From Chloroflexota bacterium (lineage in GTDB: Bacteria > Chloroflexota > Limnocylindria > Limnocylindrales > CSP1-4), in contig JAJYJO010000003.1 of assembly GCA_021789435.1 (NCBI GenBank), positions 10,812 through 74,811 of the forward strand: a stretch of 64,000 bases of DNA. The letters are read 5' to 3'. This document shows, piece after piece, positions 1 to 64,000 of this stretch. Every line of letters starts with the position of its first letter. Within the stretch, counting starts at the first letter, position 1. A program made the translations under genes and the position numbers. The notes beneath the pieces are model-generated. The model was not told where the DNA came from, did no database searches, and saw only the letters and a program-made list of their open reading frames with translations.

Positions 1-230
1 GTCGGTGCGAAGAGGACCGGCGAACGGCCGGCCGACGGCCCGGGGGGTCGGCGGTAGATGGCCTCGACGTAGCCCTTGGCCTGCGCCAGCCGCAGCATCC
101 GGTACGCCGTAGCCGGCCCCACGCCCAGCCGCTCGGCGACGCGGCGATAGGAGATGGGCTGGCGGGCCTCCGCGTAGAGGTCCAGCAAGGCGCCGACGGC
201 GTCGGACTGGCGATGGGTGAGACTGGTCAC
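1..230 (-). CDS. Winged helix-turn-helix transcriptional regulator (3' end runs off the window)
   Basis: Manual translation from GTG at 230: [59 protein letters not shown]...; HTH pattern VAERLGV..ATAYRML; not in the ORF track. Confidence 0.7.
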
Positions 231-272
231 GGGGCAGGCGCTGTTGCGGCTCGACGGACGGGGCGCTGGAGA

Positions 273-302
273 AGTATAGAAAGCAAAGAATGGGCTCGTC
301 AA
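273..302 (-). promoter_or_regulatory. Sigma70-type promoter for the wHTH gene
   Basis: Minus strand TTGACG (302-297), 18-nt spacer, TATACT (278-273), in an AT-rich patch. Confidence 0.6.
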
Positions 303-463
303 AGGGCGCGGTTCCCCTGCGGCGTTGCGGCGTGGCTCCCCGCGGACGCCGGGCGGGTCGCCGCGCGGTTGCGTTCGCCCATGCCGGAGAGGCGTCGCGA
401 GGGATCCGGGCCCGCTCTGCTACCCTTCCCGCCACGATCGCCACCCAAACGAAGGCCGCCACG

Positions 464-1930
464 ATGCCCGAGCCAGGCTCCCGCGCCCCGCATCCCCGGA
501 CGCTCGTCGAGAAGATCTGGGACGACCACGTCGTCAGCCAGGACCAAGGTGCGCCGGCCGTCCTGGCCATCGACCTCCACCTCGTCCACGAGGTGACGAG
601 CCCCCAGGCCTTCACCGGCCTCCGGGAGCGAGGGCTCGGGGTCCGCCGGCCGGGCCAGACCGTGGCCACCGCCGACCACTCGATCCCCACCACCGGCCGA
701 GGCCTCCCCATCGTCGATCAGCTGGCCGCCGCGCAGGTGCGCCAGCTCGAGGACAACTGCCGCGACTTCGGCATCCCGCTCCACGGCATCGGCTCGCCGG
801 ACCAGGGGATCGTCCACGTCATCGGCCCCCAGCTCGGCCTCACCCAGCCCGGCATGACCATCGTCTGCGGCGATTCGCACACGGCCACCCATGGGGCCTT
901 CGGCGCGCTCGCCTTCGGGGTCGGCACGTCCGAGGTGGAGATGGTCCTGGCGACCCAGTGCCTGCTCCAGCGCCGGCCCAGGACCTGCGAGGTCCGGGTG
1001 GACGGCCGCCTGGCACCCGGCGTCTCCGCCAAGGACATCATCCTGGCCCTCATCGCCCGGATCGGCGTCGGCGGGGGAACCGGCCACGTCTTCGAGTACG
1101 CCGGACCGGCCATCCGCGCCCTCACGATGGACGAGCGGATGACGATCTGCAACATGTCGATCGAGGGCGGAGCGCGGGCCGGCCTGATCGCCCCGGACGA
1201 CACCACCTTCGAGTACCTCCACGGCCGCCGCCATGTCCCGCAGGGCGCGGACTGGGAGGCCGCGGTCGAGCGCTGGCGGCGGCTCCCGACCGACGCGGGG
1301 GCGGCCTTCGACCGGAGCATCACGCTCGACGCCGGGGCCCTGGAACCGATGGTCACCTACGGCACGAACCCCGGGATGGGGATCGGCATCGGTGGCCGCG
1401 TGCCCGATCCGGCGGAGTCGGCCGAGCCGGCCCAGCGGCGAGCCCTGGAACGGGCGCTCGAGTACATGGCCCTGACGCCGGGCCAGCCGATCCTCGGTCA
1501 GCCCGTCGACGTCGTCTTCATCGGGAGCTGCACCAACAGCCGGATCAGCGACCTCCGCCTGGCGGCCTCGGTCCTGCGCGGCCGGCGCGTGGCGGAGGGC
1601 GTGCGGGTCATGGTCGTGCCCGGCTCGGACGAGGTGAAGCGTCAGGCCGAGCGCGAGGGCCTGGCCGACATCTTCCGGGCCGCCGGAGCCGACTGGCGCG
1701 AGGCCGGTTGCTCGATGTGCATCGCCATGAACGGCGACCAGCTCGCGCCCGGCCAGTATGCCGTCAGCACCTCCAACCGCAACTTCGAGGGGCGCCAGGG
1801 CAAGGGCGGCCGGACCTTCCTGGCCTCGCCACTCACGGCGGCGGCCACCGCCCTGGCAGGTGCGATCGCCGACCCGCGGGCCCTGCCCGGGTTGAGCGGC
1901 CAGGCGCAGGTCGTCGTCGGAGGCCGCTGA
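464..1930 (+). CDS. leuC: 3-isopropylmalate dehydratase large subunit
   Basis: Motifs [45 protein letters not shown]; start trimmed to ATG 464 ([16 protein letters not shown]). Confidence 0.97.
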
Positions 1931-1931
1931 G

Positions 1932-2552
1932 ATGGCCGAGCCCTTCGCCCGCTTCACCAGCCCGGTCATCCCGCTGCCGCGCGAGAACGTCGACACGGAC
2001 CAGGTCGTCCCGGCGCGCTACCTGAAGGTCACCGACAAGGCCGGCCTCGCCGACGCCCTCTTCCGGGACTGGCGCTTCACCGAGGCCGGCGCGCTTCGCG
2101 AGCCGCGTTTCGTCCTCGATCTGCCCGGAATGGCCGGGCGCCGGATCCTGCTGGCCGGCGACAACTTCGGGGCAGGTTCGTCCCGCGAGCACGCGCCGTG
2201 GGCGCTCACCGCCTGGGGCATCCGGGCGATCCTCTCGACCGGCTTCGCCGACATCTTCCGGGCCAACGCGCTCAAGAACGGCCTGCTGCCGATCGTCGTG
2301 GACGCCGAGACGCACCGCCGGCTCTTCGAGCTGGTCGCGGCCGACCCGGAGCTGGAGCTGACGGTCGATCTCGAGGAGCAGGCCGTCCACCTGCCGGGCG
2401 ACGAGGAGATCTCCTTCGAGGTGGACCCGTTCGCCAGGCAGATGCTGCTGGCGGGCACCGACGAGCTCGGCTACCTCCTCGCCAAGACGACGGCGTTCGA
2501 GACGTGGGAAGTGAGCCATCCGCCGCGGGTCGACACCCTGGCCGCCCGCTGA
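1932..2552 (+). CDS. leuD: 3-isopropylmalate dehydratase small subunit
   Basis: NVDTDQVVPARYL, NFGAGSSREHAPWAL, FADIFRANALKNGLLP; directly follows leuC. Confidence 0.96.
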   Translation: MAEPFARFTSPVIPLPRENVDTDQVVPARYLKVTDKAGLADALFRDWRFTEAGALREPRFVLDLPGMAGRRILLAGDNFGAGSSREHAPWALTAWGIRAILSTGFADIFRANALKNGLLPIVVDAETHRRLFELVAADPELELTVDLEEQAVHLPGDEEISFEVDPFARQMLLAGTDELGYLLAKTTAFETWEVSHPPRVDTLAAR

Positions 2553-2671
2553 GCGGGGGACTCGGCGGCCCGCCTCGGTGGGCCGCCTGCAGGGCGCGAC
2601 GCCCCGGGCGTGCCGGTCGACCGGTGGGCCGCCATGACCGCGGATCGCCGGCCGTCAGCGATACTTGACCG

Positions 2672-3844
2672 GTGAACCTGGTCGATGTCTTCGCGGTCGT
2701 GCTCCTCGTGGTCGCCGTCATCCTCGGTGTCCGCTCCGGAGCGCTCCCCCAGGTGCTCGGGCTGGCCGGCGCGGTCGCCGGCGTGGCCGCCGTGATCGGC
2801 CTGCTGCCCTTCGTCCAGGGTCAGCTTGACCGGCTCGACCTGGGGCTGCGGGCCGCAGCCGCCCTCATCGCCCTCTTCCTCGGCCTGGGGATCGGCGAGG
2901 CCGTGGGGTCGGCCCTGGGGACCTACCTCCGCTACCGGCTGGGGCGGGGCCTGCTCCGCGCGATCGACGAGGTCGGTGGCGGTTTCGTCGGGCTCCTCCA
3001 GGGGATCCTGATCGTCTGGCTCGTCGGCGGCCTCATCGCGATCAGCGCCCTGCCCACGCTCACGGGCCAGGCGCAGCGCTCGGTCGCGCTGCGGACGCTC
3101 GACGCCGTGCTGCCGCCGCCGGGCACGTTCACGGCGGACCTCCGCGGGCTCCTCGACGCCTCGGGCCTGCCCGACCTGTTCGTCGGGCTCGAACCGGCGC
3201 CCGCGCCGGCGGTCACGCTCCCCGGCTCGGCCGAGGCCCGGACGATCGCCGAGGCCGCCATCGCGAGCACCGCCGAAGTCCAGTCGGATGCCTGCGGCTA
3301 CGCCCTCACCGGGACCGGCTTCGTCGTCGGGCGCGGCTACGTGGTGACCAACGCCCACGTGATCGCCGGGGCGAGCGACATCGTGGTGGAGCTCGGCGGT
3401 CGCTTCCCGGCCGCGCCGGTCCTCTTCGACCCGGAGCTGGACGTGGCCGTTCTCTACGTGCCGGGCCTCGACGCCCCGGCGCTTCGGTTCGCGACCGCCA
3501 CCCCGCGGCGGGGCACGGTCGCGGCCGCCCTCGGTCACCCGCTGGCGGGGCCCCTGACGGTCATTCCGGCCGGTGTCACCAACTCCTACCCCGCCGAGGG
3601 CTACGACCTGTACGGGCAGCGGACCGTCGTCCGCCAGATCGTGGAGCTGAGCGCCCAGATCCAGCGCGGCGACAGCGGCGGTCCACTGGTCCTCGCCGAC
3701 GGCACGGTCGGCGGGGTCGTCTTCGCCGAAGCGCGCAACAGCCCCAACGTGGGCTATGCGCTGGCGCCCGGCGAAGTGTCCGCGCGGGTCGCGCCGGCCC
3801 TCGGCCGGACCGCCGCCGTCGGCACGGGGCCCTGCACGCAGTAG
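2672..3844 (+). CDS. marP: MarP-family membrane serine protease (N-terminal TM helices plus trypsin-like domain)
   Basis: Four hydrophobic N-terminal segments; triad motifs TNAHV, DVAVL, GDSGGP; cysteines in DACG and terminal GPC as in MarP. Confidence 0.85.
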   Translation: MNLVDVFAVVLLVVAVILGVRSGALPQVLGLAGAVAGVAAVIGLLPFVQGQLDRLDLGLRAAAALIALFLGLGIGEAVGSALGTYLRYRLGRGLLRAIDEVGGGFVGLLQGILIVWLVGGLIAISALPTLTGQAQRSVALRTLDAVLPPPGTFTADLRGLLDASGLPDLFVGLEPAPAPAVTLPGSAEARTIAEAAIASTAEVQSDACGYALTGTGFVVGRGYVVTNAHVIAGASDIVVELGGRFPAAPVLFDPELDVAVLYVPGLDAPALRFATATPRRGTVAAALGHPLAGPLTVIPAGVTNSYPAEGYDLYGQRTVVRQIVELSAQIQRGDSGGPLVLADGTVGGVVFAEARNSPNVGYALAPGEVSARVAPALGRTAAVGTGPCTQ

Positions 3845-3966
3845 GCTCGGCGGACCGGCGCGGCGTTCGGGCCTGACCCCTCGGCCGGGTGGTCAGGCCG
3901 CCAGGCGCGCGACGACGAAGCCGCCCGGCATGGACGGGTCAAGGCCGGAGCTGCCCGAAGCAGGAA

Positions 3967-3989
3967 GCCGGCGATCGGCCTTCGCCGGC
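3967..3989. terminator. Hairpin between convergent marP and aminotransferase genes
   Basis: GCCGGCGA-7nt-TCGCCGGC inverted repeat; no U tract. Confidence 0.3.
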
Positions 3990-4005
3990 GTCGCCCACCT
4001 ACGAC

Positions 4006-5211
4006 CTACGCCTCGATCACCGCCGCCAGGGCATCCACCACGCAGGGCAGGTTCGCCGCGGTCAGCCCGGCAACGTTGACCCGCCCCCCGGCCACGACGT
4101 AGACGCCGAACTCATCGCGCAGCCGCCCCACCTGGGCCGGCCCGAGCCCGAGAAGGGCGAACATGCCGCGCTGGCGCCGAAGCGGCTCCCAGTCGCCGGG
4201 CACCCCCGCCGCGGTGAGCGCGTCCACGAACGCCGCCCGGTTGGCCCGGATGCGGTCGCGCATGCCGGCAAGCTCGGTCTCCCAGCGCGCCCGGAGGGCG
4301 GAGTCGGCCAGGATCGCCTCGACAACGTCCGCCCCGTGGGACGGCGGGTTGGAGTAGTTGGCGCGGATCGCCACCCGCACGTGGCTCAGGGCGGCCGCCG
4401 CCCGCCCCGCATCGGCGGCCACCACCGCCAGCGCGCCCACCCGCTCGTTGTAAAGGGCGAAGTTCTTGGAGAAGCTGGAGCAGACCAGGAACTCGAGTCC
4501 CGGGCGCGCCAGGCCGGCCAGCCAGTCGGCGTCCTCCCGGAGCCCATGGCCGAAGCCCTGGTAGGCGAAGTCGACGATCGGCAGCAGTTCGCGCTCGACG
4601 ACCAGGTCGGCGATCGCCCGCCACAGCAGGGGCGACGGGTCCACGCCGGTCGGGTTGTGGCACGAGCCCTGGAGCAGGACCAGGTCACCGGGATCGGCCG
4701 AGCGCAGCGCTCCGAGCAGAGCGGCCTCGTCGATCTGCCGGCCACCCGCCCGGAGGTAGGGGTAGGAGCGGAGACCGAAACCGGCCAGCCCGAACAGCTG
4801 GGGATGGTTGGGCCAGGTCGGCTGCGGCAGCCAGAGCGTCCGCGAGGCGCCCGCCTGGAGCAGGAAGTCGGCCGCGACCCGGAGCGCCCCGGTGCCGCCG
4901 GGCGTCTGGGCCACGGCGGCCCGGTTCCCGGCCACGATCCCCGCCACGTCGGCGAAGACCAGCTCCGCCACGGCCCGACGGTAGCCCGGCGACCCCTCGA
5001 TCGGCCGGTAGACCTTGGACTGGGCCCGTTCCACCAGCCGTCGCTCGGCCTCGATCACCGAGGGCAGGACCGGCGTCGTCCCGGACTCGTCGACGTAGAC
5101 GCCGACCGACAGGTTGACCTTCGCCGGGCGCGCATCGGAGCGGAAGGCCTCGGCCAGGCCGAGGATGGAGTCCGGCGGCGCCGGTGTCAGGGCCTTGAGG
5201 GGGAGGGGCAT
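4006..5211 (-). CDS. aspC: Aspartate/aromatic amino acid aminotransferase (AspC/TyrB type)
   Basis: PPDSILGL, KVNLSVGVY, QTPGGTGAL, CHNPTG, DFAYQGF, SFSKNFALYNERVG (PLP Lys), GRVNVAG; start at ATG 5211. Confidence 0.9.
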   Translation of the reverse strand: MPLPLKALTPAPPDSILGLAEAFRSDARPAKVNLSVGVYVDESGTTPVLPSVIEAERRLVERAQSKVYRPIEGSPGYRRAVAELVFADVAGIVAGNRAAVAQTPGGTGALRVAADFLLQAGASRTLWLPQPTWPNHPQLFGLAGFGLRSYPYLRAGGRQIDEAALLGALRSADPGDLVLLQGSCHNPTGVDPSPLLWRAIADLVVERELLPIVDFAYQGFGHGLREDADWLAGLARPGLEFLVCSSFSKNFALYNERVGALAVVAADAGRAAAALSHVRVAIRANYSNPPSHGADVVEAILADSALRARWETELAGMRDRIRANRAAFVDALTAAGVPGDWEPLRRQRGMFALLGLGPAQVGRLRDEFGVYVVAGGRVNVAGLTAANLPCVVDALAAVIEA

Positions 5212-5347
5212 GCCCCAACGATAGCGGGCGGCACCGTCGCCTGCCTCACGCGGGACGGCGGCTTGCCCCGGCCCGGCCTCCGGCGTCGGGGGCCGGGGGG
5301 CGGCTAAACTGACCCTGCCTTGTCGCCGCCCCCCCTCGAGGATCACG

Positions 5348-7105
5348 ATGCCCGACCAGCCGGACGCCCGCGCCCCCCTCCCCTACGACCGGCCGACCGA
5401 CCCGGCCAAGCGCCACAGCGCGACCCTGACCGACGGCCCGGATCGGGCACCAGCACGGGCGATGCTGAAAGCCATCGGCTTCACCGACGAGGACCTCGCC
5501 CGACCGCTCATCGGCGTCGCCACGACCTGGATCGAGACGATGCCCTGCAACTACAACCAGCGCCGGCTGGCCGAGTTCGTCAAGGAGGGGATCCGGGCCG
5601 CCGGCGGGACGCCGATGGAGTTCAGCACGATCTCGGTCTCCGACGGCGTGGCCATGGGCACGGAGGGCATGAAGAGCAGCCTGATCAGCCGCGAGGTCGT
5701 GGCGGATTCGATCGAGCTGGTCGTCCGCGGCCACCTGCTCGACGGCCTGGTCTGCCTGGTCGGCTGCGACAAGACGATCCCCGGGGCGGCGATGGCCCTC
5801 GGCCGCCTGGACGTCCCGGGCCTCGTCCTCTACAACGGCACGATCCTGCCGGGGGTCTACAAGGGCGCCGACGTGACCGTCCAGACCGTCTTCGAGGCGG
5901 TCGGGCGTTACCGAGCCGGAACCATGAGCGCCGCCGAGCTGTGGGCGCTGGAGCAGGTCGCCTGCCCCGGGCCGGGTGCCTGCGGCGGCCAGTTCACGGC
6001 CAACACCATGTCCACGGCCCTCGAGTTCCTCGGCCTCAGCCCGGCCGGCCTCAACGGGATCCCGGCCGAGGACCCGGCCAAGGACGAGGCCGCCCGGCGC
6101 TGCGGCGAGCTCGTCATGGACCTGGTCCGCGACGACGCCCGGCCGAGCGCCTTCGTGACGCGCGGCGCGCTGGAGAACGCGGTCGCCAGTGTCGCCGCGA
6201 CGGGCGGGAGCACCAACGGCGTCCTGCATCTGCTCGCCATCGCCCACGAGTTCGGGATCCCGCTGGGCATCGACGAGTTCGGCGAGATCGCCGACCGGAC
6301 CCCGATCCTGGCCGACCTTGTGCCCGGCGGTCGTTTCGTGGCCCTCGACATCCACCGGGCCGGTGGCGTGGCCCTGGTGGCCCGCGAGCTGCTCAAGGCC
6401 GGCTTGGTGCACGGGGACGAGCGGAACGTGGACGGGCGGACCCTGGCGGAGATCGCCGCCGCGGTCCGCGAGACGCCCGGCCAGCAGGTGGTCCGGCCGA
6501 TCGACCGGCCGCTCAAGCCGACCGGCGGCCTCAGCATCCTCCACGGCAGCCTGGCGCCGGAGGGCTGCGTCGTGAAGCTGGCCGGCCACGAGCGGCGATT
6601 CCATCGCGGGCCGGCCCGCGTCTTCGATTCGGAGGAGGCCTGCTTCGAGGCCGTCAAGGCCCGGGCGATCGCGCCGGACGACGTGGTCGTCATCCGCTAC
6701 GAAGGTCCGGCCGGCGGACCCGGCATGCGCGAGATGCTGGGCGTCACGGCCGCCCTGGTCGGCGAGGGCCTCGGCGACAGCGTGGCGCTGCTGACCGACG
6801 GCCGCTTCAGCGGCGCGACCCATGGCCTGATGGTCGGCCACGTGGCGCCGGAGGCCGCGCTGGGTGGGCCGATCGCCGTGGTCCGGGACGGAGACTCCAT
6901 CCTCTTCGACATCGACCGCCACGCGCTCGACCTGGAGATCACCGAGGCCGAGCTTGCGCGCCGGCTGGCGGCCTGGACGCCGCCGGGGGCGCGCTACACG
7001 GGCGGCGTCCTGGCGAAGTACGCGGCCCTGGTCAGCTCCGCCTCGGAGGGCGCGGTGACGACCGGTCGCCGGCTCGCCGAGCGCTCGGCGCGATCGGCCG
7101 GCTGA
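5348..7105 (+). CDS. ilvD: Dihydroxy-acid dehydratase
   Basis: [52 protein letters not shown]. Confidence 0.97.
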
Positions 7106-7115
7106 GGCCCGGAGA

Positions 7116-8561
7116 GTGCCGAGCGCCGACGGCGCGGCGGCCCGGCCGAGGGGTCAGGCGGGGGCAGGCCAGCCGGCCGGGCCCATCGGGCCGGCCGAAC
7201 AGGACGCCCTCGTTGAGATGCTCCAGGCGTTGATCCGCATCCCGACCGTCAACCCGCCGGGCGACGAGATCCTGGCCGCGCGCTACGTGGACGACCTGCT
7301 GCGCGACGAGGGCCTGGAGCCTGAGCTGCTGGAGCCGTTCCCCGGCCGCGCCTCGATCGTGGCCCGCCTCCGCGGCGCCGGCGGAGGCGGCGAGCCCCTC
7401 CTGCTTCTCTCGCACCTCGACGTCGTCCCGGCGCCCGCCGAGGGCTGGCGCCACGATCCGTTCTCAGGCGACGTGGCCGGCGGCTTCGTCTGGGGCCGCG
7501 GCGCGATCGACATGAAGTCGACGCTGGCCACGCAGCTGGCGGTGGTGCGCCGGCTGGCGGCCGAGACGCGGGCCGCCGGGCGCGATCCCGCCCGGGACCC
7601 GGTCCCGGGCCTGCGACGCGACCTGGTCCTGGCCGCGACCGCCGACGAGGAAGCCGGCGGCTTCGAGGGGGCGGGCTGGATCGTGGATCACCGGCCCGAG
7701 CTGCTGCAGGCGGCGGCCGCCCTGACCGAGGCCGGCGGCATCGGCCTGGTCTTCGGGGGGCGGCGGTTCTACCCGATCCAGGTCGCGGAGCGGGGATTCG
7801 TCGTCTACCGCCTGACGTTCCGCGGGACCTGGGGCCACGGCTCGGTGCCCCGGGACGACAACGCCGCCGTGCTGGCCGCCGAGGCCGTGGTGCGCCTGAC
7901 CGGCCCCGGTGCCCCGCGGCCCACGCCGGTGATGGAACGCTTCATCGAGACGGTGGCCGCCGGCCTGCCGCCGGCCGCCGCGGCCGCCCTCCGCGGCGCC
8001 GTGGACCCCGATCCGACCCGGAGCGAGGCCGCGCTCGCGGAGCTGTGCGGCGAACCGTACCGCCGGACCCTGCGCGCCGTCCTGCGCGACACCATCTCGC
8101 CGGACGTCATCCGGGCGGGCGTGAAGTACAACGTGATCCCCGGCACGGCCGAGATCGAGATCGATGTCCGTACCCTGCCCGGCACCGACGAGGCCGCGAT
8201 GACCGCCGAGCTCCGCCGTCGGCTCGGCGAGGCACTCTGGGAGCGGACGTCGGTCGAGGTCACCGGGCGCGGCGCGGCCGTGGAGGCGCCGACGGACAGC
8301 CCACTCTATCGGATCCTCGAGGCGACGCTCCGCGACCACGACCCGGCCGGCGTGCCCGTCCCCGTGATGGCCCACTTCGCCACCGACGCCAAGCACCTGG
8401 CGCGGATCGGCGTCCCGACCTACGGCTTCTCGCCGCTTCGACTGGGCCCCGGCGACCCGTATCTGGAGCTCTTCCACGCGGACGACGAGCGGGTTCCGCT
8501 GGCCGGTCTGCGGTTCGGCCTGTCGGTGCTCTACGACGTCGTTCGCCGCTACTGCGGCTGA
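7116..8561 (+). CDS. M20/M25/M40-family metallopeptidase or amidohydrolase
   Basis: SHLDVV, WGRGAIDMK, ADEEAG, GHGS, NVIP, terminal H..DER; start uncertain. Confidence 0.88.
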   Translation: MPSADGAAARPRGQAGAGQPAGPIGPAEQDALVEMLQALIRIPTVNPPGDEILAARYVDDLLRDEGLEPELLEPFPGRASIVARLRGAGGGGEPLLLLSHLDVVPAPAEGWRHDPFSGDVAGGFVWGRGAIDMKSTLATQLAVVRRLAAETRAAGRDPARDPVPGLRRDLVLAATADEEAGGFEGAGWIVDHRPELLQAAAALTEAGGIGLVFGGRRFYPIQVAERGFVVYRLTFRGTWGHGSVPRDDNAAVLAAEAVVRLTGPGAPRPTPVMERFIETVAAGLPPAAAAALRGAVDPDPTRSEAALAELCGEPYRRTLRAVLRDTISPDVIRAGVKYNVIPGTAEIEIDVRTLPGTDEAAMTAELRRRLGEALWERTSVEVTGRGAAVEAPTDSPLYRILEATLRDHDPAGVPVPVMAHFATDAKHLARIGVPTYGFSPLRLGPGDPYLELFHADDERVPLAGLRFGLSVLYDVVRRYCG

Positions 8562-9065
8562 CCCGGTCCCTGCGCCGAGGTCCTTCGTCGGAGCCGCTGC
8601 CGGAACCCCGGGCCGACGGCGGCCCGCCGTCCGCACAGGTTTCCCTCCGCCCGGCCGGCCGCCCATCGGTCCCGGCCCGCGCGGGCGGGGCGGGCCACCC
8701 TCGCGGGCCGTCCGGCACTTGCCCGCCCCGTCGGGCCGTCCGAAGAATGCCCGTGAGGGGAAGCGAAAGCCCCCCGTCTGATCGGTGGCCAGCCACAGGA
8801 AGCCGCCCGGCCGGCGAGCCGGCGGCCGGGCCCGGTCGCGAGACCGACCCGGAGGGGCCAGGGCGTCGAGCCCGACGTGCGCGTCCCCCAACGCCTGACC
8901 GCCGCCGCGAGGCTTCAGGGGTGTGAAGGCAGGATCGGCATTCGTCGCGCGCGTCGGTCGCGCGACCGGCCCCCGTCAGTCCCCCGACCGGGGCGCCCTG
9001 ACAGCGGCGGCTGCACGAACGGCCACGACGGACCCGACGAGGGGGGCTTCCGCGGAGGGTGTCCC

Positions 9066-9653
9066 TTGATCGTCCAGGAGGTCGTCCCGGGCCGGGGCCG
9101 AACCGGGAACGCGCGCTTCCTCGAAGAGGTGAGCGCCGCCACGGCCGGCGTCTCCCGCCTCGAGATGTGCATCCAGTGCGGCTGCTGCGGCGGCTCGTGC
9201 CCTTCGGCCGCCGAGATGGACCACACGCCGCGCCGGCTGTTCGCCCTGATCCGGGCGGGCATGCGGGACGAGGTCCTCGCCAGCAACACGCCCTGGATGT
9301 GCGTCTCCTGTTATCACTGCGTGGTCCGCTGCCCCCAGGGCGTTCACGTCGTGGACGTCATGTACACCCTCAAGAGCATGGCCGCGCACCAGCGCGCCTA
9401 TCGCGACGCGACCGCCCCCGACTTCTCGCGGACCTTCGTCCGCAACGTCGAGGCCTACGGCCGCAGCTTCGAGCTCGGCCTGACCGCGCTGCACTACCTG
9501 AAGCACTTCAGGCTGCGCCTGCCCGGCATGGCTCCGATGGGCATCGGGATGATGACCCGGGGACGGCTGGGACTCCGGCCACGGCGGATCGAGGGGTCGG
9601 ACCAGCTCGCCGCGATCCTGCGCCGTGCCAAGGGGCTGGAGGACGGGTCGTGA
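9066..9653 (+). CDS. hdrC: Heterodisulfide reductase subunit C
   Basis: Two 4Fe-4S motifs CIQCGCCGGSCP and CVSCYHCVVRCP; TTG start 9066 after GGAGG. Confidence 0.88.
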   Translation: MIVQEVVPGRGRTGNARFLEEVSAATAGVSRLEMCIQCGCCGGSCPSAAEMDHTPRRLFALIRAGMRDEVLASNTPWMCVSCYHCVVRCPQGVHVVDVMYTLKSMAAHQRAYRDATAPDFSRTFVRNVEAYGRSFELGLTALHYLKHFRLRLPGMAPMGIGMMTRGRLGLRPRRIEGSDQLAAILRRAKGLEDGS

Positions 9654-10669
9654 GCCACTACCTCTACTACCCCGGCTGCTCGATGGAGAGCAGCGCCGCA
9701 GCCTACCGGGAGTCCCTGGAAACCGTCCTCGGTCCGCTCGGGATCCGGCTCGAGGAGATCGACGACTGGAACTGCTGCGGGGCCACGGAATATGTCGGGA
9801 TCAGCCTCCTCCCGGCCTACGCGCTGATCGCCCGGAACCTGGCGCTGGCGGCGCGCCAGGCGGACGGGACCCGGACCCTGGTGGCGGCCTGCAGCGCCTG
9901 CTACCTCAACCTCGCCAAGGCGGACCACTACCTGCAGGAGAGCCGGACGCTGGCCGCCAACGTCAACAGCGCGCTCGGGGCGGGTGGGCTGGCCTACCGG
10001 GCAGGATCCGTGACCGTCCGCCATCTGCTCGAGGTGATCATCACCGACGTGGGCCTGGACGCGGTGCGCGCCGCCGTCTCCCGGCCACTCAGCGGGCTCA
10101 GGGTCGCGCCCTACCTGGGCTGCATGGTCCCCCGGCCCGATCCCGACCACCGCTGGACCGACCACGAGCGGCCGCGGGAGCTGGACCTGCTCCTGGCGGC
10201 CCTCGGGGCAGAGGTGGTCGACTACCCGCTCAAGACCGAGTGCTGCGGCGGCCACATGACCCAGATCAGCCCGGCCATCGGCTTCGAGCTGATACGCCGC
10301 CTGATCGCCGAGGCGACACGGCTCGGAGCGGACCTGATGGTCACCGTCTGCCCGATGTGCCAGATGAACGTCGACGCCTTCCAGGGCGAGACGAACCGCC
10401 ACTTCGGGACGCACTACCGCATGCCGATCCTCTTCTACACCCAGCTGATGGGCCTCGCCTTCGGCCGCGAGGCCCGCGAGGTGGGCATCGGCCGCGAGCT
10501 CGTCGACGCCCGCCCGGCCCTGGCTCGCATCGGGCTCCCAGTCCCATCCACGGCGGCGGAGGAGACGCCGGAGACGAAGGCGGCCCGCATCGAAGCCGCC
10601 CATCGCCGCCGGCAGGCCCTGCCGATGCCGCCGATGCCCGGTGACGCACGGGAAGAGGGACCCCGGTGA
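9650..10669 (+). CDS. hdrB: Heterodisulfide reductase subunit B
   Basis: YYPGC, DWNCCGA, ACSAC, YLGC, ECCGG, VCPMCQ (two CCG domains); GTG overlaps the hdrC stop. Confidence 0.92.
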   Translation: MSHYLYYPGCSMESSAAAYRESLETVLGPLGIRLEEIDDWNCCGATEYVGISLLPAYALIARNLALAARQADGTRTLVAACSACYLNLAKADHYLQESRTLAANVNSALGAGGLAYRAGSVTVRHLLEVIITDVGLDAVRAAVSRPLSGLRVAPYLGCMVPRPDPDHRWTDHERPRELDLLLAALGAEVVDYPLKTECCGGHMTQISPAIGFELIRRLIAEATRLGADLMVTVCPMCQMNVDAFQGETNRHFGTHYRMPILFYTQLMGLAFGREAREVGIGRELVDARPALARIGLPVPSTAAEETPETKAARIEAAHRRRQALPMPPMPGDAREEGPR

Positions 10670-12741
10670 GCGCCGGGAACGGCCGGCCGGCGGGCGCGGC
10701 CGCGGCTGGCGTCGCGAACGAGGCCGGGCGGCCCCGGATCGGGGTCTACGTCTGCCATTGCGGGACCAACATCGCCGGCACGGTCGACGTGGCGGAGGTC
10801 CGCCGCTGGGCCGAGGAGCGGCTCGCCGACCGGGGCGTGGTCGTCGCCCGCGACTACAAGTTCATGTGCTCGAGCCTGGGCCAGGAACTGATCGAGAAGG
10901 ATGTCGCCGAACTGGGCCTGGACCGCGTCGTCGTGGCGGCCTGCTCGCCGCACATGCACGAGGCGACCTTCCGCGGCGCCTGCGCCCGGGCCGGCCTGAA
11001 TCCCTACCTCTGTGAGCTCGTCTCGATCCGCGAGCAGGACTCCTGGGTCCACACGGACGGAGTCGCGGCGACCGCGAAGGCCAGGGCGATCCTGTCGGGC
11101 GGCGTCGAGCGCGTCCGCCACCACGAGCCCTTGGAGCCGCTCCGAGTCCACATCAACCCGGCCACCCTGGTCGTCGGCGGGGGCATCGCGGGCATCCAGA
11201 CCGCCCTGGAGATCGCCGACGCCGGCTTCCCCGTCTACCTCGTCGAACGCGAACCGTCGATCGGCGGCCACATGGCCCAGTTCGACAAGACCTTCCCGAC
11301 GCTGGATTGCTCCGCCTGCATCCTGACGCCACGGATGTATTCCGCCGGCTCCCACCCGAACGTCAGGCTCCTGACCTGGTCCGAGGTGATCAACGTCGAG
11401 GGCTTCGTCGGCAGCTTCAAGGTCACGGTCCTGAGGAAGGCTCGCTACATCGACACCGACCTCTGCACGGGCTGCGGGATCTGCCAGGAAAAGTGCCCCA
11501 GGAAGATCCTCGACGTGGTCTACGAGGCGGGCCTCGGCTACCGCAAGGGCGTCTACACCCCCTTCCCCCAGGCCGTCCCGAAGTACCCGGTGATCGACCG
11601 CGCGAACTGCACCTTCTTCGACAACGGCAAGTGCAAGGCCTGCGAGAAGTTCTGCCCCACCGGGGCGATCGATTTCGAGCAGCAGGACGAGATCGTGACC
11701 CTGGAGGTCGGCAACATCGTCCTGGCGACCGGCTACGAGCTCTTCGACCCGCGTCGGATCGCCCAGTACGGCTACGGCCGGCTGGCCAATGTCTTCACCA
11801 GTTTGGAGTTCGAGCGTCTTTCCAACGCCGCCGGGCCGACCCAGGGGCGCGTCGTCCTCCGCGACGGCGTGACCGAGCCCAGGACCGTCGGGATCATCCA
11901 CTGCGTCGGCAGCCGTGACCGCAACTTCAACAACTACTGCTCGGCCATCTGCTGCATGCAGAGCCTGAAGTTCGCCCACCTGGTCAAGGAGCACACCGGC
12001 GCCACCGTCTACGAGTTCTACATCGACATGCGGACGGCGGCCAAGGCCTACGACGAGTTCTATCAGCGCGTGCTCGAGGAGGGCACGATCTTCGTCCGCG
12101 GCAAGGTCGCCGAAGTGACGGAGGTCGCCCGGACGCCGGAGGAGGAGGGCAAGCTCGTCCTCCAGGTGGAGGACACGCTGATCGGGCGGCAGCGCCGGAT
12201 CCCGGTCGACATGGTCATCCTCTCGTGCGGCCTGGAACCGCGCCACGACACCAAGAAGGTCGCCCAGCTGTTCGGCATCTCCTGCAGCGCCGACGGCTGG
12301 CTCATCGAGAAGCACCCCAAGCTCGACCCGGTCGCCACCATGGAGGAAGGTGTCTTCATCGCGGGCTGCGTCAGCGGCCCCAAGGACATCCCGACCTCGG
12401 TCGCCCAGGGGGCGGCGGCGGCGGCCCGGGTTCTCGGCCACATCCAGCAGGGCGAGCTGGCCCTGGAGCCGATCAAGGCTGCCGTCGACCCGGATGTCTG
12501 CTCCGGCTGTCGCATCTGCAACGGCCTCTGCCCGTTCAACGCGATCACCTTCCGCGAGGACCGCATGGTCAGCGAGGTCAACCCGGCCCTCTGCCAGGGC
12601 TGTGGCACCTGCGTCGCGGCCTGCCCCGCCGGAGCCATGAGCGGCACGTGCTTCAGCGACGAGCAGATCCTGGCCCAGGTCGAGGGTCTGCTCCTGGCCA
12701 ACCTGCAGGGGACCGCAGGGCGAGAGGCGGTGTCGGCGTGA
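10666..12741 (+). CDS. hdrA: Heterodisulfide reductase subunit A (electron-bifurcating flavoprotein)
   Basis: GVYVCHCGTNI, VVAACSP, GGGIAG, KTFPTLDCSAC, HCVGSRD, YCSAICC, GPKDIP, several ferredoxin motifs. Confidence 0.96.
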   Translation: MSAGNGRPAGAAAAGVANEAGRPRIGVYVCHCGTNIAGTVDVAEVRRWAEERLADRGVVVARDYKFMCSSLGQELIEKDVAELGLDRVVVAACSPHMHEATFRGACARAGLNPYLCELVSIREQDSWVHTDGVAATAKARAILSGGVERVRHHEPLEPLRVHINPATLVVGGGIAGIQTALEIADAGFPVYLVEREPSIGGHMAQFDKTFPTLDCSACILTPRMYSAGSHPNVRLLTWSEVINVEGFVGSFKVTVLRKARYIDTDLCTGCGICQEKCPRKILDVVYEAGLGYRKGVYTPFPQAVPKYPVIDRANCTFFDNGKCKACEKFCPTGAIDFEQQDEIVTLEVGNIVLATGYELFDPRRIAQYGYGRLANVFTSLEFERLSNAAGPTQGRVVLRDGVTEPRTVGIIHCVGSRDRNFNNYCSAICCMQSLKFAHLVKEHTGATVYEFYIDMRTAAKAYDEFYQRVLEEGTIFVRGKVAEVTEVARTPEEEGKLVLQVEDTLIGRQRRIPVDMVILSCGLEPRHDTKKVAQLFGISCSADGWLIEKHPKLDPVATMEEGVFIAGCVSGPKDIPTSVAQGAAAAARVLGHIQQGELALEPIKAAVDPDVCSGCRICNGLCPFNAITFREDRMVSEVNPALCQGCGTCVAACPAGAMSGTCFSDEQILAQVEGLLLANLQGTAGREAVSA

Positions 12742-13295
12742 GCGGCGAGCAGGTGGCGAGCGAGCCGTTCGAACCGGTGGTGATCGGCTTCACCTGCAAC
12801 TGGTGCAGCTACCGCGCCGCCGACCTGGCCGGCACCGCCCGCATCAAGTACGCCCCCAACGTCCGGCTGATCCGCCTCATGTGCTCCGGTCGCCTGGACC
12901 CCACCTTCATCCTGGACGCCCTGGCACGCGGTGCCGACGGCGTCCTGATCAGCGGCTGCCACCCGGGCGAGTGCCATTACGTCGACCAGAACCTGAACAC
13001 CCTCCGCCGCTTCCGCATGCTGGAACGGATCCTGCCGGCGCTGGGGATCGAACCGCAGCGGGTCCAGCTCGTCTGGGCCAGCGCCGCAGAGGGGACGCAA
13101 CTGGCCCACGAGATCGACCGGATGGTCGAGGAGGTCCGGGGGCTGGGGCCGCTCGACTGGCCCGCCCGGATGGCCGCTGCCGGCGGGCGCACCGGCCCCG
13201 GCGTCTCACCCGTCGGCTGGCCAGCGGGCAGCCGCGGCGAGCCAGAGCCCGGCGCGATCAAGGGCGCGACGGAGCCGCCGGGAGTCCACGCATGA
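12738..13295 (+). CDS. mvhD: Hydrogenase iron-sulfur subunit MvhD
   Basis: FTCNWCSYRAADLAG, MCSGR, GCHPGECHY, WASAAEG; GTG overlaps the hdrA stop. Confidence 0.93.
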   Translation: MSGEQVASEPFEPVVIGFTCNWCSYRAADLAGTARIKYAPNVRLIRLMCSGRLDPTFILDALARGADGVLISGCHPGECHYVDQNLNTLRRFRMLERILPALGIEPQRVQLVWASAAEGTQLAHEIDRMVEEVRGLGPLDWPARMAAAGGRTGPGVSPVGWPAGSRGEPEPGAIKGATEPPGVHA

Positions 13296-14305
13296 GCGGC
13301 GAGGCCAGGCCAACGTTCGCCATGTACGGGGCAGGGTCCTGCGGCGGCTGCGACATCGCCGTCCTGAACGTCCACGAGAAGATCCTCGAGATCGGCGCGG
13401 CCTTCGAGGTCGTCCTCTGGCCGGTGGTCATGGACGCGAAGTACCGCGACCTGGAGGCGCGGCCAGACTCCTCGATCGACCTGACCCTCTTCAGCGGCGG
13501 GATCCGGACGGACGAGAACGCAGACCTGGCCCGCCTGCTGCGGCGCAAGACGAAGCTGCTCGTGGCCTTCGGCTCGTGTGCGGGCGAGGGCTGCATCCCC
13601 GGCCTCGCCAACCTGACCCCGCCGGCGGAGATCCTGGACACCGTCTACGAGACGGTCTCCACGGAGAACCCCGACCATCTCCGGCCGGGCACACAGCCGA
13701 ACCCGGGCGGGCCGGGTCAACTGGCCGGCTTCGCAGCGGTGCTGCGGACGCTCGACCAGGTGGTCGACGTCGACTACTTCGTGCCGGGCTGTCCGCCCGA
13801 ATCGCCCCGCATCGCCGAAGTCCTGGACCTCGCCCTCGCCGCCCTGCGCGGCGGCGAGGACCTGCCGCCCCGCGGCGCGGTCCTGGGGGCCGGTGAGTCG
13901 ACGGTCTGCGACGAGTGCGCCCGGACGCGGAACGTCAAGCAGATCGCCGGCTTCCGCCGCATCCAGGAGATCGACCACCTGGATCCGACCCTCTGCCTGC
14001 TGGAGCAGGGCATCCCGTGCAACGGCGCGGCGACCGCCAGCGGCTGCGGCGCGCTCTGCCCGACGGCGGGCGCGCAGTGCGTCGGCTGCTACGGACCTGT
14101 GGCCGGGGCCATCGACGGGGGAGCCCGTCTCATGTCTGCCTTCGCCTCGGTCGCGCAGGCCAGGACGGCCGAGGAGATGGACCGGATCCTCGACGGCCTC
14201 GTCGACCCGATCGGCCAGTTCTACCGCTTCGGCCTGGCGAAGTCGCTGCTGCGGGCAAGCCGCTCGGCCTGGGCGGCCGCCGGCGGGGAGTGGGGACGGC
14301 GATGA
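13292..14305 (+). CDS. mvhG: [NiFe]-hydrogenase group 3c small subunit
   Basis: SCGGC, AFGSCA..GCIPGLAN, PGCPP, VCDEC, CLLEQGIPC.G, GCGALCP, CVGCYG. Confidence 0.92.
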   Translation: MSGEARPTFAMYGAGSCGGCDIAVLNVHEKILEIGAAFEVVLWPVVMDAKYRDLEARPDSSIDLTLFSGGIRTDENADLARLLRRKTKLLVAFGSCAGEGCIPGLANLTPPAEILDTVYETVSTENPDHLRPGTQPNPGGPGQLAGFAAVLRTLDQVVDVDYFVPGCPPESPRIAEVLDLALAALRGGEDLPPRGAVLGAGESTVCDECARTRNVKQIAGFRRIQEIDHLDPTLCLLEQGIPCNGAATASGCGALCPTAGAQCVGCYGPVAGAIDGGARLMSAFASVAQARTAEEMDRILDGLVDPIGQFYRFGLAKSLLRASRSAWAAAGGEWGRR

Positions 14306-15801
14306 GCGTCATCACCATCGATCCCGTCACCCGCCTCGAGGGGCATGGCCGGATCGAGATCCGGCTCGACGAGGCTGGGGCGGTGCGCGATGCCTGGCTC
14401 CAGGTCCCGGAGCTGCGCGGCTTCGAGCGCTTCTGCCTGGGCCGGCCTGTCGAGGAGATGCCCATCCTGACGAACCGGATCTGCGGCGTCTGCCCAGAGG
14501 CGCATCACATCGCCTCGGCCAAGGCGGCCGATGCCGTCTACGGAGTGGAGCCACCTCGCCCGGCCCGCCTGCTGCGCGAGCTCCTCTACAGCGCCTTCTT
14601 CTTCGCGGACCACACCACCCACTTCTACGCCCTCGGCGGGCCGGACCTGCTCGTCGGGCCGGACGCCCCGGTCGCCGAGCGCAACCTGCTCGGCGTCGTC
14701 CACAGGCTGGGGCTGGAGATCGGCGGCAACGTCATCCAGGCGCGCAAGTCCGGCCACGCGGTGGTCGCCATCATCGGCGGCCGGGCGGTCCACCCCTGCA
14801 CGGCCGTGCCGGGCGGCCAGACCAAGGGCATCGGGGAGAAGGAACGGGCCGAGATCGAGCGGATCGGCCGCTGGGCGGTCGAGTTCGCCCAGGGATCGCT
14901 CAGGCTCTTCGACGAGCTCGTGCTCGGCGATCCCGCCTATCGAGCGCTCCTTGAGGGCGAGACGTACGCCGACCGGACCTACTACCTGGGGCTTGTCGAC
15001 GAGCAGAACCGGGTGGCCTTCTACGACGGGTCGGCCAGCGTCGTGGCGCCCGACGGCGAGCGGATCGGGAGCTACACCGCTCCCGAGTACACGGACTGGA
15101 TCGCCGAGCGAGTCGAGCCGTGGACCTACCTCAAGTTCCCCTACCTGCGGAAGGTCGGCTGGAAGGGCCTGGTCGGCGGCAAGGACTCCGGCGTCTATTG
15201 CGTCGGCCCGCTGGCCCGGCTCAACGCCGCCGACGGGATGGCCACGTCGCTCGCCCAGGCGGAGTACGAGCGGTTCTACGCCACCCTCGGGCCCGACGGG
15301 GGAAGTGCGGCCGCCCCCGGCCGCCGGCGCCGGCCGGTCCACAACCGGCTCGCCATGCACTGGGCCCGGCTCATCGAGCTGCTCTACGCCGCGGAGCGGA
15401 TGGTGGAGCTGGCGACGGACCCGGGGATCACGTCCCAGGACGTCCGGCGCGTGCCGGACCGGCCTCCTTCGGAGGGCGTCGGCATGGTGGAGGCGCCCCG
15501 CGGAACGCTCGTCCACCACTACCGGACCGACGCGCGGGGCGTGCTGACCGCGGTCAACCTGCTGGTCGGGACGACCAACAACTACGCGCCCATCAGCATG
15601 TCCGTGGCGAGGGTCGCCCGGGACCTGATCCGGCCGGGCGCCGAAGTGGGCGAGAGCCTGCTCAACCGGATCGAGATGGCCTTCCGCGCCTACGATCCCT
15701 GCTTCGGCTGCGCCACCCACGCCCTGCCCGGCCAGATGCCGCTCGAGGTGACGATCCGCGACGCCGGCGGTGAGGTCGTCCAGACCGTGCGCCGGGATTG
15801 A
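14302..15801 (+). CDS. mvhA: [NiFe]-hydrogenase group 3c large subunit
   Basis: IDPVTRLEGHG, L1 RICGVC, EAPRGTL.HHY, L2 RAYDPCFGCATH followed by a cleavable C-terminal tail. Confidence 0.95.
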   Translation: MSVITIDPVTRLEGHGRIEIRLDEAGAVRDAWLQVPELRGFERFCLGRPVEEMPILTNRICGVCPEAHHIASAKAADAVYGVEPPRPARLLRELLYSAFFFADHTTHFYALGGPDLLVGPDAPVAERNLLGVVHRLGLEIGGNVIQARKSGHAVVAIIGGRAVHPCTAVPGGQTKGIGEKERAEIERIGRWAVEFAQGSLRLFDELVLGDPAYRALLEGETYADRTYYLGLVDEQNRVAFYDGSASVVAPDGERIGSYTAPEYTDWIAERVEPWTYLKFPYLRKVGWKGLVGGKDSGVYCVGPLARLNAADGMATSLAQAEYERFYATLGPDGGSAAAPGRRRRPVHNRLAMHWARLIELLYAAERMVELATDPGITSQDVRRVPDRPPSEGVGMVEAPRGTLVHHYRTDARGVLTAVNLLVGTTNNYAPISMSVARVARDLIRPGAEVGESLLNRIEMAFRAYDPCFGCATHALPGQMPLEVTIRDAGGEVVQTVRRD

Positions 15802-15815
15802 GGAAGACGGCAACC

Positions 15816-16358
15816 ATGGAGACGGCGGCGAAACAGCCGGCCCGCCGGCACGGCGCCCCGGATGAGAGACAGGGGGATCCGGGTGAGGCGGCGATCGTGC
15901 TGGGGCTCGGCAACCCCTGCCTTGGCGACGACGGCGTGGGCTGGCGGGTCGCCGAGCTGCTGCGCGATCGGCTGGCGGCGCGGCAGGAGCCCGGTGGCGG
16001 GGCGGTGGAGGTCGACTGTCTGGCGGTCGGCGGGCTGCGCCTGATGGAGCGGCTGGTCGGCTATCGGCGCGCGGTGCTGATCGACGCCATCGCGACCGGT
16101 CGGCAGCCTGCCGGCACGGTCGCCGCTCGGACGCTCGCGTCGGTCGCCGGGATCTCGACCCACCTCGGCTCCAGCCACGACGCCAGCCTGGCGGTGGCGC
16201 TCGCGGTGGGCGAAGCGTACGGCGCCGCGCTCCCCGACGAGGTCCTGCTGGTCACCGTCGAGGCCGGCCCGAGCTTCGAGTTCGGCGAGACGCTCAGCCC
16301 GCCGGTCGCCGCGGCCGTCCCGCGGGCGGCGGAGCGAGTGCTGGAGCTGCTCTCATGA
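15816..16358 (+). CDS. Hydrogenase maturation protease
   Basis: VLGLGNPCLGDDGVG, LIDAI, SSHD, LSPPVAAAV; alternative TTG start at 15798. Confidence 0.9.
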   Translation: METAAKQPARRHGAPDERQGDPGEAAIVLGLGNPCLGDDGVGWRVAELLRDRLAARQEPGGGAVEVDCLAVGGLRLMERLVGYRRAVLIDAIATGRQPAGTVAARTLASVAGISTHLGSSHDASLAVALAVGEAYGAALPDEVLLVTVEAGPSFEFGETLSPPVAAAVPRAAERVLELLS

Positions 16359-16365
16359 GCCCGCC

Positions 16366-16641
16366 ATGCACGAGCTAGGCCTCGTCGAACGCCTGCTGGA
16401 GGTGGCCCTCGAGCATGCCGCGCAGGCCGGGAGCGGCCCCATCCGATCCCTGGAGCTGGCCGTCGGGCGCGAGTCGGGTGTCTCGCCGGACGCCATCCGC
16501 TTCTACTGGCCGCAGGTCAGCGACGGGACCCGGGCCGAGGGCGCCCGGTTGCGGTTCCGACGCGTTCCGGGCAGCGCGGTCGGCCTGAGATCGCTCGAGT
16601 TGGCGGACGGGGAGGCAGCCGGAGGAGGGAGAAGAGGCTGA
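16366..16641 (+). CDS. hypA: HypA-like nickel metallochaperone lacking the zinc-finger domain
   Basis: MHE N-terminus, L.VG..SGV.PDAIRF, GT.AEGARL, L.SLE; only 91 aa and no cysteine. Confidence 0.8.
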   Translation: MHELGLVERLLEVALEHAAQAGSGPIRSLELAVGRESGVSPDAIRFYWPQVSDGTRAEGARLRFRRVPGSAVGLRSLELADGEAAGGGRRG

Positions 16642-16764
16642 TCGGCACTGTCGAAGGCCGCCGACAGGGAACACGCTCCGGCCGGCAAGGACCGCACACG
16701 CGGGTGCCGGCCAACCACGGGAGGATCCGCCGCCGATCGGCGGCCGTCTCGACGGGAGGCAGCA

Positions 16765-17175
16765 ATGGGCCAGCCGTTCATCGTCCAGCTCGCGAACCGG
16801 CCGGGCGAGCTCGGCCACCTGACCCGGGCCCTGGCAGCCCGCGGCATCGACATCAAGTACATCTCCGGCAGCGGCGCCGGTGACCTGGCCTGCGCCGTGC
16901 TGACCACCGACGACGACGGCGCGACGGCGGACGTCCTGCGCAGCATGGGTGCCTCGTTCGTCACGGGCTCGACCCTCATGGTCGAGATCGAGGACGTGCC
17001 GGGCGCGCTCGCGCGCCTGACCACCAGGCTGGGCGAGGCAGGCGTCAACATCGAGGGCTTCTGCATCGTCGGCCATCGCAACTCCCGGGCGGAGGTCGCC
17101 CTGGCCGTCGACGACGAGGTACGAGCCCGCGAGGTCCTGGGCCTGCCGACGGTCTACCCCGTCAGCGTCGGCTGA
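16765..17175 (+). CDS. Tandem ACT-domain protein
   Basis: NRPGELGHLTRALAARGIDI and DVPGALARLTTRLGEAGVNI repeats. Confidence 0.85.
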   Translation: MGQPFIVQLANRPGELGHLTRALAARGIDIKYISGSGAGDLACAVLTTDDDGATADVLRSMGASFVTGSTLMVEIEDVPGALARLTTRLGEAGVNIEGFCIVGHRNSRAEVALAVDDEVRAREVLGLPTVYPVSVG

Positions 17176-17184
17176 GAGCGGCCG

Positions 17185-17784
17185 CTACTCCGCCGGGCGG
17201 CGGATCAGCCGGCCCCGGCGCGAGATCGCCCGCGTCGCCAGCGCCGCGACACCCATCGCGATCAGGGCGCGCTCGGCCGGCGGCAGCGGCCGGACCGCGG
17301 AGAGGAACTGGTCGGCCCGGGAACGGTCGACCACGCGCAGCAGGGCGCGGCCGCGCTGGGTGAGGCGCAGGGCCCTCGCCCGGCGGTCTTCCGCCTCCGG
17401 CCGGCGCTCCACCAGGCGGCGCCGGACGAGCCCTTCGACCAGCCGCGACGTCGCCGAGGGCGAGCGCCCCAGGGCGTCGGCGAGGTCCGTGACGGTCGTC
17501 GTCCCGGCGTCAGCGAGCACGTAGAGCGCCGCCAGCTGCGTGAAGCCGAGCTTGAGCCGTCCGAGCTGCGAAGCGAAGCCGATCACCAGTTCGCGCCAGA
17601 GGGCGCGGCCCATCGCCACCCTCTCCGAGAGCTGGCGGGGGTTCTGCGTCCGGATGCCGGCCGCCACGACCGGCGCCGACAGGTCGGCCTCGAACATGCG
17701 GGCGATGGCGCGCCGTGGCGCCGCCGGCCGGGCCGGGCGGAGCGGGACGGTCGGCCGACGGCGGGCGGTTTGATCCTCGGACAT
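17185..17784 (-). CDS. MarR-family transcriptional regulator
   Basis: C-terminal part of the 1030-aa ORF: TVTDLADALGRSPSATSRLVEGLVRRRLVERR...DRR...LRLTQRG; ATG 17784. Confidence 0.85.
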   Translation of the reverse strand: MSEDQTARRRPTVPLRPARPAAPRRAIARMFEADLSAPVVAAGIRTQNPRQLSERVAMGRALWRELVIGFASQLGRLKLGFTQLAALYVLADAGTTTVTDLADALGRSPSATSRLVEGLVRRRLVERRPEAEDRRARALRLTQRGRALLRVVDRSRADQFLSAVRPLPPAERALIAMGVAALATRAISRRGRLIRRPAE

Positions 17785-17923
17785 CGGATCCAGCGTAGCC
17801 CGCGTGCGCGGTTCGGTGCAAGTCTGCACGCATCCCACGAGTGGCAGGCCGGCCGGGCGATAGGCTGGGCTATGCCCGGCGGAGGCACCCGCTTCTCCCC
17901 GGCGGATCGAGCGCAGGAGGGAC

Positions 17924-18916
17924 ATGGGCCGGATCGCCTTCATCTTCCCCGGCCAGGGCTCACAGGCCGTCGGCATGGCTGCCGCGGTCGCTGCCGCCTC
18001 ACCGGTCGCGGCGGCCGTCTTCGCCGAGGCCGACAGGGCGCTCGGCGAACCGCTCAGCCGGCTCGCCTGGGAAGGGCCGGCGGACGAGCTCGACCGCACG
18101 GAGAACGCCCAGCCGGCCCTGGTCGCGGCGTCCATCGCCATCCTCGCCGCCCTGCGGGAACGCTGGGCGGCCGAAGGACTGCCCGAGCCGGAACCGGCCT
18201 TCGCGGCCGGCCATTCGATGGGCCAGTACTCCGCCCTCGTGGCGGCCGGCTCGCTCGACCTGGCCGACGCCGTGCGGCTGGTCCGTGAGCGCGGGCGACG
18301 GATGCAGGCCTCCGGCGGACTTCGGCCGGGGGGAATGGCGGCCATCCTGGGCCTCGACGAGGCACGGCTCCCCGAACTCGTCGAGCGTGCCTCCGCCCAC
18401 GGCGTCTTCGCGGTCGCCAACCGCAACGCCCCCGGCCAGATCGTGGTCAGCGGCGAGCGGCCGGCCATCGAGGCGGCCCGGGAGATCGGCCGCGAGCTGG
18501 GGGCGCGCCGCGTCGTCGTCCTGCCGGTCTCGGTCGCGGCCCACTCGGCGCTGATGGCGGAGGCGGCCGACGGGATGGCCCACGTCCTGGACCGGGTGCC
18601 CTTCGCCGATCCGCACCCGCCGCTGCTCGCCAACGCCGACGCGCGACCCCTGGCCGACGCGGCCGCCGCCCGGGCCGAGCTCGTCGAGCACCTGACCCGC
18701 GGCGTCGACTGGGTGGCGGTCGTGCAGCGGATGACCGATGAAGGTGTCGACACCTTCATCGAGATCGGACCGGGCAAGGTCCTGGCCGGCCTCGTCAAGC
18801 GGATCGCCCCGGCCGCCACGGTCCTGGCGACCGACGACCCGAGCGCCGAGGGCGGGCTCGCCCTGCCCGACCTGCGCCCCCGCGTTCTCGTCACCCATCC
18901 ATCCAGGCCCGACTGA
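17924..18916 (+). CDS. fabD: Malonyl-CoA:ACP transacylase
   Basis: FPGQGSQ, TENAQPAL, GHSMGQY, NRNAPGQIV, VAAHS, EIGPGKVL. Confidence 0.95.
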   Translation: MGRIAFIFPGQGSQAVGMAAAVAAASPVAAAVFAEADRALGEPLSRLAWEGPADELDRTENAQPALVAASIAILAALRERWAAEGLPEPEPAFAAGHSMGQYSALVAAGSLDLADAVRLVRERGRRMQASGGLRPGGMAAILGLDEARLPELVERASAHGVFAVANRNAPGQIVVSGERPAIEAAREIGRELGARRVVVLPVSVAAHSALMAEAADGMAHVLDRVPFADPHPPLLANADARPLADAAAARAELVEHLTRGVDWVAVVQRMTDEGVDTFIEIGPGKVLAGLVKRIAPAATVLATDDPSAEGGLALPDLRPRVLVTHPSRPD

Positions 18917-18963
18917 ACCGGCCCTGCCCGGAATCCCACTGCCGTCCCAGGAGAACCGAACCC

Positions 18964-20226
18964 GTGCGAACCCCCGACTACAACCGCCGCGTCGTCGTCA
19001 CCGGCATGGGCGTCATCAGCCCCGTCGGCAACGACATCGAGACCGCCTGGGACAACCTGGTCAACGGGCGGTCCGGGCTCGGCGAGCTGACCCGCTTCGA
19101 CGCCTCCGCCTACCAGCACCACTTCGCGGGGGAAGTCCACGACTTCGACGCCGCAACGTGGATGAACCCCAAGGACGCCCGCCGCAGCGACATCAGCGTC
19201 CACTACGGCGTCGCCGCGGCGAAGCAGGCGCTGGCCGACTCCGGATTCGAGATCACCGACGAGAACCGCTACGACGCCGGGGTGGTCTTCGGCTGCGGCG
19301 GCGGCGGCCAGCAGCTCTTCATCCAGAACCTCAACGCATGGCACGAGCGCGGCATCAAGGGGGTCAGCCCCTTCTTCATCGCCAACGGCCTGGTGGACTC
19401 GCCGTCGGGACAGATCGCCATCGAGACGGGCGCCAAGGGCCACAACTGCGCGGTCGTGACCGCCTGTTCGACCGGGACCCACAACATCGCGGAGGCGGCC
19501 GAGGCGATCCGGCGCGGCGACTGCACGATGGTCATCTCCGGTTCCACCGAGGCACCGCTCTTCGAGCTGGTCCACATCGGGTTCACCAACATGCGGGGCC
19601 TCGGGGCACCCCGCCCCGGCTTCCCGGTCCCGGACGTCTGCCGCCCCTTCGACCGGACGCGCGACGGCTTCGTCCTGGGTGAGGGTGCCGCGTCGCTGAT
19701 CCTGGAGGACCTTGAGCTCGCCAAGGCCCGCGGCGCCCGGATCTACGCCGAGGTCGTGGGCTACGGCTCGGCCGCGGACGGGTTCGACATGATCGCCCCG
19801 GCGGAGGGCGGCGAGGGCTCGGCGCGGGCCATGAAGATGGCCCTGGAGCGCCGCGGGGTGCCGGCCGACGAGATCGACGTGATCAATCCCCACGGGACCT
19901 CGACGCCGCTCGGCGACAAGCGCGAGGCGGAGGCGATCTGGAGCGTCTTCGGCGACCGGACGAAGGAGATCGCCATCTCGGCCACGAAGTCGATGACCGG
20001 CCACATGATGGGCGCGGCCGGCGCCTTCGAGGCCTTCGCCTCGGTCATGTCGATCCACCATGGCTGCATCCCGCCGACGCTCAACTACCTGGAGCCGGAC
20101 CCGGAGTGCGATCTGTGGGTCGTCCGTGAGCCGATCGCCAAGCGGGTCCGCTACGCGCTCTCCAACAACATCGGCCTGGGCGGCCACAATGGGGCGATCA
20201 TCTTCCGCCGCTACGACGGCGACTGA
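18964..20226 (+). CDS. fabF: Beta-ketoacyl-ACP synthase II-like protein (divergent copy)
   Basis: RVVVTGMG, TACSTG, HGTST, KSMTGHMMGAAG; C-terminal NNIGLGGHN instead of NSFGFGG. Confidence 0.85.
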   Translation: MRTPDYNRRVVVTGMGVISPVGNDIETAWDNLVNGRSGLGELTRFDASAYQHHFAGEVHDFDAATWMNPKDARRSDISVHYGVAAAKQALADSGFEITDENRYDAGVVFGCGGGGQQLFIQNLNAWHERGIKGVSPFFIANGLVDSPSGQIAIETGAKGHNCAVVTACSTGTHNIAEAAEAIRRGDCTMVISGSTEAPLFELVHIGFTNMRGLGAPRPGFPVPDVCRPFDRTRDGFVLGEGAASLILEDLELAKARGARIYAEVVGYGSAADGFDMIAPAEGGEGSARAMKMALERRGVPADEIDVINPHGTSTPLGDKREAEAIWSVFGDRTKEIAISATKSMTGHMMGAAGAFEAFASVMSIHHGCIPPTLNYLEPDPECDLWVVREPIAKRVRYALSNNIGLGGHNGAIIFRRYDGD

Positions 20227-20391
20227 GCGACCGGCCGCGTCCCGACGGAACCCGGGGGGAGCGCGCCTCCGCCACACGTCCCCACCGGTTCCCGGCCGCT
20301 ACAATCGCCCGAGAGCGAAGCGCAGGCCCGGACCGTCACCCCCGACGGCCGGCCGCCCTCACCCGGAACCCTGTCCGTCGAGGAGACGCCC

Positions 20392-21660
20392 GTGCCCGAA
20401 CAGGACCTCAGCCGGCGCGCCGTCGTGACCGGCCTGGGCGCCGTCACGCCCATCGGCAACAGCGCCCCGGCATACTGGCGGAACCTGCTGGCCGGCGTCT
20501 CGGGGGCGGGGCCCATCACCCACTTCGACCCGTCGACGTTCGACGTCCGGATCGCCTGCGAGGTCAAGGACTTCGATCCCACGCTGACCATGGATCGCAA
20601 GATGGCCCGCCGGATGAGCCGTTTCATCCACTTCGCCATGGCTGCGGCGACCGAGGCCGTCGCCGATTCCGGGCTGGACTTCGCGAGCTGGAGCCCCGAG
20701 CGGCGGGACCGCGTCGCGGTCGTCATGAACACCGGCGGCGGCGGCCTCGAGCAGGTGATCGACGGCGACGAGACCCTCCGGACCAAGGGTCCCGGCCAGG
20801 TCTCGCCCTTCGCCATCCCGGCCCTCTCGGGCTCGATGGGCGCGGCGCAGATCTCGATGAAGTACGGCCTGACCGGGCCCGTCATCACCCAGGTCGCCGC
20901 CTGCGCGAGCAGCGTCATCGCGTTCCTGGACGCGCTCCGCATGATCCAGCGGGGCGAGATCGACGTGGCCGTCGCGGGCGGCTCCGAGGCGGCCCTGCTG
21001 CCGATCGCTTTCGCCGCCCTCGGCAACATGGGCGCCCTCTCCAAGCGCAACCGCGACCCGGAGCACGCCTCCCGGCCGTTCGACCGCGACCGGGACGGTT
21101 TCGTCTTCGGCGAGGGTGCGGCCTGCCTGGTGGTCGAATCGGCCGAGCACGCCCTGGCCCGCGGGGCGACGATTCAGGCCGAGCTGCTGGGCGCGGCGCT
21201 CACGGCCGATGCCTTCCACATCTCCGCCCCCGAGCCGACCGGTCGCGGCGCTGCGATGGCCATGACCAATGCTCTGCGCGATGCCGCCGTGGCCCCCGAC
21301 GAGGTCGACTACACGGTGGCCCACGGCACCTCGACGCCGCTCAACGACGTGACCGAGACGCGGGCCATCAAGACGGCGTTCGGCGATCACGCCCGGCGCA
21401 TGGCGATCAGCTCACCCAAGTCGATGGTCGGGCATCTCCTGGGAGCCGCCGGTGCCGTCAGCGCCATCGCCGCCGTCGGGGCCATCCGCGACGGCTGGAT
21501 CCCGCCGACCATCAACCTGGACAACCCCGACCTGCCGGAGTGCGATCTCGACTACGTGCCCAAGGTCAAGCGTCGGGCAAGGGTGGAGACGGCCATCGTC
21601 AACGGCTTCGGGTTCGGCGGCCAGAACGCGGTGGCGGTCTTCCGCCGCTTCGCGCCCTAG
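20392..21660 (+). CDS. fabF: Beta-ketoacyl-ACP synthase II
   Basis: AACASS, HGTST, KSMVGHLLGAAG, NGFGFGGQN; TACAAT at 20300-20305 may be its own promoter. Confidence 0.92.
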   Translation: MPEQDLSRRAVVTGLGAVTPIGNSAPAYWRNLLAGVSGAGPITHFDPSTFDVRIACEVKDFDPTLTMDRKMARRMSRFIHFAMAAATEAVADSGLDFASWSPERRDRVAVVMNTGGGGLEQVIDGDETLRTKGPGQVSPFAIPALSGSMGAAQISMKYGLTGPVITQVAACASSVIAFLDALRMIQRGEIDVAVAGGSEAALLPIAFAALGNMGALSKRNRDPEHASRPFDRDRDGFVFGEGAACLVVESAEHALARGATIQAELLGAALTADAFHISAPEPTGRGAAMAMTNALRDAAVAPDEVDYTVAHGTSTPLNDVTETRAIKTAFGDHARRMAISSPKSMVGHLLGAAGAVSAIAAVGAIRDGWIPPTINLDNPDLPECDLDYVPKVKRRARVETAIVNGFGFGGQNAVAVFRRFAP

Positions 21661-22220
21661 CCCGGGGACGGTCGCAGCGGGCGTCCCTCGAAGGCCTCGA
21701 GCGAGCGGACCAGCTCGGGCGGCAGGGACCGGACCTCGCCCCGCTCGTAGTCGTAGCCCACGAGGACCGAGTCGGCCACAGCCACGAGGCGAGCGGGGCC
21801 GAGCGGGCTGGCGGGAGCCGTGATCCGCTGCTCCAGCCGGAAGCTCGCCCGCCCGATCTCCACCGCCCGCGTCTCGACCGTCAGCGTCTCGCCGAAGAAC
21901 GCCGGCGAACGGTAGGTGACCCGGGCCTCGGCCAGGATGAAGCGCCAGTCGCCGGCTGCCTCCTCGGCGAGGTGGCCTTCCGGCCCGTGGCCGGCCTCCT
22001 GCATCGTCAGGCCGCTCAGCATGCTGCGCCCCGTCACGACCTCGTAGTAGGCGGCCCGGGCCGCTTCGCAGTAGGTCAGGTAGACGGCGTTGTTGACGTG
22101 ACCCATGGCGTCCGTGTCGGCGAACCGGACCTCGATCGGGCGCCGGAAGCGGAACGGGCCGGACAGGTCGCGCGGGTCGGGCGGGACATCGACCCGTGCG
22201 GGAACCGGTCCGGGCGCCAT
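21657..22220 (-). CDS. Acyl-CoA thioesterase (hotdog fold, YbgC/4HBT family)
   Basis: VRFADTDAMGHVNNAVYLTYCEAAR motif. Confidence 0.9.
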   Translation of the reverse strand: MAPGPVPARVDVPPDPRDLSGPFRFRRPIEVRFADTDAMGHVNNAVYLTYCEAARAAYYEVVTGRSMLSGLTMQEAGHGPEGHLAEEAAGDWRFILAEARVTYRSPAFFGETLTVETRAVEIGRASFRLEQRITAPASPLGPARLVAVADSVLVGYDYERGEVRSLPPELVRSLEAFEGRPLRPSPG

Positions 22221-22228
22221 GAGTCGAG

Positions 22229-22238
22229 AGTGTAGGAT
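22229..22238. promoter_or_regulatory. Overlapping divergent -10 elements
   Basis: AGTGTAGGAT reads TAGGAT on + and TACACT on -, each 8 nt from an ATG. Confidence 0.5.
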
Positions 22239-22246
22239 GCTGGGCG

Positions 22247-22750
22247 ATGGGTCGCTTCCGCATCATCCCGCCCTGGCTGCGCCGCGGCCTCGAGGCGGGG
22301 CTCCTGACCGCCGCCTTGGGGGCCGGGACGCTGCTCGGCCTCGAGCTCAGCGGGATCATCCCCAGCCACCCCGCCGCGCCGTCGGGGGCCACCGGCCCCC
22401 TGGCGCTCGCGCTGCCCGTGCTGGCGGTCGGCGTGCTCGCCGTCGCCTACCCGGTGGCCCTGGCGGCCACCCGCAGCGACGCGGTCTTCGGCGCAGTCGC
22501 GTCCGTCCTGATCTCCGCCGACCTCGTGACGCTGGCCGCGACCAGCCGCCTCACGCTCTCCGCCCTGGACCGCGACGTGGCCGTCGGGGCCCTGGCCGCC
22601 GTCCTCGCCGGCGGGCCGGCGGTGGTCGGCCTGGTCGCCGGCCAGCTGACTCCGCTCGGCTTCGGCCGCCAGGCCGGCTTCCGGACGACGGTCGCCGCGA
22701 CCGCCGCCGCGCTCCTGGTCCTCGTCGCCGCGAGCCGCCTCTTCGCCTGA
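22247..22750 (+). CDS. Hypothetical integral membrane protein
   Basis: 167 aa with about five hydrophobic segments; fills the gap between flanking genes. Confidence 0.7.
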   Translation: MGRFRIIPPWLRRGLEAGLLTAALGAGTLLGLELSGIIPSHPAAPSGATGPLALALPVLAVGVLAVAYPVALAATRSDAVFGAVASVLISADLVTLAATSRLTLSALDRDVAVGALAAVLAGGPAVVGLVAGQLTPLGFGRQAGFRTTVAATAAALLVLVAASRLFA

Positions 22751-22927
22751 GCGCGCGGCCATCCCGGAGCGCGGCCCTGCCCATGCCGCCGGATCTCGGC
22801 GGGCGGAGGCTGTCGCGGTGCGGGCGCCGAACCGGTCCCGCGCAGGACGCAAACCCGCTCCAAGTATCCATCGTACAATGCCGTATTATGAATCGAGCAC
22901 GGCGTTCTCGGAGGAGCCATAGCCTGG

Positions 22928-23542
22928 GTGACTGGTGAACAGATCAGATCACTCAATAAGCGTCCCTACCGGCTCGGTCGGCGGGCCGAGCAGCAGTCGC
23001 AGACACGGGGCCGGATCGTGGCCGCGACGTGCGCGCTGTACATCGACATCGGTCCGGGCAGGACGACGGTCAGCGAGGTGGCGCGACGGGCGGGAGTCGA
23101 GCGCCTGACCGTCTACCGCCACTTCCCGGACGAGGCAGCCTTGACGAGCGCATGTCTGGCGGCCGCGCTCGCGGCGAACCCGCGGCCCGATCCTGCAGCC
23201 TGGTCCACGCTCAGCACGCCCGCCGCCCGGCTGCGCACCGCACTGGGTCGCATCTACGTCCACTACGGCAGCGCCGGGGAGCTGCTGGCAGCGGTCGTCC
23301 ACGACGCGCCGCAGGTGGCGGCCCTGGTCGGCCCGGCGGAGGAGCATCAGGCCTGGCTGCGGTCGGTCGCCGCAGGTCTCGCCGCGGCGTGGCCCGATCG
23401 CGTCCGCGATCGCCCGGCGGTCCGGGCGCTGCTGGCCCTCACGCTCGAGATCCAGACCTGGCGGACGCTGCGCGCCGCCGGCCTGACCGACACCGGGGCG
23501 GCGGAGCTGATGGCGTCGGCCGTTCTCGCCGCCGCCGCCTGA
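22928..23542 (+). CDS. TetR/AcrR-family regulator
   Basis: RPYRLGRRAE..TR.RIV, TTVSEVARRAGVERLTVYRHFP. Confidence 0.9.
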   Translation: MTGEQIRSLNKRPYRLGRRAEQQSQTRGRIVAATCALYIDIGPGRTTVSEVARRAGVERLTVYRHFPDEAALTSACLAAALAANPRPDPAAWSTLSTPAARLRTALGRIYVHYGSAGELLAAVVHDAPQVAALVGPAEEHQAWLRSVAAGLAAAWPDRVRDRPAVRALLALTLEIQTWRTLRAAGLTDTGAAELMASAVLAAAA

Positions 23543-23554
23543 GCAGGACCCGGC

Positions 23555-26300
<2,746 letters not shown>

Positions 26301-26302
<2 letters not shown>

Positions 26303-26318
26303 ACTCCCACCCAGTATA
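26301..26318. promoter_or_regulatory. CsoR/RcnR-type operator overlapping the copA -10 and start codon
   Basis: ATACT-CCCACCC-AGTAT(A); TACT-G tract-AGTA architecture on the minus strand; contains the -10 TATACT. Confidence 0.7.
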
Positions 26319-26493
26319 GTCGCCGTTGGCTGTGCGGGGAAGACGGCTTCACTCCCGGGGCGCCGTGCCCCAGCCCAGAACCGAACCGGGGCCCGACCGC
26401 GGTCCCTGCCGGGGAAGGACTTCGGCCATCTCCCCTGATCGAACGTTCGGCGCGCGCCCGCTTGGGGCGGTGCGTGCGAGAGAGCGGCCCCCG

Positions 26494-26742
26494 TCAGCGC
26501 TCGGCGGCAGGCCCCGAGAGCGACGGCCCAGGTCCGTGCGTCCGCGATCGGGGCAGGTCGCCGCCCGCTTCGGCCGTGGCCGAGCCACTGCGCGCGGCCA
26601 CGACCGCCGCCAGCGCGATGAGAACCAGCCAGGCCAGCGCGAAGAGCAGGACGAGGCCCGCCGACGATCCCAGCAGACGGCCGATGAAGGGCACGTGCCA
26701 GAGCTCCAGGAAGGAGAACCAGGGATGGGTCACCGGGTGCAC
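26494..26742 (-). CDS. Small single-pass membrane protein
   Basis: GAGGAG 8 nt before GTG 26742; [19 protein letters not shown]... followed by a hydrophobic helix. Confidence 0.45.
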
Positions 26743-26921
26743 GCGGGTCGCTCCTCGTCGGCGAGGCGGCCGCAGCCGGCCGACCGACGGGCCGGCGGCC
26801 TCCGCCTCAAGGAGAATCCCGCGACTCCATGGGAGCATCCTGAGAAGCGGCGACCCGGCGTCGACCGGGGCCGGCGCGGAGCGTCTGTTCACGCCCTCGA
26901 GGAGGGCGCGTCACACTGGGC

Positions 26922-27515
26922 ATGATGACGCTGTCGCCGGCCGTCCCGCGCCCGGACTCACCGCCGCACCCGGCTCCGGACCCGGGCAGGCTCCACCTGC
27001 CCCCGTTCGAGGCGGTCCTGGCCGCCCACCAGATCGAGATCTACCGCTACCTGCGCCGGCTGGCGCCCACGGCGGAAGAGGCGGCCGACCTCCATCAGGA
27101 GACGTTCCTGCGGGCCTTCCGGGCGTACGGCCGGCTGACACCGGACGCGAACGTCCGCGCCTGGCTCTTCCGCATCGCGGGCAACCTGGCCCGCGATGCG
27201 CACCGACGGCGGCTGGCCAGGAGCCGCGGGGGGGCCGTTCGCAGCCTGGATGGTGCGACCGAGCTGCCCGGCGGTGCGGGGACCGATCCCGTGCAGGCGG
27301 CGGTCGACGGCGAGCGGTGGGCGGCGATCCGGGCCGGGCTGCTGGGGCTCACCTGGCGCCAGCGGACGGCCGTGGTCGGCCGGATCCTGGACGGCCTCGA
27401 CTATGCGGAGCTCGCGGCAGTCCTCGACTGCAGCGAGCCGACGGCCCGGCAGCACGTGAGCCAGGGCCTGCGCCGCCTGCGGGCCAGCCTCGATGAGCCG
27501 GAGGATCCCCGATGA
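26922..27515 (+). CDS. ECF-family RNA polymerase sigma factor
   Basis: Region 2 AADLHQETFLRAF...AWLFRIAGN; region 4 LDYAELAAVLDCSEPTARQHVSQGLRRLR. Confidence 0.9.
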   Translation: MMTLSPAVPRPDSPPHPAPDPGRLHLPPFEAVLAAHQIEIYRYLRRLAPTAEEAADLHQETFLRAFRAYGRLTPDANVRAWLFRIAGNLARDAHRRRLARSRGGAVRSLDGATELPGGAGTDPVQAAVDGERWAAIRAGLLGLTWRQRTAVVGRILDGLDYAELAAVLDCSEPTARQHVSQGLRRLRASLDEPEDPR

Positions 27516-28261
27516 CACGATCGACGAAGGACCGTGCGATGGACGAGTTCAGCCGCGTGCTGCGGGCGGCCGATCCTCTGCCCGACGACGCCACGCTGCG
27601 ACCGGAGCTGGCTGCCGCCGTGGCGGCCACGGCCGAGGCTCTGCGGCGCCTCCCGCCGGCGGTCGGGCACGCAGGGCCCGGGCCCGGAGGGCCGGCCGCC
27701 GGCTTCATCAGGTACCCCGCGCCCTGGGGACTCCTCCACGTCGCAGCGAGCGACGAGGGCCTGGCGGCGATCGAGCTCCGGGCTACCACCGAGGGCTTCG
27801 TGGAGACGGTCGCAGCACGGCTTCGCGGCGCGGTCGTCCCGGACCAGCCCGGCCTGCCGGACGCGTGGCGGGCCACGCTCGAGCGCGCGCGCCGCGAGCT
27901 CGATGAGTACTTCGCGGGTCGACGCACGGCATTCGACCTGCCGGTCGACCTGCGCGGCCTCTCCGCCTGGGACCGTCGGGTGCTGAGCGGTGCCGCGGGA
28001 CTCGCCTACGGCCAGGTGACGAGCTACGGTCGACTGGCCCGCCGGATCGGCACACCCCGGGCGGCACGGGCGGTCGGCGGCGCCCTGGGCCGCAACCCGA
28101 TCCCCATCGTCATCCCCTGCCACCGGATCGTGGCCGCGGACGGCAGCATCGGCGGATACGGGGGGAGCGGCCACGGCAGCCGGGCGGCGATGCTGGACGT
28201 CAAGCGGAGGCTGCTCGCCATCGAGGGCGTCGGCCTGCCCGCCTCGGCGCTGGTCGGCTAG
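27512..28261 (+). CDS. ogt: Methylated-DNA--protein-cysteine methyltransferase with N-terminal extension
   Basis: LDEYFAGRR..FDLPVDL, YGQVTSYG, AARAVG, NPIPIVIPCHRIV; ATGA overlap with the sigma gene. Confidence 0.93.
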   Translation: MTRSTKDRAMDEFSRVLRAADPLPDDATLRPELAAAVAATAEALRRLPPAVGHAGPGPGGPAAGFIRYPAPWGLLHVAASDEGLAAIELRATTEGFVETVAARLRGAVVPDQPGLPDAWRATLERARRELDEYFAGRRTAFDLPVDLRGLSAWDRRVLSGAAGLAYGQVTSYGRLARRIGTPRAARAVGGALGRNPIPIVIPCHRIVAADGSIGGYGGSGHGSRAAMLDVKRRLLAIEGVGLPASALVG

Positions 28262-28302
28262 GTGACGCGGGCTCGCCCCGCGCGACCGGCCGATCCGCCT
28301 CC

Positions 28303-28719
28303 TCAGCTCCGCGGCACCGGGCGCATCGGGTAGACGCCCACCACCATCGGGCAGTCGGGATCGCGGAGCAGCTCGAGGCCGACCTCGCCGTGCCGGGCCA
28401 GGTCGGCCAGCATGCGGCCCTCGCGCTCCGGCAGCCCGACGAAGACGCGCCCATCGGCGGCCTCGATGGCCGTCACGTCGTCGTCGGTCCCGTCGATGGC
28501 GAAGCGGCGGCGCAGCTCGTGGAGCGGAACGTAGGGACGGCTCTTGATGAAGCGCCGCAGCTGGGCCTGCGTGCAGCCGGCCCGGCCGGCCTCGTACGGG
28601 CCGTGGCCGTCGCCGAACTCCGCGTCGGCCGACGGCTCGCCAGCCGGGCCGGCCTCGCCGGGGGGCGCGGTCGGATCCGGACGGAAGCTCGCGCGGCCGG
28701 GGGAGGATTCGACGGTCAC
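28303..28719 (-). CDS. Hypothetical protein (possible winged-helix fold)
   Basis: Protein-like core QLRRFIKSRPYVPLHELRRRF...VVGVYPM; normal codon pattern. Confidence 0.6.
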   Translation of the reverse strand: MTVESSPGRASFRPDPTAPPGEAGPAGEPSADAEFGDGHGPYEAGRAGCTQAQLRRFIKSRPYVPLHELRRRFAIDGTDDDVTAIEAADGRVFVGLPEREGRMLADLARHGEVGLELLRDPDCPMVVGVYPMRPVPRS

Positions 28720-28912
28720 GGTCGGTCGGTGGCGCGCGGCGGGCAGGCCGGAGACGGATCGGCGGCGCCGGGGCGTCTTGAGAGGGTCAGGTCCATGGTT
28801 CCGGGCAAACGTCGGCGCCTCTCGGCGGACGTCGACGAACCGATCATACCCCCTCGCCCGCCGGTCGCCGCGCGCCGTCGCCCGGCGGCATCGCCTGCGC
28901 GACGGGGTCGGT

Positions 28913-30085
28913 TCAACCGTCGACGACCAGGAGCTCCCGCGAACCCTCGTTCAGCAGGTCCGGGCCGTCGGGGCAGCAGACCACGATATCCTCGATCCGG
29001 GCTCCGAAGCGGCCCTCCAGGTAGATCCCCGGCTCGATGCTGAAGGCCATCCCCGTCCGCAGCTCCTCGTGGTTGCCGGCCACCAGGTAGGGATCCTCGT
29101 GCTCCTCCAGCCCGATCCCGTGGCCGGTGCGGTGGATGAAGGCCGCGCCGTAGCCGGCGGCGGCGATCCGCTCCCGTGCCGCCGCGTCGATCGCCTCGGC
29201 CGGCCGGCCCGGCCGGACCGCCGCTGTGGCCGCCGCCTGCGCGTCCCGGAGGACCGTGTAGAGGCGCCGGAACTCGGGTCCGGGCTCCCGCCGCCGGTCG
29301 CCGCCGGTCACCCACAGCGTCCGCGTCACGTCCGAGCCGTAGCCGCCCATCGCGCCGCCGATGTCGAGCACGATCGGCTCGCCGGGAGAGATGCGGCGCT
29401 CCGACGCCGCATGGTGCGGCGAGGCCGAGTTGGGTCCGCTGGCGACGATGGCGAAGCTGGCCGTCTCGTGGCCTTCGGCCACCAGGCGATCGCGAACCTC
29501 CCGGCTCACCTCCGCCTCCGTGCGGCCAGCCAGGGGGCCGGCCCCGATGGCGGCCACCACCCGGTCTGCGGCATGGGCTGCCTCGCACAGCAGCGCCACC
29601 TCGTCGGCGTCCTTGACCATCCGCAGTTCCCGCAGCACGGCCGAGGCAAGCGAGAAGCGCGCACCCGGCAGGGCGGCTTGGAGCGGCAGGACGAAGGCGG
29701 CGGCCAGCCGGTCCGAGACGGCCACGGCATCGAGCCGGCCGGTCCGCCGGACGGGGCTGCCCGCGACGAGCTCGCCGGCCAGGGCGATCGGGTCGTCGGT
29801 CTCCTGCCAGGTGACGACCTCGACGAGCCCGGCCGCGGCGGCGGCGCAGGACCGGGCCGGGGCCGCCTCCAGGAGGGGGGCGATCAGCCGGGCGGGCCCG
29901 GCGGCCGGGAGGACGAGCATCGTCAGCCGCTCCAGCGGCATGGCCTCGTACCCGGTCAGGTAGCGCAGGTCCGCGCCGACGCCGATCAGGAGCGCGTCGA
30001 GGCGCCGCCGAAGGCCGAGCTCCCGGGCGCGTTCCAGCCGCTCGCCGTAGCGGGCGGCCGGAACCTGCCGGGCGGCCGGCGTCAC
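28913..30085 (-). CDS. Xaa-Pro peptidase (M24B)
   Basis: DLRYLTG, PHH, DIGG, SDVTRT, HRTGHGIGL..HE, FSIEPGIY, RIEDIV. Confidence 0.93.
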   Translation of the reverse strand: MTPAARQVPAARYGERLERARELGLRRRLDALLIGVGADLRYLTGYEAMPLERLTMLVLPAAGPARLIAPLLEAAPARSCAAAAAGLVEVVTWQETDDPIALAGELVAGSPVRRTGRLDAVAVSDRLAAAFVLPLQAALPGARFSLASAVLRELRMVKDADEVALLCEAAHAADRVVAAIGAGPLAGRTEAEVSREVRDRLVAEGHETASFAIVASGPNSASPHHAASERRISPGEPIVLDIGGAMGGYGSDVTRTLWVTGGDRRREPGPEFRRLYTVLRDAQAAATAAVRPGRPAEAIDAAARERIAAAGYGAAFIHRTGHGIGLEEHEDPYLVAGNHEELRTGMAFSIEPGIYLEGRFGARIEDIVVCCPDGPDLLNEGSRELLVVDG

Positions 30086-30468
30086 CCGGTGGCCCCCGGC
30101 AAGGCGAGCCAGGCGGCCAGGACGGCGGCCCCGTCCTCGGCGACCTTCCGGTACGGCAGGACCAGGCCGGCTCCGGCCGTGCGTGCGGCGCGGCGCAGCG
30201 AGGCGTCGTCGTGCTGGGCGAGGCAGGCAACCTCCGCCCCGGCCGCCCGGGCAGCTGCGACCGCGGCCACGCCGTCGTAGGCGCGCGCGGTCAGGTCCAC
30301 GATCGCCAAGTGAACACCGGCCAGGGCCGCCTCGAACGAGGTCGCGTCCCGGGCGGGAACCGGGACGGCACCCGCCGCCCGCAGCAGGCCCGCCAGGCGC
30401 GTGGCCCAGATCAGGTCGTCGGCAAGGACCACAACCCTGGGTGCGGGCGCCTCGCCGGGCGTGGTCAC
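30082..30468 (-). CDS. Divergent stand-alone receiver (CheY-like) domain protein
   Basis: VVVLADD, AIVDL, DG..A pattern; 4-nt overlaps with both neighbours. Confidence 0.65.
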   Translation of the reverse strand: MTTPGEAPAPRVVVLADDLIWATRLAGLLRAAGAVPVPARDATSFEAALAGVHLAIVDLTARAYDGVAAVAAARAAGAEVACLAQHDDASLRRAARTAGAGLVLPYRKVAEDGAAVLAAWLALPGATG

Positions 30469-31097
30469 GCCCCGGTCGGGGCCCCGTGGGTGGCGGCGGC
30501 CTGCTCGATCGCCTCGCGGGGCGCGCTGCCCGCCAGGAACGCCGCGGCGTAGTCGCTGGCGAAGACGCTCGCGGCCTGTTCCGGGACCAGGTGCCGGATG
30601 GCGTCCGCGTCCAGCGAGTAGCCGAACCGGATGGCGCCGACGTTCTCTTCGAGGTACTTCCTGGGCAGGGCGGCGCGCAGGTCGTCCTCCGTGAATTCGA
30701 CGCCCAGGAGCCGCAGCATCCGGCCCAGGGCGATCATGTTGCCGAAGAGGTCGCGGCCGAACTTCTCGACGCCGAGCTGGAGGAACGGGATCTCCTCCGC
30801 CTCCTCGCCCGGCTTGGCCAGCCCGATGTCGGCCACGACATGGTGCGACTCGAGGTGCGCCGGCCCCCGGTCCGCCAGCCGGAGCGTCACGTCGGCAACC
30901 TCGACGACCGGGTTCAGGATGGGCGCCCGGTCGTACTTGAGGAAGGCCTCGCTCATCCCGCCGCGGACCGACGAGTCGTAATCGTAGAGCAGGGTCACCT
31001 CGTAGCCCATCACGCCGAGGAGGGTGGCCATCGTGTTGCCGATGACCCGGACGCCCTGCCCGCCGATGCCGTCGACGACGACCGACTTGGCTGCCAT
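30465..31097 (-). CDS. 2-oxoacid:ferredoxin oxidoreductase gamma subunit
   Basis: GIGGQGV, YDSSVRGG.S, NMIALG. Confidence 0.88.
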   Translation of the reverse strand: MAAKSVVVDGIGGQGVRVIGNTMATLLGVMGYEVTLLYDYDSSVRGGMSEAFLKYDRAPILNPVVEVADVTLRLADRGPAHLESHHVVADIGLAKPGEEAEEIPFLQLGVEKFGRDLFGNMIALGRMLRLLGVEFTEDDLRAALPRKYLEENVGAIRFGYSLDADAIRHLVPEQAASVFASDYAAAFLAGSAPREAIEQAAATHGAPTGA

Positions 31098-31106
31098 CTC
31101 GACCTC

Positions 31107-31901
31107 CTACTCCGCGCTATGGCCGTCGCCGCCGGCGGTCGGCGCCACCGGAACGGCCGCCTCCGGGCTGCCCTTGACGATGCCGAGCTGGTGGTGTTCG
31201 AGGTGCCTGGCTGCGGAAGGCGCCTGGCGGTACTCCTTCTTGAAGTACATCAGCATCTCGTTGGCGCTCGGGAAGCCGATCCGGCGGCCGTTGTTCTCGA
31301 TGCACTGGCTGGTGATGTCGACGAAGGAGAAGCCCGGCCAGTCGATCGCCTCCTTGATCGCCCGGCGCATCTGGCCCTGATGGTAGACCGTCGTCTTGGC
31401 GTAGTAGGCCTGCGGGTTGGTGTTGACCAGCCCCTGCAGGTTGACCGGGCTGGCCACGGTGCCGGCCGGCGAGGAGACCGTGTTGGTGCCCTTGGGCGTG
31501 GTCGGCCCGGCCTGGCCGCCGGTGAGGCCGTAGATCTCGTTGTTGTTGCAGAGGACCGTGATGTTGGGGTTGCGGCGGATCGAGTGGAGGAGGTGGTTGC
31601 CCCCGATCGAGGCAGTGTCGCCGTCGCCGGAGACGACGATGACGTTCAGCTCCGGCCGGACCGTCTTGATGGCCTCGGCCACCGGCAGGGTCCGGCCGTG
31701 CAGCGTGTAGACCGAATCGAAGCGCATGTAGGCGCCCATCCGGCCGGTGCAGCCGATCCCCGTCACGATCACCGTGTTCCGCTCGTCGAGGCCGATCTCG
31801 TCCATCACGGTGGCGAGCTGGGTCATGATCAGGCCGATGCCGCAGCCCGGGCACCAGATCGTCGGGAAGAGCTCTTCCTTCAGTTTGTCCTTGACGGCCA
31901 T
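31107..31901 (-). CDS. 2-oxoacid:ferredoxin oxidoreductase beta subunit (TPP-binding)
   Basis: WCPGCG, GIGC, TLHGR, GDGD..SIGGNH, NNEIYGLTGGQ. Confidence 0.93.
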   Translation of the reverse strand: MAVKDKLKEELFPTIWCPGCGIGLIMTQLATVMDEIGLDERNTVIVTGIGCTGRMGAYMRFDSVYTLHGRTLPVAEAIKTVRPELNVIVVSGDGDTASIGGNHLLHSIRRNPNITVLCNNNEIYGLTGGQAGPTTPKGTNTVSSPAGTVASPVNLQGLVNTNPQAYYAKTTVYHQGQMRRAIKEAIDWPGFSFVDITSQCIENNGRRIGFPSANEMLMYFKKEYRQAPSAARHLEHHQLGIVKGSPEAAVPVAPTAGGDGHSAE

Positions 31902-31932
31902 GTCCTTGGCGATCTCCTGGCGATTGAGGGGC

Positions 31933-33015
31933 TCAGCCGACGGGGCTGGCGGATTGGGCGGCGAGCTCCGCCGGCAGGAGCCCGATGCGGTCGAGTCCCT
32001 CGCGAACGGCCTCCAGGCTCATCCGGCCGCCGAGGAGCGGCACCCGCTGGACGTCGCGGTACAGGACGCGCTCGACGACGCTGGCGTACTGGCCCTCGCT
32101 GCCCTCGATGACGATGATCTGGCGGTAGCGTCCGGCGACCTCGCGGAGCTCGTCCTGGAGGACCGGCCAGATGCGGATGGGCCGGAAGAGCGCGAAGTAC
32201 GGTGCCAGCGGAGCGCTGATGCGCCGGGTGATCCCGAAGCAGATGACGAGGGTGTCCGCCTCCTTGTTCCAGCCGTACTCGTAGAAGGCATAGCGCCGGG
32301 CCGCCTCCTCGCGCGCCAGCCGGGCCGCCTCGAACTGGCGGATGAACTCGTCGGCGTCCGCCGTGGCCGGCTCGCCGTCCTCATAGGTCAGCACGCCGCT
32401 GAAGAGACGAGTGGAGCCGGAGGCCAGCCGCTCCAGCGTCCGGGGGACGACCGGGACCTCGATGGTGTCGAGGTCCACGACCTCGTTGAGGTGGCCCAGG
32501 AAGGCGTCGGAGAGGAGGATCACCGGCGAGCGGCTCTCCTCCGCCGCGTTGAAGGCGTGGATCGTGTACTCGAAGCATTCGCCGACGGTCGACGGGTAGA
32601 AGACGATGCTGGTGTAGTCGCCGCTCGAGCCGTAGCGCGTCTGGAGGATGTCGCCCTGGCCCGGCATGGTGGGCATGCCCGTGCCCGGGCCCACGCGCTG
32701 CACGTCCACGAAGACGCAGGGGACGCCGACCTTGTGGGCGTAGCCGATCGCCTCCTGCATCAGGCTGAAGCCGGGGCCCGAGGTGGCGGTGAACGATTTC
32801 GCGCCGGCAAGGCTGGCGCCGATGATGGCGTTGGCGCTCGCGATCTCATCCTCCGCCTGGAGGAAGCGCAGTTCCGGGTGGGCCGCAGCATAGGCAGAGG
32901 CCTGCATCAGGATCTCGCTCGACGGGCTGATCGGGTAGCCGGCGAAGTAGGTGGCTCCGGCCCGAACTGCTCCCAGCAGGACGGCCTCGTTGCCCTGGAC
33001 GAGTCGCTTGGTCAT
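31933..33015 (-). CDS. 2-oxoacid:ferredoxin oxidoreductase alpha subunit
   Basis: GNEA, AGYPISPSSEI, EDEIAS, ATSGPGFSLMQE, QRVGPGTGMPT; ATG 33015. Confidence 0.93.
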   Translation of the reverse strand: MTKRLVQGNEAVLLGAVRAGATYFAGYPISPSSEILMQASAYAAAHPELRFLQAEDEIASANAIIGASLAGAKSFTATSGPGFSLMQEAIGYAHKVGVPCVFVDVQRVGPGTGMPTMPGQGDILQTRYGSSGDYTSIVFYPSTVGECFEYTIHAFNAAEESRSPVILLSDAFLGHLNEVVDLDTIEVPVVPRTLERLASGSTRLFSGVLTYEDGEPATADADEFIRQFEAARLAREEAARRYAFYEYGWNKEADTLVICFGITRRISAPLAPYFALFRPIRIWPVLQDELREVAGRYRQIIVIEGSEGQYASVVERVLYRDVQRVPLLGGRMSLEAVREGLDRIGLLPAELAAQSASPVG

Positions 33016-33029
33016 CTGGCTCCGTCCGA

Positions 33030-33488
33030 TCAGGTCGGGTTGGCGCGGTCGACGTCGGGGGCGCTCTCGGCGTCGGTGATCCCGCGCTGGGGGTTGGTCC
33101 CCGCGACGGCCGGCCCGCGGGCGGCGTCCGGAACGCGCGGCCGGCTTCCCGCCGACGTGGAGGCCGCCGAGACTGCCTCCTGGGCCACGACGTCGGCCGG
33201 CAGGCGGCCGTCGGCATCGCGCTTGGGCAGGACTTCGATCGCGAGGTCCGGGCAGTACCGCTCGCAGAGTCCGCAGCGGATGCAGTCCTCCACCTCGATG
33301 ATCGCGTCGTGGGTCAGGACGAGGCAATCCTTGGGGCAGATCTCGACACAGATATTGCAGCGCTTGCACCACTCGTCGACCCATCGAATGTTGACGAAGT
33401 CGACGATCGTTGGCGCGCGATGCGCGCGGCGCTCCCGCGGCGGATAGAGCGTACTGATGGTGGTGGCCTCCCCAGCGTCTCCGGTCAA
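33030..33488 (-). CDS. 2-oxoacid:ferredoxin oxidoreductase delta (ferredoxin) subunit
   Basis: CKRCNICVEICP and CIRCGLCERYCPDLAI; start uncertain. Confidence 0.85.
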   Translation of the reverse strand: MTGDAGEATTISTLYPPRERRAHRAPTIVDFVNIRWVDEWCKRCNICVEICPKDCLVLTHDAIIEVEDCIRCGLCERYCPDLAIEVLPKRDADGRLPADVVAQEAVSAASTSAGSRPRVPDAARGPAVAGTNPQRGITDAESAPDVDRANPT

Positions 33489-33639
33489 GTCTGCGCGAAG
33501 TGGCGACGGGAATTCCAGTTTAGGCAGATCGGAGCCTGCCTGCAGGCGACCTGGCGCGGCCGATGGCTCGAACGGGCAGAAGGTCGGGGTCCAACAGGCT
33601 CCGGGATCGGCCCGGGGTAGAATCGTCGGGGAGCAAACG

Positions 33640-33951
33640 ATGGCATACGGACTCCGGGTCGGGCCTCGCGTCCTCAGCGTGCGGGTCGAGGAGCCCCCGC
33701 GCGGGCCGGTCCTCGGTGTCGCCGCGATCCGCCCGGGCGCGCCGGTCGTCGACGTTGACGGCGATCCGGCCGGTCACGTGGCGCACGTGGGCGAGCGATT
33801 CCTCGAGGTGAGCCGGGGATTTTTGGAGCCGAGTGCCTACGTCCCGCTGACGGCGATCTGCGAGATCCGCGGCGGCGTGGTCCGGCTGGGCGTCCCGGCG
33901 GCTCGCCTCGCCGAACCCTCGTGGCAGCGCCGGCCGCGGAGCGGCCTCTGA
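33640..33951 (+). CDS. PRC-barrel/DUF2171-like small protein
   Basis: IRPGAPVVDVDGDPAGHV..V...LEVSRG...YVPL.AI; TAGAAT at 33618-33623 and GGGGAG upstream. Confidence 0.6.
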   Translation: MAYGLRVGPRVLSVRVEEPPRGPVLGVAAIRPGAPVVDVDGDPAGHVAHVGERFLEVSRGFLEPSAYVPLTAICEIRGGVVRLGVPAARLAEPSWQRRPRSGL

Positions 33952-34036
33952 CCCGCGCGGCCCCGCGCGGCCCCGCCGGCCGCCGACTCGACTCGGCGGG
34001 ACGAGGCGCGCGGCGGGCCGGGGGCGGAGCGGAGCG

Positions 34037-35146
34037 TCAGGCCGGCCCCGGGTGGAGCGCCTCCACGCGCCCGGCGAAGGCGGCGATCTCGGTCGGACCG
34101 TCCAGGCCGCCGATCTCCAGGTCGTAGGCGCGGACCTCGCCCGGCTCAAGGAAGAGCAGCTCTCCCCGTTCCCGCGCGTCCCAGCGGCCGGCATCTCGGT
34201 TGGTGGACGGCTCCATCGCCAGGGCGTAGGTGTCCTCGCCCATCATCCGCCAGACCGTGTGGTGCGGGAGCTGGGCCAGCCGGAAGACCTGGTAGACGCC
34301 GAGCCCCCGGGCGCGGTTGACCACCGCGACGGGGACGGTTCCAGCGGCCTCGGCGGTGAGCTCATGCTCGAAGCAGGCCTCGGTGAAGTCCTTGATCGGC
34401 GCCGAGAGGCGACGGTAGCCCTCGATCGGCACGCCGTAGTCGGTGGTCGTACGGGAGGCCGGCACGAGCAGCTCGGCACCGTCGTCCACGACCGGAAAGC
34501 CGGCGTTGCAGTGGTAGAGCTGCATGTGGGAGGTCCGGTAGTGGCCGACATTCTCGACCTCGTCGTGGATCGTGAAGCGGCTCTCGCCCACCCGCGCCTC
34601 GATCCGGCGGCGGAGCTGGAGGTGCTCGGCGAAGACCTCCGACTGGAGGACCTCGCCTTCGGCCCACAGGACGCACTCGTCGCCCTCCCAGCGCTCGCCG
34701 TAGCCGACGAGCCGGGCCGGCAGCCCTCCGACGCGCCCGTGGAGGCCGTAGGGGACCGTCTTCCTGATGTGTGGCTGGTGGTAGTCCTCGGCGCTGTCCT
34801 CCCCGGGGCCGAGCGTGTGGTCGAGGCCGCAGGTCACGACCATGCCGCCGCCCCAGCCGCGGAACCAGCCCCAGCCCTCCGGCTCGTAGTACCAGGGGCC
34901 GACCACGCCCTGGTTCGACTGCCAGTTGAGGGGCCGACCCGCCAGCTCGCATCGGCCGATGTCGAAAGCCCGGTCGACCACGACGTCGAAGCTGAAGCCG
35001 GTGCCGGTCCTGAACTCCAGCACCCGGACGCCCCGACCCAGGCCGTCGCCGAGGGTCACGAGGCGGACTCCGGCGACCTGCTCCAGCCGTCCGACGCGCT
35101 TCAGCAGCTCGCTCCGTGCGTAGCCGTTTCCCCACAGGGTCGGCAT
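34037..35146 (-). CDS. Aldose 1-epimerase-like protein (DUF4432 type)
   Basis: GVRLVTL.DG..RGVRVLEFRTG.G, TCGLDH, LHGR, LYHCN.GFP, MEP.TN. Confidence 0.85.
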   Translation of the reverse strand: MPTLWGNGYARSELLKRVGRLEQVAGVRLVTLGDGLGRGVRVLEFRTGTGFSFDVVVDRAFDIGRCELAGRPLNWQSNQGVVGPWYYEPEGWGWFRGWGGGMVVTCGLDHTLGPGEDSAEDYHQPHIRKTVPYGLHGRVGGLPARLVGYGERWEGDECVLWAEGEVLQSEVFAEHLQLRRRIEARVGESRFTIHDEVENVGHYRTSHMQLYHCNAGFPVVDDGAELLVPASRTTTDYGVPIEGYRRLSAPIKDFTEACFEHELTAEAAGTVPVAVVNRARGLGVYQVFRLAQLPHHTVWRMMGEDTYALAMEPSTNRDAGRWDARERGELLFLEPGEVRAYDLEIGGLDGPTEIAAFAGRVEALHPGPA

Positions 35147-35197
35147 CTGATCGCCTCCTGTCAGGCCGGTCGGGCCTGCCTCTTCGCCCGCAGAGAG

Positions 35198-35234
35198 ACG
35201 GAGCGGCGTCGGCCGATGGCCGGCGCCGCTCCGT
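35198..35234. other. 17-bp-stem intergenic hairpin within the operon
   Basis: ACGGAGCGGCGTCGGCC-GAT-GGCCGGCGCCGCTCCGT with one non-Watson-Crick pair. Confidence 0.5.
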
Positions 35235-35262
35235 TCGGTGAGGACCTAACTGTGGCCGATCG

Positions 35263-36825
35263 TCACCACTCGCCTTCCATGTCCCGAAGCTCTTCCTCCG
35301 TGGCGGGACGCTCGGAGGCGCCGATTGCGGCCGCCTTCATCCAGTCCTCGCGGCCGGTCGCCTTGAGGTACCAGACGAGGAGGAGGCCGACGATGAACCA
35401 GACGCCGACGAAGATGACGGCGTAGTTGAACGGCGCCGGCGGCAACGTCCAGGCCTGCGGCTGGAAGGCCAGCGGCTCGCCGCCCACGATGTTCAGCGAG
35501 AAGAGCAGGACGGCGATCATGCCCAGGGTGGACAGGACCGGGAAGAGCGCGTGGCTCACCCAGCTGAACTCCTGCGGTCGCTCGCGGCGGTAGAGCATGT
35601 AGGCAGCGATGTTGCCCAGGGTGTAGATGATCAGGACGACGTACCCGATCATGTAGCCGTCCATGTAGTACTGGTTCTGGTAGGCGGTGACGAGCGTCTG
35701 GCCGCCGCTGGCGGCCGGCGTGGCGAAATAGGCGATCGCGGTCAGGCCAATGGCCGTGCAGACGGCCAGCACCCACTGGGCCATGATCGCGTTGACCGGG
35801 GTCTTGCGCTCGGAGTGGACGCGGCCGAACCACTTCGGGAAGGCGCCATCGACGCCCATCCGGTACCACATCCGGGTGCCGACGTTGGCGCAGGCGATCG
35901 AGACGGCGATGACCGAGCTGACGAGCATCACGAGCAGGATGACCCAGGCGTCGCCCCAGAACTTCTTGGCCAGGGTAATGCCGGGCAGCTCGATTCCAGG
36001 CTTGGTCATGCCGGTGTAGTCGTTCGTGCCCCAGCCGCTCATCACGCCCCACTGGACGATGACGATGAAGATCCCGAAGAGGATCACCGAGCCGATGAGG
36101 GCCCGTGGTACGTTTTTGGTCGGGTTCTCGGACTCCTCGGCCATTGGGGCCGAGCCCTCCCAGCCGGTGAAGGCCTGGATGGCGAAGACGGCGGCGATGA
36201 AGAGGCCCGCCGTGCTGCTGGCGTTGCCAGGGTTGAAGGGCGTCAGGTTGAGCCCGCCTGGACCGGGGTTGGCGAGGCCCCAGAGGCCGAGCAGGAGGAC
36301 GATGATCAGCTCGAAGCCGCCGGTGACGATGAGCGTCTTGCCCGAGAGCTGGACACCCAGGTACTGGATCCCGGCGACGATCGACACGATCACCAGGCCG
36401 AAGACGAGCGGGAACCAGTCCGCGAGGGCGCCCGTCCACCCCAGCGAGCTCGAGATCACGTAGCCGCCGAAGACGGTCACGGCCCCGAGCACGAGTGGCG
36501 CGTAGATGATGTTCAGCCACGAGACCAGGAAACCGGCTCGTGGATGGATCCCCCGGGACACGTAGGTGAAGTAGCCGCCGGCCGACGGCACCGCGCGGGC
36601 CAGCTGGGCGAGCACGATCGCGGTGAAGATCACGATCAGGAACGCGATCGGGTAGGCCAGCGGCGCCGCGAGGCCGGCCTGTGACACGACGACGGGCGTG
36701 TAGAAGAGGGCCGCGATGCCCGGCGCGACCATCGTCAGGCTCTGCATGAAGATCGACGGCAGGCGCAGCGCGCCGGCCTTGAGCTGGGTTTCGGCGACGG
36801 TCACCGACGCCGTGTTTCCGGCCAT
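35263..36825 (-). CDS. APC-superfamily amino acid/amine permease
   Basis: About 12 TM segments; PSAGGYFTYV, AFTGWE....AEE..NP.KNVPRA. Confidence 0.92.
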   Translation of the reverse strand: MAGNTASVTVAETQLKAGALRLPSIFMQSLTMVAPGIAALFYTPVVVSQAGLAAPLAYPIAFLIVIFTAIVLAQLARAVPSAGGYFTYVSRGIHPRAGFLVSWLNIIYAPLVLGAVTVFGGYVISSSLGWTGALADWFPLVFGLVIVSIVAGIQYLGVQLSGKTLIVTGGFELIIVLLLGLWGLANPGPGGLNLTPFNPGNASSTAGLFIAAVFAIQAFTGWEGSAPMAEESENPTKNVPRALIGSVILFGIFIVIVQWGVMSGWGTNDYTGMTKPGIELPGITLAKKFWGDAWVILLVMLVSSVIAVSIACANVGTRMWYRMGVDGAFPKWFGRVHSERKTPVNAIMAQWVLAVCTAIGLTAIAYFATPAASGGQTLVTAYQNQYYMDGYMIGYVVLIIYTLGNIAAYMLYRRERPQEFSWVSHALFPVLSTLGMIAVLLFSLNIVGGEPLAFQPQAWTLPPAPFNYAVIFVGVWFIVGLLLVWYLKATGREDWMKAAAIGASERPATEEELRDMEGEW

Positions 36826-36970
36826 AGAGCTCCTCTCTCCTCCGCCCGAGTGGGGCAGGGCATGGTCCGGGGCGGGGCCGAGGGGCCGCCCGCCTCAAGC
36901 GCCTCGGTCGTTCGTTCCGCGTTGCCCTCCTTCCAGTTGTCGGACGATGTCGGCCGCTCTTCCCGGGCCG

Positions 36971-37933
36971 TCAGAAGATCGCGATCGGGTTCCAGGGCGA
37001 GCCCGTCCCGCCGGGGAGTCGGAGCGGGAGCCCCACGACCATGAACTCGAATCGGCCCTCCTCCTCGCAGGCGCGGGCCAGGTCCTCGAACTGCAGGCTG
37101 TCCGAGGCCAGCATGCCCATGGCCACGATCTGCAGCGGGTGGATCGGGTAGATCATCCCCTCGACCACGCTCGGGACCGCCTCGCCGTCCCCGTCCGGCA
37201 GGAATGCCGCGATCCGCCGCTCGTGCATCCAGGGGATCGTGTCGACGTGCAGCCCGGCCTTGCCCGCGCCGACCGGCGGCGGGTCGTTGCTCCACGCGCC
37301 GAGCTCCAGCCGCCGGCGGTGGTGGCCGGTCCGGTAGACGAGGATGTCGCCCTCGCCGAGGTGGACCCCTTCGGCCCGCTCGACCGCCTCCAGCTCGGAC
37401 CGCGTGACGGCCTCCCCGGGCTCGAGCCACTTGACCCCGCGGTAGCGCGGCACATCGAGCAGAACGCCACGGCCGACCAGGCCGTTGCCGTAGTTCGTGA
37501 TGTCCAGCGTCGTGGCGCCCTTGGTCGTCATGACCTCGAGGGCCGGCTTGCCGTTGTAGGTGAGGCCTTTGTAGGAGATGTGGCAGAGCGCGTCGACGTG
37601 CGTGTGGCAGTCGCCGTGACAGGCCATCCCCAGGAAGTCCAGGGCGAACCGGAGCCCGCTGGAGCCGATGTCGATGTCGTGGCCCTGGGTCACGAAGTGG
37701 ATCGCCTGGCTCGGGTTGTCCGGGCCGGCCACCTTGTTGATGGGGATCTCCATCGAGACCCGGCGGCCGGAGCGGACGAGGCGTGCCGCCGCCCGCACCT
37801 TCTCCGGGGTGATGTAGTTGAGGGTCCCGAGCTGGTCGTCGGGGCCCCAGCGGCCCCAGTTCTTGACCGACTCGAAGATCCGGTCGAACTCCTCGAGGCT
37901 GACCTTCGGGGCCGCCGGGACCGGTGTCGCCAT
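36971..37933 (-). CDS. Cyclase-family (kynurenine formamidase-like) metal-dependent hydrolase
   Basis: NWGRWGPDDQLGTLN, HGDCHTHVDALCH, GRGVLLD, GGTGSPWNPIAIF. Confidence 0.88.
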   Translation of the reverse strand: MATPVPAAPKVSLEEFDRIFESVKNWGRWGPDDQLGTLNYITPEKVRAAARLVRSGRRVSMEIPINKVAGPDNPSQAIHFVTQGHDIDIGSSGLRFALDFLGMACHGDCHTHVDALCHISYKGLTYNGKPALEVMTTKGATTLDITNYGNGLVGRGVLLDVPRYRGVKWLEPGEAVTRSELEAVERAEGVHLGEGDILVYRTGHHRRRLELGAWSNDPPPVGAGKAGLHVDTIPWMHERRIAAFLPDGDGEAVPSVVEGMIYPIHPLQIVAMGMLASDSLQFEDLARACEEEGRFEFMVVGLPLRLPGGTGSPWNPIAIF

Positions 37934-37968
37934 CTTGCGCATGCCTCCTCGGCTCGTCGCCCGGTTCG

Positions 37969-38778
37969 CTAGCGGACGCCACCCGGCACGAGCGGCGCGT
38001 CGAGCTGGCCGGGGACCGGCAGGCCGACGGAGTAGGCGCCGTCGACCACGAAGAACGCACCGGCGACGAAGGAGGCGTCGTCGGAGCAGAGGTAGAGGAT
38101 CGGCCGGGCGATCTCCTCCGGCTCGGCGAAGCGGCCCATCGGCGTCCGGTCGAGGAAGACCTTCGACTGGACGGGGTCGTTGATGACGAACCACGAGAGC
38201 CGGGTATTGATGATCCCCGGCGCGATCCCGTTGACTCGGATGCCGTACCTGGCGAGCTCCATGGCGGCGGTGTGCATGATCGCCACCTGGCCGCTCTTCG
38301 AGGTGTTGTAGAAGACGCCCTCCTGTTCGGGCTGGAAGGCGTTCGTGGAGGAGACGATCACGATCGCCCCGCCGTGGCCCTCCCGGACCATCTCCCGGGC
38401 CGACTCCTGGACCGAGAGCCAGGTCCCCTTGAGGTCGATCCCGATCTGCTGCTCCCAGGACTCGTCCGTCCCCTCCAGGAAGGGAACGAAGTCGGCGATC
38501 CCGGCGTTGGCGACCATGATGTCGTGCCGGCCGAAGGCATCGACGCAGGCCTTCACCGCGCCCTGGTTGGCGGCCCGCTGGGAGACGTCGCCCTCGTGGA
38601 CGACACACCTGCCACCCTTGGCCCGGATTCCGGCGGCGACCTCCTCGAGCACGTCGGCGTGCCAGCCGAAGAGCACCACGCCGGCGCCCTCGGCCGCGAA
38701 GGCCTCGGCGGTGGCCCGACCGATCCCCCGGCCGGCTCCGGTCACCACGACGCCCTTGCCCTCGAACCGCTTGTCCAT
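37969..38778 (-). CDS. Short-chain dehydrogenase/reductase
   Basis: TGAGRGIG, ANAGI, YNTSK, RVNGIAPG. Confidence 0.93.
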   Translation of the reverse strand: MDKRFEGKGVVVTGAGRGIGRATAEAFAAEGAGVVLFGWHADVLEEVAAGIRAKGGRCVVHEGDVSQRAANQGAVKACVDAFGRHDIMVANAGIADFVPFLEGTDESWEQQIGIDLKGTWLSVQESAREMVREGHGGAIVIVSSTNAFQPEQEGVFYNTSKSGQVAIMHTAAMELARYGIRVNGIAPGIINTRLSWFVINDPVQSKVFLDRTPMGRFAEPEEIARPILYLCSDDASFVAGAFFVVDGAYSVGLPVPGQLDAPLVPGGVR

Positions 38779-38819
38779 CTGACAATCTCCGATCTGCATG
38801 GCGCGAGGGACGCGACGCT

Positions 38820-39983
38820 TCAGCCGGCGAGCAGTCCGCCGTGGCCGGGCCCGCGCGGGATCACGGGCCAGATGTCGATCACGACGTCATCGCGGACGAC
38901 GTGGTAGGCGTCGTACCAGTTGACGGTCCCGGGCGAGTAGCCGGGGATGAGGGCCACGCTGGCGCCGACCTTGAGCGTGGATCCCTGCCCTGCGGCGAAG
39001 ATGCCGTGCTCCTCGTCAAAGCGGAACGACTCGAGCTCCGGATGGCCGACGATCGTCGCCAGGGCGCCGGCGCCCATCGACTTGTTGCCGGCGTCGACGA
39101 TGACGCGGTCCGGCCGACGGCTGATGACGGTCGCCTGGACGGTGAGGGAGTGGTCGAAGCCCGGGGCCATGTGGCCGTGGAAGTTGTCGATCACGCAGTA
39201 GGTGCCGGCCTGGATCTCGGTGATCCGAGGGTTGGAGGCCGTCCACTCCCAGGTGCCGGTGCCGCCCGCGGAGAGGACCCCGACCGGGATGCCGGCCGCG
39301 GCGATGGCGTCGGCGACGCCGGTGAAGAAGTTCATCGCGGTCTGCTGCTTCTCGAGGCGCAGGTCGTGCTCCGGGGTGAGCGAACAGTGGCCCTCGTAGC
39401 CGGTCAGCCCATCGAAGCGGAGGCCCGGCAGCTCGACGACCCCCCGGGCGAGGGCGACCGCCTCCTCGGCCGTGTCCACCCCGCAGCGGTCCATGCCCGT
39501 GTCCACCTCGATCATGACGCCGAGCGTGCCGCCGGCGGCGACCGCGGCGGCCGAGAGGGCGCGGGCGTTGTCGATCTCGTCCACCGCGACCCGCAGCCTG
39601 GTCCCTCGGGCGAGCTCGGCGAGGGCGCGGATCTTGTCCGGGCCGGCCACGGTATTGACGACGAAGAGGTCGTCGATGCCGGCCTCGGCCATGACCATCG
39701 CCTCCCAGACGGTGGCGGTGGAGAGCCCGAAGGCCCCGGCCTCCACCTGGCGGCGGCCCAGCTCGGGGCTCTTGTGGACCTTGATGTGGGGCCGGATGCC
39801 GGCCGGCAGCTCGCGCAGGCGGGCCGCCATTCGCTCGATGTTGCGCTGGGCCGCGTCGATGTCGAGGACGAGGGCCGGCGTCACCAGCGCCTCGCGCCGG
39901 CGACCGATCGCCCCGCCGTACTGCGCGCGGACCCTTTCCGCCGCGGCTTCGATCGCGCCGCGCCGCTCACGCACCTCGGTCAT
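38820..39983 (-). CDS. Fold-type III PLP enzyme (DSD1 / D-threonine aldolase-like)
   Basis: TPALVLD, RPHIKVHK, EVDTGMDRCG, GYEGH, GGTGT, EIQAGTY, DAGNK, EEHG; ATG 39983. Confidence 0.88.
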   Translation of the reverse strand: MTEVRERRGAIEAAAERVRAQYGGAIGRRREALVTPALVLDIDAAQRNIERMAARLRELPAGIRPHIKVHKSPELGRRQVEAGAFGLSTATVWEAMVMAEAGIDDLFVVNTVAGPDKIRALAELARGTRLRVAVDEIDNARALSAAAVAAGGTLGVMIEVDTGMDRCGVDTAEEAVALARGVVELPGLRFDGLTGYEGHCSLTPEHDLRLEKQQTAMNFFTGVADAIAAAGIPVGVLSAGGTGTWEWTASNPRITEIQAGTYCVIDNFHGHMAPGFDHSLTVQATVISRRPDRVIVDAGNKSMGAGALATIVGHPELESFRFDEEHGIFAAGQGSTLKVGASVALIPGYSPGTVNWYDAYHVVRDDVVIDIWPVIPRGPGHGGLLAG

Positions 39984-40237
39984 CACAGCTCCCTGGTGAG
40001 CGGCCCGTCCATGCGTGGCATCGAGCGGGGCGACCGGCCGGCTCCCCACCCGAACGTGTGGCGCATGGATCTGCCGACGGGTCTCGGCCGGAGGTCCGGG
40101 TGGCGGTTCCACCCGGACCCGCCCGAAACTCGGGGCCGACCCGAGCCTCCCTCCGCCGCCCGGGCCCGTCGGCCCCGATCTCCCGAGAACCGCCGACGTC
40201 CCGATCCCGATCGGAGCGGAGACATCGATCCGCGGAG

Positions 40238-40267
40238 AGAATAGGCACCGTTGCCCGTCGGCGTCAA
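40238..40267 (-). promoter_or_regulatory. Sigma70-type promoter for the PLP enzyme-permease operon
   Basis: TTGACG (40267-40262), 18-nt spacer, TATTCT (40243-40238). Confidence 0.55.
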
Positions 40268-40329
40268 GAAGTTGCGACCGCCCGCACGTCCCTGCCCCCG
40301 GAGCCTTCCCCACGCCGGCTGGGGCGTCC

Positions 40330-41310
40330 TCAGGACACCCGGTCCAGCAGGGCGAGCGCGGTCGCCTCGTCGGTCACGAGCACCTCCAGGCAGCCGCTCG
40401 CCAGCGCTCCGCGGATCGCCTCGACCTTGGCCGCCCCCGCGGCGATGCCGACGACGGTGGGAATGGCCGCCAGCTCGGGCCACTCGATGGCGACGGTGCG
40501 CTCGTCGAGCTGGCCGGCCGGCCGGCCGGCGGCATCGAAGAAGCGCGAGTTCATGCTGCCGACCGCCCCGGCGGCGAGGAGCCGGAGGCGGTCCTCGGTC
40601 GTGATCTGGGGGGCCCGCAGGAGGGTAGCCTCGGGTCGCATCTCGCCGATCCCGACCAGGGCGAGCTCACTGTTCGCGGCAAGGGCAAGGGCCGCCCGGA
40701 CGGAGCTGTCGCTGAGGATCGCCGTCCTGATCGACGGCGAATCCACGATCGAGGGCGCATGGAGGTAGTGGACGCGGCTGCCCGGGTAGAGGCCGGCGAG
40801 GTGGCGGACGAGCTCGTGGCCCTGGATGCCCGGCACCGGGTCGCTGAGGCCCCCGGCGAGTTGGGTGATCAGCAGGTCCGAGACGATGCCCGGCTCCATG
40901 AACCGGATGACCGCCGAGAGCGTGGTCCCCCAGCCGACGCCGATCCGCATGCCGGTCCGCAGGAGCGTCCCGACATACTCCGCCGCGACCGCCGCCAGCG
41001 CCTGCAGGTCGTCGCGCTCATCGGTCGGGGCCACGATGGTCCGCGACAGCCGATACTGGTTCGCCAGCTGCCGCCCAAGCTCCACGTTGCGGCGCCGGGG
41101 CGGCCGGATCTCGACCCGGACGATCCCCTCGTCACGGGCGCGCTTGAGGTAGCGCGAGACGGTCGAGGGGTCCAGCCCGAGGTCGCGGGCGATCTGCACC
41201 TGGGTCCAGCCGAGCAGATAGAACCGTCGGGCCACCTCGGTCAGGTGGTCGACGCCGCGCACCGCCGCCGCCGGCCGGCCTGGTCCGTCCTCGGTCTCCA
41301 TCGCCGCCAC
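40330..41310 (-). CDS. SorC/LsrR-family sugar-phosphate-binding transcriptional regulator
   Basis: VARRFY..G.TQ.QIARDLG....VSRYL..ARDEGIVRV; IGVGWGTT, LVGIG, LVTDE. Confidence 0.92.
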   Translation of the reverse strand: MAAMETEDGPGRPAAAVRGVDHLTEVARRFYLLGWTQVQIARDLGLDPSTVSRYLKRARDEGIVRVEIRPPRRRNVELGRQLANQYRLSRTIVAPTDERDDLQALAAVAAEYVGTLLRTGMRIGVGWGTTLSAVIRFMEPGIVSDLLITQLAGGLSDPVPGIQGHELVRHLAGLYPGSRVHYLHAPSIVDSPSIRTAILSDSSVRAALALAANSELALVGIGEMRPEATLLRAPQITTEDRLRLLAAGAVGSMNSRFFDAAGRPAGQLDERTVAIEWPELAAIPTVVGIAAGAAKVEAIRGALASGCLEVLVTDEATALALLDRVS

Positions 41311-41457
41311 CCCGTTTCCGGATCCGGGTCCCAGCTCCCGGCGTTCACGGTCCGCAGGCTACACCGCCACCCCGCTCGGTCGAAGGCCCGATCGTCACCG
41401 GCCGGGCCCCGGCTGGAGCCTGGGCCGTCGGTCGCGGCCGCCCATCGGGCCGAGTAT

Positions 41458-41492
41458 GGCACGGAGTTGACCGGACTGGCACAATCTTTCCG
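41458..41492 (+). repeat. 35-bp promoter/operator element, copy 1
   Basis: GGCACGgagTTGACcgGACTGGCACAATCTTTCCG; 30/35 identical to the reverse complement of 48471-48505. Confidence 0.85.
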
Positions 41493-41590
41493 CCGACGGC
41501 CAGTCGGCTCCCGTCCCGGCCCCGGGACGAAGGGCCGCGCCGTTCGCGCCCGACGCCCGGGTTCCCCGGCGAGCGTGTGGAGGTGGACCA

Positions 41591-42115
41591 ATGCAGCCCC
41601 CCGAGAAGCCGTACCACATCAGCCAGATCGCGGTCGTCGTCAAGGACATCGACGCGGCGATGAAGACCTACCACGAGCTCTTCGGCTGGGGTCCCTGGAA
41701 CGTCTACGAGCACGTCCCGCCGAAGCTCCATGACCAGCATCTGCACGGCAACCCGGCGGATTTCTCCATGATCGGGGCGGAGTGCGAGGTCCAGCCGGGG
41801 CTCGTCTTCGAGCTGATCCAGCCGCTGGACGGCGATTCGATCTACAAGGAACACCTCGCCAGGCACGGCGAGGGCGTCCAGCACATCGCCCTGATGCATC
41901 ACAGCCAGGAGGAGTCGGACGCCTTCAAGAAGCGGTTCCAGGACGCCGGGTTCGAGATGACGATGGGCGGCCGGATCGGCGAGACGATCGAGTTCTACTA
42001 CATGGATACGACTCCGGCGGTCCACTTCGTCGCCGAATCCGGATCCGGCCATGCCATCGAGCTGACCCCCGTCCGGCAGTACCCGCCGGCGGATGCCACG
42101 GCCGGGACGAAGTAG
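41591..42115 (+). CDS. VOC-family protein (methylmalonyl-CoA epimerase/glyoxalase-like)
   Basis: QIAVVVKDIDAA...GWGPW, ELIQP..GDSIY.EHL..HGEGVQHIA. Confidence 0.88.
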   Translation: MQPPEKPYHISQIAVVVKDIDAAMKTYHELFGWGPWNVYEHVPPKLHDQHLHGNPADFSMIGAECEVQPGLVFELIQPLDGDSIYKEHLARHGEGVQHIALMHHSQEESDAFKKRFQDAGFEMTMGGRIGETIEFYYMDTTPAVHFVAESGSGHAIELTPVRQYPPADATAGTK

Positions 42116-42150
42116 CGCCGACGCGCCCCGCGTGATCCGGGGGCACATGC

Positions 42151-42957
42151 ATGCGTTTCGAGGCCCTGCGGGCGCGAGCCTGCGCCGCCAACCGGGCGAT
42201 CGCCGACGCCGGCCTGGTCATCCTGGCCTTCGGCAACGCGAGCGCCCTGGACCGGGCCGCCGGCGTCGTGGCCATCAAGCCGAGCGGAGTGCCCTGCGCG
42301 GGTCTCCGCCCCGATGAGGTGGTGGTCGTCTCGCTGGCCGACGGCCAAATGATCGAGGGTGAGGGGCGGCCGTCCTCCGACACGCCGACGCACCTGGCCC
42401 TCTACCGGGCCTTCCCGCGGATCGGCGGCGTCGTTCACACCCACTCACCCCAGGCCACGGCCTGGGCCCAGGCCGGCCGGCCCATCCCGTGCCTGGGGAC
42501 CACCCACGCCGATCACTTCCACGGTCCGGTCCCGGTCACCCGGCCGCTGCAGGCGGCCGAGGTGGCCGGCGACTATGAGGCCGGCACGGGCCGCGTGATC
42601 GTCGAGTGCGCCATCGGCGGCGGGCTCGATCCGGACGAGGTGCCGGCAGTACTCGTCGCCTCACACGGCCCCTTCACCTGGGGCCCGGACGTCGAGGGCG
42701 CCGTCGAGAACGCGATCGCGCTCGAGGCGGTGGCCGGCATGGCCCTGCGCACGATCCAGCTGGCGCCCGACGCGAGGGCGATCGCCGGCGGCCTCCTCGA
42801 GCGACACTACCGGCGCAAGCACGGCGCGGCCGCCTACTACGGCCAACCGGCCGGGAGCCCGGCCAGGGGGGTCGGGCCGCTCAGCTCAGACCCGCGACCC
42901 CATACAGCGGACGACCTCGAGCGGCTCACGGCCGGTCCGGAAGGCATGGGCGAGTGA
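42151..42957 (+). CDS. araD: L-ribulose-5-phosphate 4-epimerase
   Basis: GNAS, IKPSG, PSSDTPTH..LY, VHTHS, GTTHADHF, SHGPFTWG, HG..AYYGQ. Confidence 0.9.
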   Translation: MRFEALRARACAANRAIADAGLVILAFGNASALDRAAGVVAIKPSGVPCAGLRPDEVVVVSLADGQMIEGEGRPSSDTPTHLALYRAFPRIGGVVHTHSPQATAWAQAGRPIPCLGTTHADHFHGPVPVTRPLQAAEVAGDYEAGTGRVIVECAIGGGLDPDEVPAVLVASHGPFTWGPDVEGAVENAIALEAVAGMALRTIQLAPDARAIAGGLLERHYRRKHGAAAYYGQPAGSPARGVGPLSSDPRPHTADDLERLTAGPEGMGE

Positions 42958-43986
42958 GGCGGCGCAGGCGAAGGTGTCGCCCCGCCGGACGGCGAAGCTG
43001 CCGAGGTCGCCCTCGATCGCCCCGTCGCCGGCGGTGACCACCCCGACGTAGTAGCGGCCGTCCTCCAGGGCCAGCTCGGTCTGGACGTCCACGCGGCTCG
43101 CGTCGAAGAACGGGGGCCTGCTCGTCGCCGAAGAGGCGCACCTCCCGGTTGCCGCCCGTGTCACGCACGACCGTCGGCACCTGGCGCGCCCGGTCCAGGG
43201 CGGCCTGCCGGTCCGTCGGCGTGTAGTCGATCATCTCCAAAGCGAGGTCCCAGCCGAGACCCATCGTCGCGCCGTCCTGGTCCACCCCCGAGGTACTCCA
43301 CTCCGGGATGACGATGAAGTCGGTCGGCTCCTGGATCTCGATGAAGAGGAGGCGTGGGCCCAGGAAATGGGGCACACTCGCGGTCGCCACGAAGACGTCG
43401 CCCGGCTGGACTTCCGTGTGGTGGAGCATGGCCCGCAGCTCGGCCACGTCCTGCCGCTCGACCGCCGCCCGGAAGTCGTCCTTGGTTGCCCCGGGCTGGA
43501 ATCCGATCCCGGCATGGGCCGGCTCGGCCCATTGCCCGGCGTCTCGAGCAGGATCCAAGCCTCCTGCTTGCCGAAGCGCGACCCCAGGTGCCGCTCGGCC
43601 CAGGCTCGGGAGGGGTGGGCATGGAGCGGGACCGGGCCGGAAGGCGCCAGCAGCTTGACCAGGACGCCCGTGGTCACCCCCCAGCGCTCGACGAAGGGCG
43701 CTCCAAGCATCTCCTCGGGGTAGCGCTCGACGAGGGAACGCAGGGTGAAGGGTCCCAGGCCCTCGATCTCCACCCGGCTCAGCCCCTGTGGGCGGCCATC
43801 CGGGTCGGCGTTGCCCGCCTCCGTTACCGAGCCGACCCAGTCCTCCGACCACCAGTCGTCGGGGCTGCCTCCCAGGCCGCGGAACCGGCGGGTCAGCGAG
43901 CCACCCTCGTAGAAGCGGTAGAGGGGATGGTAGGCGAGCGACAGAGGCCGCCGGATGGCATCGTGTAGAGCATCGTGGTCGGGCAT
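42886..43986 (-). pseudogene. Cupin sugar-phosphate isomerase (mannose-6-phosphate isomerase type I-like), interrupted by two frameshifts
   Basis: SEDW, LVKLL, PLHAHP, GKQEAW in one frame; PGDVF...PH...EIQEPTD in another (shift near 43529); C-terminus back in the first frame (shift near 43114). Confidence 0.75.
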
Positions 43987-44070
43987 GCGCGCATGCTCGC
44001 ACGACCGGGCGGGGGATGGCTGACGCCCGGGCGGTGCCCGGGCGTCAGAAAGGTCGACCTGGCCCGCCAG

Positions 44071-44799
44071 TCAGAACGAGACGAGGGCGGGCGCCACCTG
44101 GGTCAGCATGAAGCGGGCGTTCTCGGCGGCCGCCTTGCCGTCGAAGACCGCGCTGCCGGTCACGATGATGTTCGGCCCCATCGCCGCGACGCGGGCCACG
44201 TTCTCGCGGGTGATGCCCCCGTCCACCCCGAGCAGGATCGGCCGACCGGAGCGGGCGATCACCTCCTTCGCCTCGGCCAGCCGTCGCTCGCTCGACTCGA
44301 GGAAACGCTGGCCGCTCCAGCCGGGGTTGATGGCCAGGACCAGGACGTACTCCAGCTCGTCGAGCAGCGGCTCGATCGCGGCCACGGGGGTTCCCGGGTT
44401 GAGGGCGACACCCCGGATGATCCCCCGCTCCGGGTCGTTGGCGTTGGTCGCCACGCCGAGCGCCTGGAGGACACGGTGGGGATGGCGGGTACTCTCGACG
44501 TGGAAGGTGACCAGGTCCGCGCCCGCCTTCACGAAGTCGCCGAGCTTCTCGAGCGGCTCGTCGATCATGAGGTGGGCGTCCTTGAGCAGGACGGGCGAGC
44601 GGATCGCCCGGATGAGGGGCGGGCCGACGGTCATCGTCGGGCAGAAGACGCCGTCCATGACGTCGATGTGGACCAGTTCCACGCCGGCGTCCTCCAGGAG
44701 CCGGACCTCGGAGCCGAGGTTGGCCAGGTCCGCGGTGATGATCCCGACCGTGAGGTGCGGCCGGCCGTCGAGCAGGGGCAGATGCGCGGTGGTCGCCAT
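44071..44799 (-). CDS. Ribulose-phosphate 3-epimerase family protein (LsrE-like)
   Basis: HIDVMDGVFCP..TVGP, DAHLMI, FHVES, LNPGTP, NPGWSGQ, VDGGI, VTGSAVF. Confidence 0.88.
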   Translation of the reverse strand: MATTAHLPLLDGRPHLTVGIITADLANLGSEVRLLEDAGVELVHIDVMDGVFCPTMTVGPPLIRAIRSPVLLKDAHLMIDEPLEKLGDFVKAGADLVTFHVESTRHPHRVLQALGVATNANDPERGIIRGVALNPGTPVAAIEPLLDELEYVLVLAINPGWSGQRFLESSERRLAEAKEVIARSGRPILLGVDGGITRENVARVAAMGPNIIVTGSAVFDGKAAAENARFMLTQVAPALVSF

Positions 44800-44808
44800 G
44801 GCCGGCCC

Positions 44809-45708
44809 CTAGACCCCGAGGGGCTCCGGGACGGGGGCGTGGCGGAGGGTCTCGTAGAGCTCGAGGGCCTGGCGCGGCGGCAGGCCCTCGTGGACGGCCT
44901 TCCGGACCGCGGCGAGCATGGCCCCGGGCGCGTCGCTCTGGAAGATGTTGCGGCCCATGTCCACGCCCGCGGCGCCCTCCTGGACCGCCCGGTGAGCCAT
45001 CTCGAGCGCCTCGAGCTCCGGCAGCTTCTTGCCGCCGGCCATCACGATCGGGACCGGGCAGGAGGCGGTGACCGTCTCGAAGTCCTCATCGCAGTAGTAG
45101 GTCTTGACCACCTGGGCGCCGAGCTCGGCGATGATCCGGCAGGCCAGGCGCAGGTACTTGGCGTCCCGTGTCAGCTCCCGGCCGACCGCGGTCACCCCGA
45201 GGACCGGCAGGCCGTAGCGCAGCCCGGCGTCGACGAGGCGGGTCATGTTGTGGACGGTCTTGGTCTCCATGGGGCCGCCGACGAAGACCTGGACGCCGAC
45301 GCCGCAGGCGCCGAGGCGCAGGGCGTCCTCGACGTCGAGGGCGATCTCCTCGTCGGAGAGTTCCTTGAGGATCGAAGGGCCGCCGGACGCCCGCAGGAAG
45401 AAGGGGACGCGGCTCGCCGGGGGCACGACCGAGCGCAGGATGCCCCGGGTCAGGAAGAGCGCGTCGACCTGCGGCACGAGCGGCAGGATGCTGACGTCGA
45501 CTCGCTCGAGACCGGTCGTCGGACCCTGGAAGTAGCCGTGGTCGATGGCCAGCATGACCGTCCGCCCCGAGGCCGGGTCGAAGACCCGGGCGAGGCGGTT
45601 CTGCATCCCCCAGTCGTAGGCGCCTGAGCCCTTCAGGAAGAAGGCCTCGCGGCGCTGGGGGACGCCCTCGTAGAACTGCTTGAGTTCGCTGCTGTCGGCT
45701 TCCGGCAT
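44809..45708 (-). CDS. lsrF: 3-hydroxy-5-phosphonooxypentane-2,4-dione thiolase
   Basis: FFLKG....[50 protein letters not shown]. Confidence 0.92.
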
Positions 45709-45778
45709 CGGGTTCCTCCCGGCTGATGGTCCCCTGGCTGGGCGATGGATGACGCGGCGAGCGGTCGGTCGGGCCGGC

Positions 45779-47344
45779 TCAGGCGCCGGCGGGCCACCAG
45801 AGCGGCCGGACGAGGCCACTCTCGGTGATGGCGAGGAGGCGCAGGTAGACCTCCCGCCAGCGTTCGTAGAGCTGTGCGTAGGCGGCGTGCGTGGTGGAAT
45901 CCGGCTCGTAGGTCTTCTCGAAGCGGGCGACGCGTTCGGCCAGGCCTGCCAGGTCGTCGTGGAGGCCGGCCCCGACCGCCGCGCAGAGGGCTGCCCCGAG
46001 GGCCGTCGATTCCCTGACGACCGGCACTTTGACCCGGACCCCGAGGACGTCCGCGACGATCTGCGGCCAGAGCCGGCCCTTGGAGCCCCCACCGGTGAAG
46101 ACGATCTCCTCGACTGGCTGGCCGGTCAGGCTCTCGATGATGCGGAGATGCCCCAGCGAGGCGTAGGCGGCGCTCTCCTCGACGGCACGGATGCATTCCC
46201 GCCGCCCGGAACGGGCCGGGTTCTCGATGTTGAAGCCGATGAAGGCGGGCGACGACTGGACCCAGCGCTTGGCATCCATCACGTTTGAGAAGACCGGCAC
46301 GATGCCGTTGGCGCCGGGGGCCACGGCGGCCGCCTCCTCCTCCATGACCACGAACGGGTCCACGTCACGCCGGGCGGCCTCTGCCTTCTCGAAGTCGCAG
46401 AAGGCATCGCGGAACCAGCGCATCGTGAGCCCGCCGTAGAAGGCGATCCCTTCGGCCATCCACTGGCCCGGCAGGACGTGGCAGAGCGTGCGCAGACGCG
46501 CCTCCGGATCGATCAGCGGGCGATCCACCACCACGGTCGTCTGCCAGAAGCTGCCCCCGACGAGGGTGACCTCGCCGGGGCGAGTCCGGCCGATGCCGAG
46601 CAGCCCGAGCTGGGTGTCGGCGCCACCGACGACGACCGGCGTCCCCTCGGAAAGGCCGGTCTCGGCGGCCGCACGGGCGGTCAGGGGCCCGAGCACCGTG
46701 CCCGGATCGCGGACCGTCGGGAAGACGTCGGGCGAGAGCCCGCACAGCTCGATGATCTGCGGCGACCACGTCGCGCGGGCCAGGTCGAACATCCCCGAGC
46801 TTGCGCCCACCGAGGGATCGGTCCCATACACCCCGGTCAGCTTCGTGAGGACCCAGTCGCTGAGCATGCCGGCGTGGGCCACGCGGGCGAAGAGTTCCGC
46901 CTCGTGGCGCTGGATCCAGAGCAGGCGGGCCGGGGAAGTGATCGAGACCCAGTCGCCCCCCTTGTCGTAGATCCGCCGGGCGGCCCCGGAGCGGACCAGC
47001 TCGGTCGCCTCCTCCGCCGCCCGCGAGTCGACGTTCGGGCAGGCCCAGAGCTCCCGGCCGTCGGCGTCGTACAGGACGATCCCCTCGCGCATGCTGGTGC
47101 TGCTGACCGCGGCGATCGCGGAGCCGGACAGGCCGCTCTCGGCGAGCGCCTCGCGGGTGCAGGCGCAGATGAGCTGCCAGTTGCCCGCCGTGTCGAAGAC
47201 CTGCGAGCCCGGCACCCCCGGGAGCGCGGCGTGCGACCACTCTCGCTGGGCCATCGCCACCTGGTTGCCGTCGCCATCGAAGACCAGGGCGCGGCAGCTC
47301 CCGGTCCCCAGATCCACCGCCATCACGTACTGGCGCTCAGGCAT
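45779..47344 (-). CDS. lsrK: FGGY kinase, autoinducer-2 kinase-like
   Basis: [52 protein letters not shown], terminal LWWPAGA; adjacent to lsrF. Confidence 0.82.
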
Positions 47345-48416
47345 GGGCGGCCACCTTCTCCAGCGTGGCCCGGTTGGCCACGTTCAGGAGCGGCTCGCCG
47401 GTGGCCAGCCGCTCGATCTCCGCGGCGGCCATCTCCCCGCCGTGGGCCAGGGTCTCCTGGGTGGCGCCGCCGATGTGGGTGGCGAGGACCACGTTGGGGG
47501 AATCGAGGAGGCGATGGCGCCGTCCGAGCTCGGGTGGCTTGCTCAGATCGGGCGCCTTCACGACGTCGAAGGCGGCTCCCGCCAGGTGCCCGGAGCGGAG
47601 GGCCTCGTGGACGGCGTCCTCGTCGAGGAGCGTGTCGCGGGCCGTGTTGATCACGAACGCGCCGTCCTTCATCCGGGCGACCTGCTCCCGGCCGATCATC
47701 CCCCGGTTGTCGGCCGTGGCTCGGGCGTGGAGGGAGACGAAGTCGGCAGCCTCGAGGAGGTCGTTCAGGTCCGTCGGCTCCGCGCCGACCTCCCGGATGC
47801 GGGCTGGGTCGACGAACGGGTCGTGGGCCAGGACCCGCATGCCGAGGGCTCGTGCCACGACGGCGACCCGCCGGCCGATCTGGCCGAACCCGACCAGCCC
47901 AAGGACGTGGCCTTCCAGGTCGTGACCCAGCCACTTCGCACCCTCGTAGTTGTCCCGACCAAGCTCGCCCCCGCCCTCGAGATACCGCATCACCTCCGGC
48001 AGCCGGCGGGCGAGCATGACCATGAAGGCGATCGTCAGCTCGACCACGGCCTGGGCGTTCTTGCCGGGGGTGACGACGACGGGGATGCCGCGCTCCGTGG
48101 CGGCTTCCATGTCGACGTTGACCGGGCCGCCGCGGGCGACGCAGATCAGGCGCAGCTCTGGGGCGGCGTCGATTACCTCGCGGGTCACCGGCGCGCCCTG
48201 GACCACGAGCACCTCCGTCCGATCGAGACGGTCGATCACCTGGCGCGGGCTGCCAAGGAACTCGCGGATTCGCTGCTCCGACGGCGTCGTCGGGCGGAAG
48301 TCGGGCTCGTCGTCGACGTCGAAGCAGGTGACGTCATGTCGGTCGCAAAGCCGCTCGATCGCCGGGCCGAGCGCCCGCCAGGGGCAGAAAGAGTCACCGG
48401 CCACCAGGATCTTCAT
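47337..48416 (-). CDS. D-isomer-specific 2-hydroxyacid dehydrogenase family protein
   Basis: RGGPVNVD, PGKNA.AV.E, GLVGFGQIG, SLHAR, INTAR, HIGGAT. Confidence 0.9.
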   Translation of the reverse strand: MKILVAGDSFCPWRALGPAIERLCDRHDVTCFDVDDEPDFRPTTPSEQRIREFLGSPRQVIDRLDRTEVLVVQGAPVTREVIDAAPELRLICVARGGPVNVDMEAATERGIPVVVTPGKNAQAVVELTIAFMVMLARRLPEVMRYLEGGGELGRDNYEGAKWLGHDLEGHVLGLVGFGQIGRRVAVVARALGMRVLAHDPFVDPARIREVGAEPTDLNDLLEAADFVSLHARATADNRGMIGREQVARMKDGAFVINTARDTLLDEDAVHEALRSGHLAGAAFDVVKAPDLSKPPELGRRHRLLDSPNVVLATHIGGATQETLAHGGEMAAAEIERLATGEPLLNVANRATLEKVAAHA

Positions 48417-48470
48417 CGTTCGGCCCCCTGCGCATCATGATTCGGGGCACTGACGCCCGCCGGAGGCGCC

Positions 48471-48505
48471 CGGAAAGATTGTGCCAGTCACGTCAAGGTC
48501 GTGCC
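48471..48505 (-). repeat. 35-bp promoter/operator element, copy 2 (inverted relative to copy 1)
   Basis: Minus strand GGCACGaccTTGACgtGACTGGCACAATCTTTCCG, 54 nt upstream of ATG 48416. Confidence 0.85.
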
Positions 48506-48540
48506 GCGGCGCGGGGCACCGGCGCGACCGATGGCCCGGG

Positions 48541-49329
48541 TCACAGCTCCGCGTTGACGATGAAGCCCGCGTCGGTCAGCAGGGTCGCGCAGGTGACATA
48601 ACTGGCGTCGTCGCTCAGCAGGAAGGCGATGGCGCCCGCCATCTCCTCCGGCTCGCCCGGCCGATGGATCGCGATCCGGTCGATGTAGTACTTCCACACC
48701 TCGGGTGCGGCGTCGAACATGGGGGCGCTCATGTTGGTCTTGATCCAGCCCGGCTCGACGGCATTCACCCGGATCCCATGGGCGCCGACAACGGAGCCGA
48801 GGGCCTTAGCCCACATCGAGATGCCGCCCTTCGTCGCGCAGTAGGCCGTCTGGTATGGCGCGCCGACGTGGGCCGAGATCGAACTGACGCAGACGATCGC
48901 GCCGCCATTGCCGAAGGCCTTCATCTGCTTGGCGGCCTCGGTCGTGACGACCCACGTGCCGCGCAGGTTCGTCTCGCAGATCGCATTGAAGTCCTCGAGC
49001 GTCGCCTCGTCCCAGGCCAGGAACGGGTTGATCGCGGCGTTCGAGACGACGTAGTCGAAGCGGCCGCCGCGCTTGGCGACCTCCTGGACCATCTCGACGA
49101 CCTGCTGCGGGTTCCGCATGTCGGCGACGACCGGGAAGCCCTGGCCGCCGGCCTCCTTGATCCGCCGCAGCGTCTCGGTCGGGTCGCCGGTCGGCTTCTG
49201 ATTGACCCCGACGAGGGCACCCTCTGCGGCCAGGCGGACCGCGATCGCCTGGCCGATGCCGTTGGTGGCACCGGTGACGAGGGCGACCTTCCCCTCGAAT
49301 CGCTTGCCGGTGATCGGAGTGGCTGCCAT
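48541..49329 (-). CDS. Short-chain dehydrogenase/reductase
   Basis: TGATNGIG, SNAAI, YCATK, RVNAVEPG; ATG 49329 after AGGAGG. Confidence 0.92.
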   Translation of the reverse strand: MAATPITGKRFEGKVALVTGATNGIGQAIAVRLAAEGALVGVNQKPTGDPTETLRRIKEAGGQGFPVVADMRNPQQVVEMVQEVAKRGGRFDYVVSNAAINPFLAWDEATLEDFNAICETNLRGTWVVTTEAAKQMKAFGNGGAIVCVSSISAHVGAPYQTAYCATKGGISMWAKALGSVVGAHGIRVNAVEPGWIKTNMSAPMFDAAPEVWKYYIDRIAIHRPGEPEEMAGAIAFLLSDDASYVTCATLLTDAGFIVNAEL

Positions 49330-49362
49330 GCCGGTCCTCCTTCTCCGGCCCACCGGGCCGGG

Positions 49363-50121
49363 TCAGTGCATCCCGCGGCCGCCCGCCACGATGAGCAGCT
49401 CGCCGGTGATGAAGTCGGCGTCCGCGGAGGCGAGGAAGAGGGCCGCGGCGGCGATGTCGCCGGGTGTGCCCCACCGCCGCAGCGCCGTCTCGTCGAGGAT
49501 CCGCTGCTGGGTCTCGGGATCGATCTCCTCCACCATGTCGGTCCGGATCCAGCCCGGGCAGATCGCGTTCACCGTGATCTGGGGCCCGAACGCGAGCGCC
49601 ATGGCCTTGGTCAGGCCGTTCAGACCGGCCTTCGAGACCACGTACTCCGTGAAACGCATCGCCGAGGGGTGGTAGAGACCGGAGTTCGAGGACACGTTGA
49701 TGATCCGGCCGGCCCCCTGGCGGATCATCACCGGCGCGACCTCCTTGGAGCAGAGGTAGGCGCCCTTGAGATTGACGTCGATGGTCCGGTCCCAGTCGCC
49801 CTCGGTGGTCTCGAGGACGCCCTTGGCGACCATGACGCCGGCGTTGTTGACGAGGATGTCGACCCGGCCGAAGCGGTCGAGCGCGGCTCGGACCAGCCGC
49901 CGGACCTCGGCGCTCTGCGAGACGTCGGCCTGGACCGCGAGCGCCTCGCCGCCGGCCGCCTCGATCGCCGTGCCGGCGGCAGCCGCCCCCTCCCCTCCCT
50001 GGATGTAGTTGACGACGACCCGCGCACCTTCGGCGCCGAACCGCTCCGCGATCGCCCGGCCGATCCCCCGCGACGCACCGGTGACGATCGCGACCTTGCC
50101 TGCCAGACGCTGCTCGGTCAT
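49363..50121 (-). CDS. Short-chain dehydrogenase/reductase
   Basis: TGASRGIG, NNAG, YVVSK, VNAICPG; ATG 50121. Confidence 0.92.
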   Translation of the reverse strand: MTEQRLAGKVAIVTGASRGIGRAIAERFGAEGARVVVNYIQGGEGAAAAGTAIEAAGGEALAVQADVSQSAEVRRLVRAALDRFGRVDILVNNAGVMVAKGVLETTEGDWDRTIDVNLKGAYLCSKEVAPVMIRQGAGRIINVSSNSGLYHPSAMRFTEYVVSKAGLNGLTKAMALAFGPQITVNAICPGWIRTDMVEEIDPETQQRILDETALRRWGTPGDIAAAALFLASADADFITGELLIVAGGRGMH

Positions 50122-50331
50122 GCCGTGCCCTCCCAACCCGCAACGGACTCCGACGTGCTCGGGCGCCGACCGCCCTGTCCCTTCCGGCGCCACCTGCGCC
50201 GCGATTCTATGGCGGCGGGCGGGCGACCGCAGGCCGGGTGTGGCAATACCTTGAGCGGTGGCGCACGATCCTTCCGCGTCTCCCCTCAGGGCGCTCGCCT
50301 GCCGCCTCGGCCGGGCCGTGGTCGGAGTCGG

Positions 50332-51570
50332 TCAGTCCGGGAAGGCTTCCGGCCCGCGCTCCGCGAGCTCAAGCGCCTCAGCCGGGGCCTCGATCCGCTC
50401 CGGCGGCAGCCAGCTGAAGGGGTAGCGCGGGTCCTCCAGGGCGGTCGCCTGCCGGGTCAGCCGGAGCGGCCGGAACGTGTCGACCATCACCGCCAGTTCC
50501 TCGGTCGCCTCCTTGCCGATCGAGGCCTCGGCCGTCCCGGGATGGGGCCCGTGGGGGATGCCGGCCGGGTGGACCGTCAGCGATGCGACCTCGACCCCCC
50601 GCCGGCTCATGAAGTTGCCGGCGACGTAGTAGATGACCTCGTCCGAGTTGATGTTCGAGTGGTTGTAGGGCGCGGGGATGGCGAGCGGGTGGTAGTCGAA
50701 CTTGCGGGGGACGAAGGAGCAGACGACGAAGTTGTGGCCCTGGAACGTCTGGTGGACCGGCGGCGGCTGGTGGACGCGGCCGGTGATCGGCTGGAAGTCG
50801 CCGATGTTGAAGGCGAACGGCCAGAGGTAGCCGTCCCAGCCGACCAGGTCGAACGGGTGATGGCGGTAGTGGTAGGCGGTCAGGCGGCCGCCTGCCTTGA
50901 CCAGGATCGTGAAATTACCCTCGTCGCTCTGGGGCGACGATTCCTCCGGCGGCCGGAGGTCGCGCTGGGAGTAGGGGCTGTGCTCGAGCAGCTGGCCGTA
51001 GTCGTTGCGATAGCGGCGCGGCGGCTCGATCTCCGACGGCGTCTCCAGCCAGAGCATCCGCTGTGGGCTGTCGGGATCGGGCTCCAGGCGCCAGGTTGTC
51101 CCTATCGGCAGGACCAGGTAGTCGCCCGGCCCGTAGGCCAGTGGCCCGAAGACCGTCCGGCAGACACCCCGCCCCTGGTGGACGAACAGGAGCTCGTCCG
51201 CCTCCCCGTTGCGATAGAAGGTGCCGAGCGGCGGCGGCCCGGCCGGTCGCACCACGCCCATGGTGACGTCGGCGTTGAAGAGCAGCGGCACGCGACCGGT
51301 CACGACGTCGCCACGCGGGTCGAGGCCACCCGTCTTCAGCAGGCGATGCCGATGCGGGCCCTCCTCCACAGCCGGGTCCGCCTCCACGATCACGCGACCC
51401 GCGGCCTCGATGGCGTGGGTGCGGGTCGGCGGCACCAGGTGGTAGAGGAGCGAGCTGCGGCCGGCGAAACCCTCGACGCCGAACAGCTCCTCGGCCCGGA
51501 GGGTGCCGGCCGAGTCGCGGAGCTGGGTGTGGCGCTGGCGGGGAACCTCACCCCGGCGAACGTAGTACAT
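50332..51570 (-). CDS. hmgA: Homogentisate 1,2-dioxygenase
   Basis: G.VP.QRH, EELFG.EGF, PFDLVGWDG, HQPPPVH, PYNHSNINSDE, HGPHPG, ELAVMVDTF. Confidence 0.93.
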   Translation of the reverse strand: MYYVRRGEVPRQRHTQLRDSAGTLRAEELFGVEGFAGRSSLLYHLVPPTRTHAIEAAGRVIVEADPAVEEGPHRHRLLKTGGLDPRGDVVTGRVPLLFNADVTMGVVRPAGPPPLGTFYRNGEADELLFVHQGRGVCRTVFGPLAYGPGDYLVLPIGTTWRLEPDPDSPQRMLWLETPSEIEPPRRYRNDYGQLLEHSPYSQRDLRPPEESSPQSDEGNFTILVKAGGRLTAYHYRHHPFDLVGWDGYLWPFAFNIGDFQPITGRVHQPPPVHQTFQGHNFVVCSFVPRKFDYHPLAIPAPYNHSNINSDEVIYYVAGNFMSRRGVEVASLTVHPAGIPHGPHPGTAEASIGKEATEELAVMVDTFRPLRLTRQATALEDPRYPFSWLPPERIEAPAEALELAERGPEAFPD

Positions 51571-51621
51571 GGTGCCTCCTGCGGCTTCAGCCGGCGGGCC
51601 GCGGGCGACCCCGCCGCGCAC

Positions 51622-52659
51622 TCACGAGGATGGCCGCCGGACGATCGGCGAGCGAAGCTCGCCGAGCCGCTCGATCGCCAGGACGACCTCATCGCCGGGC
51701 TCGAGATAGCGACCGAGCGTCGCCTCGCGCATCTCCAGCAGGCAGCCGGTGCCGACCGTCCCACTGCCGACCAGCTCGCCCGGGCGGAGCGTGACATCGG
51801 CCGAGGCTCGGGCGAGCATCTGGCCGAAGCTGAAGTGCGCGTCGGCCCAGCAGCCCCGGCTCGTCTCCCGGCCGTTGACCGAGGCGGTCATGCCCAGGTC
51901 GTAGCCGCTGGCCCCCGGGCGGCGAACGTCGGCCAGCTCGTCGGGCGTGACCAGCCACGGACCGAGCGAGGTGGCGAAGTCCTTGCCCTTGGCCGGCCCC
52001 AGGCGGGCCGTCGTCTCATCCCGCTGCAGGTCGCGAGCGGACCAGTCGTTCAGGATCGTGAAGCCGCCGATTGCCTGCTCGGCCGTCGCGGCGTCCAGGT
52101 CACGGGCGGGGGTGTCCACCAGGCCCGCCACTTCCAGCTCGTAGTCCAGCTCGGAGGAGCCGGCGGGAGCCCAGACCGGCTCACCGGGCCCGCGCAACTC
52201 CGAGACGTTGCTGAAGTAGAAGACCGGCAAGCGGTACCAGGCTTCGGGTATCTCCCCGCCGCGGCGGGCCCAGGCCGTCGCAACGTGCCGCTCGAAGGCG
52301 TAGAAGTCCCGCAGGCTGGGTGGGGCGAGCACCGGCCGGCCGAAGACGAGCCCGGCCGCATCGAGCAGGAGGTCCGAGTCCTGCGGGTCCCCGGCACGCC
52401 CGGGATCGGCGACGAAGGGCCCCACCACAGCCCCGAGGGCCGCCACGCGGAGACCCCGGGCCAGGACGTCGTCGAGCGTCGTGATCGGCCGGCGGAAGAG
52501 GGCCGCGCTGTGGGCCAGCCGCGGGTCGTCCGCCGCCAGGTGGCGGCGGGCCGGCTCCAGGTCGAGCCAGCAGGTGGTGCCGCCGCCGCTGAGGGCGGCC
52601 GCCATGCGCCAGGGGGTGCCGGCAGGCGCGTGCCGCTCGCGCACGTGGGCGAGCCTCAT
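51622..52659 (-). CDS. Fumarylacetoacetate hydrolase family protein
   Basis: RDFYAFERH, LDYELE, NDWSARD.Q, KGKDF, GSGTVGTGC; between hppD and hmgA. Confidence 0.9.
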   Translation of the reverse strand: MRLAHVRERHAPAGTPWRMAAALSGGGTTCWLDLEPARRHLAADDPRLAHSAALFRRPITTLDDVLARGLRVAALGAVVGPFVADPGRAGDPQDSDLLLDAAGLVFGRPVLAPPSLRDFYAFERHVATAWARRGGEIPEAWYRLPVFYFSNVSELRGPGEPVWAPAGSSELDYELEVAGLVDTPARDLDAATAEQAIGGFTILNDWSARDLQRDETTARLGPAKGKDFATSLGPWLVTPDELADVRRPGASGYDLGMTASVNGRETSRGCWADAHFSFGQMLARASADVTLRPGELVGSGTVGTGCLLEMREATLGRYLEPGDEVVLAIERLGELRSPIVRRPSS

Positions 52660-52770
52660 GGCCGGGAGCCTGTCGGCCGGGGATGTCGGCCGATGGGAGC
52701 TGGCAGGACGGGGCGGCGGGCACCCCCGGACGCGCTCATTCCATGATGCGCCGGCCGGCCGGCCCTCCTC

Positions 52771-53949
52771 TCACAGGTTGCCGCGCCTCGCCTGCTCTCG
52801 CTCGAGGGCCTCGAAGAGGGCCCTGAAGTTGCCGACGCCGAAACCGCGCGAGCCGTGGCGCTCGATGATCTCGAAGAAGAAGGTCGGCCGATCCTGGATC
52901 GGCCGCGTGAAGATCTGGAGCAGGTAGCCCTCCTCGTCCCGGTCGGCCTCGATCCCCAGCTCCTCGAGCGTCTCGACGGGAACGCCGACGTCGCCGACCC
53001 GCTCGGGCAGCTCCCGGTAGTACTCGTGCGGCATGCCCAGGAACTCGGCGCCGTTCTCGCGGAGGCGGCGAACGGTCTCCACGATCTGCTCGGTCCGGAG
53101 GGCCACGTGCTGGGTCCCCGGAGCGCGGTACCAGTCGAGGAACTCCTGGATCTGGCTCTTCTTGCGCCCGGTCGCCGGCTCGTTGATCGGGAACTTGATC
53201 CGCCCGTTGCCGTTGGTCATCACCTTCGACATGAGCGCGCTGTACTCGGTGTGGATCACCTTGTCGTCGTAGTGGATCAGCTGGCTGAAGCCGAAGACGT
53301 CGCGGTAGAAGGCGACGAAACGATCCATCTCCCCAAGTTCGACGTTGCCGACGCAGTGGTCGACCTCGATCAGGCTGAGGCCCTCGGCGTGGGCCGCCGG
53401 CTTCCGGATCCGGCGGTAGCCAGGTGCGAACATGCCGTGGTAATCGGAACGGTCGACGAAGGAGTGAATGACGTCGCCATAGGTCCGCACCGAGCTCTGC
53501 CGGAGGACGCCGTCGGGGCCGCCGTCGAGCTCCGTCGGGGGGAGGGCGCCGACCGCTCCTCGTGCTGTCGTCTCCTGGTAGGAGGTCGCGACGTCCCGAA
53601 CGCTGAACGCAATGTCGTGGACCCCGTCGCCGTGAAGGCGGACGTGGTCGGCGAGGGGCCCGTCGGGGGTGAGCGGCGCCGTCAGGACGAGTCGGATCCC
53701 GTTCTGGACCATGACGTAGCTGGCCCGGTCGCGAACCCCGGTCTCGAGGCCGGCGAAGGCGACCGGCGTGAAGCCCCATAGTGCCCGGAAGTACGCCGCC
53801 GCCTGGCGGGCGTTGCCGACCCAGAACTCGATGTGGTCGATCCCGTCGAGGGGCAGGAAGTCCCCGGCTTCCGCGTAGGCGTTGGGGTTGACAAGGGCTC
53901 CGGCGGCAGCCGAGGGGGCCACCACCGAACGCTGGACGGTCTCGGTCAT
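52771..53949 (-). CDS. hppD: 4-hydroxyphenylpyruvate dioxygenase
   Basis: DHIEFWVGNA, HGDGV, DHCVGNV, PINEP, SQIQE, QHVAL, GYLLQIFT, FEIIER, GFG.GNFRALFE. Confidence 0.96.
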   Translation of the reverse strand: MTETVQRSVVAPSAAAGALVNPNAYAEAGDFLPLDGIDHIEFWVGNARQAAAYFRALWGFTPVAFAGLETGVRDRASYVMVQNGIRLVLTAPLTPDGPLADHVRLHGDGVHDIAFSVRDVATSYQETTARGAVGALPPTELDGGPDGVLRQSSVRTYGDVIHSFVDRSDYHGMFAPGYRRIRKPAAHAEGLSLIEVDHCVGNVELGEMDRFVAFYRDVFGFSQLIHYDDKVIHTEYSALMSKVMTNGNGRIKFPINEPATGRKKSQIQEFLDWYRAPGTQHVALRTEQIVETVRRLRENGAEFLGMPHEYYRELPERVGDVGVPVETLEELGIEADRDEEGYLLQIFTRPIQDRPTFFFEIIERHGSRGFGVGNFRALFEALEREQARRGNL

Positions 53950-54101
53950 CGCGAGGTCTCCCGTACCGGCACGCGCGACCCCGCGCAGGCCCGCCCGCGG
54001 GTCATCCGGCCCTCGGGTCTCCCGCCGCGCCAGGCGGAGGACGCGCACCCGGCTTTCCGAAGCGACGTGCGACACTGGACGCCGCACGATCAGTAGGTCG
54101 C

Positions 54102-54129
54102 AGTATGGATGCCCGGACGGGACCGTCAA
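54102..54129 (-). promoter_or_regulatory. Candidate promoter for the hppD operon
   Basis: TTGACG (54129-54124), 16-nt spacer, CATACT (54107-54102). Confidence 0.45.
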
Positions 54130-54227
54130 GCGCGCGTCCGGTCGCCCGAGGGCGGGCCGGCGGGCCCGAGGGCGGGCCGGTAATTGTCGCGGCGCAGCGC
54201 CCGCCCAGAGCAGCAGAGGACGCCACG

Positions 54228-54719
54228 ATGACGATTCGAGAGCAGGTCCTGCGGATCCTGGCGGCCCGCGACACGCTCGTGCGGCTGCGCGGCCGCGTGG
54301 AGGCCGGCCAGGAACCTCCCTCGCGCTCAGAGGCGGAGGATGACTGGACGCCTGCCGAGATCCTGGCCCATGTCGGGGAGATGCTGCCCTACTGGCTGGC
54401 GGAGATCGAGCGAGTCCTTGCCGGCAGCCCCGAGCCGGTGCCGTTCGGGCGCACCACTGCGGATCCCATTCGGACATTGACGATCGACCGCGACCGGACA
54501 CTGCCGACCGCGGAACTGTACGAACGGCTCGCCAGCGGGGTCGAGCGCGTGTCGGTCCGGCTTCTCCAGCTCGACGATCGCCAGCTGGCACGTCGCGCCC
54601 TCCATCCGACGCAGGGCGAGATGCCGGTCGAAGCGATCGTGGAGCGCTTCCTCGCCGGGCATCTCGAGGAGCACGCCGCGCAGCTCACCGCCCGCCTCGA
54701 CCGATCCGTCGAGCAGTAG
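54228..54719 (+). CDS. DinB-superfamily protein
   Basis: WTPAEILAHV and HLEEHAAQL (three-His metal site pattern). Confidence 0.8.
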   Translation: MTIREQVLRILAARDTLVRLRGRVEAGQEPPSRSEAEDDWTPAEILAHVGEMLPYWLAEIERVLAGSPEPVPFGRTTADPIRTLTIDRDRTLPTAELYERLASGVERVSVRLLQLDDRQLARRALHPTQGEMPVEAIVERFLAGHLEEHAAQLTARLDRSVEQ

Positions 54720-54830
54720 CCGCCGGACCGGCGGGAAGCCGTTGGGTCCGTTCGACTCTTGCTCCGCCCTGCCGCGCAGGCCAGCATCCCCCCGCGTCCC
54801 GGAGGCCGCCCCGGCGGCGGGAGGCTCACG

Positions 54831-55481
54831 ATGGCGCTGCGCGATCTCAGGCCGGAGCTGCGGCCGCTCTATGCGCCGGGCCGCGAGCCGAGCCTGGTGG
54901 ACGTGCCGGAACTCGCCTACCTCGCGGTGGACGGCAGCGGCGCGCCGGCCGAGGATGCGGCCGGGCCCAGCAGCGAGTTCCAGCAGGCGATCGGAGCGCT
55001 CTACCCGGTGGCCTACACCATCAGGTTCACGCTCCAGCGCGAGCTCGGCATCCGGTCCCCGGTCATGCCCCTGGAGGCGGTCTGGTTCGCCGGCGAGGGC
55101 GGCATCCTGGATCCCTCGATCCCGCCGTCCGCCTGGCGCTGGCGGGCCCTCCTGGTCGTCGCGGACGAGGTGACGGCGGAGATGGCCGAGCGGGCGATCG
55201 CCGAGGCAGGGCGAAAGCGCCCGGGCGCCATGCTGGACCGGCTCCGGTTCGAGCGCTGGCGCGAGGGACCGGCGGCCCAGGTCCTCCACGTGGGCCCGTA
55301 CGCCCAGGAACGGGCGACCGTCGAACGGCTGCTCGCCTTCGTCGCCGGACGGGGCCTCGCCCCGCGCGGCGGGCACCACGAGATCTACCTGGGCGATCCC
55401 CGCCTGGCGGCCCCCGAGAAGCTCCGGACCGTCCTGCGCCAGGCGGTCGAGCCGGCAGCCGTCGCGGCCCGCGTCCGCTGA
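54831..55481 (+). CDS. GyrI-like small-molecule-binding protein
   Basis: YLAVDG.G.P, ALYPVAY, VMPLE..W, HVGPY..E, HHEIYLGDPR..PEKLRTVLRQ. Confidence 0.82.
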   Translation: MALRDLRPELRPLYAPGREPSLVDVPELAYLAVDGSGAPAEDAAGPSSEFQQAIGALYPVAYTIRFTLQRELGIRSPVMPLEAVWFAGEGGILDPSIPPSAWRWRALLVVADEVTAEMAERAIAEAGRKRPGAMLDRLRFERWREGPAAQVLHVGPYAQERATVERLLAFVAGRGLAPRGGHHEIYLGDPRLAAPEKLRTVLRQAVEPAAVAARVR

Positions 55482-55519
55482 TCGGGCTTGTCCGCGGGCC
55501 GCCCTCCTTGAGCCGGTGC

Positions 55520-56497
55520 TCAGGACCGGCCGGTGGCCGGAGCCGAGCTCTCGCGCGTGAGGCTGCGCAGGAGGAACAGCAGGTTCGCCGGCCGTTCGGC
55601 CAGGCGACGCATGAAGTACGGGTACCACTCCGTCCCGTAGGGCACGTAGACGCGGACCGTCCAGCCCTGGGCGGCCAGCCGCTCCTGGAGGTCGCGGCGG
55701 ATGCCGTAGAGCATCTGGAACTCGAAACGTTCGGGGCCGATCGCCTCGCGCTGGGCGATCGAGACCGCGCGCGCGATCAGCCGCTCGTCGTGGGTGGCCA
55801 GGGCCGGGTACTCGCCCTCGACCAGCAGGCGCTCCATCAGGGCGGCGTAGCTGGCGTCCACCTCGGGCTTGGTCGGAAAGGCGACCCCGGCCGGCTCGTT
55901 GTAGGCACCCTTGCAGAGTCGGACGCGCCCGCGCTCGGCGATCAGCCGGTCCACGTCCGCCGAGCTCCGCCGGAGGGCGGCCTGGATCACAACGCCGCTC
56001 GACGCCCCGACGGTGCGGGTGGCCCGCCACAGCTCCAGGGTGGCATCGGTCCGGGTGTGGTCCTCCATGTCGATCCGGACGAAGGCGTTTCGCTCCGCCG
56101 CCCGGGCCAGGATGCGCTCCAGGTTGGCCCGGCAGACCGCCGGATCGACGTCGAGGCCCATCTGGGTCAGCTTCAGGCTGACGTTGGCGTCGAGGCCGCG
56201 GGCGGCGAGCGCGTCGAGCGTTTCCAGGTATCGATCGGCGGCGCTCGTGGCCGCCTCGGCGGAGGTCACCGACTCGCCGAGCACGTCGACGGTCGTCCGC
56301 AGGCCCGCCGCACGCAGGCGGGCCAGGACCAGCAGCGCCGCGTCGAGCGTCTCGCCGGCCACGAACCGGGCGACCATCCGGCGGGTCAGGCGGTTGCCGA
56401 CGGCCATGCGGCCCAGGGAGCGACGCTGCGACAGCGAGATCAGCAGCGACCGGAGGGTGCGCTCCGGCAGCAGGCGGACGCTGGCCGCGAGGCTCAT
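55520..56497 (-). CDS. Monofunctional proline dehydrogenase
   Basis: RFVAGE, DVLGE, SLKLTQMG, RIDME, RLCKGAY.E, ATHD, FQMLYG, YVPYG..WYPYFMRRLAERPAN. Confidence 0.94.
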   Translation of the reverse strand: MSLAASVRLLPERTLRSLLISLSQRRSLGRMAVGNRLTRRMVARFVAGETLDAALLVLARLRAAGLRTTVDVLGESVTSAEAATSAADRYLETLDALAARGLDANVSLKLTQMGLDVDPAVCRANLERILARAAERNAFVRIDMEDHTRTDATLELWRATRTVGASSGVVIQAALRRSSADVDRLIAERGRVRLCKGAYNEPAGVAFPTKPEVDASYAALMERLLVEGEYPALATHDERLIARAVSIAQREAIGPERFEFQMLYGIRRDLQERLAAQGWTVRVYVPYGTEWYPYFMRRLAERPANLLFLLRSLTRESSAPATGRS

Positions 56498-56934
56498 CGG
56501 CCGGCGTCCGGCGGATGGGCCGACCCGCTGCCGCCCTCCTCGTCCGCCGCCTCATCGTCGGCAACCTCGCGCGCCACCGCCGCCACCAGGCCCGCCCCGT
56601 CCCGCTGGAACGTCCGGAGCCGGCCGCGCCGGCGCGCCTCGACCGCGGCCCGGATCCGCTCGATCGGAGGTGAACCCACCGTCTTCCCCGTCGCGTCACG
56701 ATAGGTCCGGCAGGCCAGTCCCACCGGCAGGTCGGGACGCGGGTCCACGTCCTCGCCGTCGATTCGGATCGTGGGCGACCCAGGAAAGCGCAGGAACTCG
56801 GCGTCGTCCTGGGAACCAACCAGGACCACCTGGATCGGCGTCTCGATGATGCTGCCGCGGAGGGCCGCCTCAAGGTCGCGGCGGGCCTGCTCCTGGTGTG
56901 GGCAGCCCTCCACGACGAGGAGCTGCACCTCCAT
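56494..56934 (-). CDS. Thioredoxin-fold protein (DUF2703-like)
   Basis: GCPH, FPGSPTIRIDGEDV, LACRTY; ATGA overlap with proline dehydrogenase. Confidence 0.75.
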   Translation of the reverse strand: MEVQLLVVEGCPHQEQARRDLEAALRGSIIETPIQVVLVGSQDDAEFLRFPGSPTIRIDGEDVDPRPDLPVGLACRTYRDATGKTVGSPPIERIRAAVEARRRGRLRTFQRDGAGLVAAVAREVADDEAADEEGGSGSAHPPDAGR

Positions 56935-56995
56935 CTCAGCCAAGGGCCGTCTCCATCGGCGGGGAATCTACACCGGCCCCGGTCGCGCGTTCTGC

Positions 56996-57637
56996 TCAGC
57001 CGCGCCGGACGGGCCGGGACGGCCTGCCGGGGCCGGGCGGCCGGCCGGGCAGGAGCATCGGCACCCGCTCTGCGTACTCCCGATAGGCCGCCCCGAAGTG
57101 TCGCTCCAGCAGGACCTCCTCCTGGCGCGCCCGGACGACAAAGAGCGGCCAGAGAAGCACGAGGCAGAGCGCCATCACCCAGCTCAGCAGGGCGAGCGCG
57201 CCACCGGCCCAGAGAAGCAGAACGGAGAGGTAGAGCGGATGGCGGACCAGCCGGAACGGCCCGCTCGTGACAAGCCGCGTATCGGGCCGGACCTCCGCCG
57301 CCGAGACCAGCTGGCGGCCCATGGCCCGCAGGCCACAGGCGGCCAGGAGGCCGGCGGCCCACAGCACCCCGATGCCGACCAGGCGGACCGCGTCGTCGTG
57401 CGATCCGGCCGGCGGCCGGATCGTCCCGGCGAGCGAGAGCGCCGAGCCGAGCCCGACGAAGACGAAGGCGCCGATCCCCACGAAGTTGACCAGCCCGACG
57501 GCCCCACCGGCCCGCTCGAGCGGGGCCGGCCGCACCTCGCCGCGCTCGCGGGCCAGGACCAGCAGGCCGACGCAGGCGAGGGAGGTGCTGGCGAGGATGA
57601 CGACCGCGCGGGCGAGCGTCTCGATCGCCTGCTCCAC
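56996..57637 (-). CDS. Isoprenylcysteine carboxyl methyltransferase/PEMT-family membrane protein
   Basis: LVTSGPFRLVRHPLY, EE..L..HFG.AY.EY..RVP; GTG 57637 after GGGAGG. Confidence 0.85.
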   Translation of the reverse strand: MEQAIETLARAVVILASTSLACVGLLVLARERGEVRPAPLERAGGAVGLVNFVGIGAFVFVGLGSALSLAGTIRPPAGSHDDAVRLVGIGVLWAAGLLAACGLRAMGRQLVSAAEVRPDTRLVTSGPFRLVRHPLYLSVLLLWAGGALALLSWVMALCLVLLWPLFVVRARQEEVLLERHFGAAYREYAERVPMLLPGRPPGPGRPSRPVRRG

Positions 57638-57769
57638 CGCCCGACCCTCCCAGCTCTCCGCCTCGGCCAGTATGCGACCGCCTGCCCACCCGGCGCTGTG
57701 CCATCCTTGTCGGTGGGCATCCCCGGGGCGGCCGGAGAGCGGCTGGCAGTGGAGGCGAGACGTATGGCG

Positions 57770-57895
57770 GAGCGGGTGGCGGCGGACCCCCTCGCCGATC
57801 CCGCCGCGATCGGCGACCCGGCCACGGTCCGGCTGGTCGTCAAGGCGGGCAGTGCCGTCAAGGACCTCGACGGACGGGCCCGGCACGTGGCCTGA
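57770..57895 (+). pseudogene. Probable C-terminal remnant of an amidohydrolase gene
   Basis: ...ADPLADPAAIGDPATVRLVVKAGSAVKD resembles the DPL.D...L....V..V.K.G terminal motif; no upstream body. Confidence 0.45.
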
Positions 57896-57899
57896 GCGG

Positions 57900-58526
57900 A
57901 TGGGCCTGGCCGAGGGACCGCAGCACCCTGCGCCCGTCGTCCGGGGCCGGGCCATCCCCACCCTGCCCGGCCTGATCGTGGTGGCGGTCGTGGCGGGCTT
58001 CGCCGGCCTCCTGGCCGGCTGGGAGCTCGCCGGCGGGACGTCCGGCCCACCGCCCACGGCCGGGCCGTCGGCCAGCCCGACTCCCGCGCCCCTCGTGCGC
58101 CCCGCCGCGGTGGCCCCGTCGCTGCGAAGCGCCTGGTCGACCGCCGGCGGCCCCGGCACCTGGCTCGTCTGCCGCCAGGCGACCCGGCTCGACTGCCGGA
58201 CGCTCCGGCCGGTCCAGCTCGCGCCGGCGACCGCCTTCCAGGCCTCCGGCGGCCTCTGGTCGCGGCTCGTCCCCATCGAGATGGAGGTTGGCGGCCGCTT
58301 CGCGGTCGTCGCCGACCTCTCCCACGCGGTGGGCGCGCTCGTCTACCTGGCCCCGCTCACCGGCAGCTGGCAGGAAGCCGCCGCGGTGACGCAGGGCGGC
58401 GGGATCCAGTATGTCGACCTGGGCGTCCTGCCGGCCGGGCGCTACGCCGTCCTGGCCGAGAGCGAGCTGGGGCCGCCGGCTGACGGCCTCGTGGAGGCCT
58501 TCGGCCTGGACGTGACGGCGCCATGA
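57900..58526 (+). CDS. Hypothetical membrane-anchored protein
   Basis: One TM helix, Pro/Ser/Thr linker, then a beta-rich domain with two Cys. Confidence 0.65.
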   Translation: MGLAEGPQHPAPVVRGRAIPTLPGLIVVAVVAGFAGLLAGWELAGGTSGPPPTAGPSASPTPAPLVRPAAVAPSLRSAWSTAGGPGTWLVCRQATRLDCRTLRPVQLAPATAFQASGGLWSRLVPIEMEVGGRFAVVADLSHAVGALVYLAPLTGSWQEAAAVTQGGGIQYVDLGVLPAGRYAVLAESELGPPADGLVEAFGLDVTAP

Positions 58527-58531
58527 GGCAT

Positions 58532-58565
58532 CCGGCAACCATCCGTCGCCGGCAACCATCCGTCG
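58532..58565. repeat. 17-bp tandem duplication
   Basis: CCGGCAACCATCCGTCG present twice, perfect. Confidence 0.85.
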
Positions 58566-58574
58566 TCCGAGGGA

Positions 58575-58859
58575 CCCTCCAATGGCGCCGTCCCGCACGA
58601 GCGCCGGCCAGCGGCCGTCGGGCGACCAGTGGGAATCGCCGGCGGCCTTGCCCGATGCGGTCACCCCGCGCGGGGCCCCCGCCCATGCGGGGCCGGACGC
58701 AGACCTGACGGGCGCCGCCCGCCTCCGCGGTCCAGGCCAGCGAGCGGCCGTCCGGGGAGAGCCGGACTCGCGGGGCGGCTCGCTGGCGGCCGCCTGCTCG
58801 ACCGTGATCGCCGGCCCGAGCTCCCGCGGTGGGCGCCGCGAAGCTCGCGACTCGGCCAT
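58575..58859 (-). pseudogene. Frameshifted N-terminal remnant of an S9 peptidase/TolB-like beta-propeller gene
   Basis: Joining frames gives ..EPPRE/RLSPDGRSLAWTAEAGGARQV..GG/PR.VT....D.HWSPDGRW.ALVRDGAI; starts immediately after the PIG-L stop. Confidence 0.6.
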
Positions 58860-59738
58860 TCAGGACGCGCCGGCGAGCCAGGTCTCGCGTTCGACCCCGG
58901 TCGGAGCCGGGTCGATCCGGACGAAGGTCTCGGCCCCGAAGCGCTCGTCGATCAGGTCGCGCGGCACGTCACCCCAGGCCCGCCCCCGCATCTGGCTGCC
59001 GTGGCAGGCCAGCGCCCGGAGCTTCCGCTCGATCGCCGGCCGGACATCGACCACCGTGCTGATCTCGTCGTCCGGCCGGCTGAGGCGGAGCATCGCCTCG
59101 CGCTGCCGGAGGTCGTCCGGGCCGGGTGGCGGCAGCGGCTGGCCGCTGCGGGCTGCCAGCTCCTCCATCAGTTCCTGCATGTCCCCGACCATGGAGCGGG
59201 CCAGAGCCTGGTGGTAGAGGACGGACGGGCCGCCGGGCAGGCGAGCGGCGCGCCGGTAGGCCTCGGTGGCGAAGCGGGAGACCGCGATGTGGTCGGGATG
59301 GCCGTAGATCCCGCCCGGATCGAAGGTCACGACCACGGCTGGCCGCTGCCGGCGGATCTCGGCCAGGATCCGGCCGATCGCCTCCTCCGGGTCGGCCCGG
59401 CTGAGCGAGCCCTCGGGTGCCCCCCAGCCTTCCATGCCGGAATCGCGATAGCCCAGGAAGACCGGCTCCGCGATCCCCATCGCCGAGCATGCGCACCGGA
59501 GCTCTCCGCGGCGGATCTCCGGGTCCATCGAATGATCGTCGACCGCCTCACCGGGGGCTCCGCCCTGGTCGCCGTCGGTGGCGCAGACGAGCCACGTGGG
59601 GACGTGCCGTTCGGCGGCCAGGGCGAGGGTCCCGCCGCAGCCGAACGCCTCGTCGTCCGGATGGGCGAAGATCGCCAGCAGGCCGCGCGACGGAAGGGTG
59701 TGCGGGTCCGCTCCGACCGCGATGGCGGGCTCGGTCAT
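58860..59738 (-). CDS. PIG-L family deacetylase (MshB/BshB/Mca-like)
   Basis: AHPDDE, ATDGD.G, R..EL, YRDSGM, G.YGHPDH, AL.CH.SQ. Confidence 0.9.
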   Translation of the reverse strand: MTEPAIAVGADPHTLPSRGLLAIFAHPDDEAFGCGGTLALAAERHVPTWLVCATDGDQGGAPGEAVDDHSMDPEIRRGELRCACSAMGIAEPVFLGYRDSGMEGWGAPEGSLSRADPEEAIGRILAEIRRQRPAVVVTFDPGGIYGHPDHIAVSRFATEAYRRAARLPGGPSVLYHQALARSMVGDMQELMEELAARSGQPLPPPGPDDLRQREAMLRLSRPDDEISTVVDVRPAIERKLRALACHGSQMRGRAWGDVPRDLIDERFGAETFVRIDPAPTGVERETWLAGAS

Positions 59739-59769
59739 GGTGCCTCCTCGGGGCCTGGCGCGGCGCGGC

Positions 59770-60630
59770 TCAGCGCCGGGATTCCTCCGGCCGGACGACC
59801 GCCGCCTCAAGCTGGTCGCCCAGCTCGACCGTACGGCGATAGGCGGCCCAGACTGCCTCCGAGAGGACCGTTCGGAGGCGCCCGGACTCGAGCTCGTGAA
59901 GGGCGGCCGCGCTCGTCCCTCCCGGCGAGGTGACCATGTTTCGCAGCTCGGCCGGATGCAGCCCGCTCGACTTGGCGAAGAGCGTGCTGCCCTCCAGGGT
60001 CTCGATCACCAGGTCGTGCGCCACGTGGCGTGGGAAGCCCAGGTGGACCGCCGCGTCGATCAGCGCCTCCATCACCAGGAAGACGTAGGTCGGGCCCGTC
60101 CCGCTGACGGCCGTGGCCATGGCCACCAAACGCTCGTCGTCCACCTCGTACTCCGCGCCGAGGGCACCGAGCAGCGCCCGCGCCTGGGCCCGCTGTTCCT
60201 CGCTCGTCTCCGGGGTGGCGTACCAGACGGTCATGCCGCGCCCGATGCGGGCCGGCGTGTTGGGCATGCTGCGCACGATCCGCCGGTGGCCCAGGAGGCC
60301 TTCGAGCGCGGCCGTCGTGGCGCCGGCGATGATCGAGAGGACCAGCTGCTCCGGGCGGAGGCAGGGCCCGATCTCGCGCCCCACCCGGGAGAGCATCTGG
60401 GGCTTGACGGCCAGCAGGACGACGTCCGAACCGGTCACTGCCCCGGCGTTCGAGGCGGTGACCTGGATCCCGTAGTCGCGCTGGAGCTGATCCCGGCGGT
60501 CGGCTCGCGGATGGCTGGCCACCACCTGCGCGGGCTCGACCAGGCGGCCCCGCAGGAGGCCGGCGATCATCGCCTCGGCCATCACCCCGGAGCCGACCGT
60601 CGCGATCGTGCGCTGCGCGAGCGGGGACAT
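59770..60630 (-). CDS. proC: Pyrroline-5-carboxylate reductase
   Basis: GSGVMA, LAVKPQ, RSMPNTP, SGTGP, VTSPGGTS. Confidence 0.95.
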   Translation of the reverse strand: MSPLAQRTIATVGSGVMAEAMIAGLLRGRLVEPAQVVASHPRADRRDQLQRDYGIQVTASNAGAVTGSDVVLLAVKPQMLSRVGREIGPCLRPEQLVLSIIAGATTAALEGLLGHRRIVRSMPNTPARIGRGMTVWYATPETSEEQRAQARALLGALGAEYEVDDERLVAMATAVSGTGPTYVFLVMEALIDAAVHLGFPRHVAHDLVIETLEGSTLFAKSSGLHPAELRNMVTSPGGTSAAALHELESGRLRTVLSEAVWAAYRRTVELGDQLEAAVVRPEESRR

Positions 60631-60669
60631 CGCGGCCGAGTATACGGCCGCGGTCCGGGCCGGGCCGTC

Positions 60670-61509
60670 TCAGCGAGTGAGCGCCGTCGCCAGCACGATC
60701 TCCCGGCCGGCCATCCGCGCCTCGACGGACGAGAGGCGTCCGCCGAGCGCCACGGCCAGGTCGCCGGCCGCGGCCGCCACGTCGATCACGACCAGCCGGC
60801 CGCCGGGAGCCAGCCAGGAGAGCGCCCGCTCCAGGGCCGCCGGGCGTTCGGTCGGCCCGAGGGAGCCGAGGACGAACGGCAGCACGACGGCATCGGCGGC
60901 CCCCTCCGCCTCGTCGAGCAGCCGGCGGGGGTGGAGGTGTGCCCGGAGGCGGTGCGCCACCAGGCGGGCCCGGGCCGCCTCCAGCATCCCGGGTCGCTCG
61001 TCGATCGCGGTCAGCTCGCCCCGGGTGGCGAGCAAAACGGACCAGAAGCCGATGCCGGCCCGCAGCTCGACGATCCGGCCGGCGAGCGGGAGGCGGTCGA
61101 GCCAGTCGACCGCGGCGTCCAGCTCGGCCGCCCAGGCGGCGTCCGGCACCGGGCCCGCGGCGAACCGCCCGCGCCGCAGGTACCAGTCCTCGAGCGCGGC
61201 CGGTTCTTCCGGCGGCGGCGCCGCTGCGGCGAGCAGCCCGCCCGGCGGCGAACCGGCGGCCCTCTCCTCCCCGGCGTCGTCCGGCCGGCGAGCCGCCCGC
61301 CGACCCGGCTGGCGCGCCTGCGCCCGTTCCTCCAGGGCCCGCCGGAGGCGGAAGCGGAGGAAGGCGTTCTCGCCGGCCCGCCCCAGGCAGTCCGGGCAGA
61401 GCCGCGCCCAGGCCTCCAGGTCGTCCGGAGTCCCCGGCTGCCAGGGCCGACCGCACCAGAGGCAGTCGAACCGACCGGCCCGCCCCGGCCCGGGCGACCG
61501 GTCGCTCAC
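60670..61509 (-). CDS. Class I SAM-methyltransferase-like protein with N-terminal Cys4 zinc ribbon
   Basis: CLWC..16..CPDC; VELRAGIGFW, TAID..P.ML, LAPGGRLVVID; GTG overlaps the upstream stop. Confidence 0.7.
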   Translation of the reverse strand: MSDRSPGPGRAGRFDCLWCGRPWQPGTPDDLEAWARLCPDCLGRAGENAFLRFRLRRALEERAQARQPGRRAARRPDDAGEERAAGSPPGGLLAAAAPPPEEPAALEDWYLRRGRFAAGPVPDAAWAAELDAAVDWLDRLPLAGRIVELRAGIGFWSVLLATRGELTAIDERPGMLEAARARLVAHRLRAHLHPRRLLDEAEGAADAVVLPFVLGSLGPTERPAALERALSWLAPGGRLVVIDVAAAAGDLAVALGGRLSSVEARMAGREIVLATALTR

Positions 61510-62393
61510 GGCGCGGGCGCGAGTCGCGCCCAGGCATCTGGCGGGGCGGCCCCGGCGAACGCGGCTGGATCGAGGAGCTCGGCGAGCACCGCGACGCCGT
61601 CCACGAGCCTGGGCCCGACCCGGTCGAGGTAGGCGGCGTCCACCGCAAAGACCTCGCCCTGCCGGACGGCCGTCAGCTCGCCCCACCAGGCGGGCCGCGG
61701 CGTCGCCCGCCACGCCCTGAGCGCAGCCGGCAGGTGCATCCCGGCCGGGGCAACGATGACCACGTCCGGGTCGAGGTCGCGCAGGGCGGCCCAGTCGGCC
61801 GGGGCAGCCGTCTCTCCCTCACGACCGAGCAGCTCCCAGCCGCCAGCCAGGCGGACCAGCTCGGGAACCCATTCGCCGGCTGCGTGGAGCGGCTCGAGCC
61901 AGCGCACGACCGCGGTCCGTCGCGCCGGCCGACCTTCCTCCCGGCGGGCACGGGCCCGGTCCTCCAGGGCGAGGAGCCTTTCGCGCAGCAGCTCGACCAG
62001 GCCGACGGCCTCGTCCTCGGCCTCGGCCATGGCGCCCACCGTGGTGACGGCGTTGAAAAGGCCCTCCATGGTGACGGGCTCCAGGGCCACGATCGCAGCA
62101 CCGGGCAAGAGTTCCGCCAGGTGCTGCCGGGCGGCTGCCGGCCGGCCCGCCGGGCAGCCCTCCCCGAGCAGGACCAGGTCGGGATCCGCCGCCCGGAGCG
62201 CCGCCTCCTGGACGCGGCAGGCCAGGGCGGCGCCAGGGCTCCCCGGCGCCGGGGTGAGAGGGGTCGTCAGCGCCGGCAGGTCGCGGACCGACGGCGGCCA
62301 GTCGCTGTCGTGGCCGACGGCAACAAGCTCATCCTCGAGACCCAGGGCGCAGACGATCTCGGTCGCACCGGCCGGCAGCGACGCGATCCGCAC
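61506..62393 (-). CDS. BtuF-like (class III helical backbone) substrate-binding protein, no signal peptide
   Basis: RIASLPAGATEIVCALG, AG.WVPELV.LAGG, AVRQGEVFAVD, R.GPRLVDG. Confidence 0.8.
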   Translation of the reverse strand: MRIASLPAGATEIVCALGLEDELVAVGHDSDWPPSVRDLPALTTPLTPAPGSPGAALACRVQEAALRAADPDLVLLGEGCPAGRPAAARQHLAELLPGAAIVALEPVTMEGLFNAVTTVGAMAEAEDEAVGLVELLRERLLALEDRARARREEGRPARRTAVVRWLEPLHAAGEWVPELVRLAGGWELLGREGETAAPADWAALRDLDPDVVIVAPAGMHLPAALRAWRATPRPAWWGELTAVRQGEVFAVDAAYLDRVGPRLVDGVAVLAELLDPAAFAGAAPPDAWARLAPAP

Positions 62394-62535
62394 GGGAGGA
62401 CCTCTGGCAGGGCGGCCGGTCAGCCCGCGCCGGGCCGACGGATGGCCGGAGCGTCGACGGGTCGGGCCGCCGCTCCCGGGACCGGTCGGCTGCCGACGCT
62501 CGGCGCCCGGCCGGGCGACCGTCGGCGCCGCGCCG

Positions 62536-62823
<288 letters not shown>

Positions 62824-62959
62824 TCGAATTCTTCTCCTGGGATCGCTTCGGGATCACCGATTCCCGGTCGCCCGAGGGCGCCGCCGACCCGCGACGGCTG
62901 AGGGTCTGCGCCGAGAGGGTACCACTCCCGCCGATCCGAGGAACCGCCCCCGGAAGCGT

Positions 62960-62994
62960 GCACGGCCGGCCCGCGAACCGGCGGCCGGCCGTGC
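62960..62994. terminator. 12-bp-stem hairpin downstream of a small ORF
   Basis: GCACGGCCGGCC-11nt-GGCCGGCCGTGC. Confidence 0.45.
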
Positions 62995-62996
62995 GA

Positions 62997-63233
62997 TCAG
63001 CAGCGAATGCCCGCCGCCTCGGGCCGGGGCGCGCGGGCCGCCCCGAGGTGCCAGCGCGTGCCGTCCGGAGTGAAGGCCGCGGTCCCCGGACCTCCGGAAC
63101 CGGCGATCACGGCTGCCCCTCCCGGCCCGGCCGCCGCGTCAGCCGCCGTGGCGGAACCCGGCCACCCGGCGGAGCCCGCCAGGGCGATAGCCGCGACCGC
63201 CGCCAACACCACGATCCGTTGCCGTGCAGCCAT
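62997..63233 (-). CDS. Small putatively secreted protein (possibly truncated)
   Basis: GGAGG upstream; signal-peptide-like MAARQRIVVLAAVAAIALAG... Confidence 0.4.
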   Translation of the reverse strand: MAARQRIVVLAAVAAIALAGSAGWPGSATAADAAAGPGGAAVIAGSGGPGTAAFTPDGTRWHLGAARAPRPEAAGIRC

Positions 63234-63351
63234 CCTCCGACCTCCCTGCGCCGGCCGGCGGGCCGGCCTCGGTCGGCCGGGCCCCGGGCGACCCCGCGAG
63301 TCTGACCCGGGGCGCTTAGCTGCGACGTATCGGGCGCCGGACGCCCGTGGG

Positions 63352-63525
63352 CTACATGTGCGGGACGTAGTCGGGAGCCAAGTACTTCTCGGGGTCCTCC
63401 TCGAACTCGAGCTTGCAGCCCTTGCCGCAGAAGTAGTAGGTCCTGCCGCGGTACTCGCTCGTCCAGCGGGCACCCTCCACCTCGACCTCCATGCCGCAGA
63501 CCGGGTCTTTCTCGATGCGCGCCAT
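63352..63525 (-). CDS. YHS/TRASH-domain small protein (putative metal chaperone)
   Basis: Manual translation, 57 aa: MARIEKDPVCGMEV...YRGRTYYFCGKGCKLEFEEDPEKYL; below the ORF-track cutoff; AGGAG upstream. Confidence 0.9.
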   Translation of the reverse strand: MARIEKDPVCGMEVEVEGARWTSEYRGRTYYFCGKGCKLEFEEDPEKYLAPDYVPHM

Positions 63526-63585
63526 CGTCCGTCTCTCCTGTCGCTGCGACGCCGCGGCGAGAAGCCTCGCCGCCCGGCACGTCGA

Positions 63586-63603
63586 ATACTCCCGGCAAGT
63601 ATA
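63586..63603. promoter_or_regulatory. Second CsoR/RcnR-type operator overlapping the -10 of the YHS gene
   Basis: ATACT-CCCGGCA-AGTAT(A), same arms and spacing as 26301-26318. Confidence 0.65.
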
Positions 63604-63679
63604 CGGAAGCTCGCCGGAGCGACGGATTACCGGGCCATTGGCCCCTTCACACCGTCCCGGGCGGGCGTAGCATCAGCAC

Positions 63680-64000
63680 ATGGACGAGCGCCTGCGCTCC
63701 GTCGCGCACCGGACGCTCCTGGCGGAGCGCGCGCGGCTGGTCGACGAGCTGAGCGAGGAGATCGAGTCGCCCGGTCAGATGACCTACGGCTCGCAGGCCG
63801 CCGCGGCCGCCCAGGTCTTCGAGCAGCAGCGGGGCCTCGCCCTGCGGGAGCACGCGGAACAGCACCTGGCCCTGGTGGAGGCTGCCCTGCACCGGCTCGA
63901 CGACGGCACCTTCGGGATCTGCCGGCGCTGCGGCGGCCCGATCGCCGATGAGCGCCTCGAGGCCCTGCCCTGGGCGGCCGACTGCATCGACTGCCAGCGC
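63680..64000 (+). CDS. TraR/DksA C4-type zinc finger protein (3' end runs off the window)
   Basis: Manual translation: ...AALHRLDDGTFGICRRCGGPIADERLEALPWAADCIDC. Confidence 0.88.
   Translation, partial: MDERLRSVAHRTLLAERARLVDELSEEIESPGQMTYGSQAAAAAQVFEQQRGLALREHAEQHLALVEAALHRLDDGTFGICRRCGGPIADERLEALPWAADCIDCQR

Follow-up and report, generated by a model that had tools for sequence, protein, structure and literature searches.

In Escherichia coli, LsrK and LsrF are the two enzymes that destroy the quorum signal AI-2, and the carbonyl shift in this pathway is the job of LsrG. Tetronate catabolism (LtnD/OtnI/OtnK/OtnC) reportedly employs a dehydrogenase, a carbonyl-shifting isomerase and a kinase acting on the terminal hydroxyl, and is said to end in a C-C cleavage next to a keto-phosphate that yields DHAP; the families reported are a DUF1537 kinase, a TIM-barrel isomerase and a class II aldolase-type decarboxylase. 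The E. coli frl (fructoselysine) operon catabolises an amino-substituted keto-sugar by means of an APC permease, a sugar kinase and a 3-epimerase.

The window was a 64,000-nucleotide stretch of a Chloroflexota genome of 2.85 Mb that is 91% complete. The host is a soil bacterium known from its genome alone. The island was taken as window positions 34037-50193 (34037-50121 in the preliminary description) and was comprised of three transcription units on two strands. Every gene family that the preliminary description had listed was encoded within these limits, at about the positions first given. With moderate confidence, the island is read as one co-regulated, SorC-controlled nutrient pathway that ends in LsrK/LsrF-type cleavage and does not serve quorum sensing.

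The kinase gene (45779-47344, minus strand) encoded an FGGY kinase of the autoinducer-2 kinase clade, scoring 621 bits against the NCBIfam equivalog model NF008187 (cut-off 528) and 226 bits against the XylB model (cut-off 380). Its identity was 44% to E. coli LsrK, 42% to Lacticaseibacillus LsrK and 30% to a polyol-type FGGY kinase from Sagittula. A quick tree placed it in a clade with the E. coli and Lacticaseibacillus LsrKs (98% support), with four other FGGY kinases outside. By scores, identity and tree, the kinase thus groups with LsrK and not with xylulokinases, the grouping named earlier as one that would speak against an Lsr-like pathway, and on these sequence comparisons it is a true LsrK orthologue. 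The neighboring lsrF gene (44809-45708, minus strand) encoded a class I aldolase-fold thiolase that scored 452.5 bits against NF006081 (cut-off 297) and was 57% identical to E. coli LsrF. PMC2728841 names eight ligand-binding or catalytic LsrF residues (D57, H58, K203, G226, G227, D251, G253, and R254), and all eight of these were kept in an alignment to the E. coli protein. As aligned, the window protein is an LsrF orthologue with conserved catalytic residues.

The fold-III PLP enzyme (38820-39983, minus strand) carried the domain pair PF01168 and PF14031 common to the D-threonine aldolase, D-3-hydroxyaspartate aldolase and D-serine dehydratase family. Its best solved relative was D-threonine aldolase 4v15 (207 bits). 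The PLP lysine and the equivalents of D-threonine aldolase Arg157 and Tyr187 were kept; His193, the proposed base of D-threonine aldolase, had no aligned equivalent. In this family the metal ligand is Asp349 or, in dehydratases, Cys, whereas the Mn ligands His347 and Asp349 of D-threonine aldolase corresponded to Tyr349 and Pro351 in the window enzyme. The G-Y-x-P motif was kept in all cluster-linked orthologues in which that region was recovered. Judged by its residues, the enzyme is part of a distinct subfamily that has lost the D-threonine aldolase metal site, and it lacks the residues for a standard aldolase or dehydratase. The G-Y-x-P subfamily was found in 3 of 201 sampled genomes, exactly those with an LsrK over the cut-off.

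In total, 37 LsrK-orthologue loci of uncultured soil bacteria (Chloroflexota, Dormibacterota and Actinomycetota) were tallied, a gene being scored as present at tblastn E ≤ 1e-15 and at least 40% query coverage. The VOC gene was present in 33 loci and the 2-hydroxyacid dehydrogenase gene, which mostly lies immediately before lsrK, in 31; the PLP enzyme was present in 27, LsrF in 26 and SorC in 19. Many loci were truncated, and four genes were each found in under half of them: RPE (17), cyclase (12), APC (11), and DUF4432 (11). SDR2 and SDR3 were each present in six loci, AraD in three and the cupin in two. LsrF was not found in 11 loci, at least five of which (L014, L015, L028, L032, and L035) have several kb downstream of lsrK. 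Loci L005, L006 and L010 contained a colinear operon, VOC-(AraD)-dehydrogenase-LsrK-LsrF-RPE-PLP-(SDR)-cyclase, with SorC divergent from it; in L006 and L010 the operon ran on into APC and DUF4432. The sub-operons co-occur in other genomes, as the preliminary description had proposed to check, and do so colinearly in relatives.

A 24-nt element had exactly two matches in the 2.85-Mb genome, while a reversed-pattern control had none. One copy, TTGACCGGACTGGCACAATCTTTC (41467-41490, plus strand), lay between the divergent SorC and VOC genes, before the VOC unit; the second, TTGACGTGACTGGCACAATCTTTC (48473-48496, minus strand), lay before the dehydrogenase-lsrK unit, 56 nt ahead of the start codon of its first gene, that of the dehydrogenase. 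The PLP/APC unit begins in the SorC/VOC divergent region, as the VOC unit does. The element was kept in SorC/VOC or SorC/dehydrogenase intergenic regions of seven loci: L005, L006, L010, L019, L021, L039, and L040. The regulator (40330-41310, minus strand, divergent from the VOC gene) probably acts on this putative common promoter/operator element. First described as SorC/LsrR-type, it kept its SorC-family assignment (PF04198 at 212 bits) and lost that to LsrR, being 30% identical to E. coli LsrR and scoring 126 bits against the LsrR model (cut-off 486) and 202 bits against the DeoR(Bacillus) model (cut-off 420).

The colinear relatives, the genome-unique cis element and the co-occurrence of the PLP enzyme with LsrK uphold the earlier picture of an Lsr-like core inside a larger catabolic island, as one unit. 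New here are the conserved operon in relatives, the 24-nt element and the PLP subfamily with its lost metal site. Unrelated operons lying side by side by chance in one assembly would be compatible with three transcription units on two strands and with the frame-disrupted cupin gene. This explanation is contradicted by synteny across 37 loci in three phyla, by the shared cis element unique in the genome and by the co-occurrence of the PLP subfamily with LsrK, and its probability is considered negligible.

The lack of lsrACDB and lsrG noted earlier for the window extended to its whole contig. Whole-genome tblastn with E. coli Lsr proteins as queries gave no LsrB match in the 91%-complete genome, and the ABC queries gave generic ABC matches alone, on other contigs; luxS was also not found in this genome. 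The only LsrG-like gene of the genome, located on contig C44, encoded an ABM protein that was 45% identical to E. coli LsrG and scored 87 bits, below the family cut-off of 135. This gene was unlinked to the island and had no copy of the cis element; such a protein was also encoded in three of the five relatives' genomes searched. The rest-of-genome search that had been suggested for lsrB, lsrG and luxS thus returned a single LsrG-like gene. Neither LsrB nor LsrG was encoded in any of 40 related loci examined, nor in any of the 37 tallied. Because LuxS and LsrB were not found in the 91%-complete genome, nor LsrB and LsrG in the 40 loci, the nutrient role put forward earlier is likelier than quorum sensing. 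Genuine scavenging of exogenous AI-2 (DPD) from neighbouring bacteria, with LsrK and LsrF assisted by the VOC protein or the unlinked ABM protein and the amino-acid genes forming a separate, co-travelling pathway, would agree with LsrK and LsrF scores above equivalog cut-offs and with the presence of the LsrG-like gene. It is nevertheless improbable: no LsrB-type or other sugar ABC importer occurs in the island or the 40 loci, and the APC permease is the island's sole transporter; within the 201 sampled genomes, the PLP subfamily and LsrK are always found together; the cis element precedes both the VOC and lsrK units, and the PLP/APC unit starts from the divergent region of VOC; and DPD processing, as it is known, involves no step for the dehydrogenase, which was found in 31 of the 37 loci.

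The VOC-superfamily protein (41591-42115, plus strand; PF13669) is a candidate enediolate isomerase or epimerase. Across 21 orthologues its mean column identity was 68%, with no variation at Q12, E64 and E149 and almost none at H98; by analogy with the ligand sets of the family, these four residues are putative metal ligands. The predicted structure (pLDDT 88.9) had 3gm5 as its top fold match, followed by methylmalonyl-CoA epimerases, and the modelled fold is methylmalonyl-CoA-epimerase/glyoxalase-like. In 29 of the 37 loci the VOC protein was at least 45% identical. The PMI-like cupin gene (42886-43986, minus strand), an accessory, was read in three colinear pieces in frames -1, -3 and -1 by tblastn against an intact orthologue in L007; its two frame changes, also visible in a GC3 frame plot, lay near 43528-43537 and 43110-43121, and the gene was syntenic in 2 of 37 loci. 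Either protein had been proposed to replace LsrG. The VOC protein is the better candidate, in view of its occurrence in 33 of 37 loci and its resemblance in fold to methylmalonyl-CoA epimerases; the cupin half of the proposal is not supported, the gene being disrupted here and rarely syntenic. The isomerase may instead be a different protein, as an LsrG-like ABM gene lies outside the island in this genome and such a gene was also found in three of the five relatives' genomes searched.

The AraD-type class II aldolase-family protein (42151-42957, plus strand; PF00596), L-ribulose-5-phosphate 4-epimerase-like and accessory, scored 301.7 bits against NF006047 (cut-off 257). The RPE-family paralogue (44071-44799, minus strand; PF00834) scored 169 bits against NF004076 (cut-off 165) and 111 bits against the PRK14057 epimerase model (cut-off 530); it was 34% identical to Salmonella LsrE and 38% to the product of another RPE gene, which lies on contig C69. 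Called lsrE-like at first, it is an RPE-family paralogue and not an LsrE orthologue. DUF4432 (34037-35146, minus strand; PF14486 at 315.7 bits), an aldose-1-epimerase-like protein encoded by the last gene of the SorC-led unit, had as best solved relative 3ty1, a 'hypothetical aldose 1-epimerase', and its homologues on plasmids of cultured bacteria lie in sugar clusters. NCBI-annotated lsrF genes were also found outside AI-2 contexts, in Sagittula within a polyol-like cluster (FGGY kinase, glycerol-3-P-dehydrogenase-like gene, class II aldolase-like gene) and in Aureibacter next to DhaKL; their products were 55-59% identical to the window LsrF. Because lsrF-named genes sit in such places, the substrate cannot be read from LsrF homology alone. 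A pentose or pentitol pathway would have LsrF as an ordinary ketose-1-phosphate aldolase yielding DHAP and an aldehyde, and RPE and AraD would supply the pentose-phosphate pathway with pentulose phosphates, on the model of Sagittula-type clusters. The lsrF-named genes of polyol-like clusters, the AraD score and the sugar-handling families of RPE and DUF4432 fit this scheme, but the window kinase is closer to canonical LsrKs (42-44%) than to the Sagittula kinase (30%), AraD occurs in only 3 of 37 loci, and the strictly co-occurring PLP enzyme and the APC permease are left unexplained. Such a pathway is rated slightly less probable still than AI-2 scavenging.

The D-isomer-specific 2-hydroxyacid dehydrogenase (47337-48416, minus strand; PF02826 and PF00389), PGDH/PdxB-like, is encoded by the first gene of the lsrK unit; its best NCBIfam and solved-structure matches were phosphoglycerate dehydrogenases, all under cut-offs. 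Three short-chain dehydrogenases were encoded on the minus strand. SDR1 (37969-38799; PF13561 and PF00106) scored 218.9 bits against NF005559 (cut-off 215) and 202 bits against the L-rhamnose 1-dehydrogenase model (cut-off 400), SDR2 (48541-49353; PF13561) matched the latter model best (205 bits; cut-off 400), and SDR3 (49363-50193; PF13561) scored 251 bits against NF005559 (cut-off 215). The cyclase-family metal hydrolase (36971-37942, minus strand; PF04199 at 59.9 bits; start taken as the ATG preceded by GAGGAGG), a possible lactonase or amidase, had the 'uncharacterized protein' 5ibz as best solved relative. An ApnL-like lactonase was present in 6 of 37 loci and, read by position, lies at the site that the cyclase occupies in L005 and L010. 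The APC-superfamily amino-acid/amine permease (35263-36825, minus strand; PF00324 and PF13520), the presumed importer, had weak NCBIfam matches (best 84 bits; cut-off 557).

These genes bear on a further possibility, a tetronate-type acid-sugar or hydroxy-amino-acid pathway in which LsrK and LsrF act on 2-oxo-tetronate and 3-oxo-tetronate 4-phosphate, the carboxylate counterparts of DPD and P-HPD. A 2-amino-2-deoxy-aldonate, for example 4-hydroxythreonine, could be their source. In this scheme the PdxB-like dehydrogenase would form the 2-oxo acid, the VOC protein would relocate the carbonyl, and LsrF, working as a Schiff-base decarboxylase, would release DHAP and CO2. The OtnK/OtnI/OtnC pathway is reportedly a parallel. 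The dehydrogenase most resembles phosphoglycerate/PdxB-type enzymes, which use phosphorylated 2-hydroxy acids; the sugar-1-dehydrogenase-like SDRs and the lactonase-type genes (cyclase or ApnL-like) point to aldonate formation; and the APC permease and PLP enzyme fit an alpha-amino acid substrate. Nine of the 37 loci are flanked by RuBisCO-like proteins of a type that acid-sugar pathways employ. On an Azospirillum plasmid, about 5 kb separate a remote VOC homologue (36% identity) from pdxA and a four-carbon acid-sugar kinase. However, the kinase falls in the LsrK clade, 42-44% identical to canonical LsrKs, whose sequence should have diverged further had its substrate changed from a neutral diketone to a charged acid; LsrF retains all cited LsrF residues; and the RPE paralogue is left without a role. 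Of the alternatives this one is the most credible, though unlikely.

In the favored nutrient pathway, an amino-bearing sugar-like compound, perhaps an amino acid or amino-sugar acid, would enter through the APC permease. The SDRs, the cyclase hydrolase, the mutarotase-like DUF4432 and the unusual PLP enzyme would turn it into a 1-deoxy-pentulose or DPD-like skeleton of five carbons; both the substrate class and the order of hydrolysis, deamination and oxidation are what we infer. The LsrK orthologue would then phosphorylate the terminal hydroxyl. Family chemistry and synteny suggest that the PGDH/PdxB-like dehydrogenase may oxidise a hydroxyl adjoining a carbonyl, that the VOC protein may shift or epimerise the alpha-hydroxy-diketone so formed via a metal-bound enediolate, and that the RPE paralogue may adjust the C3 stereochemistry. 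LsrF would finally cleave a 3-hydroxy-2,4-pentanedione-5-phosphate-type compound to DHAP and acetyl-CoA. AI-2-type chemistry in a conserved, co-regulated nutrient operon, side by side with an amino-acid permease and several unstudied enzymes, suggests feeding here rather than signalling.

Compared with the enterobacterial Lsr system (lsrRK/lsrACDBFG(E)), the island likewise has LsrK and LsrF orthologues, a divergently transcribed SorC-family regulator and, presumably, DHAP and acetyl-CoA as end products, and its RPE-family gene follows lsrF where Salmonella has lsrE. Unlike that system, it has no LsrACDB importer or linked LsrG, the host genome has no luxS, the regulator is no LsrR orthologue and the epimerase no LsrE orthologue, and the conserved partners are a VOC protein, a 2-hydroxyacid dehydrogenase, a fold-III PLP enzyme and an APC permease. 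The Lacticaseibacillus plasmid lsr operon (NZ_CP064315) shares with the island LsrK (42% identical), a SorC-type regulator, LsrF and the absence of a gene annotated lsrG; it differs in keeping a ribose-type ABC importer, in the small cupin protein and RbsD adjoining lsrK, and in lacking the VOC protein, dehydrogenase, PLP enzyme and APC permease. The frl operon has no counterpart in the island for its FrlB-type deglycase and uses other kinase and epimerase families, and the island permease scored 33 bits against the FrlA model (cut-off 800); the combination of APC permease, sugar kinase and 3-epimerase is common to both. Tetronate catabolism differs from the island in its protein families, its carboxylate substrates and the absence of an amino group, while the logic of the two pathways is alike.

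The source assembly comprised 2.85 Mb in 156 contigs at about 72% G+C and was 91% complete; because of the high G+C, genes were predicted from third-position G+C, with family scans as a second step. These scans found in the window all of the gene families named in the preliminary description. On the minus strand lay a DUF4432 (mutarotase-like) gene (34037-35146), an APC permease (35263-36825), a cyclase (PF04199; 36971-37942), SDR1 (37969-38799), a fold-III PLP enzyme (38820-39983) and a SorC regulator (40330-41310; PF04198, 212 bits). A VOC gene (41591-42115, plus strand) was divergent from SorC and was followed on its 3' side, on the same strand, by AraD (42151-42957), which scored 301.7 bits on subfamily model NF006047 (cut-off 257) and 286 on the equivalog TIGR00760 (cut-off 389). 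Convergent on AraD was a minus-strand group containing a PMI-like cupin gene (42886-43986), an RPE-family gene (44071-44799), LsrF (44809-45708), LsrK (45779-47344), a PGDH/PdxB-like 2-hydroxyacid dehydrogenase (47337-48416), SDR2 (48541-49353) and SDR3 (49363-50193).

The PMI-like cupin gene aligned with its intact orthologue in related locus L007 as three colinear segments (frames -1, -3 and -1), and therefore carried two frame changes, near 43528-43537 and 43110-43121. These were compensating and about 415 nt apart, which may point to a pseudogene or to an error of assembly; all other island genes were intact. Directly adjoining the island were three 2-oxoacid:ferredoxin oxidoreductase genes (30465-33384, minus strand; POR_N, TPP_enzyme_C and POR gamma domains), for which no counterpart was found among 37 related loci. 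At 50332-53949 (minus strand) were a 4-hydroxyphenylpyruvate dioxygenase (402 bits, cut-off 277), a FAH-family hydrolase and a weak homogentisate dioxygenase match (36 bits against 511). From these matches, the segment resembles a cluster of the tyrosine/homogentisate type whose ring-cleavage enzyme is atypical; no synteny with the island was seen in relatives.

The kinase contained the N- and C-terminal FGGY domains (PF00370 and PF02782) and scored 621.1 bits on the autoinducer-2 kinase model NF008187 (cut-off 528), against 226 on the XylB model (cut-off 380). Identity was 44% with E. coli LsrK and 42% with the LsrK of a Lacticaseibacillus plasmid, and only 30% with a polyol-type FGGY kinase from Sagittula. 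A quick maximum-likelihood tree of 31 rows (midpoint root, long branches flagged) took in the 24 of 37 related kinases that had a full-length, stop-free match. All island-type kinases and the two canonical LsrKs formed one clade in this tree (98% SH-aLRT, long stem), and four other FGGY kinases, including two paralogues of the source genome, fell outside it. Within the clade of this midpoint-rooted tree, the canonical pair was one sub-branch and not an outgroup. The kinase thus grouped with LsrKs and not with xylulokinases, as had been proposed, and judged by model scores and phylogeny it is an LsrK orthologue.

LsrF scored 452.5 bits on NF006081 (cut-off 297) and was 57% identical to E. coli LsrF. 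The Schiff-base lysine, phosphate-binding and acid/base residues of LsrF, as listed in an excerpt of PMC2728841, are D57, H58, K203, G226, G227, D251, G253 and R254; in an alignment, all of their equivalents were kept. The protein was accordingly assigned, by homology, as an LsrF orthologue. Genes named lsrF by NCBI in Sagittula and Aureibacter plasmids were 55-59% identical to it. On the Sagittula plasmid the lsrF-named gene was in a polyol-like cluster that also held a ribose-type ABC transporter, a SorC regulator, an FGGY kinase, and glycerol-3-P-dehydrogenase-like and class II aldolase-like genes; on the Aureibacter plasmid it adjoined dhaK/dhaL (DhaKL). The NCBIfam LsrF 'equivalog' name therefore spans several genomic contexts, and LsrF homology alone is no proof of a P-HPD substrate. 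Stronger evidence comes from the LsrK-clade kinase.

A kinase scan of 185,579 species genomes gave 40 loci, of which 37 (L005-L041) contained LsrK orthologues. Nearly all of the 37 came from MAGs of Chloroflexota (Limnocylindria, Chloroflexia, Ktedonobacteraceae, Leptolinea), Dormibacterota and Actinomycetota; one was labelled Bathyarchaeia. Island proteins were tallied by tblastn (E<=1e-15, at least 40% query coverage, best match per place), and many loci ended at contig edges. Counted in this way, VOC was present in 33 of the 37 loci (with at least 45% identity in 29), the 2-hydroxyacid dehydrogenase in 31, the PLP enzyme in 27, LsrF in 26, SorC in 19 and the RPE-family gene in 17. The cyclase was found in 12 loci, and APC, DUF4432 and SDR1-like genes in 11 each. 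Less frequent were a RuBisCO-like protein (nine loci), an ApnL-like lactonase, SDR2 and SDR3 (six each), AraD (three) and the PMI-like gene (two). No LsrF was detected by tblastn in L015, L028, L032 and L035, despite several kb of 3' sequence.

Three loci (L005, L006 and L010) contained one colinear operon, VOC-(AraD)-dehydrogenase-LsrK-LsrF-RPE-PLP-(SDR)-cyclase, with SorC divergent, and in L006 and L010 the operon continued after the cyclase with APC and DUF4432. The two 'halves' of the island in the window are therefore a single unit that has been rearranged. The preliminary description had named sub-operons that never co-occur in other genomes as a refuting result; in these loci they do co-occur.

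Two further neighborhoods were seen in the related loci. In L007 (16707-21469), L008, L012, L015, L020, L028, L035, L036 and L041, a RuBisCO-like gene and three tandem fold-III PLP paralogues converged on the lsrK operon, and in most of these nine loci the cyclase gene was there too. The best match of the RuBisCO-like protein was DK-MTP-1-P enolase (364 bits, cut-off 409); three of these loci, L015, L028 and L035, were among those in which LsrF was not found. In 11-12 of the 37 loci, an RpiB/DerI-like gene, Dak1, Dak2, triose-phosphate isomerase and a DeoR regulator adjoined the island (for example L010 3267-7210 and L015 6100-8257), a gene set that resembles an erythrulose/dihydroxyacetone-type cluster. 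The window genome has these genes on other contigs.

A conserved element, TTGAC-N6-(T/G)GCACAATCTT(T/G)C, was present in the SorC/VOC intergenic regions of relatives. With up to one mismatch, it occurred at exactly two places in the 2.85-Mb genome, and a reversed control pattern at none. The first copy (41467-41490, plus strand) was 100 nt 5' of the VOC gene, in the same divergent region where the SorC-PLP-SDR1-cyclase-APC-DUF4432 unit begins; the second (48473-48496, minus strand) was 56 nt 5' of the dehydrogenase-lsrK unit. The 24-nt element was recognized only on comparison with relatives; looking for operators as inverted or direct repeats within the GC-rich intergenic sequences had yielded no interpretable candidate. 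Reading TGGCAC-N5-TT within the element as a sigma-54 site was rejected, as relatives have TGCAC. We infer that SorC binds the element.

Other parts of the Lsr system were not found or were not orthologous. The LuxS Pfam model, which rang in five of 14 control genomes, found nothing in the source genome, and neither did E. coli LsrB; as that genome is 91% complete, these absences and that of a linked LsrG mean 'not found' and are not proof. None of the 40 related loci contained a match to E. coli LsrG, E. coli LsrB or the genome's own ABM protein. No LsrACDB importer with LsrB, as in a complete Lsr system, was found in the genome or the 40 loci, and no LsrG (NF007791) was linked to lsrF in the island or in any of these loci. 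The sole LsrG homologue in the genome was an ABM-family gene on another contig, C44 (59572-59910, or 59623-59910 from the E. coli LsrG search; 14570-14911 of locus L003), 45% identical to E. coli LsrG and scoring 87.2 bits on the LsrG model (cut-off 135; E. coli LsrG 191.8). It adjoined an iron alcohol dehydrogenase and otherwise unrelated genes, was unlinked to the island, and had no copy of the 24-nt element near it. Unlinked ABM orthologues were present in three of the five relatives' genomes searched; the same query gave none in the other two, both Actinomycetes. The earlier observation of no lsrACDB and no lsrG in the window stands, with the qualification of this unlinked, sub-threshold LsrG-like gene elsewhere in the genome.

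The regulator, previously called SorC/LsrR-type, belongs to the SorC family and is not LsrR: on the LsrR model NF011947 it scored 126.4 bits (cut-off 486), and it was 30% identical to E. coli LsrR. The gene called lsrE-like is not an LsrE orthologue, with 111.4 bits on the PRK14057-type epimerase model (cut-off 530) and 34% identity to Salmonella LsrE. It passed the RPE subfamily model NF004076 (169 against 165), and since a second RPE gene is present on contig C69 the island gene is an extra paralogue.

The closest solved relatives of the PLP enzyme were D-threonine aldolases (4v15, 207 bits) and D-3-hydroxyaspartate aldolase; the BhcC model gave 238 (cut-off 690). In AxDTA, according to an excerpt of PMC4401734, the Mn ligands are His347 and Asp349 and the proposed base is His193, and Arg157 and Tyr187 are also named. 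By alignment to these residues, the island enzyme retains the PLP lysine as well as residues equivalent to Arg157 and Tyr187, has Tyr349 and Pro351 at the His347 and Asp349 positions, and has a Leu aligned with His193. It thus lacks the metal-ligand pair of D-threonine aldolases and metal-dependent D-serine dehydratases (His and Asp; His and Cys in the dehydratases). Every cluster-linked orthologue in which this part of the sequence had been recovered had the motif G-Y-[SAGT]-P, as did two of the three tandem paralogues beside the RuBisCO-like gene; additional PLP copies in Actinomycetota loci carried the H-x-C form. The island enzyme represents a distinct PLP subfamily.

Among 201 evenly sampled genomes of the window's phylum, three (the source genome, G096 and G114) had an LsrK above cut-off. 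Three may be a lower bound: of 14 control genomes, 12 gave a signal with the LsrK family model but none exceeded the cut-off, not even E. coli, and six-frame scoring or the control strain used may understate matches above cut-off. The seven other genomes of the window's own family in this sample contained no LsrK above cut-off. Among the best 29 PLP-homologue loci inspected in the same kind of sample, G-Y-x-P occurred only in those of G096 and G114; the other 27 had H-x-C, H-x-D or, in two cases, Y-S-D. Both tallies include three genomes flagged as unpublished (G043, G150 and G178), none with LsrK above cut-off. From these tallies, the island is rare and patchily distributed, and it probably moves between soil lineages; in this sample the G-Y-x-P subfamily travels with LsrK.

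Across 21 orthologues of the VOC protein, mean per-column identity was 68%; Q12, E64 and E149 were invariant and H98 nearly so. By family analogy, these four residues are candidate metal ligands. The AlphaFold model (pLDDT 88.9) contained the paired beta-alpha-beta-beta-beta fold, and its best Foldseek match was 3gm5, a putative methylmalonyl-CoA epimerase (E 2.6e-11), followed by characterized methylmalonyl-CoA epimerases and, lower down, glyoxalase I; the epimerase equivalog gave 32 bits (cut-off 115). Enzymes of the methylmalonyl-CoA epimerase/glyoxalase type carry out proton transfer on metal-bound enolates or enediolates, and this is the chemistry required to convert P-DPD to P-HPD or to epimerize P-HPD at C3. 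Plasmid records contained only 31-36% identical homologues of VOC, and the Azospirillum plasmid context of one distant homologue was only suggestive.

In the pathway that we propose, an amino-bearing, sugar-like compound would enter via the APC permease. The SDRs (sugar 1-dehydrogenase-like), a lactonase-type hydrolase (the cyclase in the window, the ApnL-like protein in six relatives), DUF4432 and the PLP enzyme would convert it to a DPD-like or 1-deoxy-pentulose skeleton, which LsrK would phosphorylate. The PGDH/PdxB-like dehydrogenase would oxidize a hydroxyl beside a carbonyl. PdxB acts on 4-phosphoerythronate, of which 1-deoxy-xylulose 5-phosphate is the acetyl analogue. VOC and the RPE paralogue would fix the position and stereochemistry of the hydroxy-diketone, and LsrF would release DHAP and acetyl-CoA. 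S-ribosylhomocysteine, pentose Amadori compounds, 2-amino-2-deoxy-aldonates and amino-6-deoxy-hexonates were considered as substrates; each fits some of the conserved genes and none covers all, so none was adopted. The surroundings of DUF4432 in Deinococcus and Sinorhizobium were generic sugar clusters and gave no substrate clue.

The preliminary description read the island as a nutrient pathway into AI-2 chemistry, with the VOC or cupin protein replacing LsrG. The analysis shows LsrK and LsrF orthology, a single-unit organization, one element shared by two units, and no Lsr importer; the cupin is frame-disrupted, and the class of substrate remains a proposal. Overall, the observation is confirmed and the preliminary interpretation is partly supported. 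We read the island as LsrK/LsrF chemistry taken over by, or first evolved in, a nutrient-degrading pathway with a new set of partner enzymes. A fuller version is tentative, and we hold it to be rather less probable than its failure: a LuxS-independent, previously undescribed route for an amino acid-like nutrient via phosphorylated DPD-type diketones, from which the enterobacterial AI-2 system would have been derived. It would include three new activities, namely a metal-free fold-III PLP enzyme of the G-Y-x-P type, a PdxB-like dehydrogenase making the diketone phosphate, and a VOC-type P-DPD/P-HPD isomerase/epimerase replacing LsrG.

If the nutritional reading is right, 'AI-2 chemistry' would have a nutritional role and possibly a nutritional origin, and metagenome lsrK/lsrF annotations should not be taken as evidence of AI-2 sensing. 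Concrete candidates for new activities would be VOC as a non-homologous LsrG substitute, the PdxB-like diketone-forming dehydrogenase and the metal-free D-threonine-aldolase relative, and the defined 24-nt element with its regulator would serve as bait for the inducer.

To our knowledge, LsrK and LsrF have been studied almost solely within the uptake and quenching of the AI-2 quorum signal in enteric bacteria. Here, their orthologues belong to an operon that is conserved among uncultured soil lineages in which no luxS, LsrB or linked LsrG was found, with a fixed set of unstudied partners. Full-text searches of main texts gave no description of this cluster, and an excerpt of the survey of Lsr homologues in PMC3420918 contains nothing like it. 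In the kinase tree, the canonical LsrKs are one sub-branch among those of soil lineages; under the tentative fuller version above, the 'signal-removal' system of enterobacteria for AI-2 would have branched off from an older, nutritional pathway. On the Lacticaseibacillus paracasei plasmid NZ_CP064315 (L086, 768-9858), an importer-type lsr operon carries rbsD and a small cupin gene next to lsrK, with no annotated lsrG; LsrG is therefore replaceable even in importer-type systems.

Follow-up and report, generated by a model that had tools for sequence, protein, structure and literature searches.

The 35-nt element that occurs in inverted orientation ahead of two convergent operons in the window (the whole 64,000-nucleotide stretch of Chloroflexota DNA that was analysed) is probably the operator-promoter of the adjacent SorC/DeoR-type regulator, retained ahead of each piece of a split catabolic operon, as judged from sequence comparisons. 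Regulatory elements of this type are ordinary; the bacterial group that carries it has received little study. The features of the locus, in window coordinates, are:

35287..39923, minus strand: genes downstream of the regulator (D-Ser-dehydratase/aldolase-like gene, SDR, an unassigned stretch and permease)
~35287-36830, minus strand: APC-family permease
37969-38799, minus strand: SDR gene
38820-~39923, minus strand: D-Ser-dehydratase/aldolase-like gene
40238..40276, minus strand: canonical promoter TTGACG-N18-TATTCT with a unit-1-like half-site (sigma-70-type scan)
40330..41310, minus strand: SorC/DeoR-family regulator, N-terminal HTH and sugar-binding domain (Pfam PF04198, 1.1e-62)
41458..41492, plus strand: copy A, predicted two-part operator (inverted-pair, pattern and PWM searches; orthologous copies in relatives)
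41458-41471, plus strand: copy A, unit 1
41478-41491, plus strand: copy A, unit 2
41477-41485, plus strand: copy A, -10-like TGG-CACAAT, the sole extended -10-like motif in 41311-41590
41591-42115, plus strand: operon 1, VOC/glyoxalase-fold protein
42151-42957, plus strand: operon 1, class II aldolase/AraD-like epimerase (AraD subfamily, 301.7 against a cut-off of 257)
42926-43986, minus strand: operon 2 (which spans 42926..48416), cupin-like gene read in two frames
44071-44799, minus strand: operon 2, RPE-like epimerase
44809-~45720, minus strand: operon 2, LsrF-like DeoC-fold enzyme (LsrF equivalog NF006081, 452.5 against 297)
45779-47344, minus strand: operon 2, LsrK-like FGGY kinase (LsrK equivalog NF008187, 621.1 bits against a cut-off of 528)
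47337-48416, minus strand: operon 2, 2-hydroxyacid dehydrogenase
48471..48505, minus strand: copy B, predicted two-part operator/promoter (same searches; H-type copies in genus g9 and metagenome contigs)
49363-50193 and 48541-49353, minus strand: two SDR genes, within 48541..50193
50242..50276, plus strand: third, weaker two-part site (PWM match 50239-50279)

As the earlier note had described, the two copies form an inverted pair at 41458-41492 (plus strand) and 48505-48471 (minus strand), identical at 30 of 35 positions (86 % complementary arms), with a perfect 19-nt core common to both and GGCAC repeated at 20 bp spacing within each (41458 and 41478; 48505 and 48485). The arms are 6978 nt apart, and this pair ranks first among the 177 inverted pairs found in 38000-52000; the five mismatches between the copies fall into two blocks, of three and two. 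When up to three mismatches are allowed the core has exactly two occurrences in the window, while the mean over 100 shuffles is 0.01 matches and none reached two or more. Each copy is oriented toward the gene that follows it. Copy A (PWM score 44.8) precedes the VOC/AraD-like operon, divergent from the regulator gene, and ends 98 nt before the VOC start (41591). Copy B (50.4) is located in a gap of 124 nt that follows an SDR gene whose stop is at 48541, and ends 54 nt before the dehydrogenase start (48416) of the operon encoding the dehydrogenase and the LsrK-like, LsrF-like and RPE-like enzymes.

The whole assembly (2,846,837 bases in 156 contigs, 91 % complete) was searched for further copies. 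A 25-nt pattern with up to three mismatches matches at copies A and B only, and the reversed control pattern has no match anywhere in the assembly. A genome-wide scan with a 41-nt PWM (2 x 2.85 Mb) yields three matches of at least 10 bits, all at this locus and within 9 kb, against a peak of 5.7 in five shuffled genomes; a looser pooled-unit model (two units 20 bp apart) recovers the same three sites. The duplication itself, and nothing more, would suggest a repeat dispersed over the genome or the end of a mobile element, an element of an RNA leader or an artefact of assembly, and these readings can be set aside with near certainty. The first fits badly with a genome whose three sites are all in one locus. 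An artefact is at odds with an independent assembly of run X1 that bridges both copies, with a contig from a second sample (X2) that bridges copy A, and with the recurrence of the element architecture in other assemblies. As for an RNA element, no Rfam family matches in 39800-50500 at E-values up to 1, and the leaders fold no better than shuffled sequences (z of -0.24 and +1.99).

The third genomic match, which is absent from the earlier note, is a weaker site (PWM 17.1 against the shuffle maximum of 5.7) and the sole other match of at least 10. It occupies the gap that precedes the two SDR genes, pointing away from them, and in metagenome contig L121 a full-strength site is placed identically with respect to the SDR pair. 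The SDR genes have a -10-like hexamer, TAGAAT, that begins at 50209 (minus strand), and the third site is upstream of the -35 region of these genes; its orientation and position do not fit simple occlusion. Klebsiella SorC is reported to be an activator that recruits polymerase, and the position of the third site, together with the weak -35-like hexamer in copies A and B, would suit an element at which the window's regulator binds and acts likewise. We regard this as improbable, since neither intergenic region has a -10-like hexamer downstream of the element, so that a bound protein would cover the sole candidate promoter, and the closest characterised relatives, DeoR, LsrR and CggR, are described as repressors in the published sections on which we draw below.

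Another weaker match had been proposed at 40267-40252. TTGACG and one half-site are present there, but the match had been aligned in the wrong register, and the two-part model scores -19.7. The TTGACG is the -35 of a canonical promoter (TTGACG-N18-TATTCT, 40267-40238) that is the sole sigma-70-type match in 39800-50500, serves the D-Ser-dehydratase-like, SDR and permease genes, and is conserved in three g9 genomes. The unit-1-like half-site at 40276-40263 overlies this -35; its score of 15.2 is about twelfth of 77 genome-wide matches and is not significant alone.

The element consists of two direct repeats of about 14 nt, KGCA-N3-TCTT-N2-C, with starts 20 bp apart, and the unit 1 and unit 2 consensus sequences are the same at 9-10 of 14 columns (30 sites); it has the form of a two-part operator of 35-45 bp with related half-sites. 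The possible extended -10 noticed earlier, TGG-CACAAT, proves to be the sole extended -10-like motif in either intergenic region (41311-41590 and 48417-48540; 75 % and 73 % GC). TGGCACAAT, at 41477 and 48486, combines TGn with a -10 hexamer having A2 and T6, the sole TGn-NANNNT motif of each region falls within the element, and neither region contains TANNNT. The TG sits one base nearer in those sites that have TGCACAAT. Where unit 1 starts, 17 bp upstream, there is a -35-like hexamer that reads TGGCAC in the window and TTGCAA in relatives; that of the window is poor (2 of 6 to TTGACA), and a simple sigma-70 scan fails to detect either copy.

The element could be essentially a promoter, either extended -10 housekeeping or alternative sigma, with the regulator binding elsewhere or not at all: in both regions the sole -10-like hexamer preceded by TG falls within it, and it is always oriented toward the operon. 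This seems unlikely to us, given that the best conserved stretches, CTTGAC (in the would-be spacer) and TCTTTC (after the -10), lie off the canonical promoter positions, that there are just three genomic sites, all of one regulon, and that the element tracks orthologs of the regulator. The AraD-type sites of genus g28 also bear on the question. These divergent sites have lost CACAAT and carry TATGCT between the units, so that the -10-like hexamer is elsewhere, yet the repeats and their 20-bp period persist, which argues for an operator rather than a promoter alone.

Unit 2 also contains TGGCAC-N5-TT, which resembles the -24 half of the sigma-54 (-24/-12) consensus, as had been pointed out, but the likeness does not extend further. 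The window has CC instead of the -12 GC, the -24 GG is not kept (its first position is G in 16, T in 13 and A in 1 of 30 sites), and the spacing falls one base short wherever a site has TTGC. Sigma54_DBD (PF04552) was found neither in the window's own genome (91 % complete) nor in any of five element-carrying relatives, in a search that detected it in 4 of 14 known control genomes and in which incomplete genomes cannot prove absence; matches to PF00158 were weak, and that model detects all 14 controls, archaea included, and is uninformative. The chance that the element is a sigma-54 promoter is negligible.

The product of the gene at 40330-41310 matches PF04198 at residues 74-322 and HTH_29, HTH_24 and Sigma70_r4_2 at residues 31-75, and has the N-terminal HTH and SorC-type sugar-binding effector domain of the SorC/DeoR family. 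Its matches to DeoR (8r7y), SorC (2w48) and LsrR (4go1) are full-length, the best solved relative being Bacillus subtilis DeoR (2.3e-37, residues 24-323). With 202 bits against a cut-off of 420 for the NCBIfam DeoR model and 126.4 bits against 486 for LsrR, it falls below both, and DNA recognition is therefore not transferable from either.

The suggestion that the element is a shared operator/promoter for this regulator gains comparative support, since in relatives with a regulator ortholog the element precedes the first gene of the orthologous operons. An ortholog (55-74 % identity) is present in 26 of 400 other genomes, which come from one family and are not independent. With a loose pattern, 20 of the 29 scanned sources yield a total of 24 sites, and the PWM gives at least one match of at least 10 in 26 of the 29 sources carrying the ortholog, with none in G155, L047 or L049; unit 2 is degenerate in G155 and G163. 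Because the search pattern had fixed columns 13-17 and 26-31 of the first PWM, the invariance of those columns is in part built in; this bias affects neither the other conserved columns nor a Gibbs sampler run that, given no motif, placed the element in all 32 VOC-, dehydrogenase- and AraD-upstream regions of its 50 inputs. Between the window and three g9 genomes a block of about 36 nt alone aligns and the flanks are unalignable. The identity of copies A and B is equal to that seen across genera (27-31 of 35), which points to constraint and not to recent duplication.

Metagenome contigs, some of which may be the source of the same MAGs, contain 29 loci with an exact 19-base pattern. The unit-1 signature is present in 19 of these, three of them at contig ends, and all 16 signature loci with readable flanks adjoin the regulator or precede VOC, dehydrogenase or permease genes; the other 10 loci have neither the signature nor cluster genes. 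Operator, regulator gene and target operon are found together across genomes.

The arrangement of the target genes differs among relatives. G002 and G163 have a colinear single operon, VOC-AraD-dehydrogenase-kinase-LsrF-RPE-DSD-SDR-permease; in most relatives the genes downstream of the regulator are the tail of one long operon, and in genus g9 orthologs of the two SDR genes are found inside the VOC operon. An ancestral single operon has been broken up by rearrangement in the window's lineage, where the dehydrogenase-to-RPE block is inverted relative to the operon of G002 and G163. The cupin-like gene (42926-43986) appears to contain a frame break.

The flipped dehydrogenase-to-RPE block, the inverted orientation of copies A and B and the presence of a 6.9-7.0-kb (approximate) inverted pair in metagenome contigs as well would be compatible with the idea, raised earlier, that the ~7-kb segment inverts by recombination between the copies, whether as a DNA switch or as the scar of a rearranging recombination. 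Several observations make it very improbable. The window's contig encodes no serine or tyrosine recombinase, the Resolvase (C147, C99) and Phage_integrase (C29, C144, C85) matches all being on other contigs. Logan contigs of run X1 bridge each copy as assembled with 0 differences, no strand-changing joint lies at the copies among the joints listed, and contigs of four runs, which drop rare variants, have the assembled orientation only. The VOC copy adjoins the regulator in every two-copy locus seen (the window, G183, G370, G293 and two metagenome contigs, some of which are not independent of one another). After a flip each operon would still follow an equivalent element, so that nothing could be switched; the perfect core is just 19 nt, and the element is single-copy in many genomes.

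The operator reading draws on the tetramer precedent of DeoR and CggR and on DeoR being the regulator's best solved relative. In the published account of B. subtilis DeoR, as excerpted, a two-halved operator of about 39 bp separates the regulator gene from the operon and extends over the promoter (-60 to -21); a tetramer binds it and is released by a sugar phosphate, deoxyribose-5-phosphate (PMC11229326). It is like the element in size, position and two-part layout, but its sequence differs, the left half being palindromic (TTGAA...TTCAA) and the right half containing a direct repeat, whereas the element has two plain direct repeats; nor is the window's regulator a DeoR equivalog. CggR of the B. 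subtilis gapA operon, in the same excerpted source, binds a 45-bp operator of two direct repeats as a tetramer, one dimer per half (PMC11229326), and the abstract of another paper terms this a 'tandem operator' (PMC2943609). We count a repeat period of 20 bp in the operator as printed (PMC11229326), so both it and the element are two tandem direct repeats of that period. The repeat sequences are unrelated, and CggR acts as a roadblock from an operator situated after the start (+32 to +77), whereas promoter occlusion is proposed for the element. CggR belongs to the winged-helix sub-class of the SorC family, with a DNA-binding domain that differs from that of the window's regulator, and its relationship to that protein is far weaker (2okg, 7.6e-12, confined to the effector domain).

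The 35-nt element is probably the cis-regulatory module of one regulon, a bipartite operator overlapping the promoter that it controls; the predicted promoter comprises CACAAT with its upstream TG in unit 2 and the weak -35-like hexamer in unit 1. The regulator most likely binds as a tetramer made of two dimers, each on one unit, and when bound would block RNA polymerase, giving repression rather than activation. A phosphorylated sugar produced by the LsrK-like kinase is the most likely effector; release of the regulator would turn on both operons together, with positive feedback. As the operon fragmented, each piece probably kept or gained its own copy of the element, giving two inverted copies.

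A comparison with the lsr system, which takes up and processes AI-2, is also instructive. According to the portions of the literature used here, LsrR of Escherichia coli and Salmonella is a SorC-family repressor divergent from its target operon, acting in the lsrR-lsrA intergenic region and relieved by the product of the LsrK kinase, and Salmonella lsrE is called 'a putative sugar epimerase' (PMC5137460). The window shares the divergent SorC-family regulator and a kinase and DeoC-fold enzyme that exceed the LsrK and LsrF equivalog cut-offs, and its RPE-like epimerase recalls lsrE. The LsrR box pieces AACAAT and AAGATTTAA, as given in that text, have ACAAT and AAGAT (ATCTT in reverse) in common with unit 2, which is a lead; the arrangement of the box differs from that of the element, and the regulator lies well below the LsrR cut-off. 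Among the locus genes scanned there is no Lsr-type ABC transporter (LsrACDB) or LsrG; instead there are the APC permease, VOC protein, AraD-like epimerase, 2-hydroxyacid dehydrogenase and a PLP enzyme.

It is conceivable, if rather doubtful, that the element delimits an undescribed Chloroflexota catabolic regulon with true LsrK/LsrF-type chemistry and a VOC-fold protein in the place of LsrG. Such chemistry would mean that a C5 diketo or keto sugar is phosphorylated and then cleaved thiolytically, to which the regulon would add AraD- and RPE-type epimerases, a 2-hydroxyacid dehydrogenase, a PLP-dependent D-amino-acid aldolase/dehydratase-like enzyme and an APC permease. Soil and mine-water bacteria could thereby have a route for AI-2-like compounds, or related ones, that is transporter-independent. 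The promoter-operator module would have been copied to each new fragment at operon breaks, and the locus would then be a traceable case of a regulon surviving operon fission.

The 35-nt element is present as an inverted pair, copy A at 41458-41492(+) and copy B at 48505-48471(-), and the strings that the earlier note had described are found there: the copies agree at 30 of 35 positions, the five differences are grouped in two small blocks, the final 19 nt form a perfect core and GGCAC is repeated at a 20-bp distance within each copy. Of 177 inverted pairs in 38000-52000 this is the first (I1), with arms 41458-41492 and 48471-48505 of 35 nt that are 86 % complementary (30/35) and separated by 6978 nt. 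The pair is far beyond chance: with up to three mismatches allowed, the window contains the 19-nt core twice, against a shuffle mean of 0.01 and with two matches in none of 100 shuffles. Across the assembly as a whole (2.85 Mb, 156 contigs, 91 % complete), copies A and B are the only matches to a 25-nt pattern with up to three mismatches. Each is oriented toward the operon that follows it, copy A lying where the regulator and VOC genes diverge, 98 nt ahead of the VOC start, and copy B in the 124-nt gap from an SDR stop to the dehydrogenase start, 54 nt ahead of the latter. The genes of the locus, mapped with Pfam and NCBIfam, are as follows.

Genes surrounding copies A and B
~35287-36830, -, APC permease (34 % identity to the permease of metagenome contig L121)
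37969-38799, -, SDR
38820-~39923, -, PLP D-Ser-dehydratase/aldolase-like gene (DSD)
40330-41310, -, SorC/DeoR-type regulator
41591-42115, +, VOC-fold protein
42151-42957, +, AraD-like epimerase
42926-43986, -, cupin-like gene
44071-44799, -, RPE-like epimerase
44809-~45720, -, LsrF-like enzyme (452.5 bits, cut-off 297)
45779-47344, -, LsrK-like kinase (621 bits, cut-off 528)
47337-48416, -, 2-hydroxyacid dehydrogenase
48541-49353 and 49363-50193, -, two SDR genes

The cupin-like gene 42926-43986(-), which follows the RPE-like gene, has a weak cupin/mannose-6-phosphate-isomerase match (E 0.0055, under the cut-off) and matches a single 401-aa ORF of genome G326 (L073 10505-11710). In the window it occupies two reading frames, with residues 1-~153 in one and ~156-294 in the other, which suggests a frameshift near 43500-43530 and hence a pseudogene or else a mistake in the assembly. 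Within copy A, GACTGGC (41474-41480) pairs with GCCAGTC 20 nt downstream (41501-41507) as a 7-bp hairpin of the predicted leader; the hairpin is confined to this copy, and the leader overall folds no better than shuffles.

A table of 30 sites resolves the element into two 14-nt units with 6 variable bases between them. The consensus of unit 1 is K-G-C-A-n-G-n-n-C-T-T-G-A-C and that of unit 2 is K-G-C-A-C-A-A-T-C-T-T-T-C-C; they have KGCA-N3-TCTT-N2-C in common, which makes the element a direct repeat whose period of 20 bp corresponds to about two helical turns. In the AraD-type sites of genus g28, GCA, CTTG and this period are retained, CACAAT is lost and TATGCT stands between the two units; what unites the sites is therefore the repeat rather than the -10-like hexamer.

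Relatives were scanned with a loose pattern (TTGAC, 8 nt, a CAYART-type hexamer), which gave 24 sites, spread over 20 of the 29 sources. A PWM derived from these 24 sites has at least one match of at least 10 bits in 26 of the 29 sources, with a maximum of three per source and none at this threshold in genome G155 or loci L047 and L049; the matches are positioned before VOC, AraD or dehydrogenase genes and, in genus g6, beside the regulator. Since columns 13-17 and 26-31 of the PWM were fixed by the search pattern, 50 upstream regions were given to a Gibbs sampler without prior motif; the element emerged from every one of the 32 VOC, dehydrogenase and AraD regions, its second half being degenerate in G155 and G163, and nothing coherent from the remaining 18. 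Each of the three g9 genomes carries two inverted copies ~6.94 kb apart, like the window, and when the eight copies from these four genomes are aligned with 60-nt flanks only a block of ~36 nt is conserved. The exact 19-base pattern was also found at 29 loci in metagenome contigs, a count that is not independent of that from MAGs because some contigs may be MAG sources. Nineteen have the unit-1 signature, three of them at contig ends, and all 16 with readable flanks adjoin the regulator or precede a VOC, dehydrogenase or permease gene; the ten without the signature (six distinct sequences) have no cluster genes, and their number is about that expected by chance. The element is thus a real, conserved cis-regulatory module, and its conservation before orthologous operons beside the regulator supports the earlier proposal of a shared operator/promoter, here a predicted one, for the adjacent SorC-family protein. 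An 18-nt core with up to two mismatches matched only G012 and G022 among 60 other genomes; these matches (L003 and L005, ~1500-1518) were judged to be chance because they lie inside a 339-342-aa ORF, both with the same two changes; the ORFs are orthologous, and the matches are unrelated to the element.

The likeness of the two copies need not reflect a recent event. Cross-genus pairs are 27-31/35 identical, against 30/35 for the window pair; copy B has 31/35 in common with the VOC copy of each of G183 and G293, the two copies within g9 genomes agree at 27-28/35, and 16 nt (TGGCACAATCTTTCCG) do not vary at all among the eight copies. Identity across genera is as high as within the window, so the perfect core is due to constraint, and recent duplication or gene conversion is unnecessary, since cross-genome pairs equal the window pair. 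The upstream flanks (41412-41440(+) and 48547-48520(-)) give a weak gapped alignment, 14-17 nt from each copy, whose score of 29 was reached by 5 of 500 mononucleotide shuffles, and the 48547-48520 stretch overlaps the stop codon of the SDR gene. Downstream of the copies the flanks cannot be aligned (167/500 shuffles). The upstream similarity could be fortuitous or could be what is left of a longer duplicated stretch.

Orthologues of the regulator (E ≤1e-70, 55-74 % identity) are present in 27 of 401 family genomes, the window's own included, and in 12 of 49 genera, matches at 30-40 % identity being paralogues; cluster genes were mapped in up to 20 kb around each orthologue. In G002 and G163 there is a single colinear operon, VOC-AraD-dehydrogenase-kinase-LsrF-RPE-DSD-SDR, divergent from the regulator. 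Some other relatives are without AraD or without VOC, and in genus g28 the cluster is divided into two units, VOC-DSD-SDR and AraD-dehydrogenase-kinase-LsrF-RPE. The three g9 genomes are the closest relatives (regulator 71-74 % identical) and have the same broken layout as the window, in which DSD comes after the regulator, VOC is divergently oriented and the block from dehydrogenase to RPE converges on the regulator gene; in g9 two SDR genes follow VOC directly, inside the VOC operon. From the colinear, split and g9 layouts it follows that the window genes are pieces of one ancestral operon. An APC permease comes next after the colinear operon in several genomes and closes the long operon in many relatives (L043 2994-4424, L042 129-1553 and others).

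The APC permease of the window lies downstream of the regulator, DSD and SDR genes, and this amino-acid-type transporter is an unexpected class for a sugar-phosphate cluster. In genus g6 a variant element adjoins the regulator (L038 9015-9055 in G006, and likewise L040 1150-1190 and L083 4346-4386) and faces an ABC transporter of two BPD_transp_1 permeases and an ATPase (L038 10637-13220); regulon transporters therefore differ between genera. In g28 (G114, L042 4374-8352) the VOC operon is separated from the regulator by genes that encode Dak1, Dak2, a TIM-like protein, an RpiB-like protein and an aldo/keto reductase, a set that we take to be reminiscent of tetrose/erythrulose pathways.

Over the whole own assembly the PWM has three matches of at least 10: copy B (50.4), copy A (44.8) and a newly found site at 50239-50279(+) (17.1); the maximum in five shuffled genomes is 5.7, and a looser pooled-unit model of two units 20 bp apart returns the identical three sites. 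This third site is in the gap bounded by the start of the SDR pair and the stop codon of the adjoining gene, and it faces away from the SDR genes. On metagenome contig L121 a full-strength element at 2303-2327(-), divergent from an SDR pair, holds the same position and heads an APC permease and then the regulator, both of which it is predicted to drive. This arrangement, together with the SDR pair inside the g9 VOC operon, places the SDR genes in the putative regulon, and the third site itself would be either a weak or a decaying operator. The 429-aa ORF beside it (50332-51621(-)) has a weak match to the homogentisate 1,2-dioxygenase N-terminal domain (1.6e-5), is followed by a fumarylacetoacetate-hydrolase-family gene (51622-52659) and appears to lie outside the regulon.

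With only three sites in the genome-wide scan, all in the locus, the element is not a dispersed repeat, and independent contigs bridge both copies, which disposes of an assembly artefact, both origins having been considered in the earlier note; it has no Rfam match and no unusual fold of the kind that an RNA element might show, and we give these three origins practically no credence. The inverted orientation had also raised the idea of an invertible switch of the ~7 kb segment. This is highly improbable: there is no recombinase on the contig, a single orientation is seen in contigs and relatives, no inverted isomer was found among the joints listed for contigs of 4 runs, and a flip would leave function unchanged.

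TANNNT is absent from both intergenic regions of the window (75 % and 73 % GC), and the only TGn-NANNNT in either is TGGCACAAT, in unit 2; 17 bp upstream of this -10-like motif is TGGCAC or CGGCAC in the window and TTGCAA in several relatives. The extended -10 suggested earlier is therefore the best available promoter reading, although the candidate does not pass a simple sigma-70 scan. The resemblance to a sigma-54 site did not hold up, since the GC at -12 is missing, the GG is not conserved and, in a check for rpoN, neither the own genome nor any of 5 relatives carrying the element yielded a Sigma54_DBD match; the chance of a sigma-54 promoter is vanishingly small. PF00158 was uninformative as sigma-54 evidence, matching 14 of 14 controls.

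A canonical promoter, TTGACG-N18-TATTCT at 40267-40238(-), is the only such match in 39800-50500 and is kept in the three g9 genomes with GCAAC-W-TCTTGAC immediately before it. The latter is one unit-1-like half-site (40276-40263, 15.2 bits), and such single units are common, this one ranking about twelfth among 77 matches of at least 12. Of the weaker match noted near 40267-40252 the promoter and one half-site thus stand, whereas the two-part model rejects a complete element (score -19.7); the promoter is possibly under the same regulator.

The regulator combines a SorC sugar-binding domain with an HTH, and its best solved relative is Bacillus subtilis DeoR (8r7y, 2.3e-37), ahead of SorC and LsrR; CggR matches it in the effector domain only. 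PMC11229326 describes DeoR and CggR as binding two-part operators, of 39 and 45 bp respectively, in tetrameric form, that of DeoR overlapping the promoter and that of CggR consisting of two direct repeats, which by our own count on the sequence printed there are 20 bp apart. According to PMC5137460, LsrR acts as a repressor at boxes located between divergent genes until the phosphorylated inducer is made by LsrK. On the basis of these relatives and precedents we propose four steps: a regulator tetramer would occupy both units; it would cover the -35-like and -10-like hexamers and keep transcription of both operons from starting; it would be released by what the LsrK-like kinase produces or by another pathway sugar phosphate; and induction would feed forward, because the kinase gene stands behind copy B. 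That the element is instead a promoter only is unlikely, and that it is the site of an activator is distinctly unlikely; we favour the two-part operator.

As a predicted operator, the element belongs to a known class, the two-part operators of the SorC/DeoR family, here in an uncultured Chloroflexota family, and current understanding is not overturned. The more novel part is the regulon, in which LsrK/LsrF-type enzymes are joined by unusual partners and an Lsr transporter is absent. Among the matches listed, literature searches on LsrK/LsrF with erythrulose gave no relevant paper and those on LsrR/lsrK/lsrF with Chloroflexi no mention of Chloroflexi, which does not show the motif to be unpublished. 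A striking 'duplication' within one genome is fully explicable by purifying selection on a binding site, since copies from different genera are equally similar. For this barely studied family the analysis provides a testable predicted operator and regulon for an uncharacterized SorC/DeoR-type regulator, with three or four transcription units in the window and with transporters included in relatives, and the genes under this one predicted operator offer an entry point to the roles of LsrK/LsrF homologues beyond enteric AI-2 uptake.
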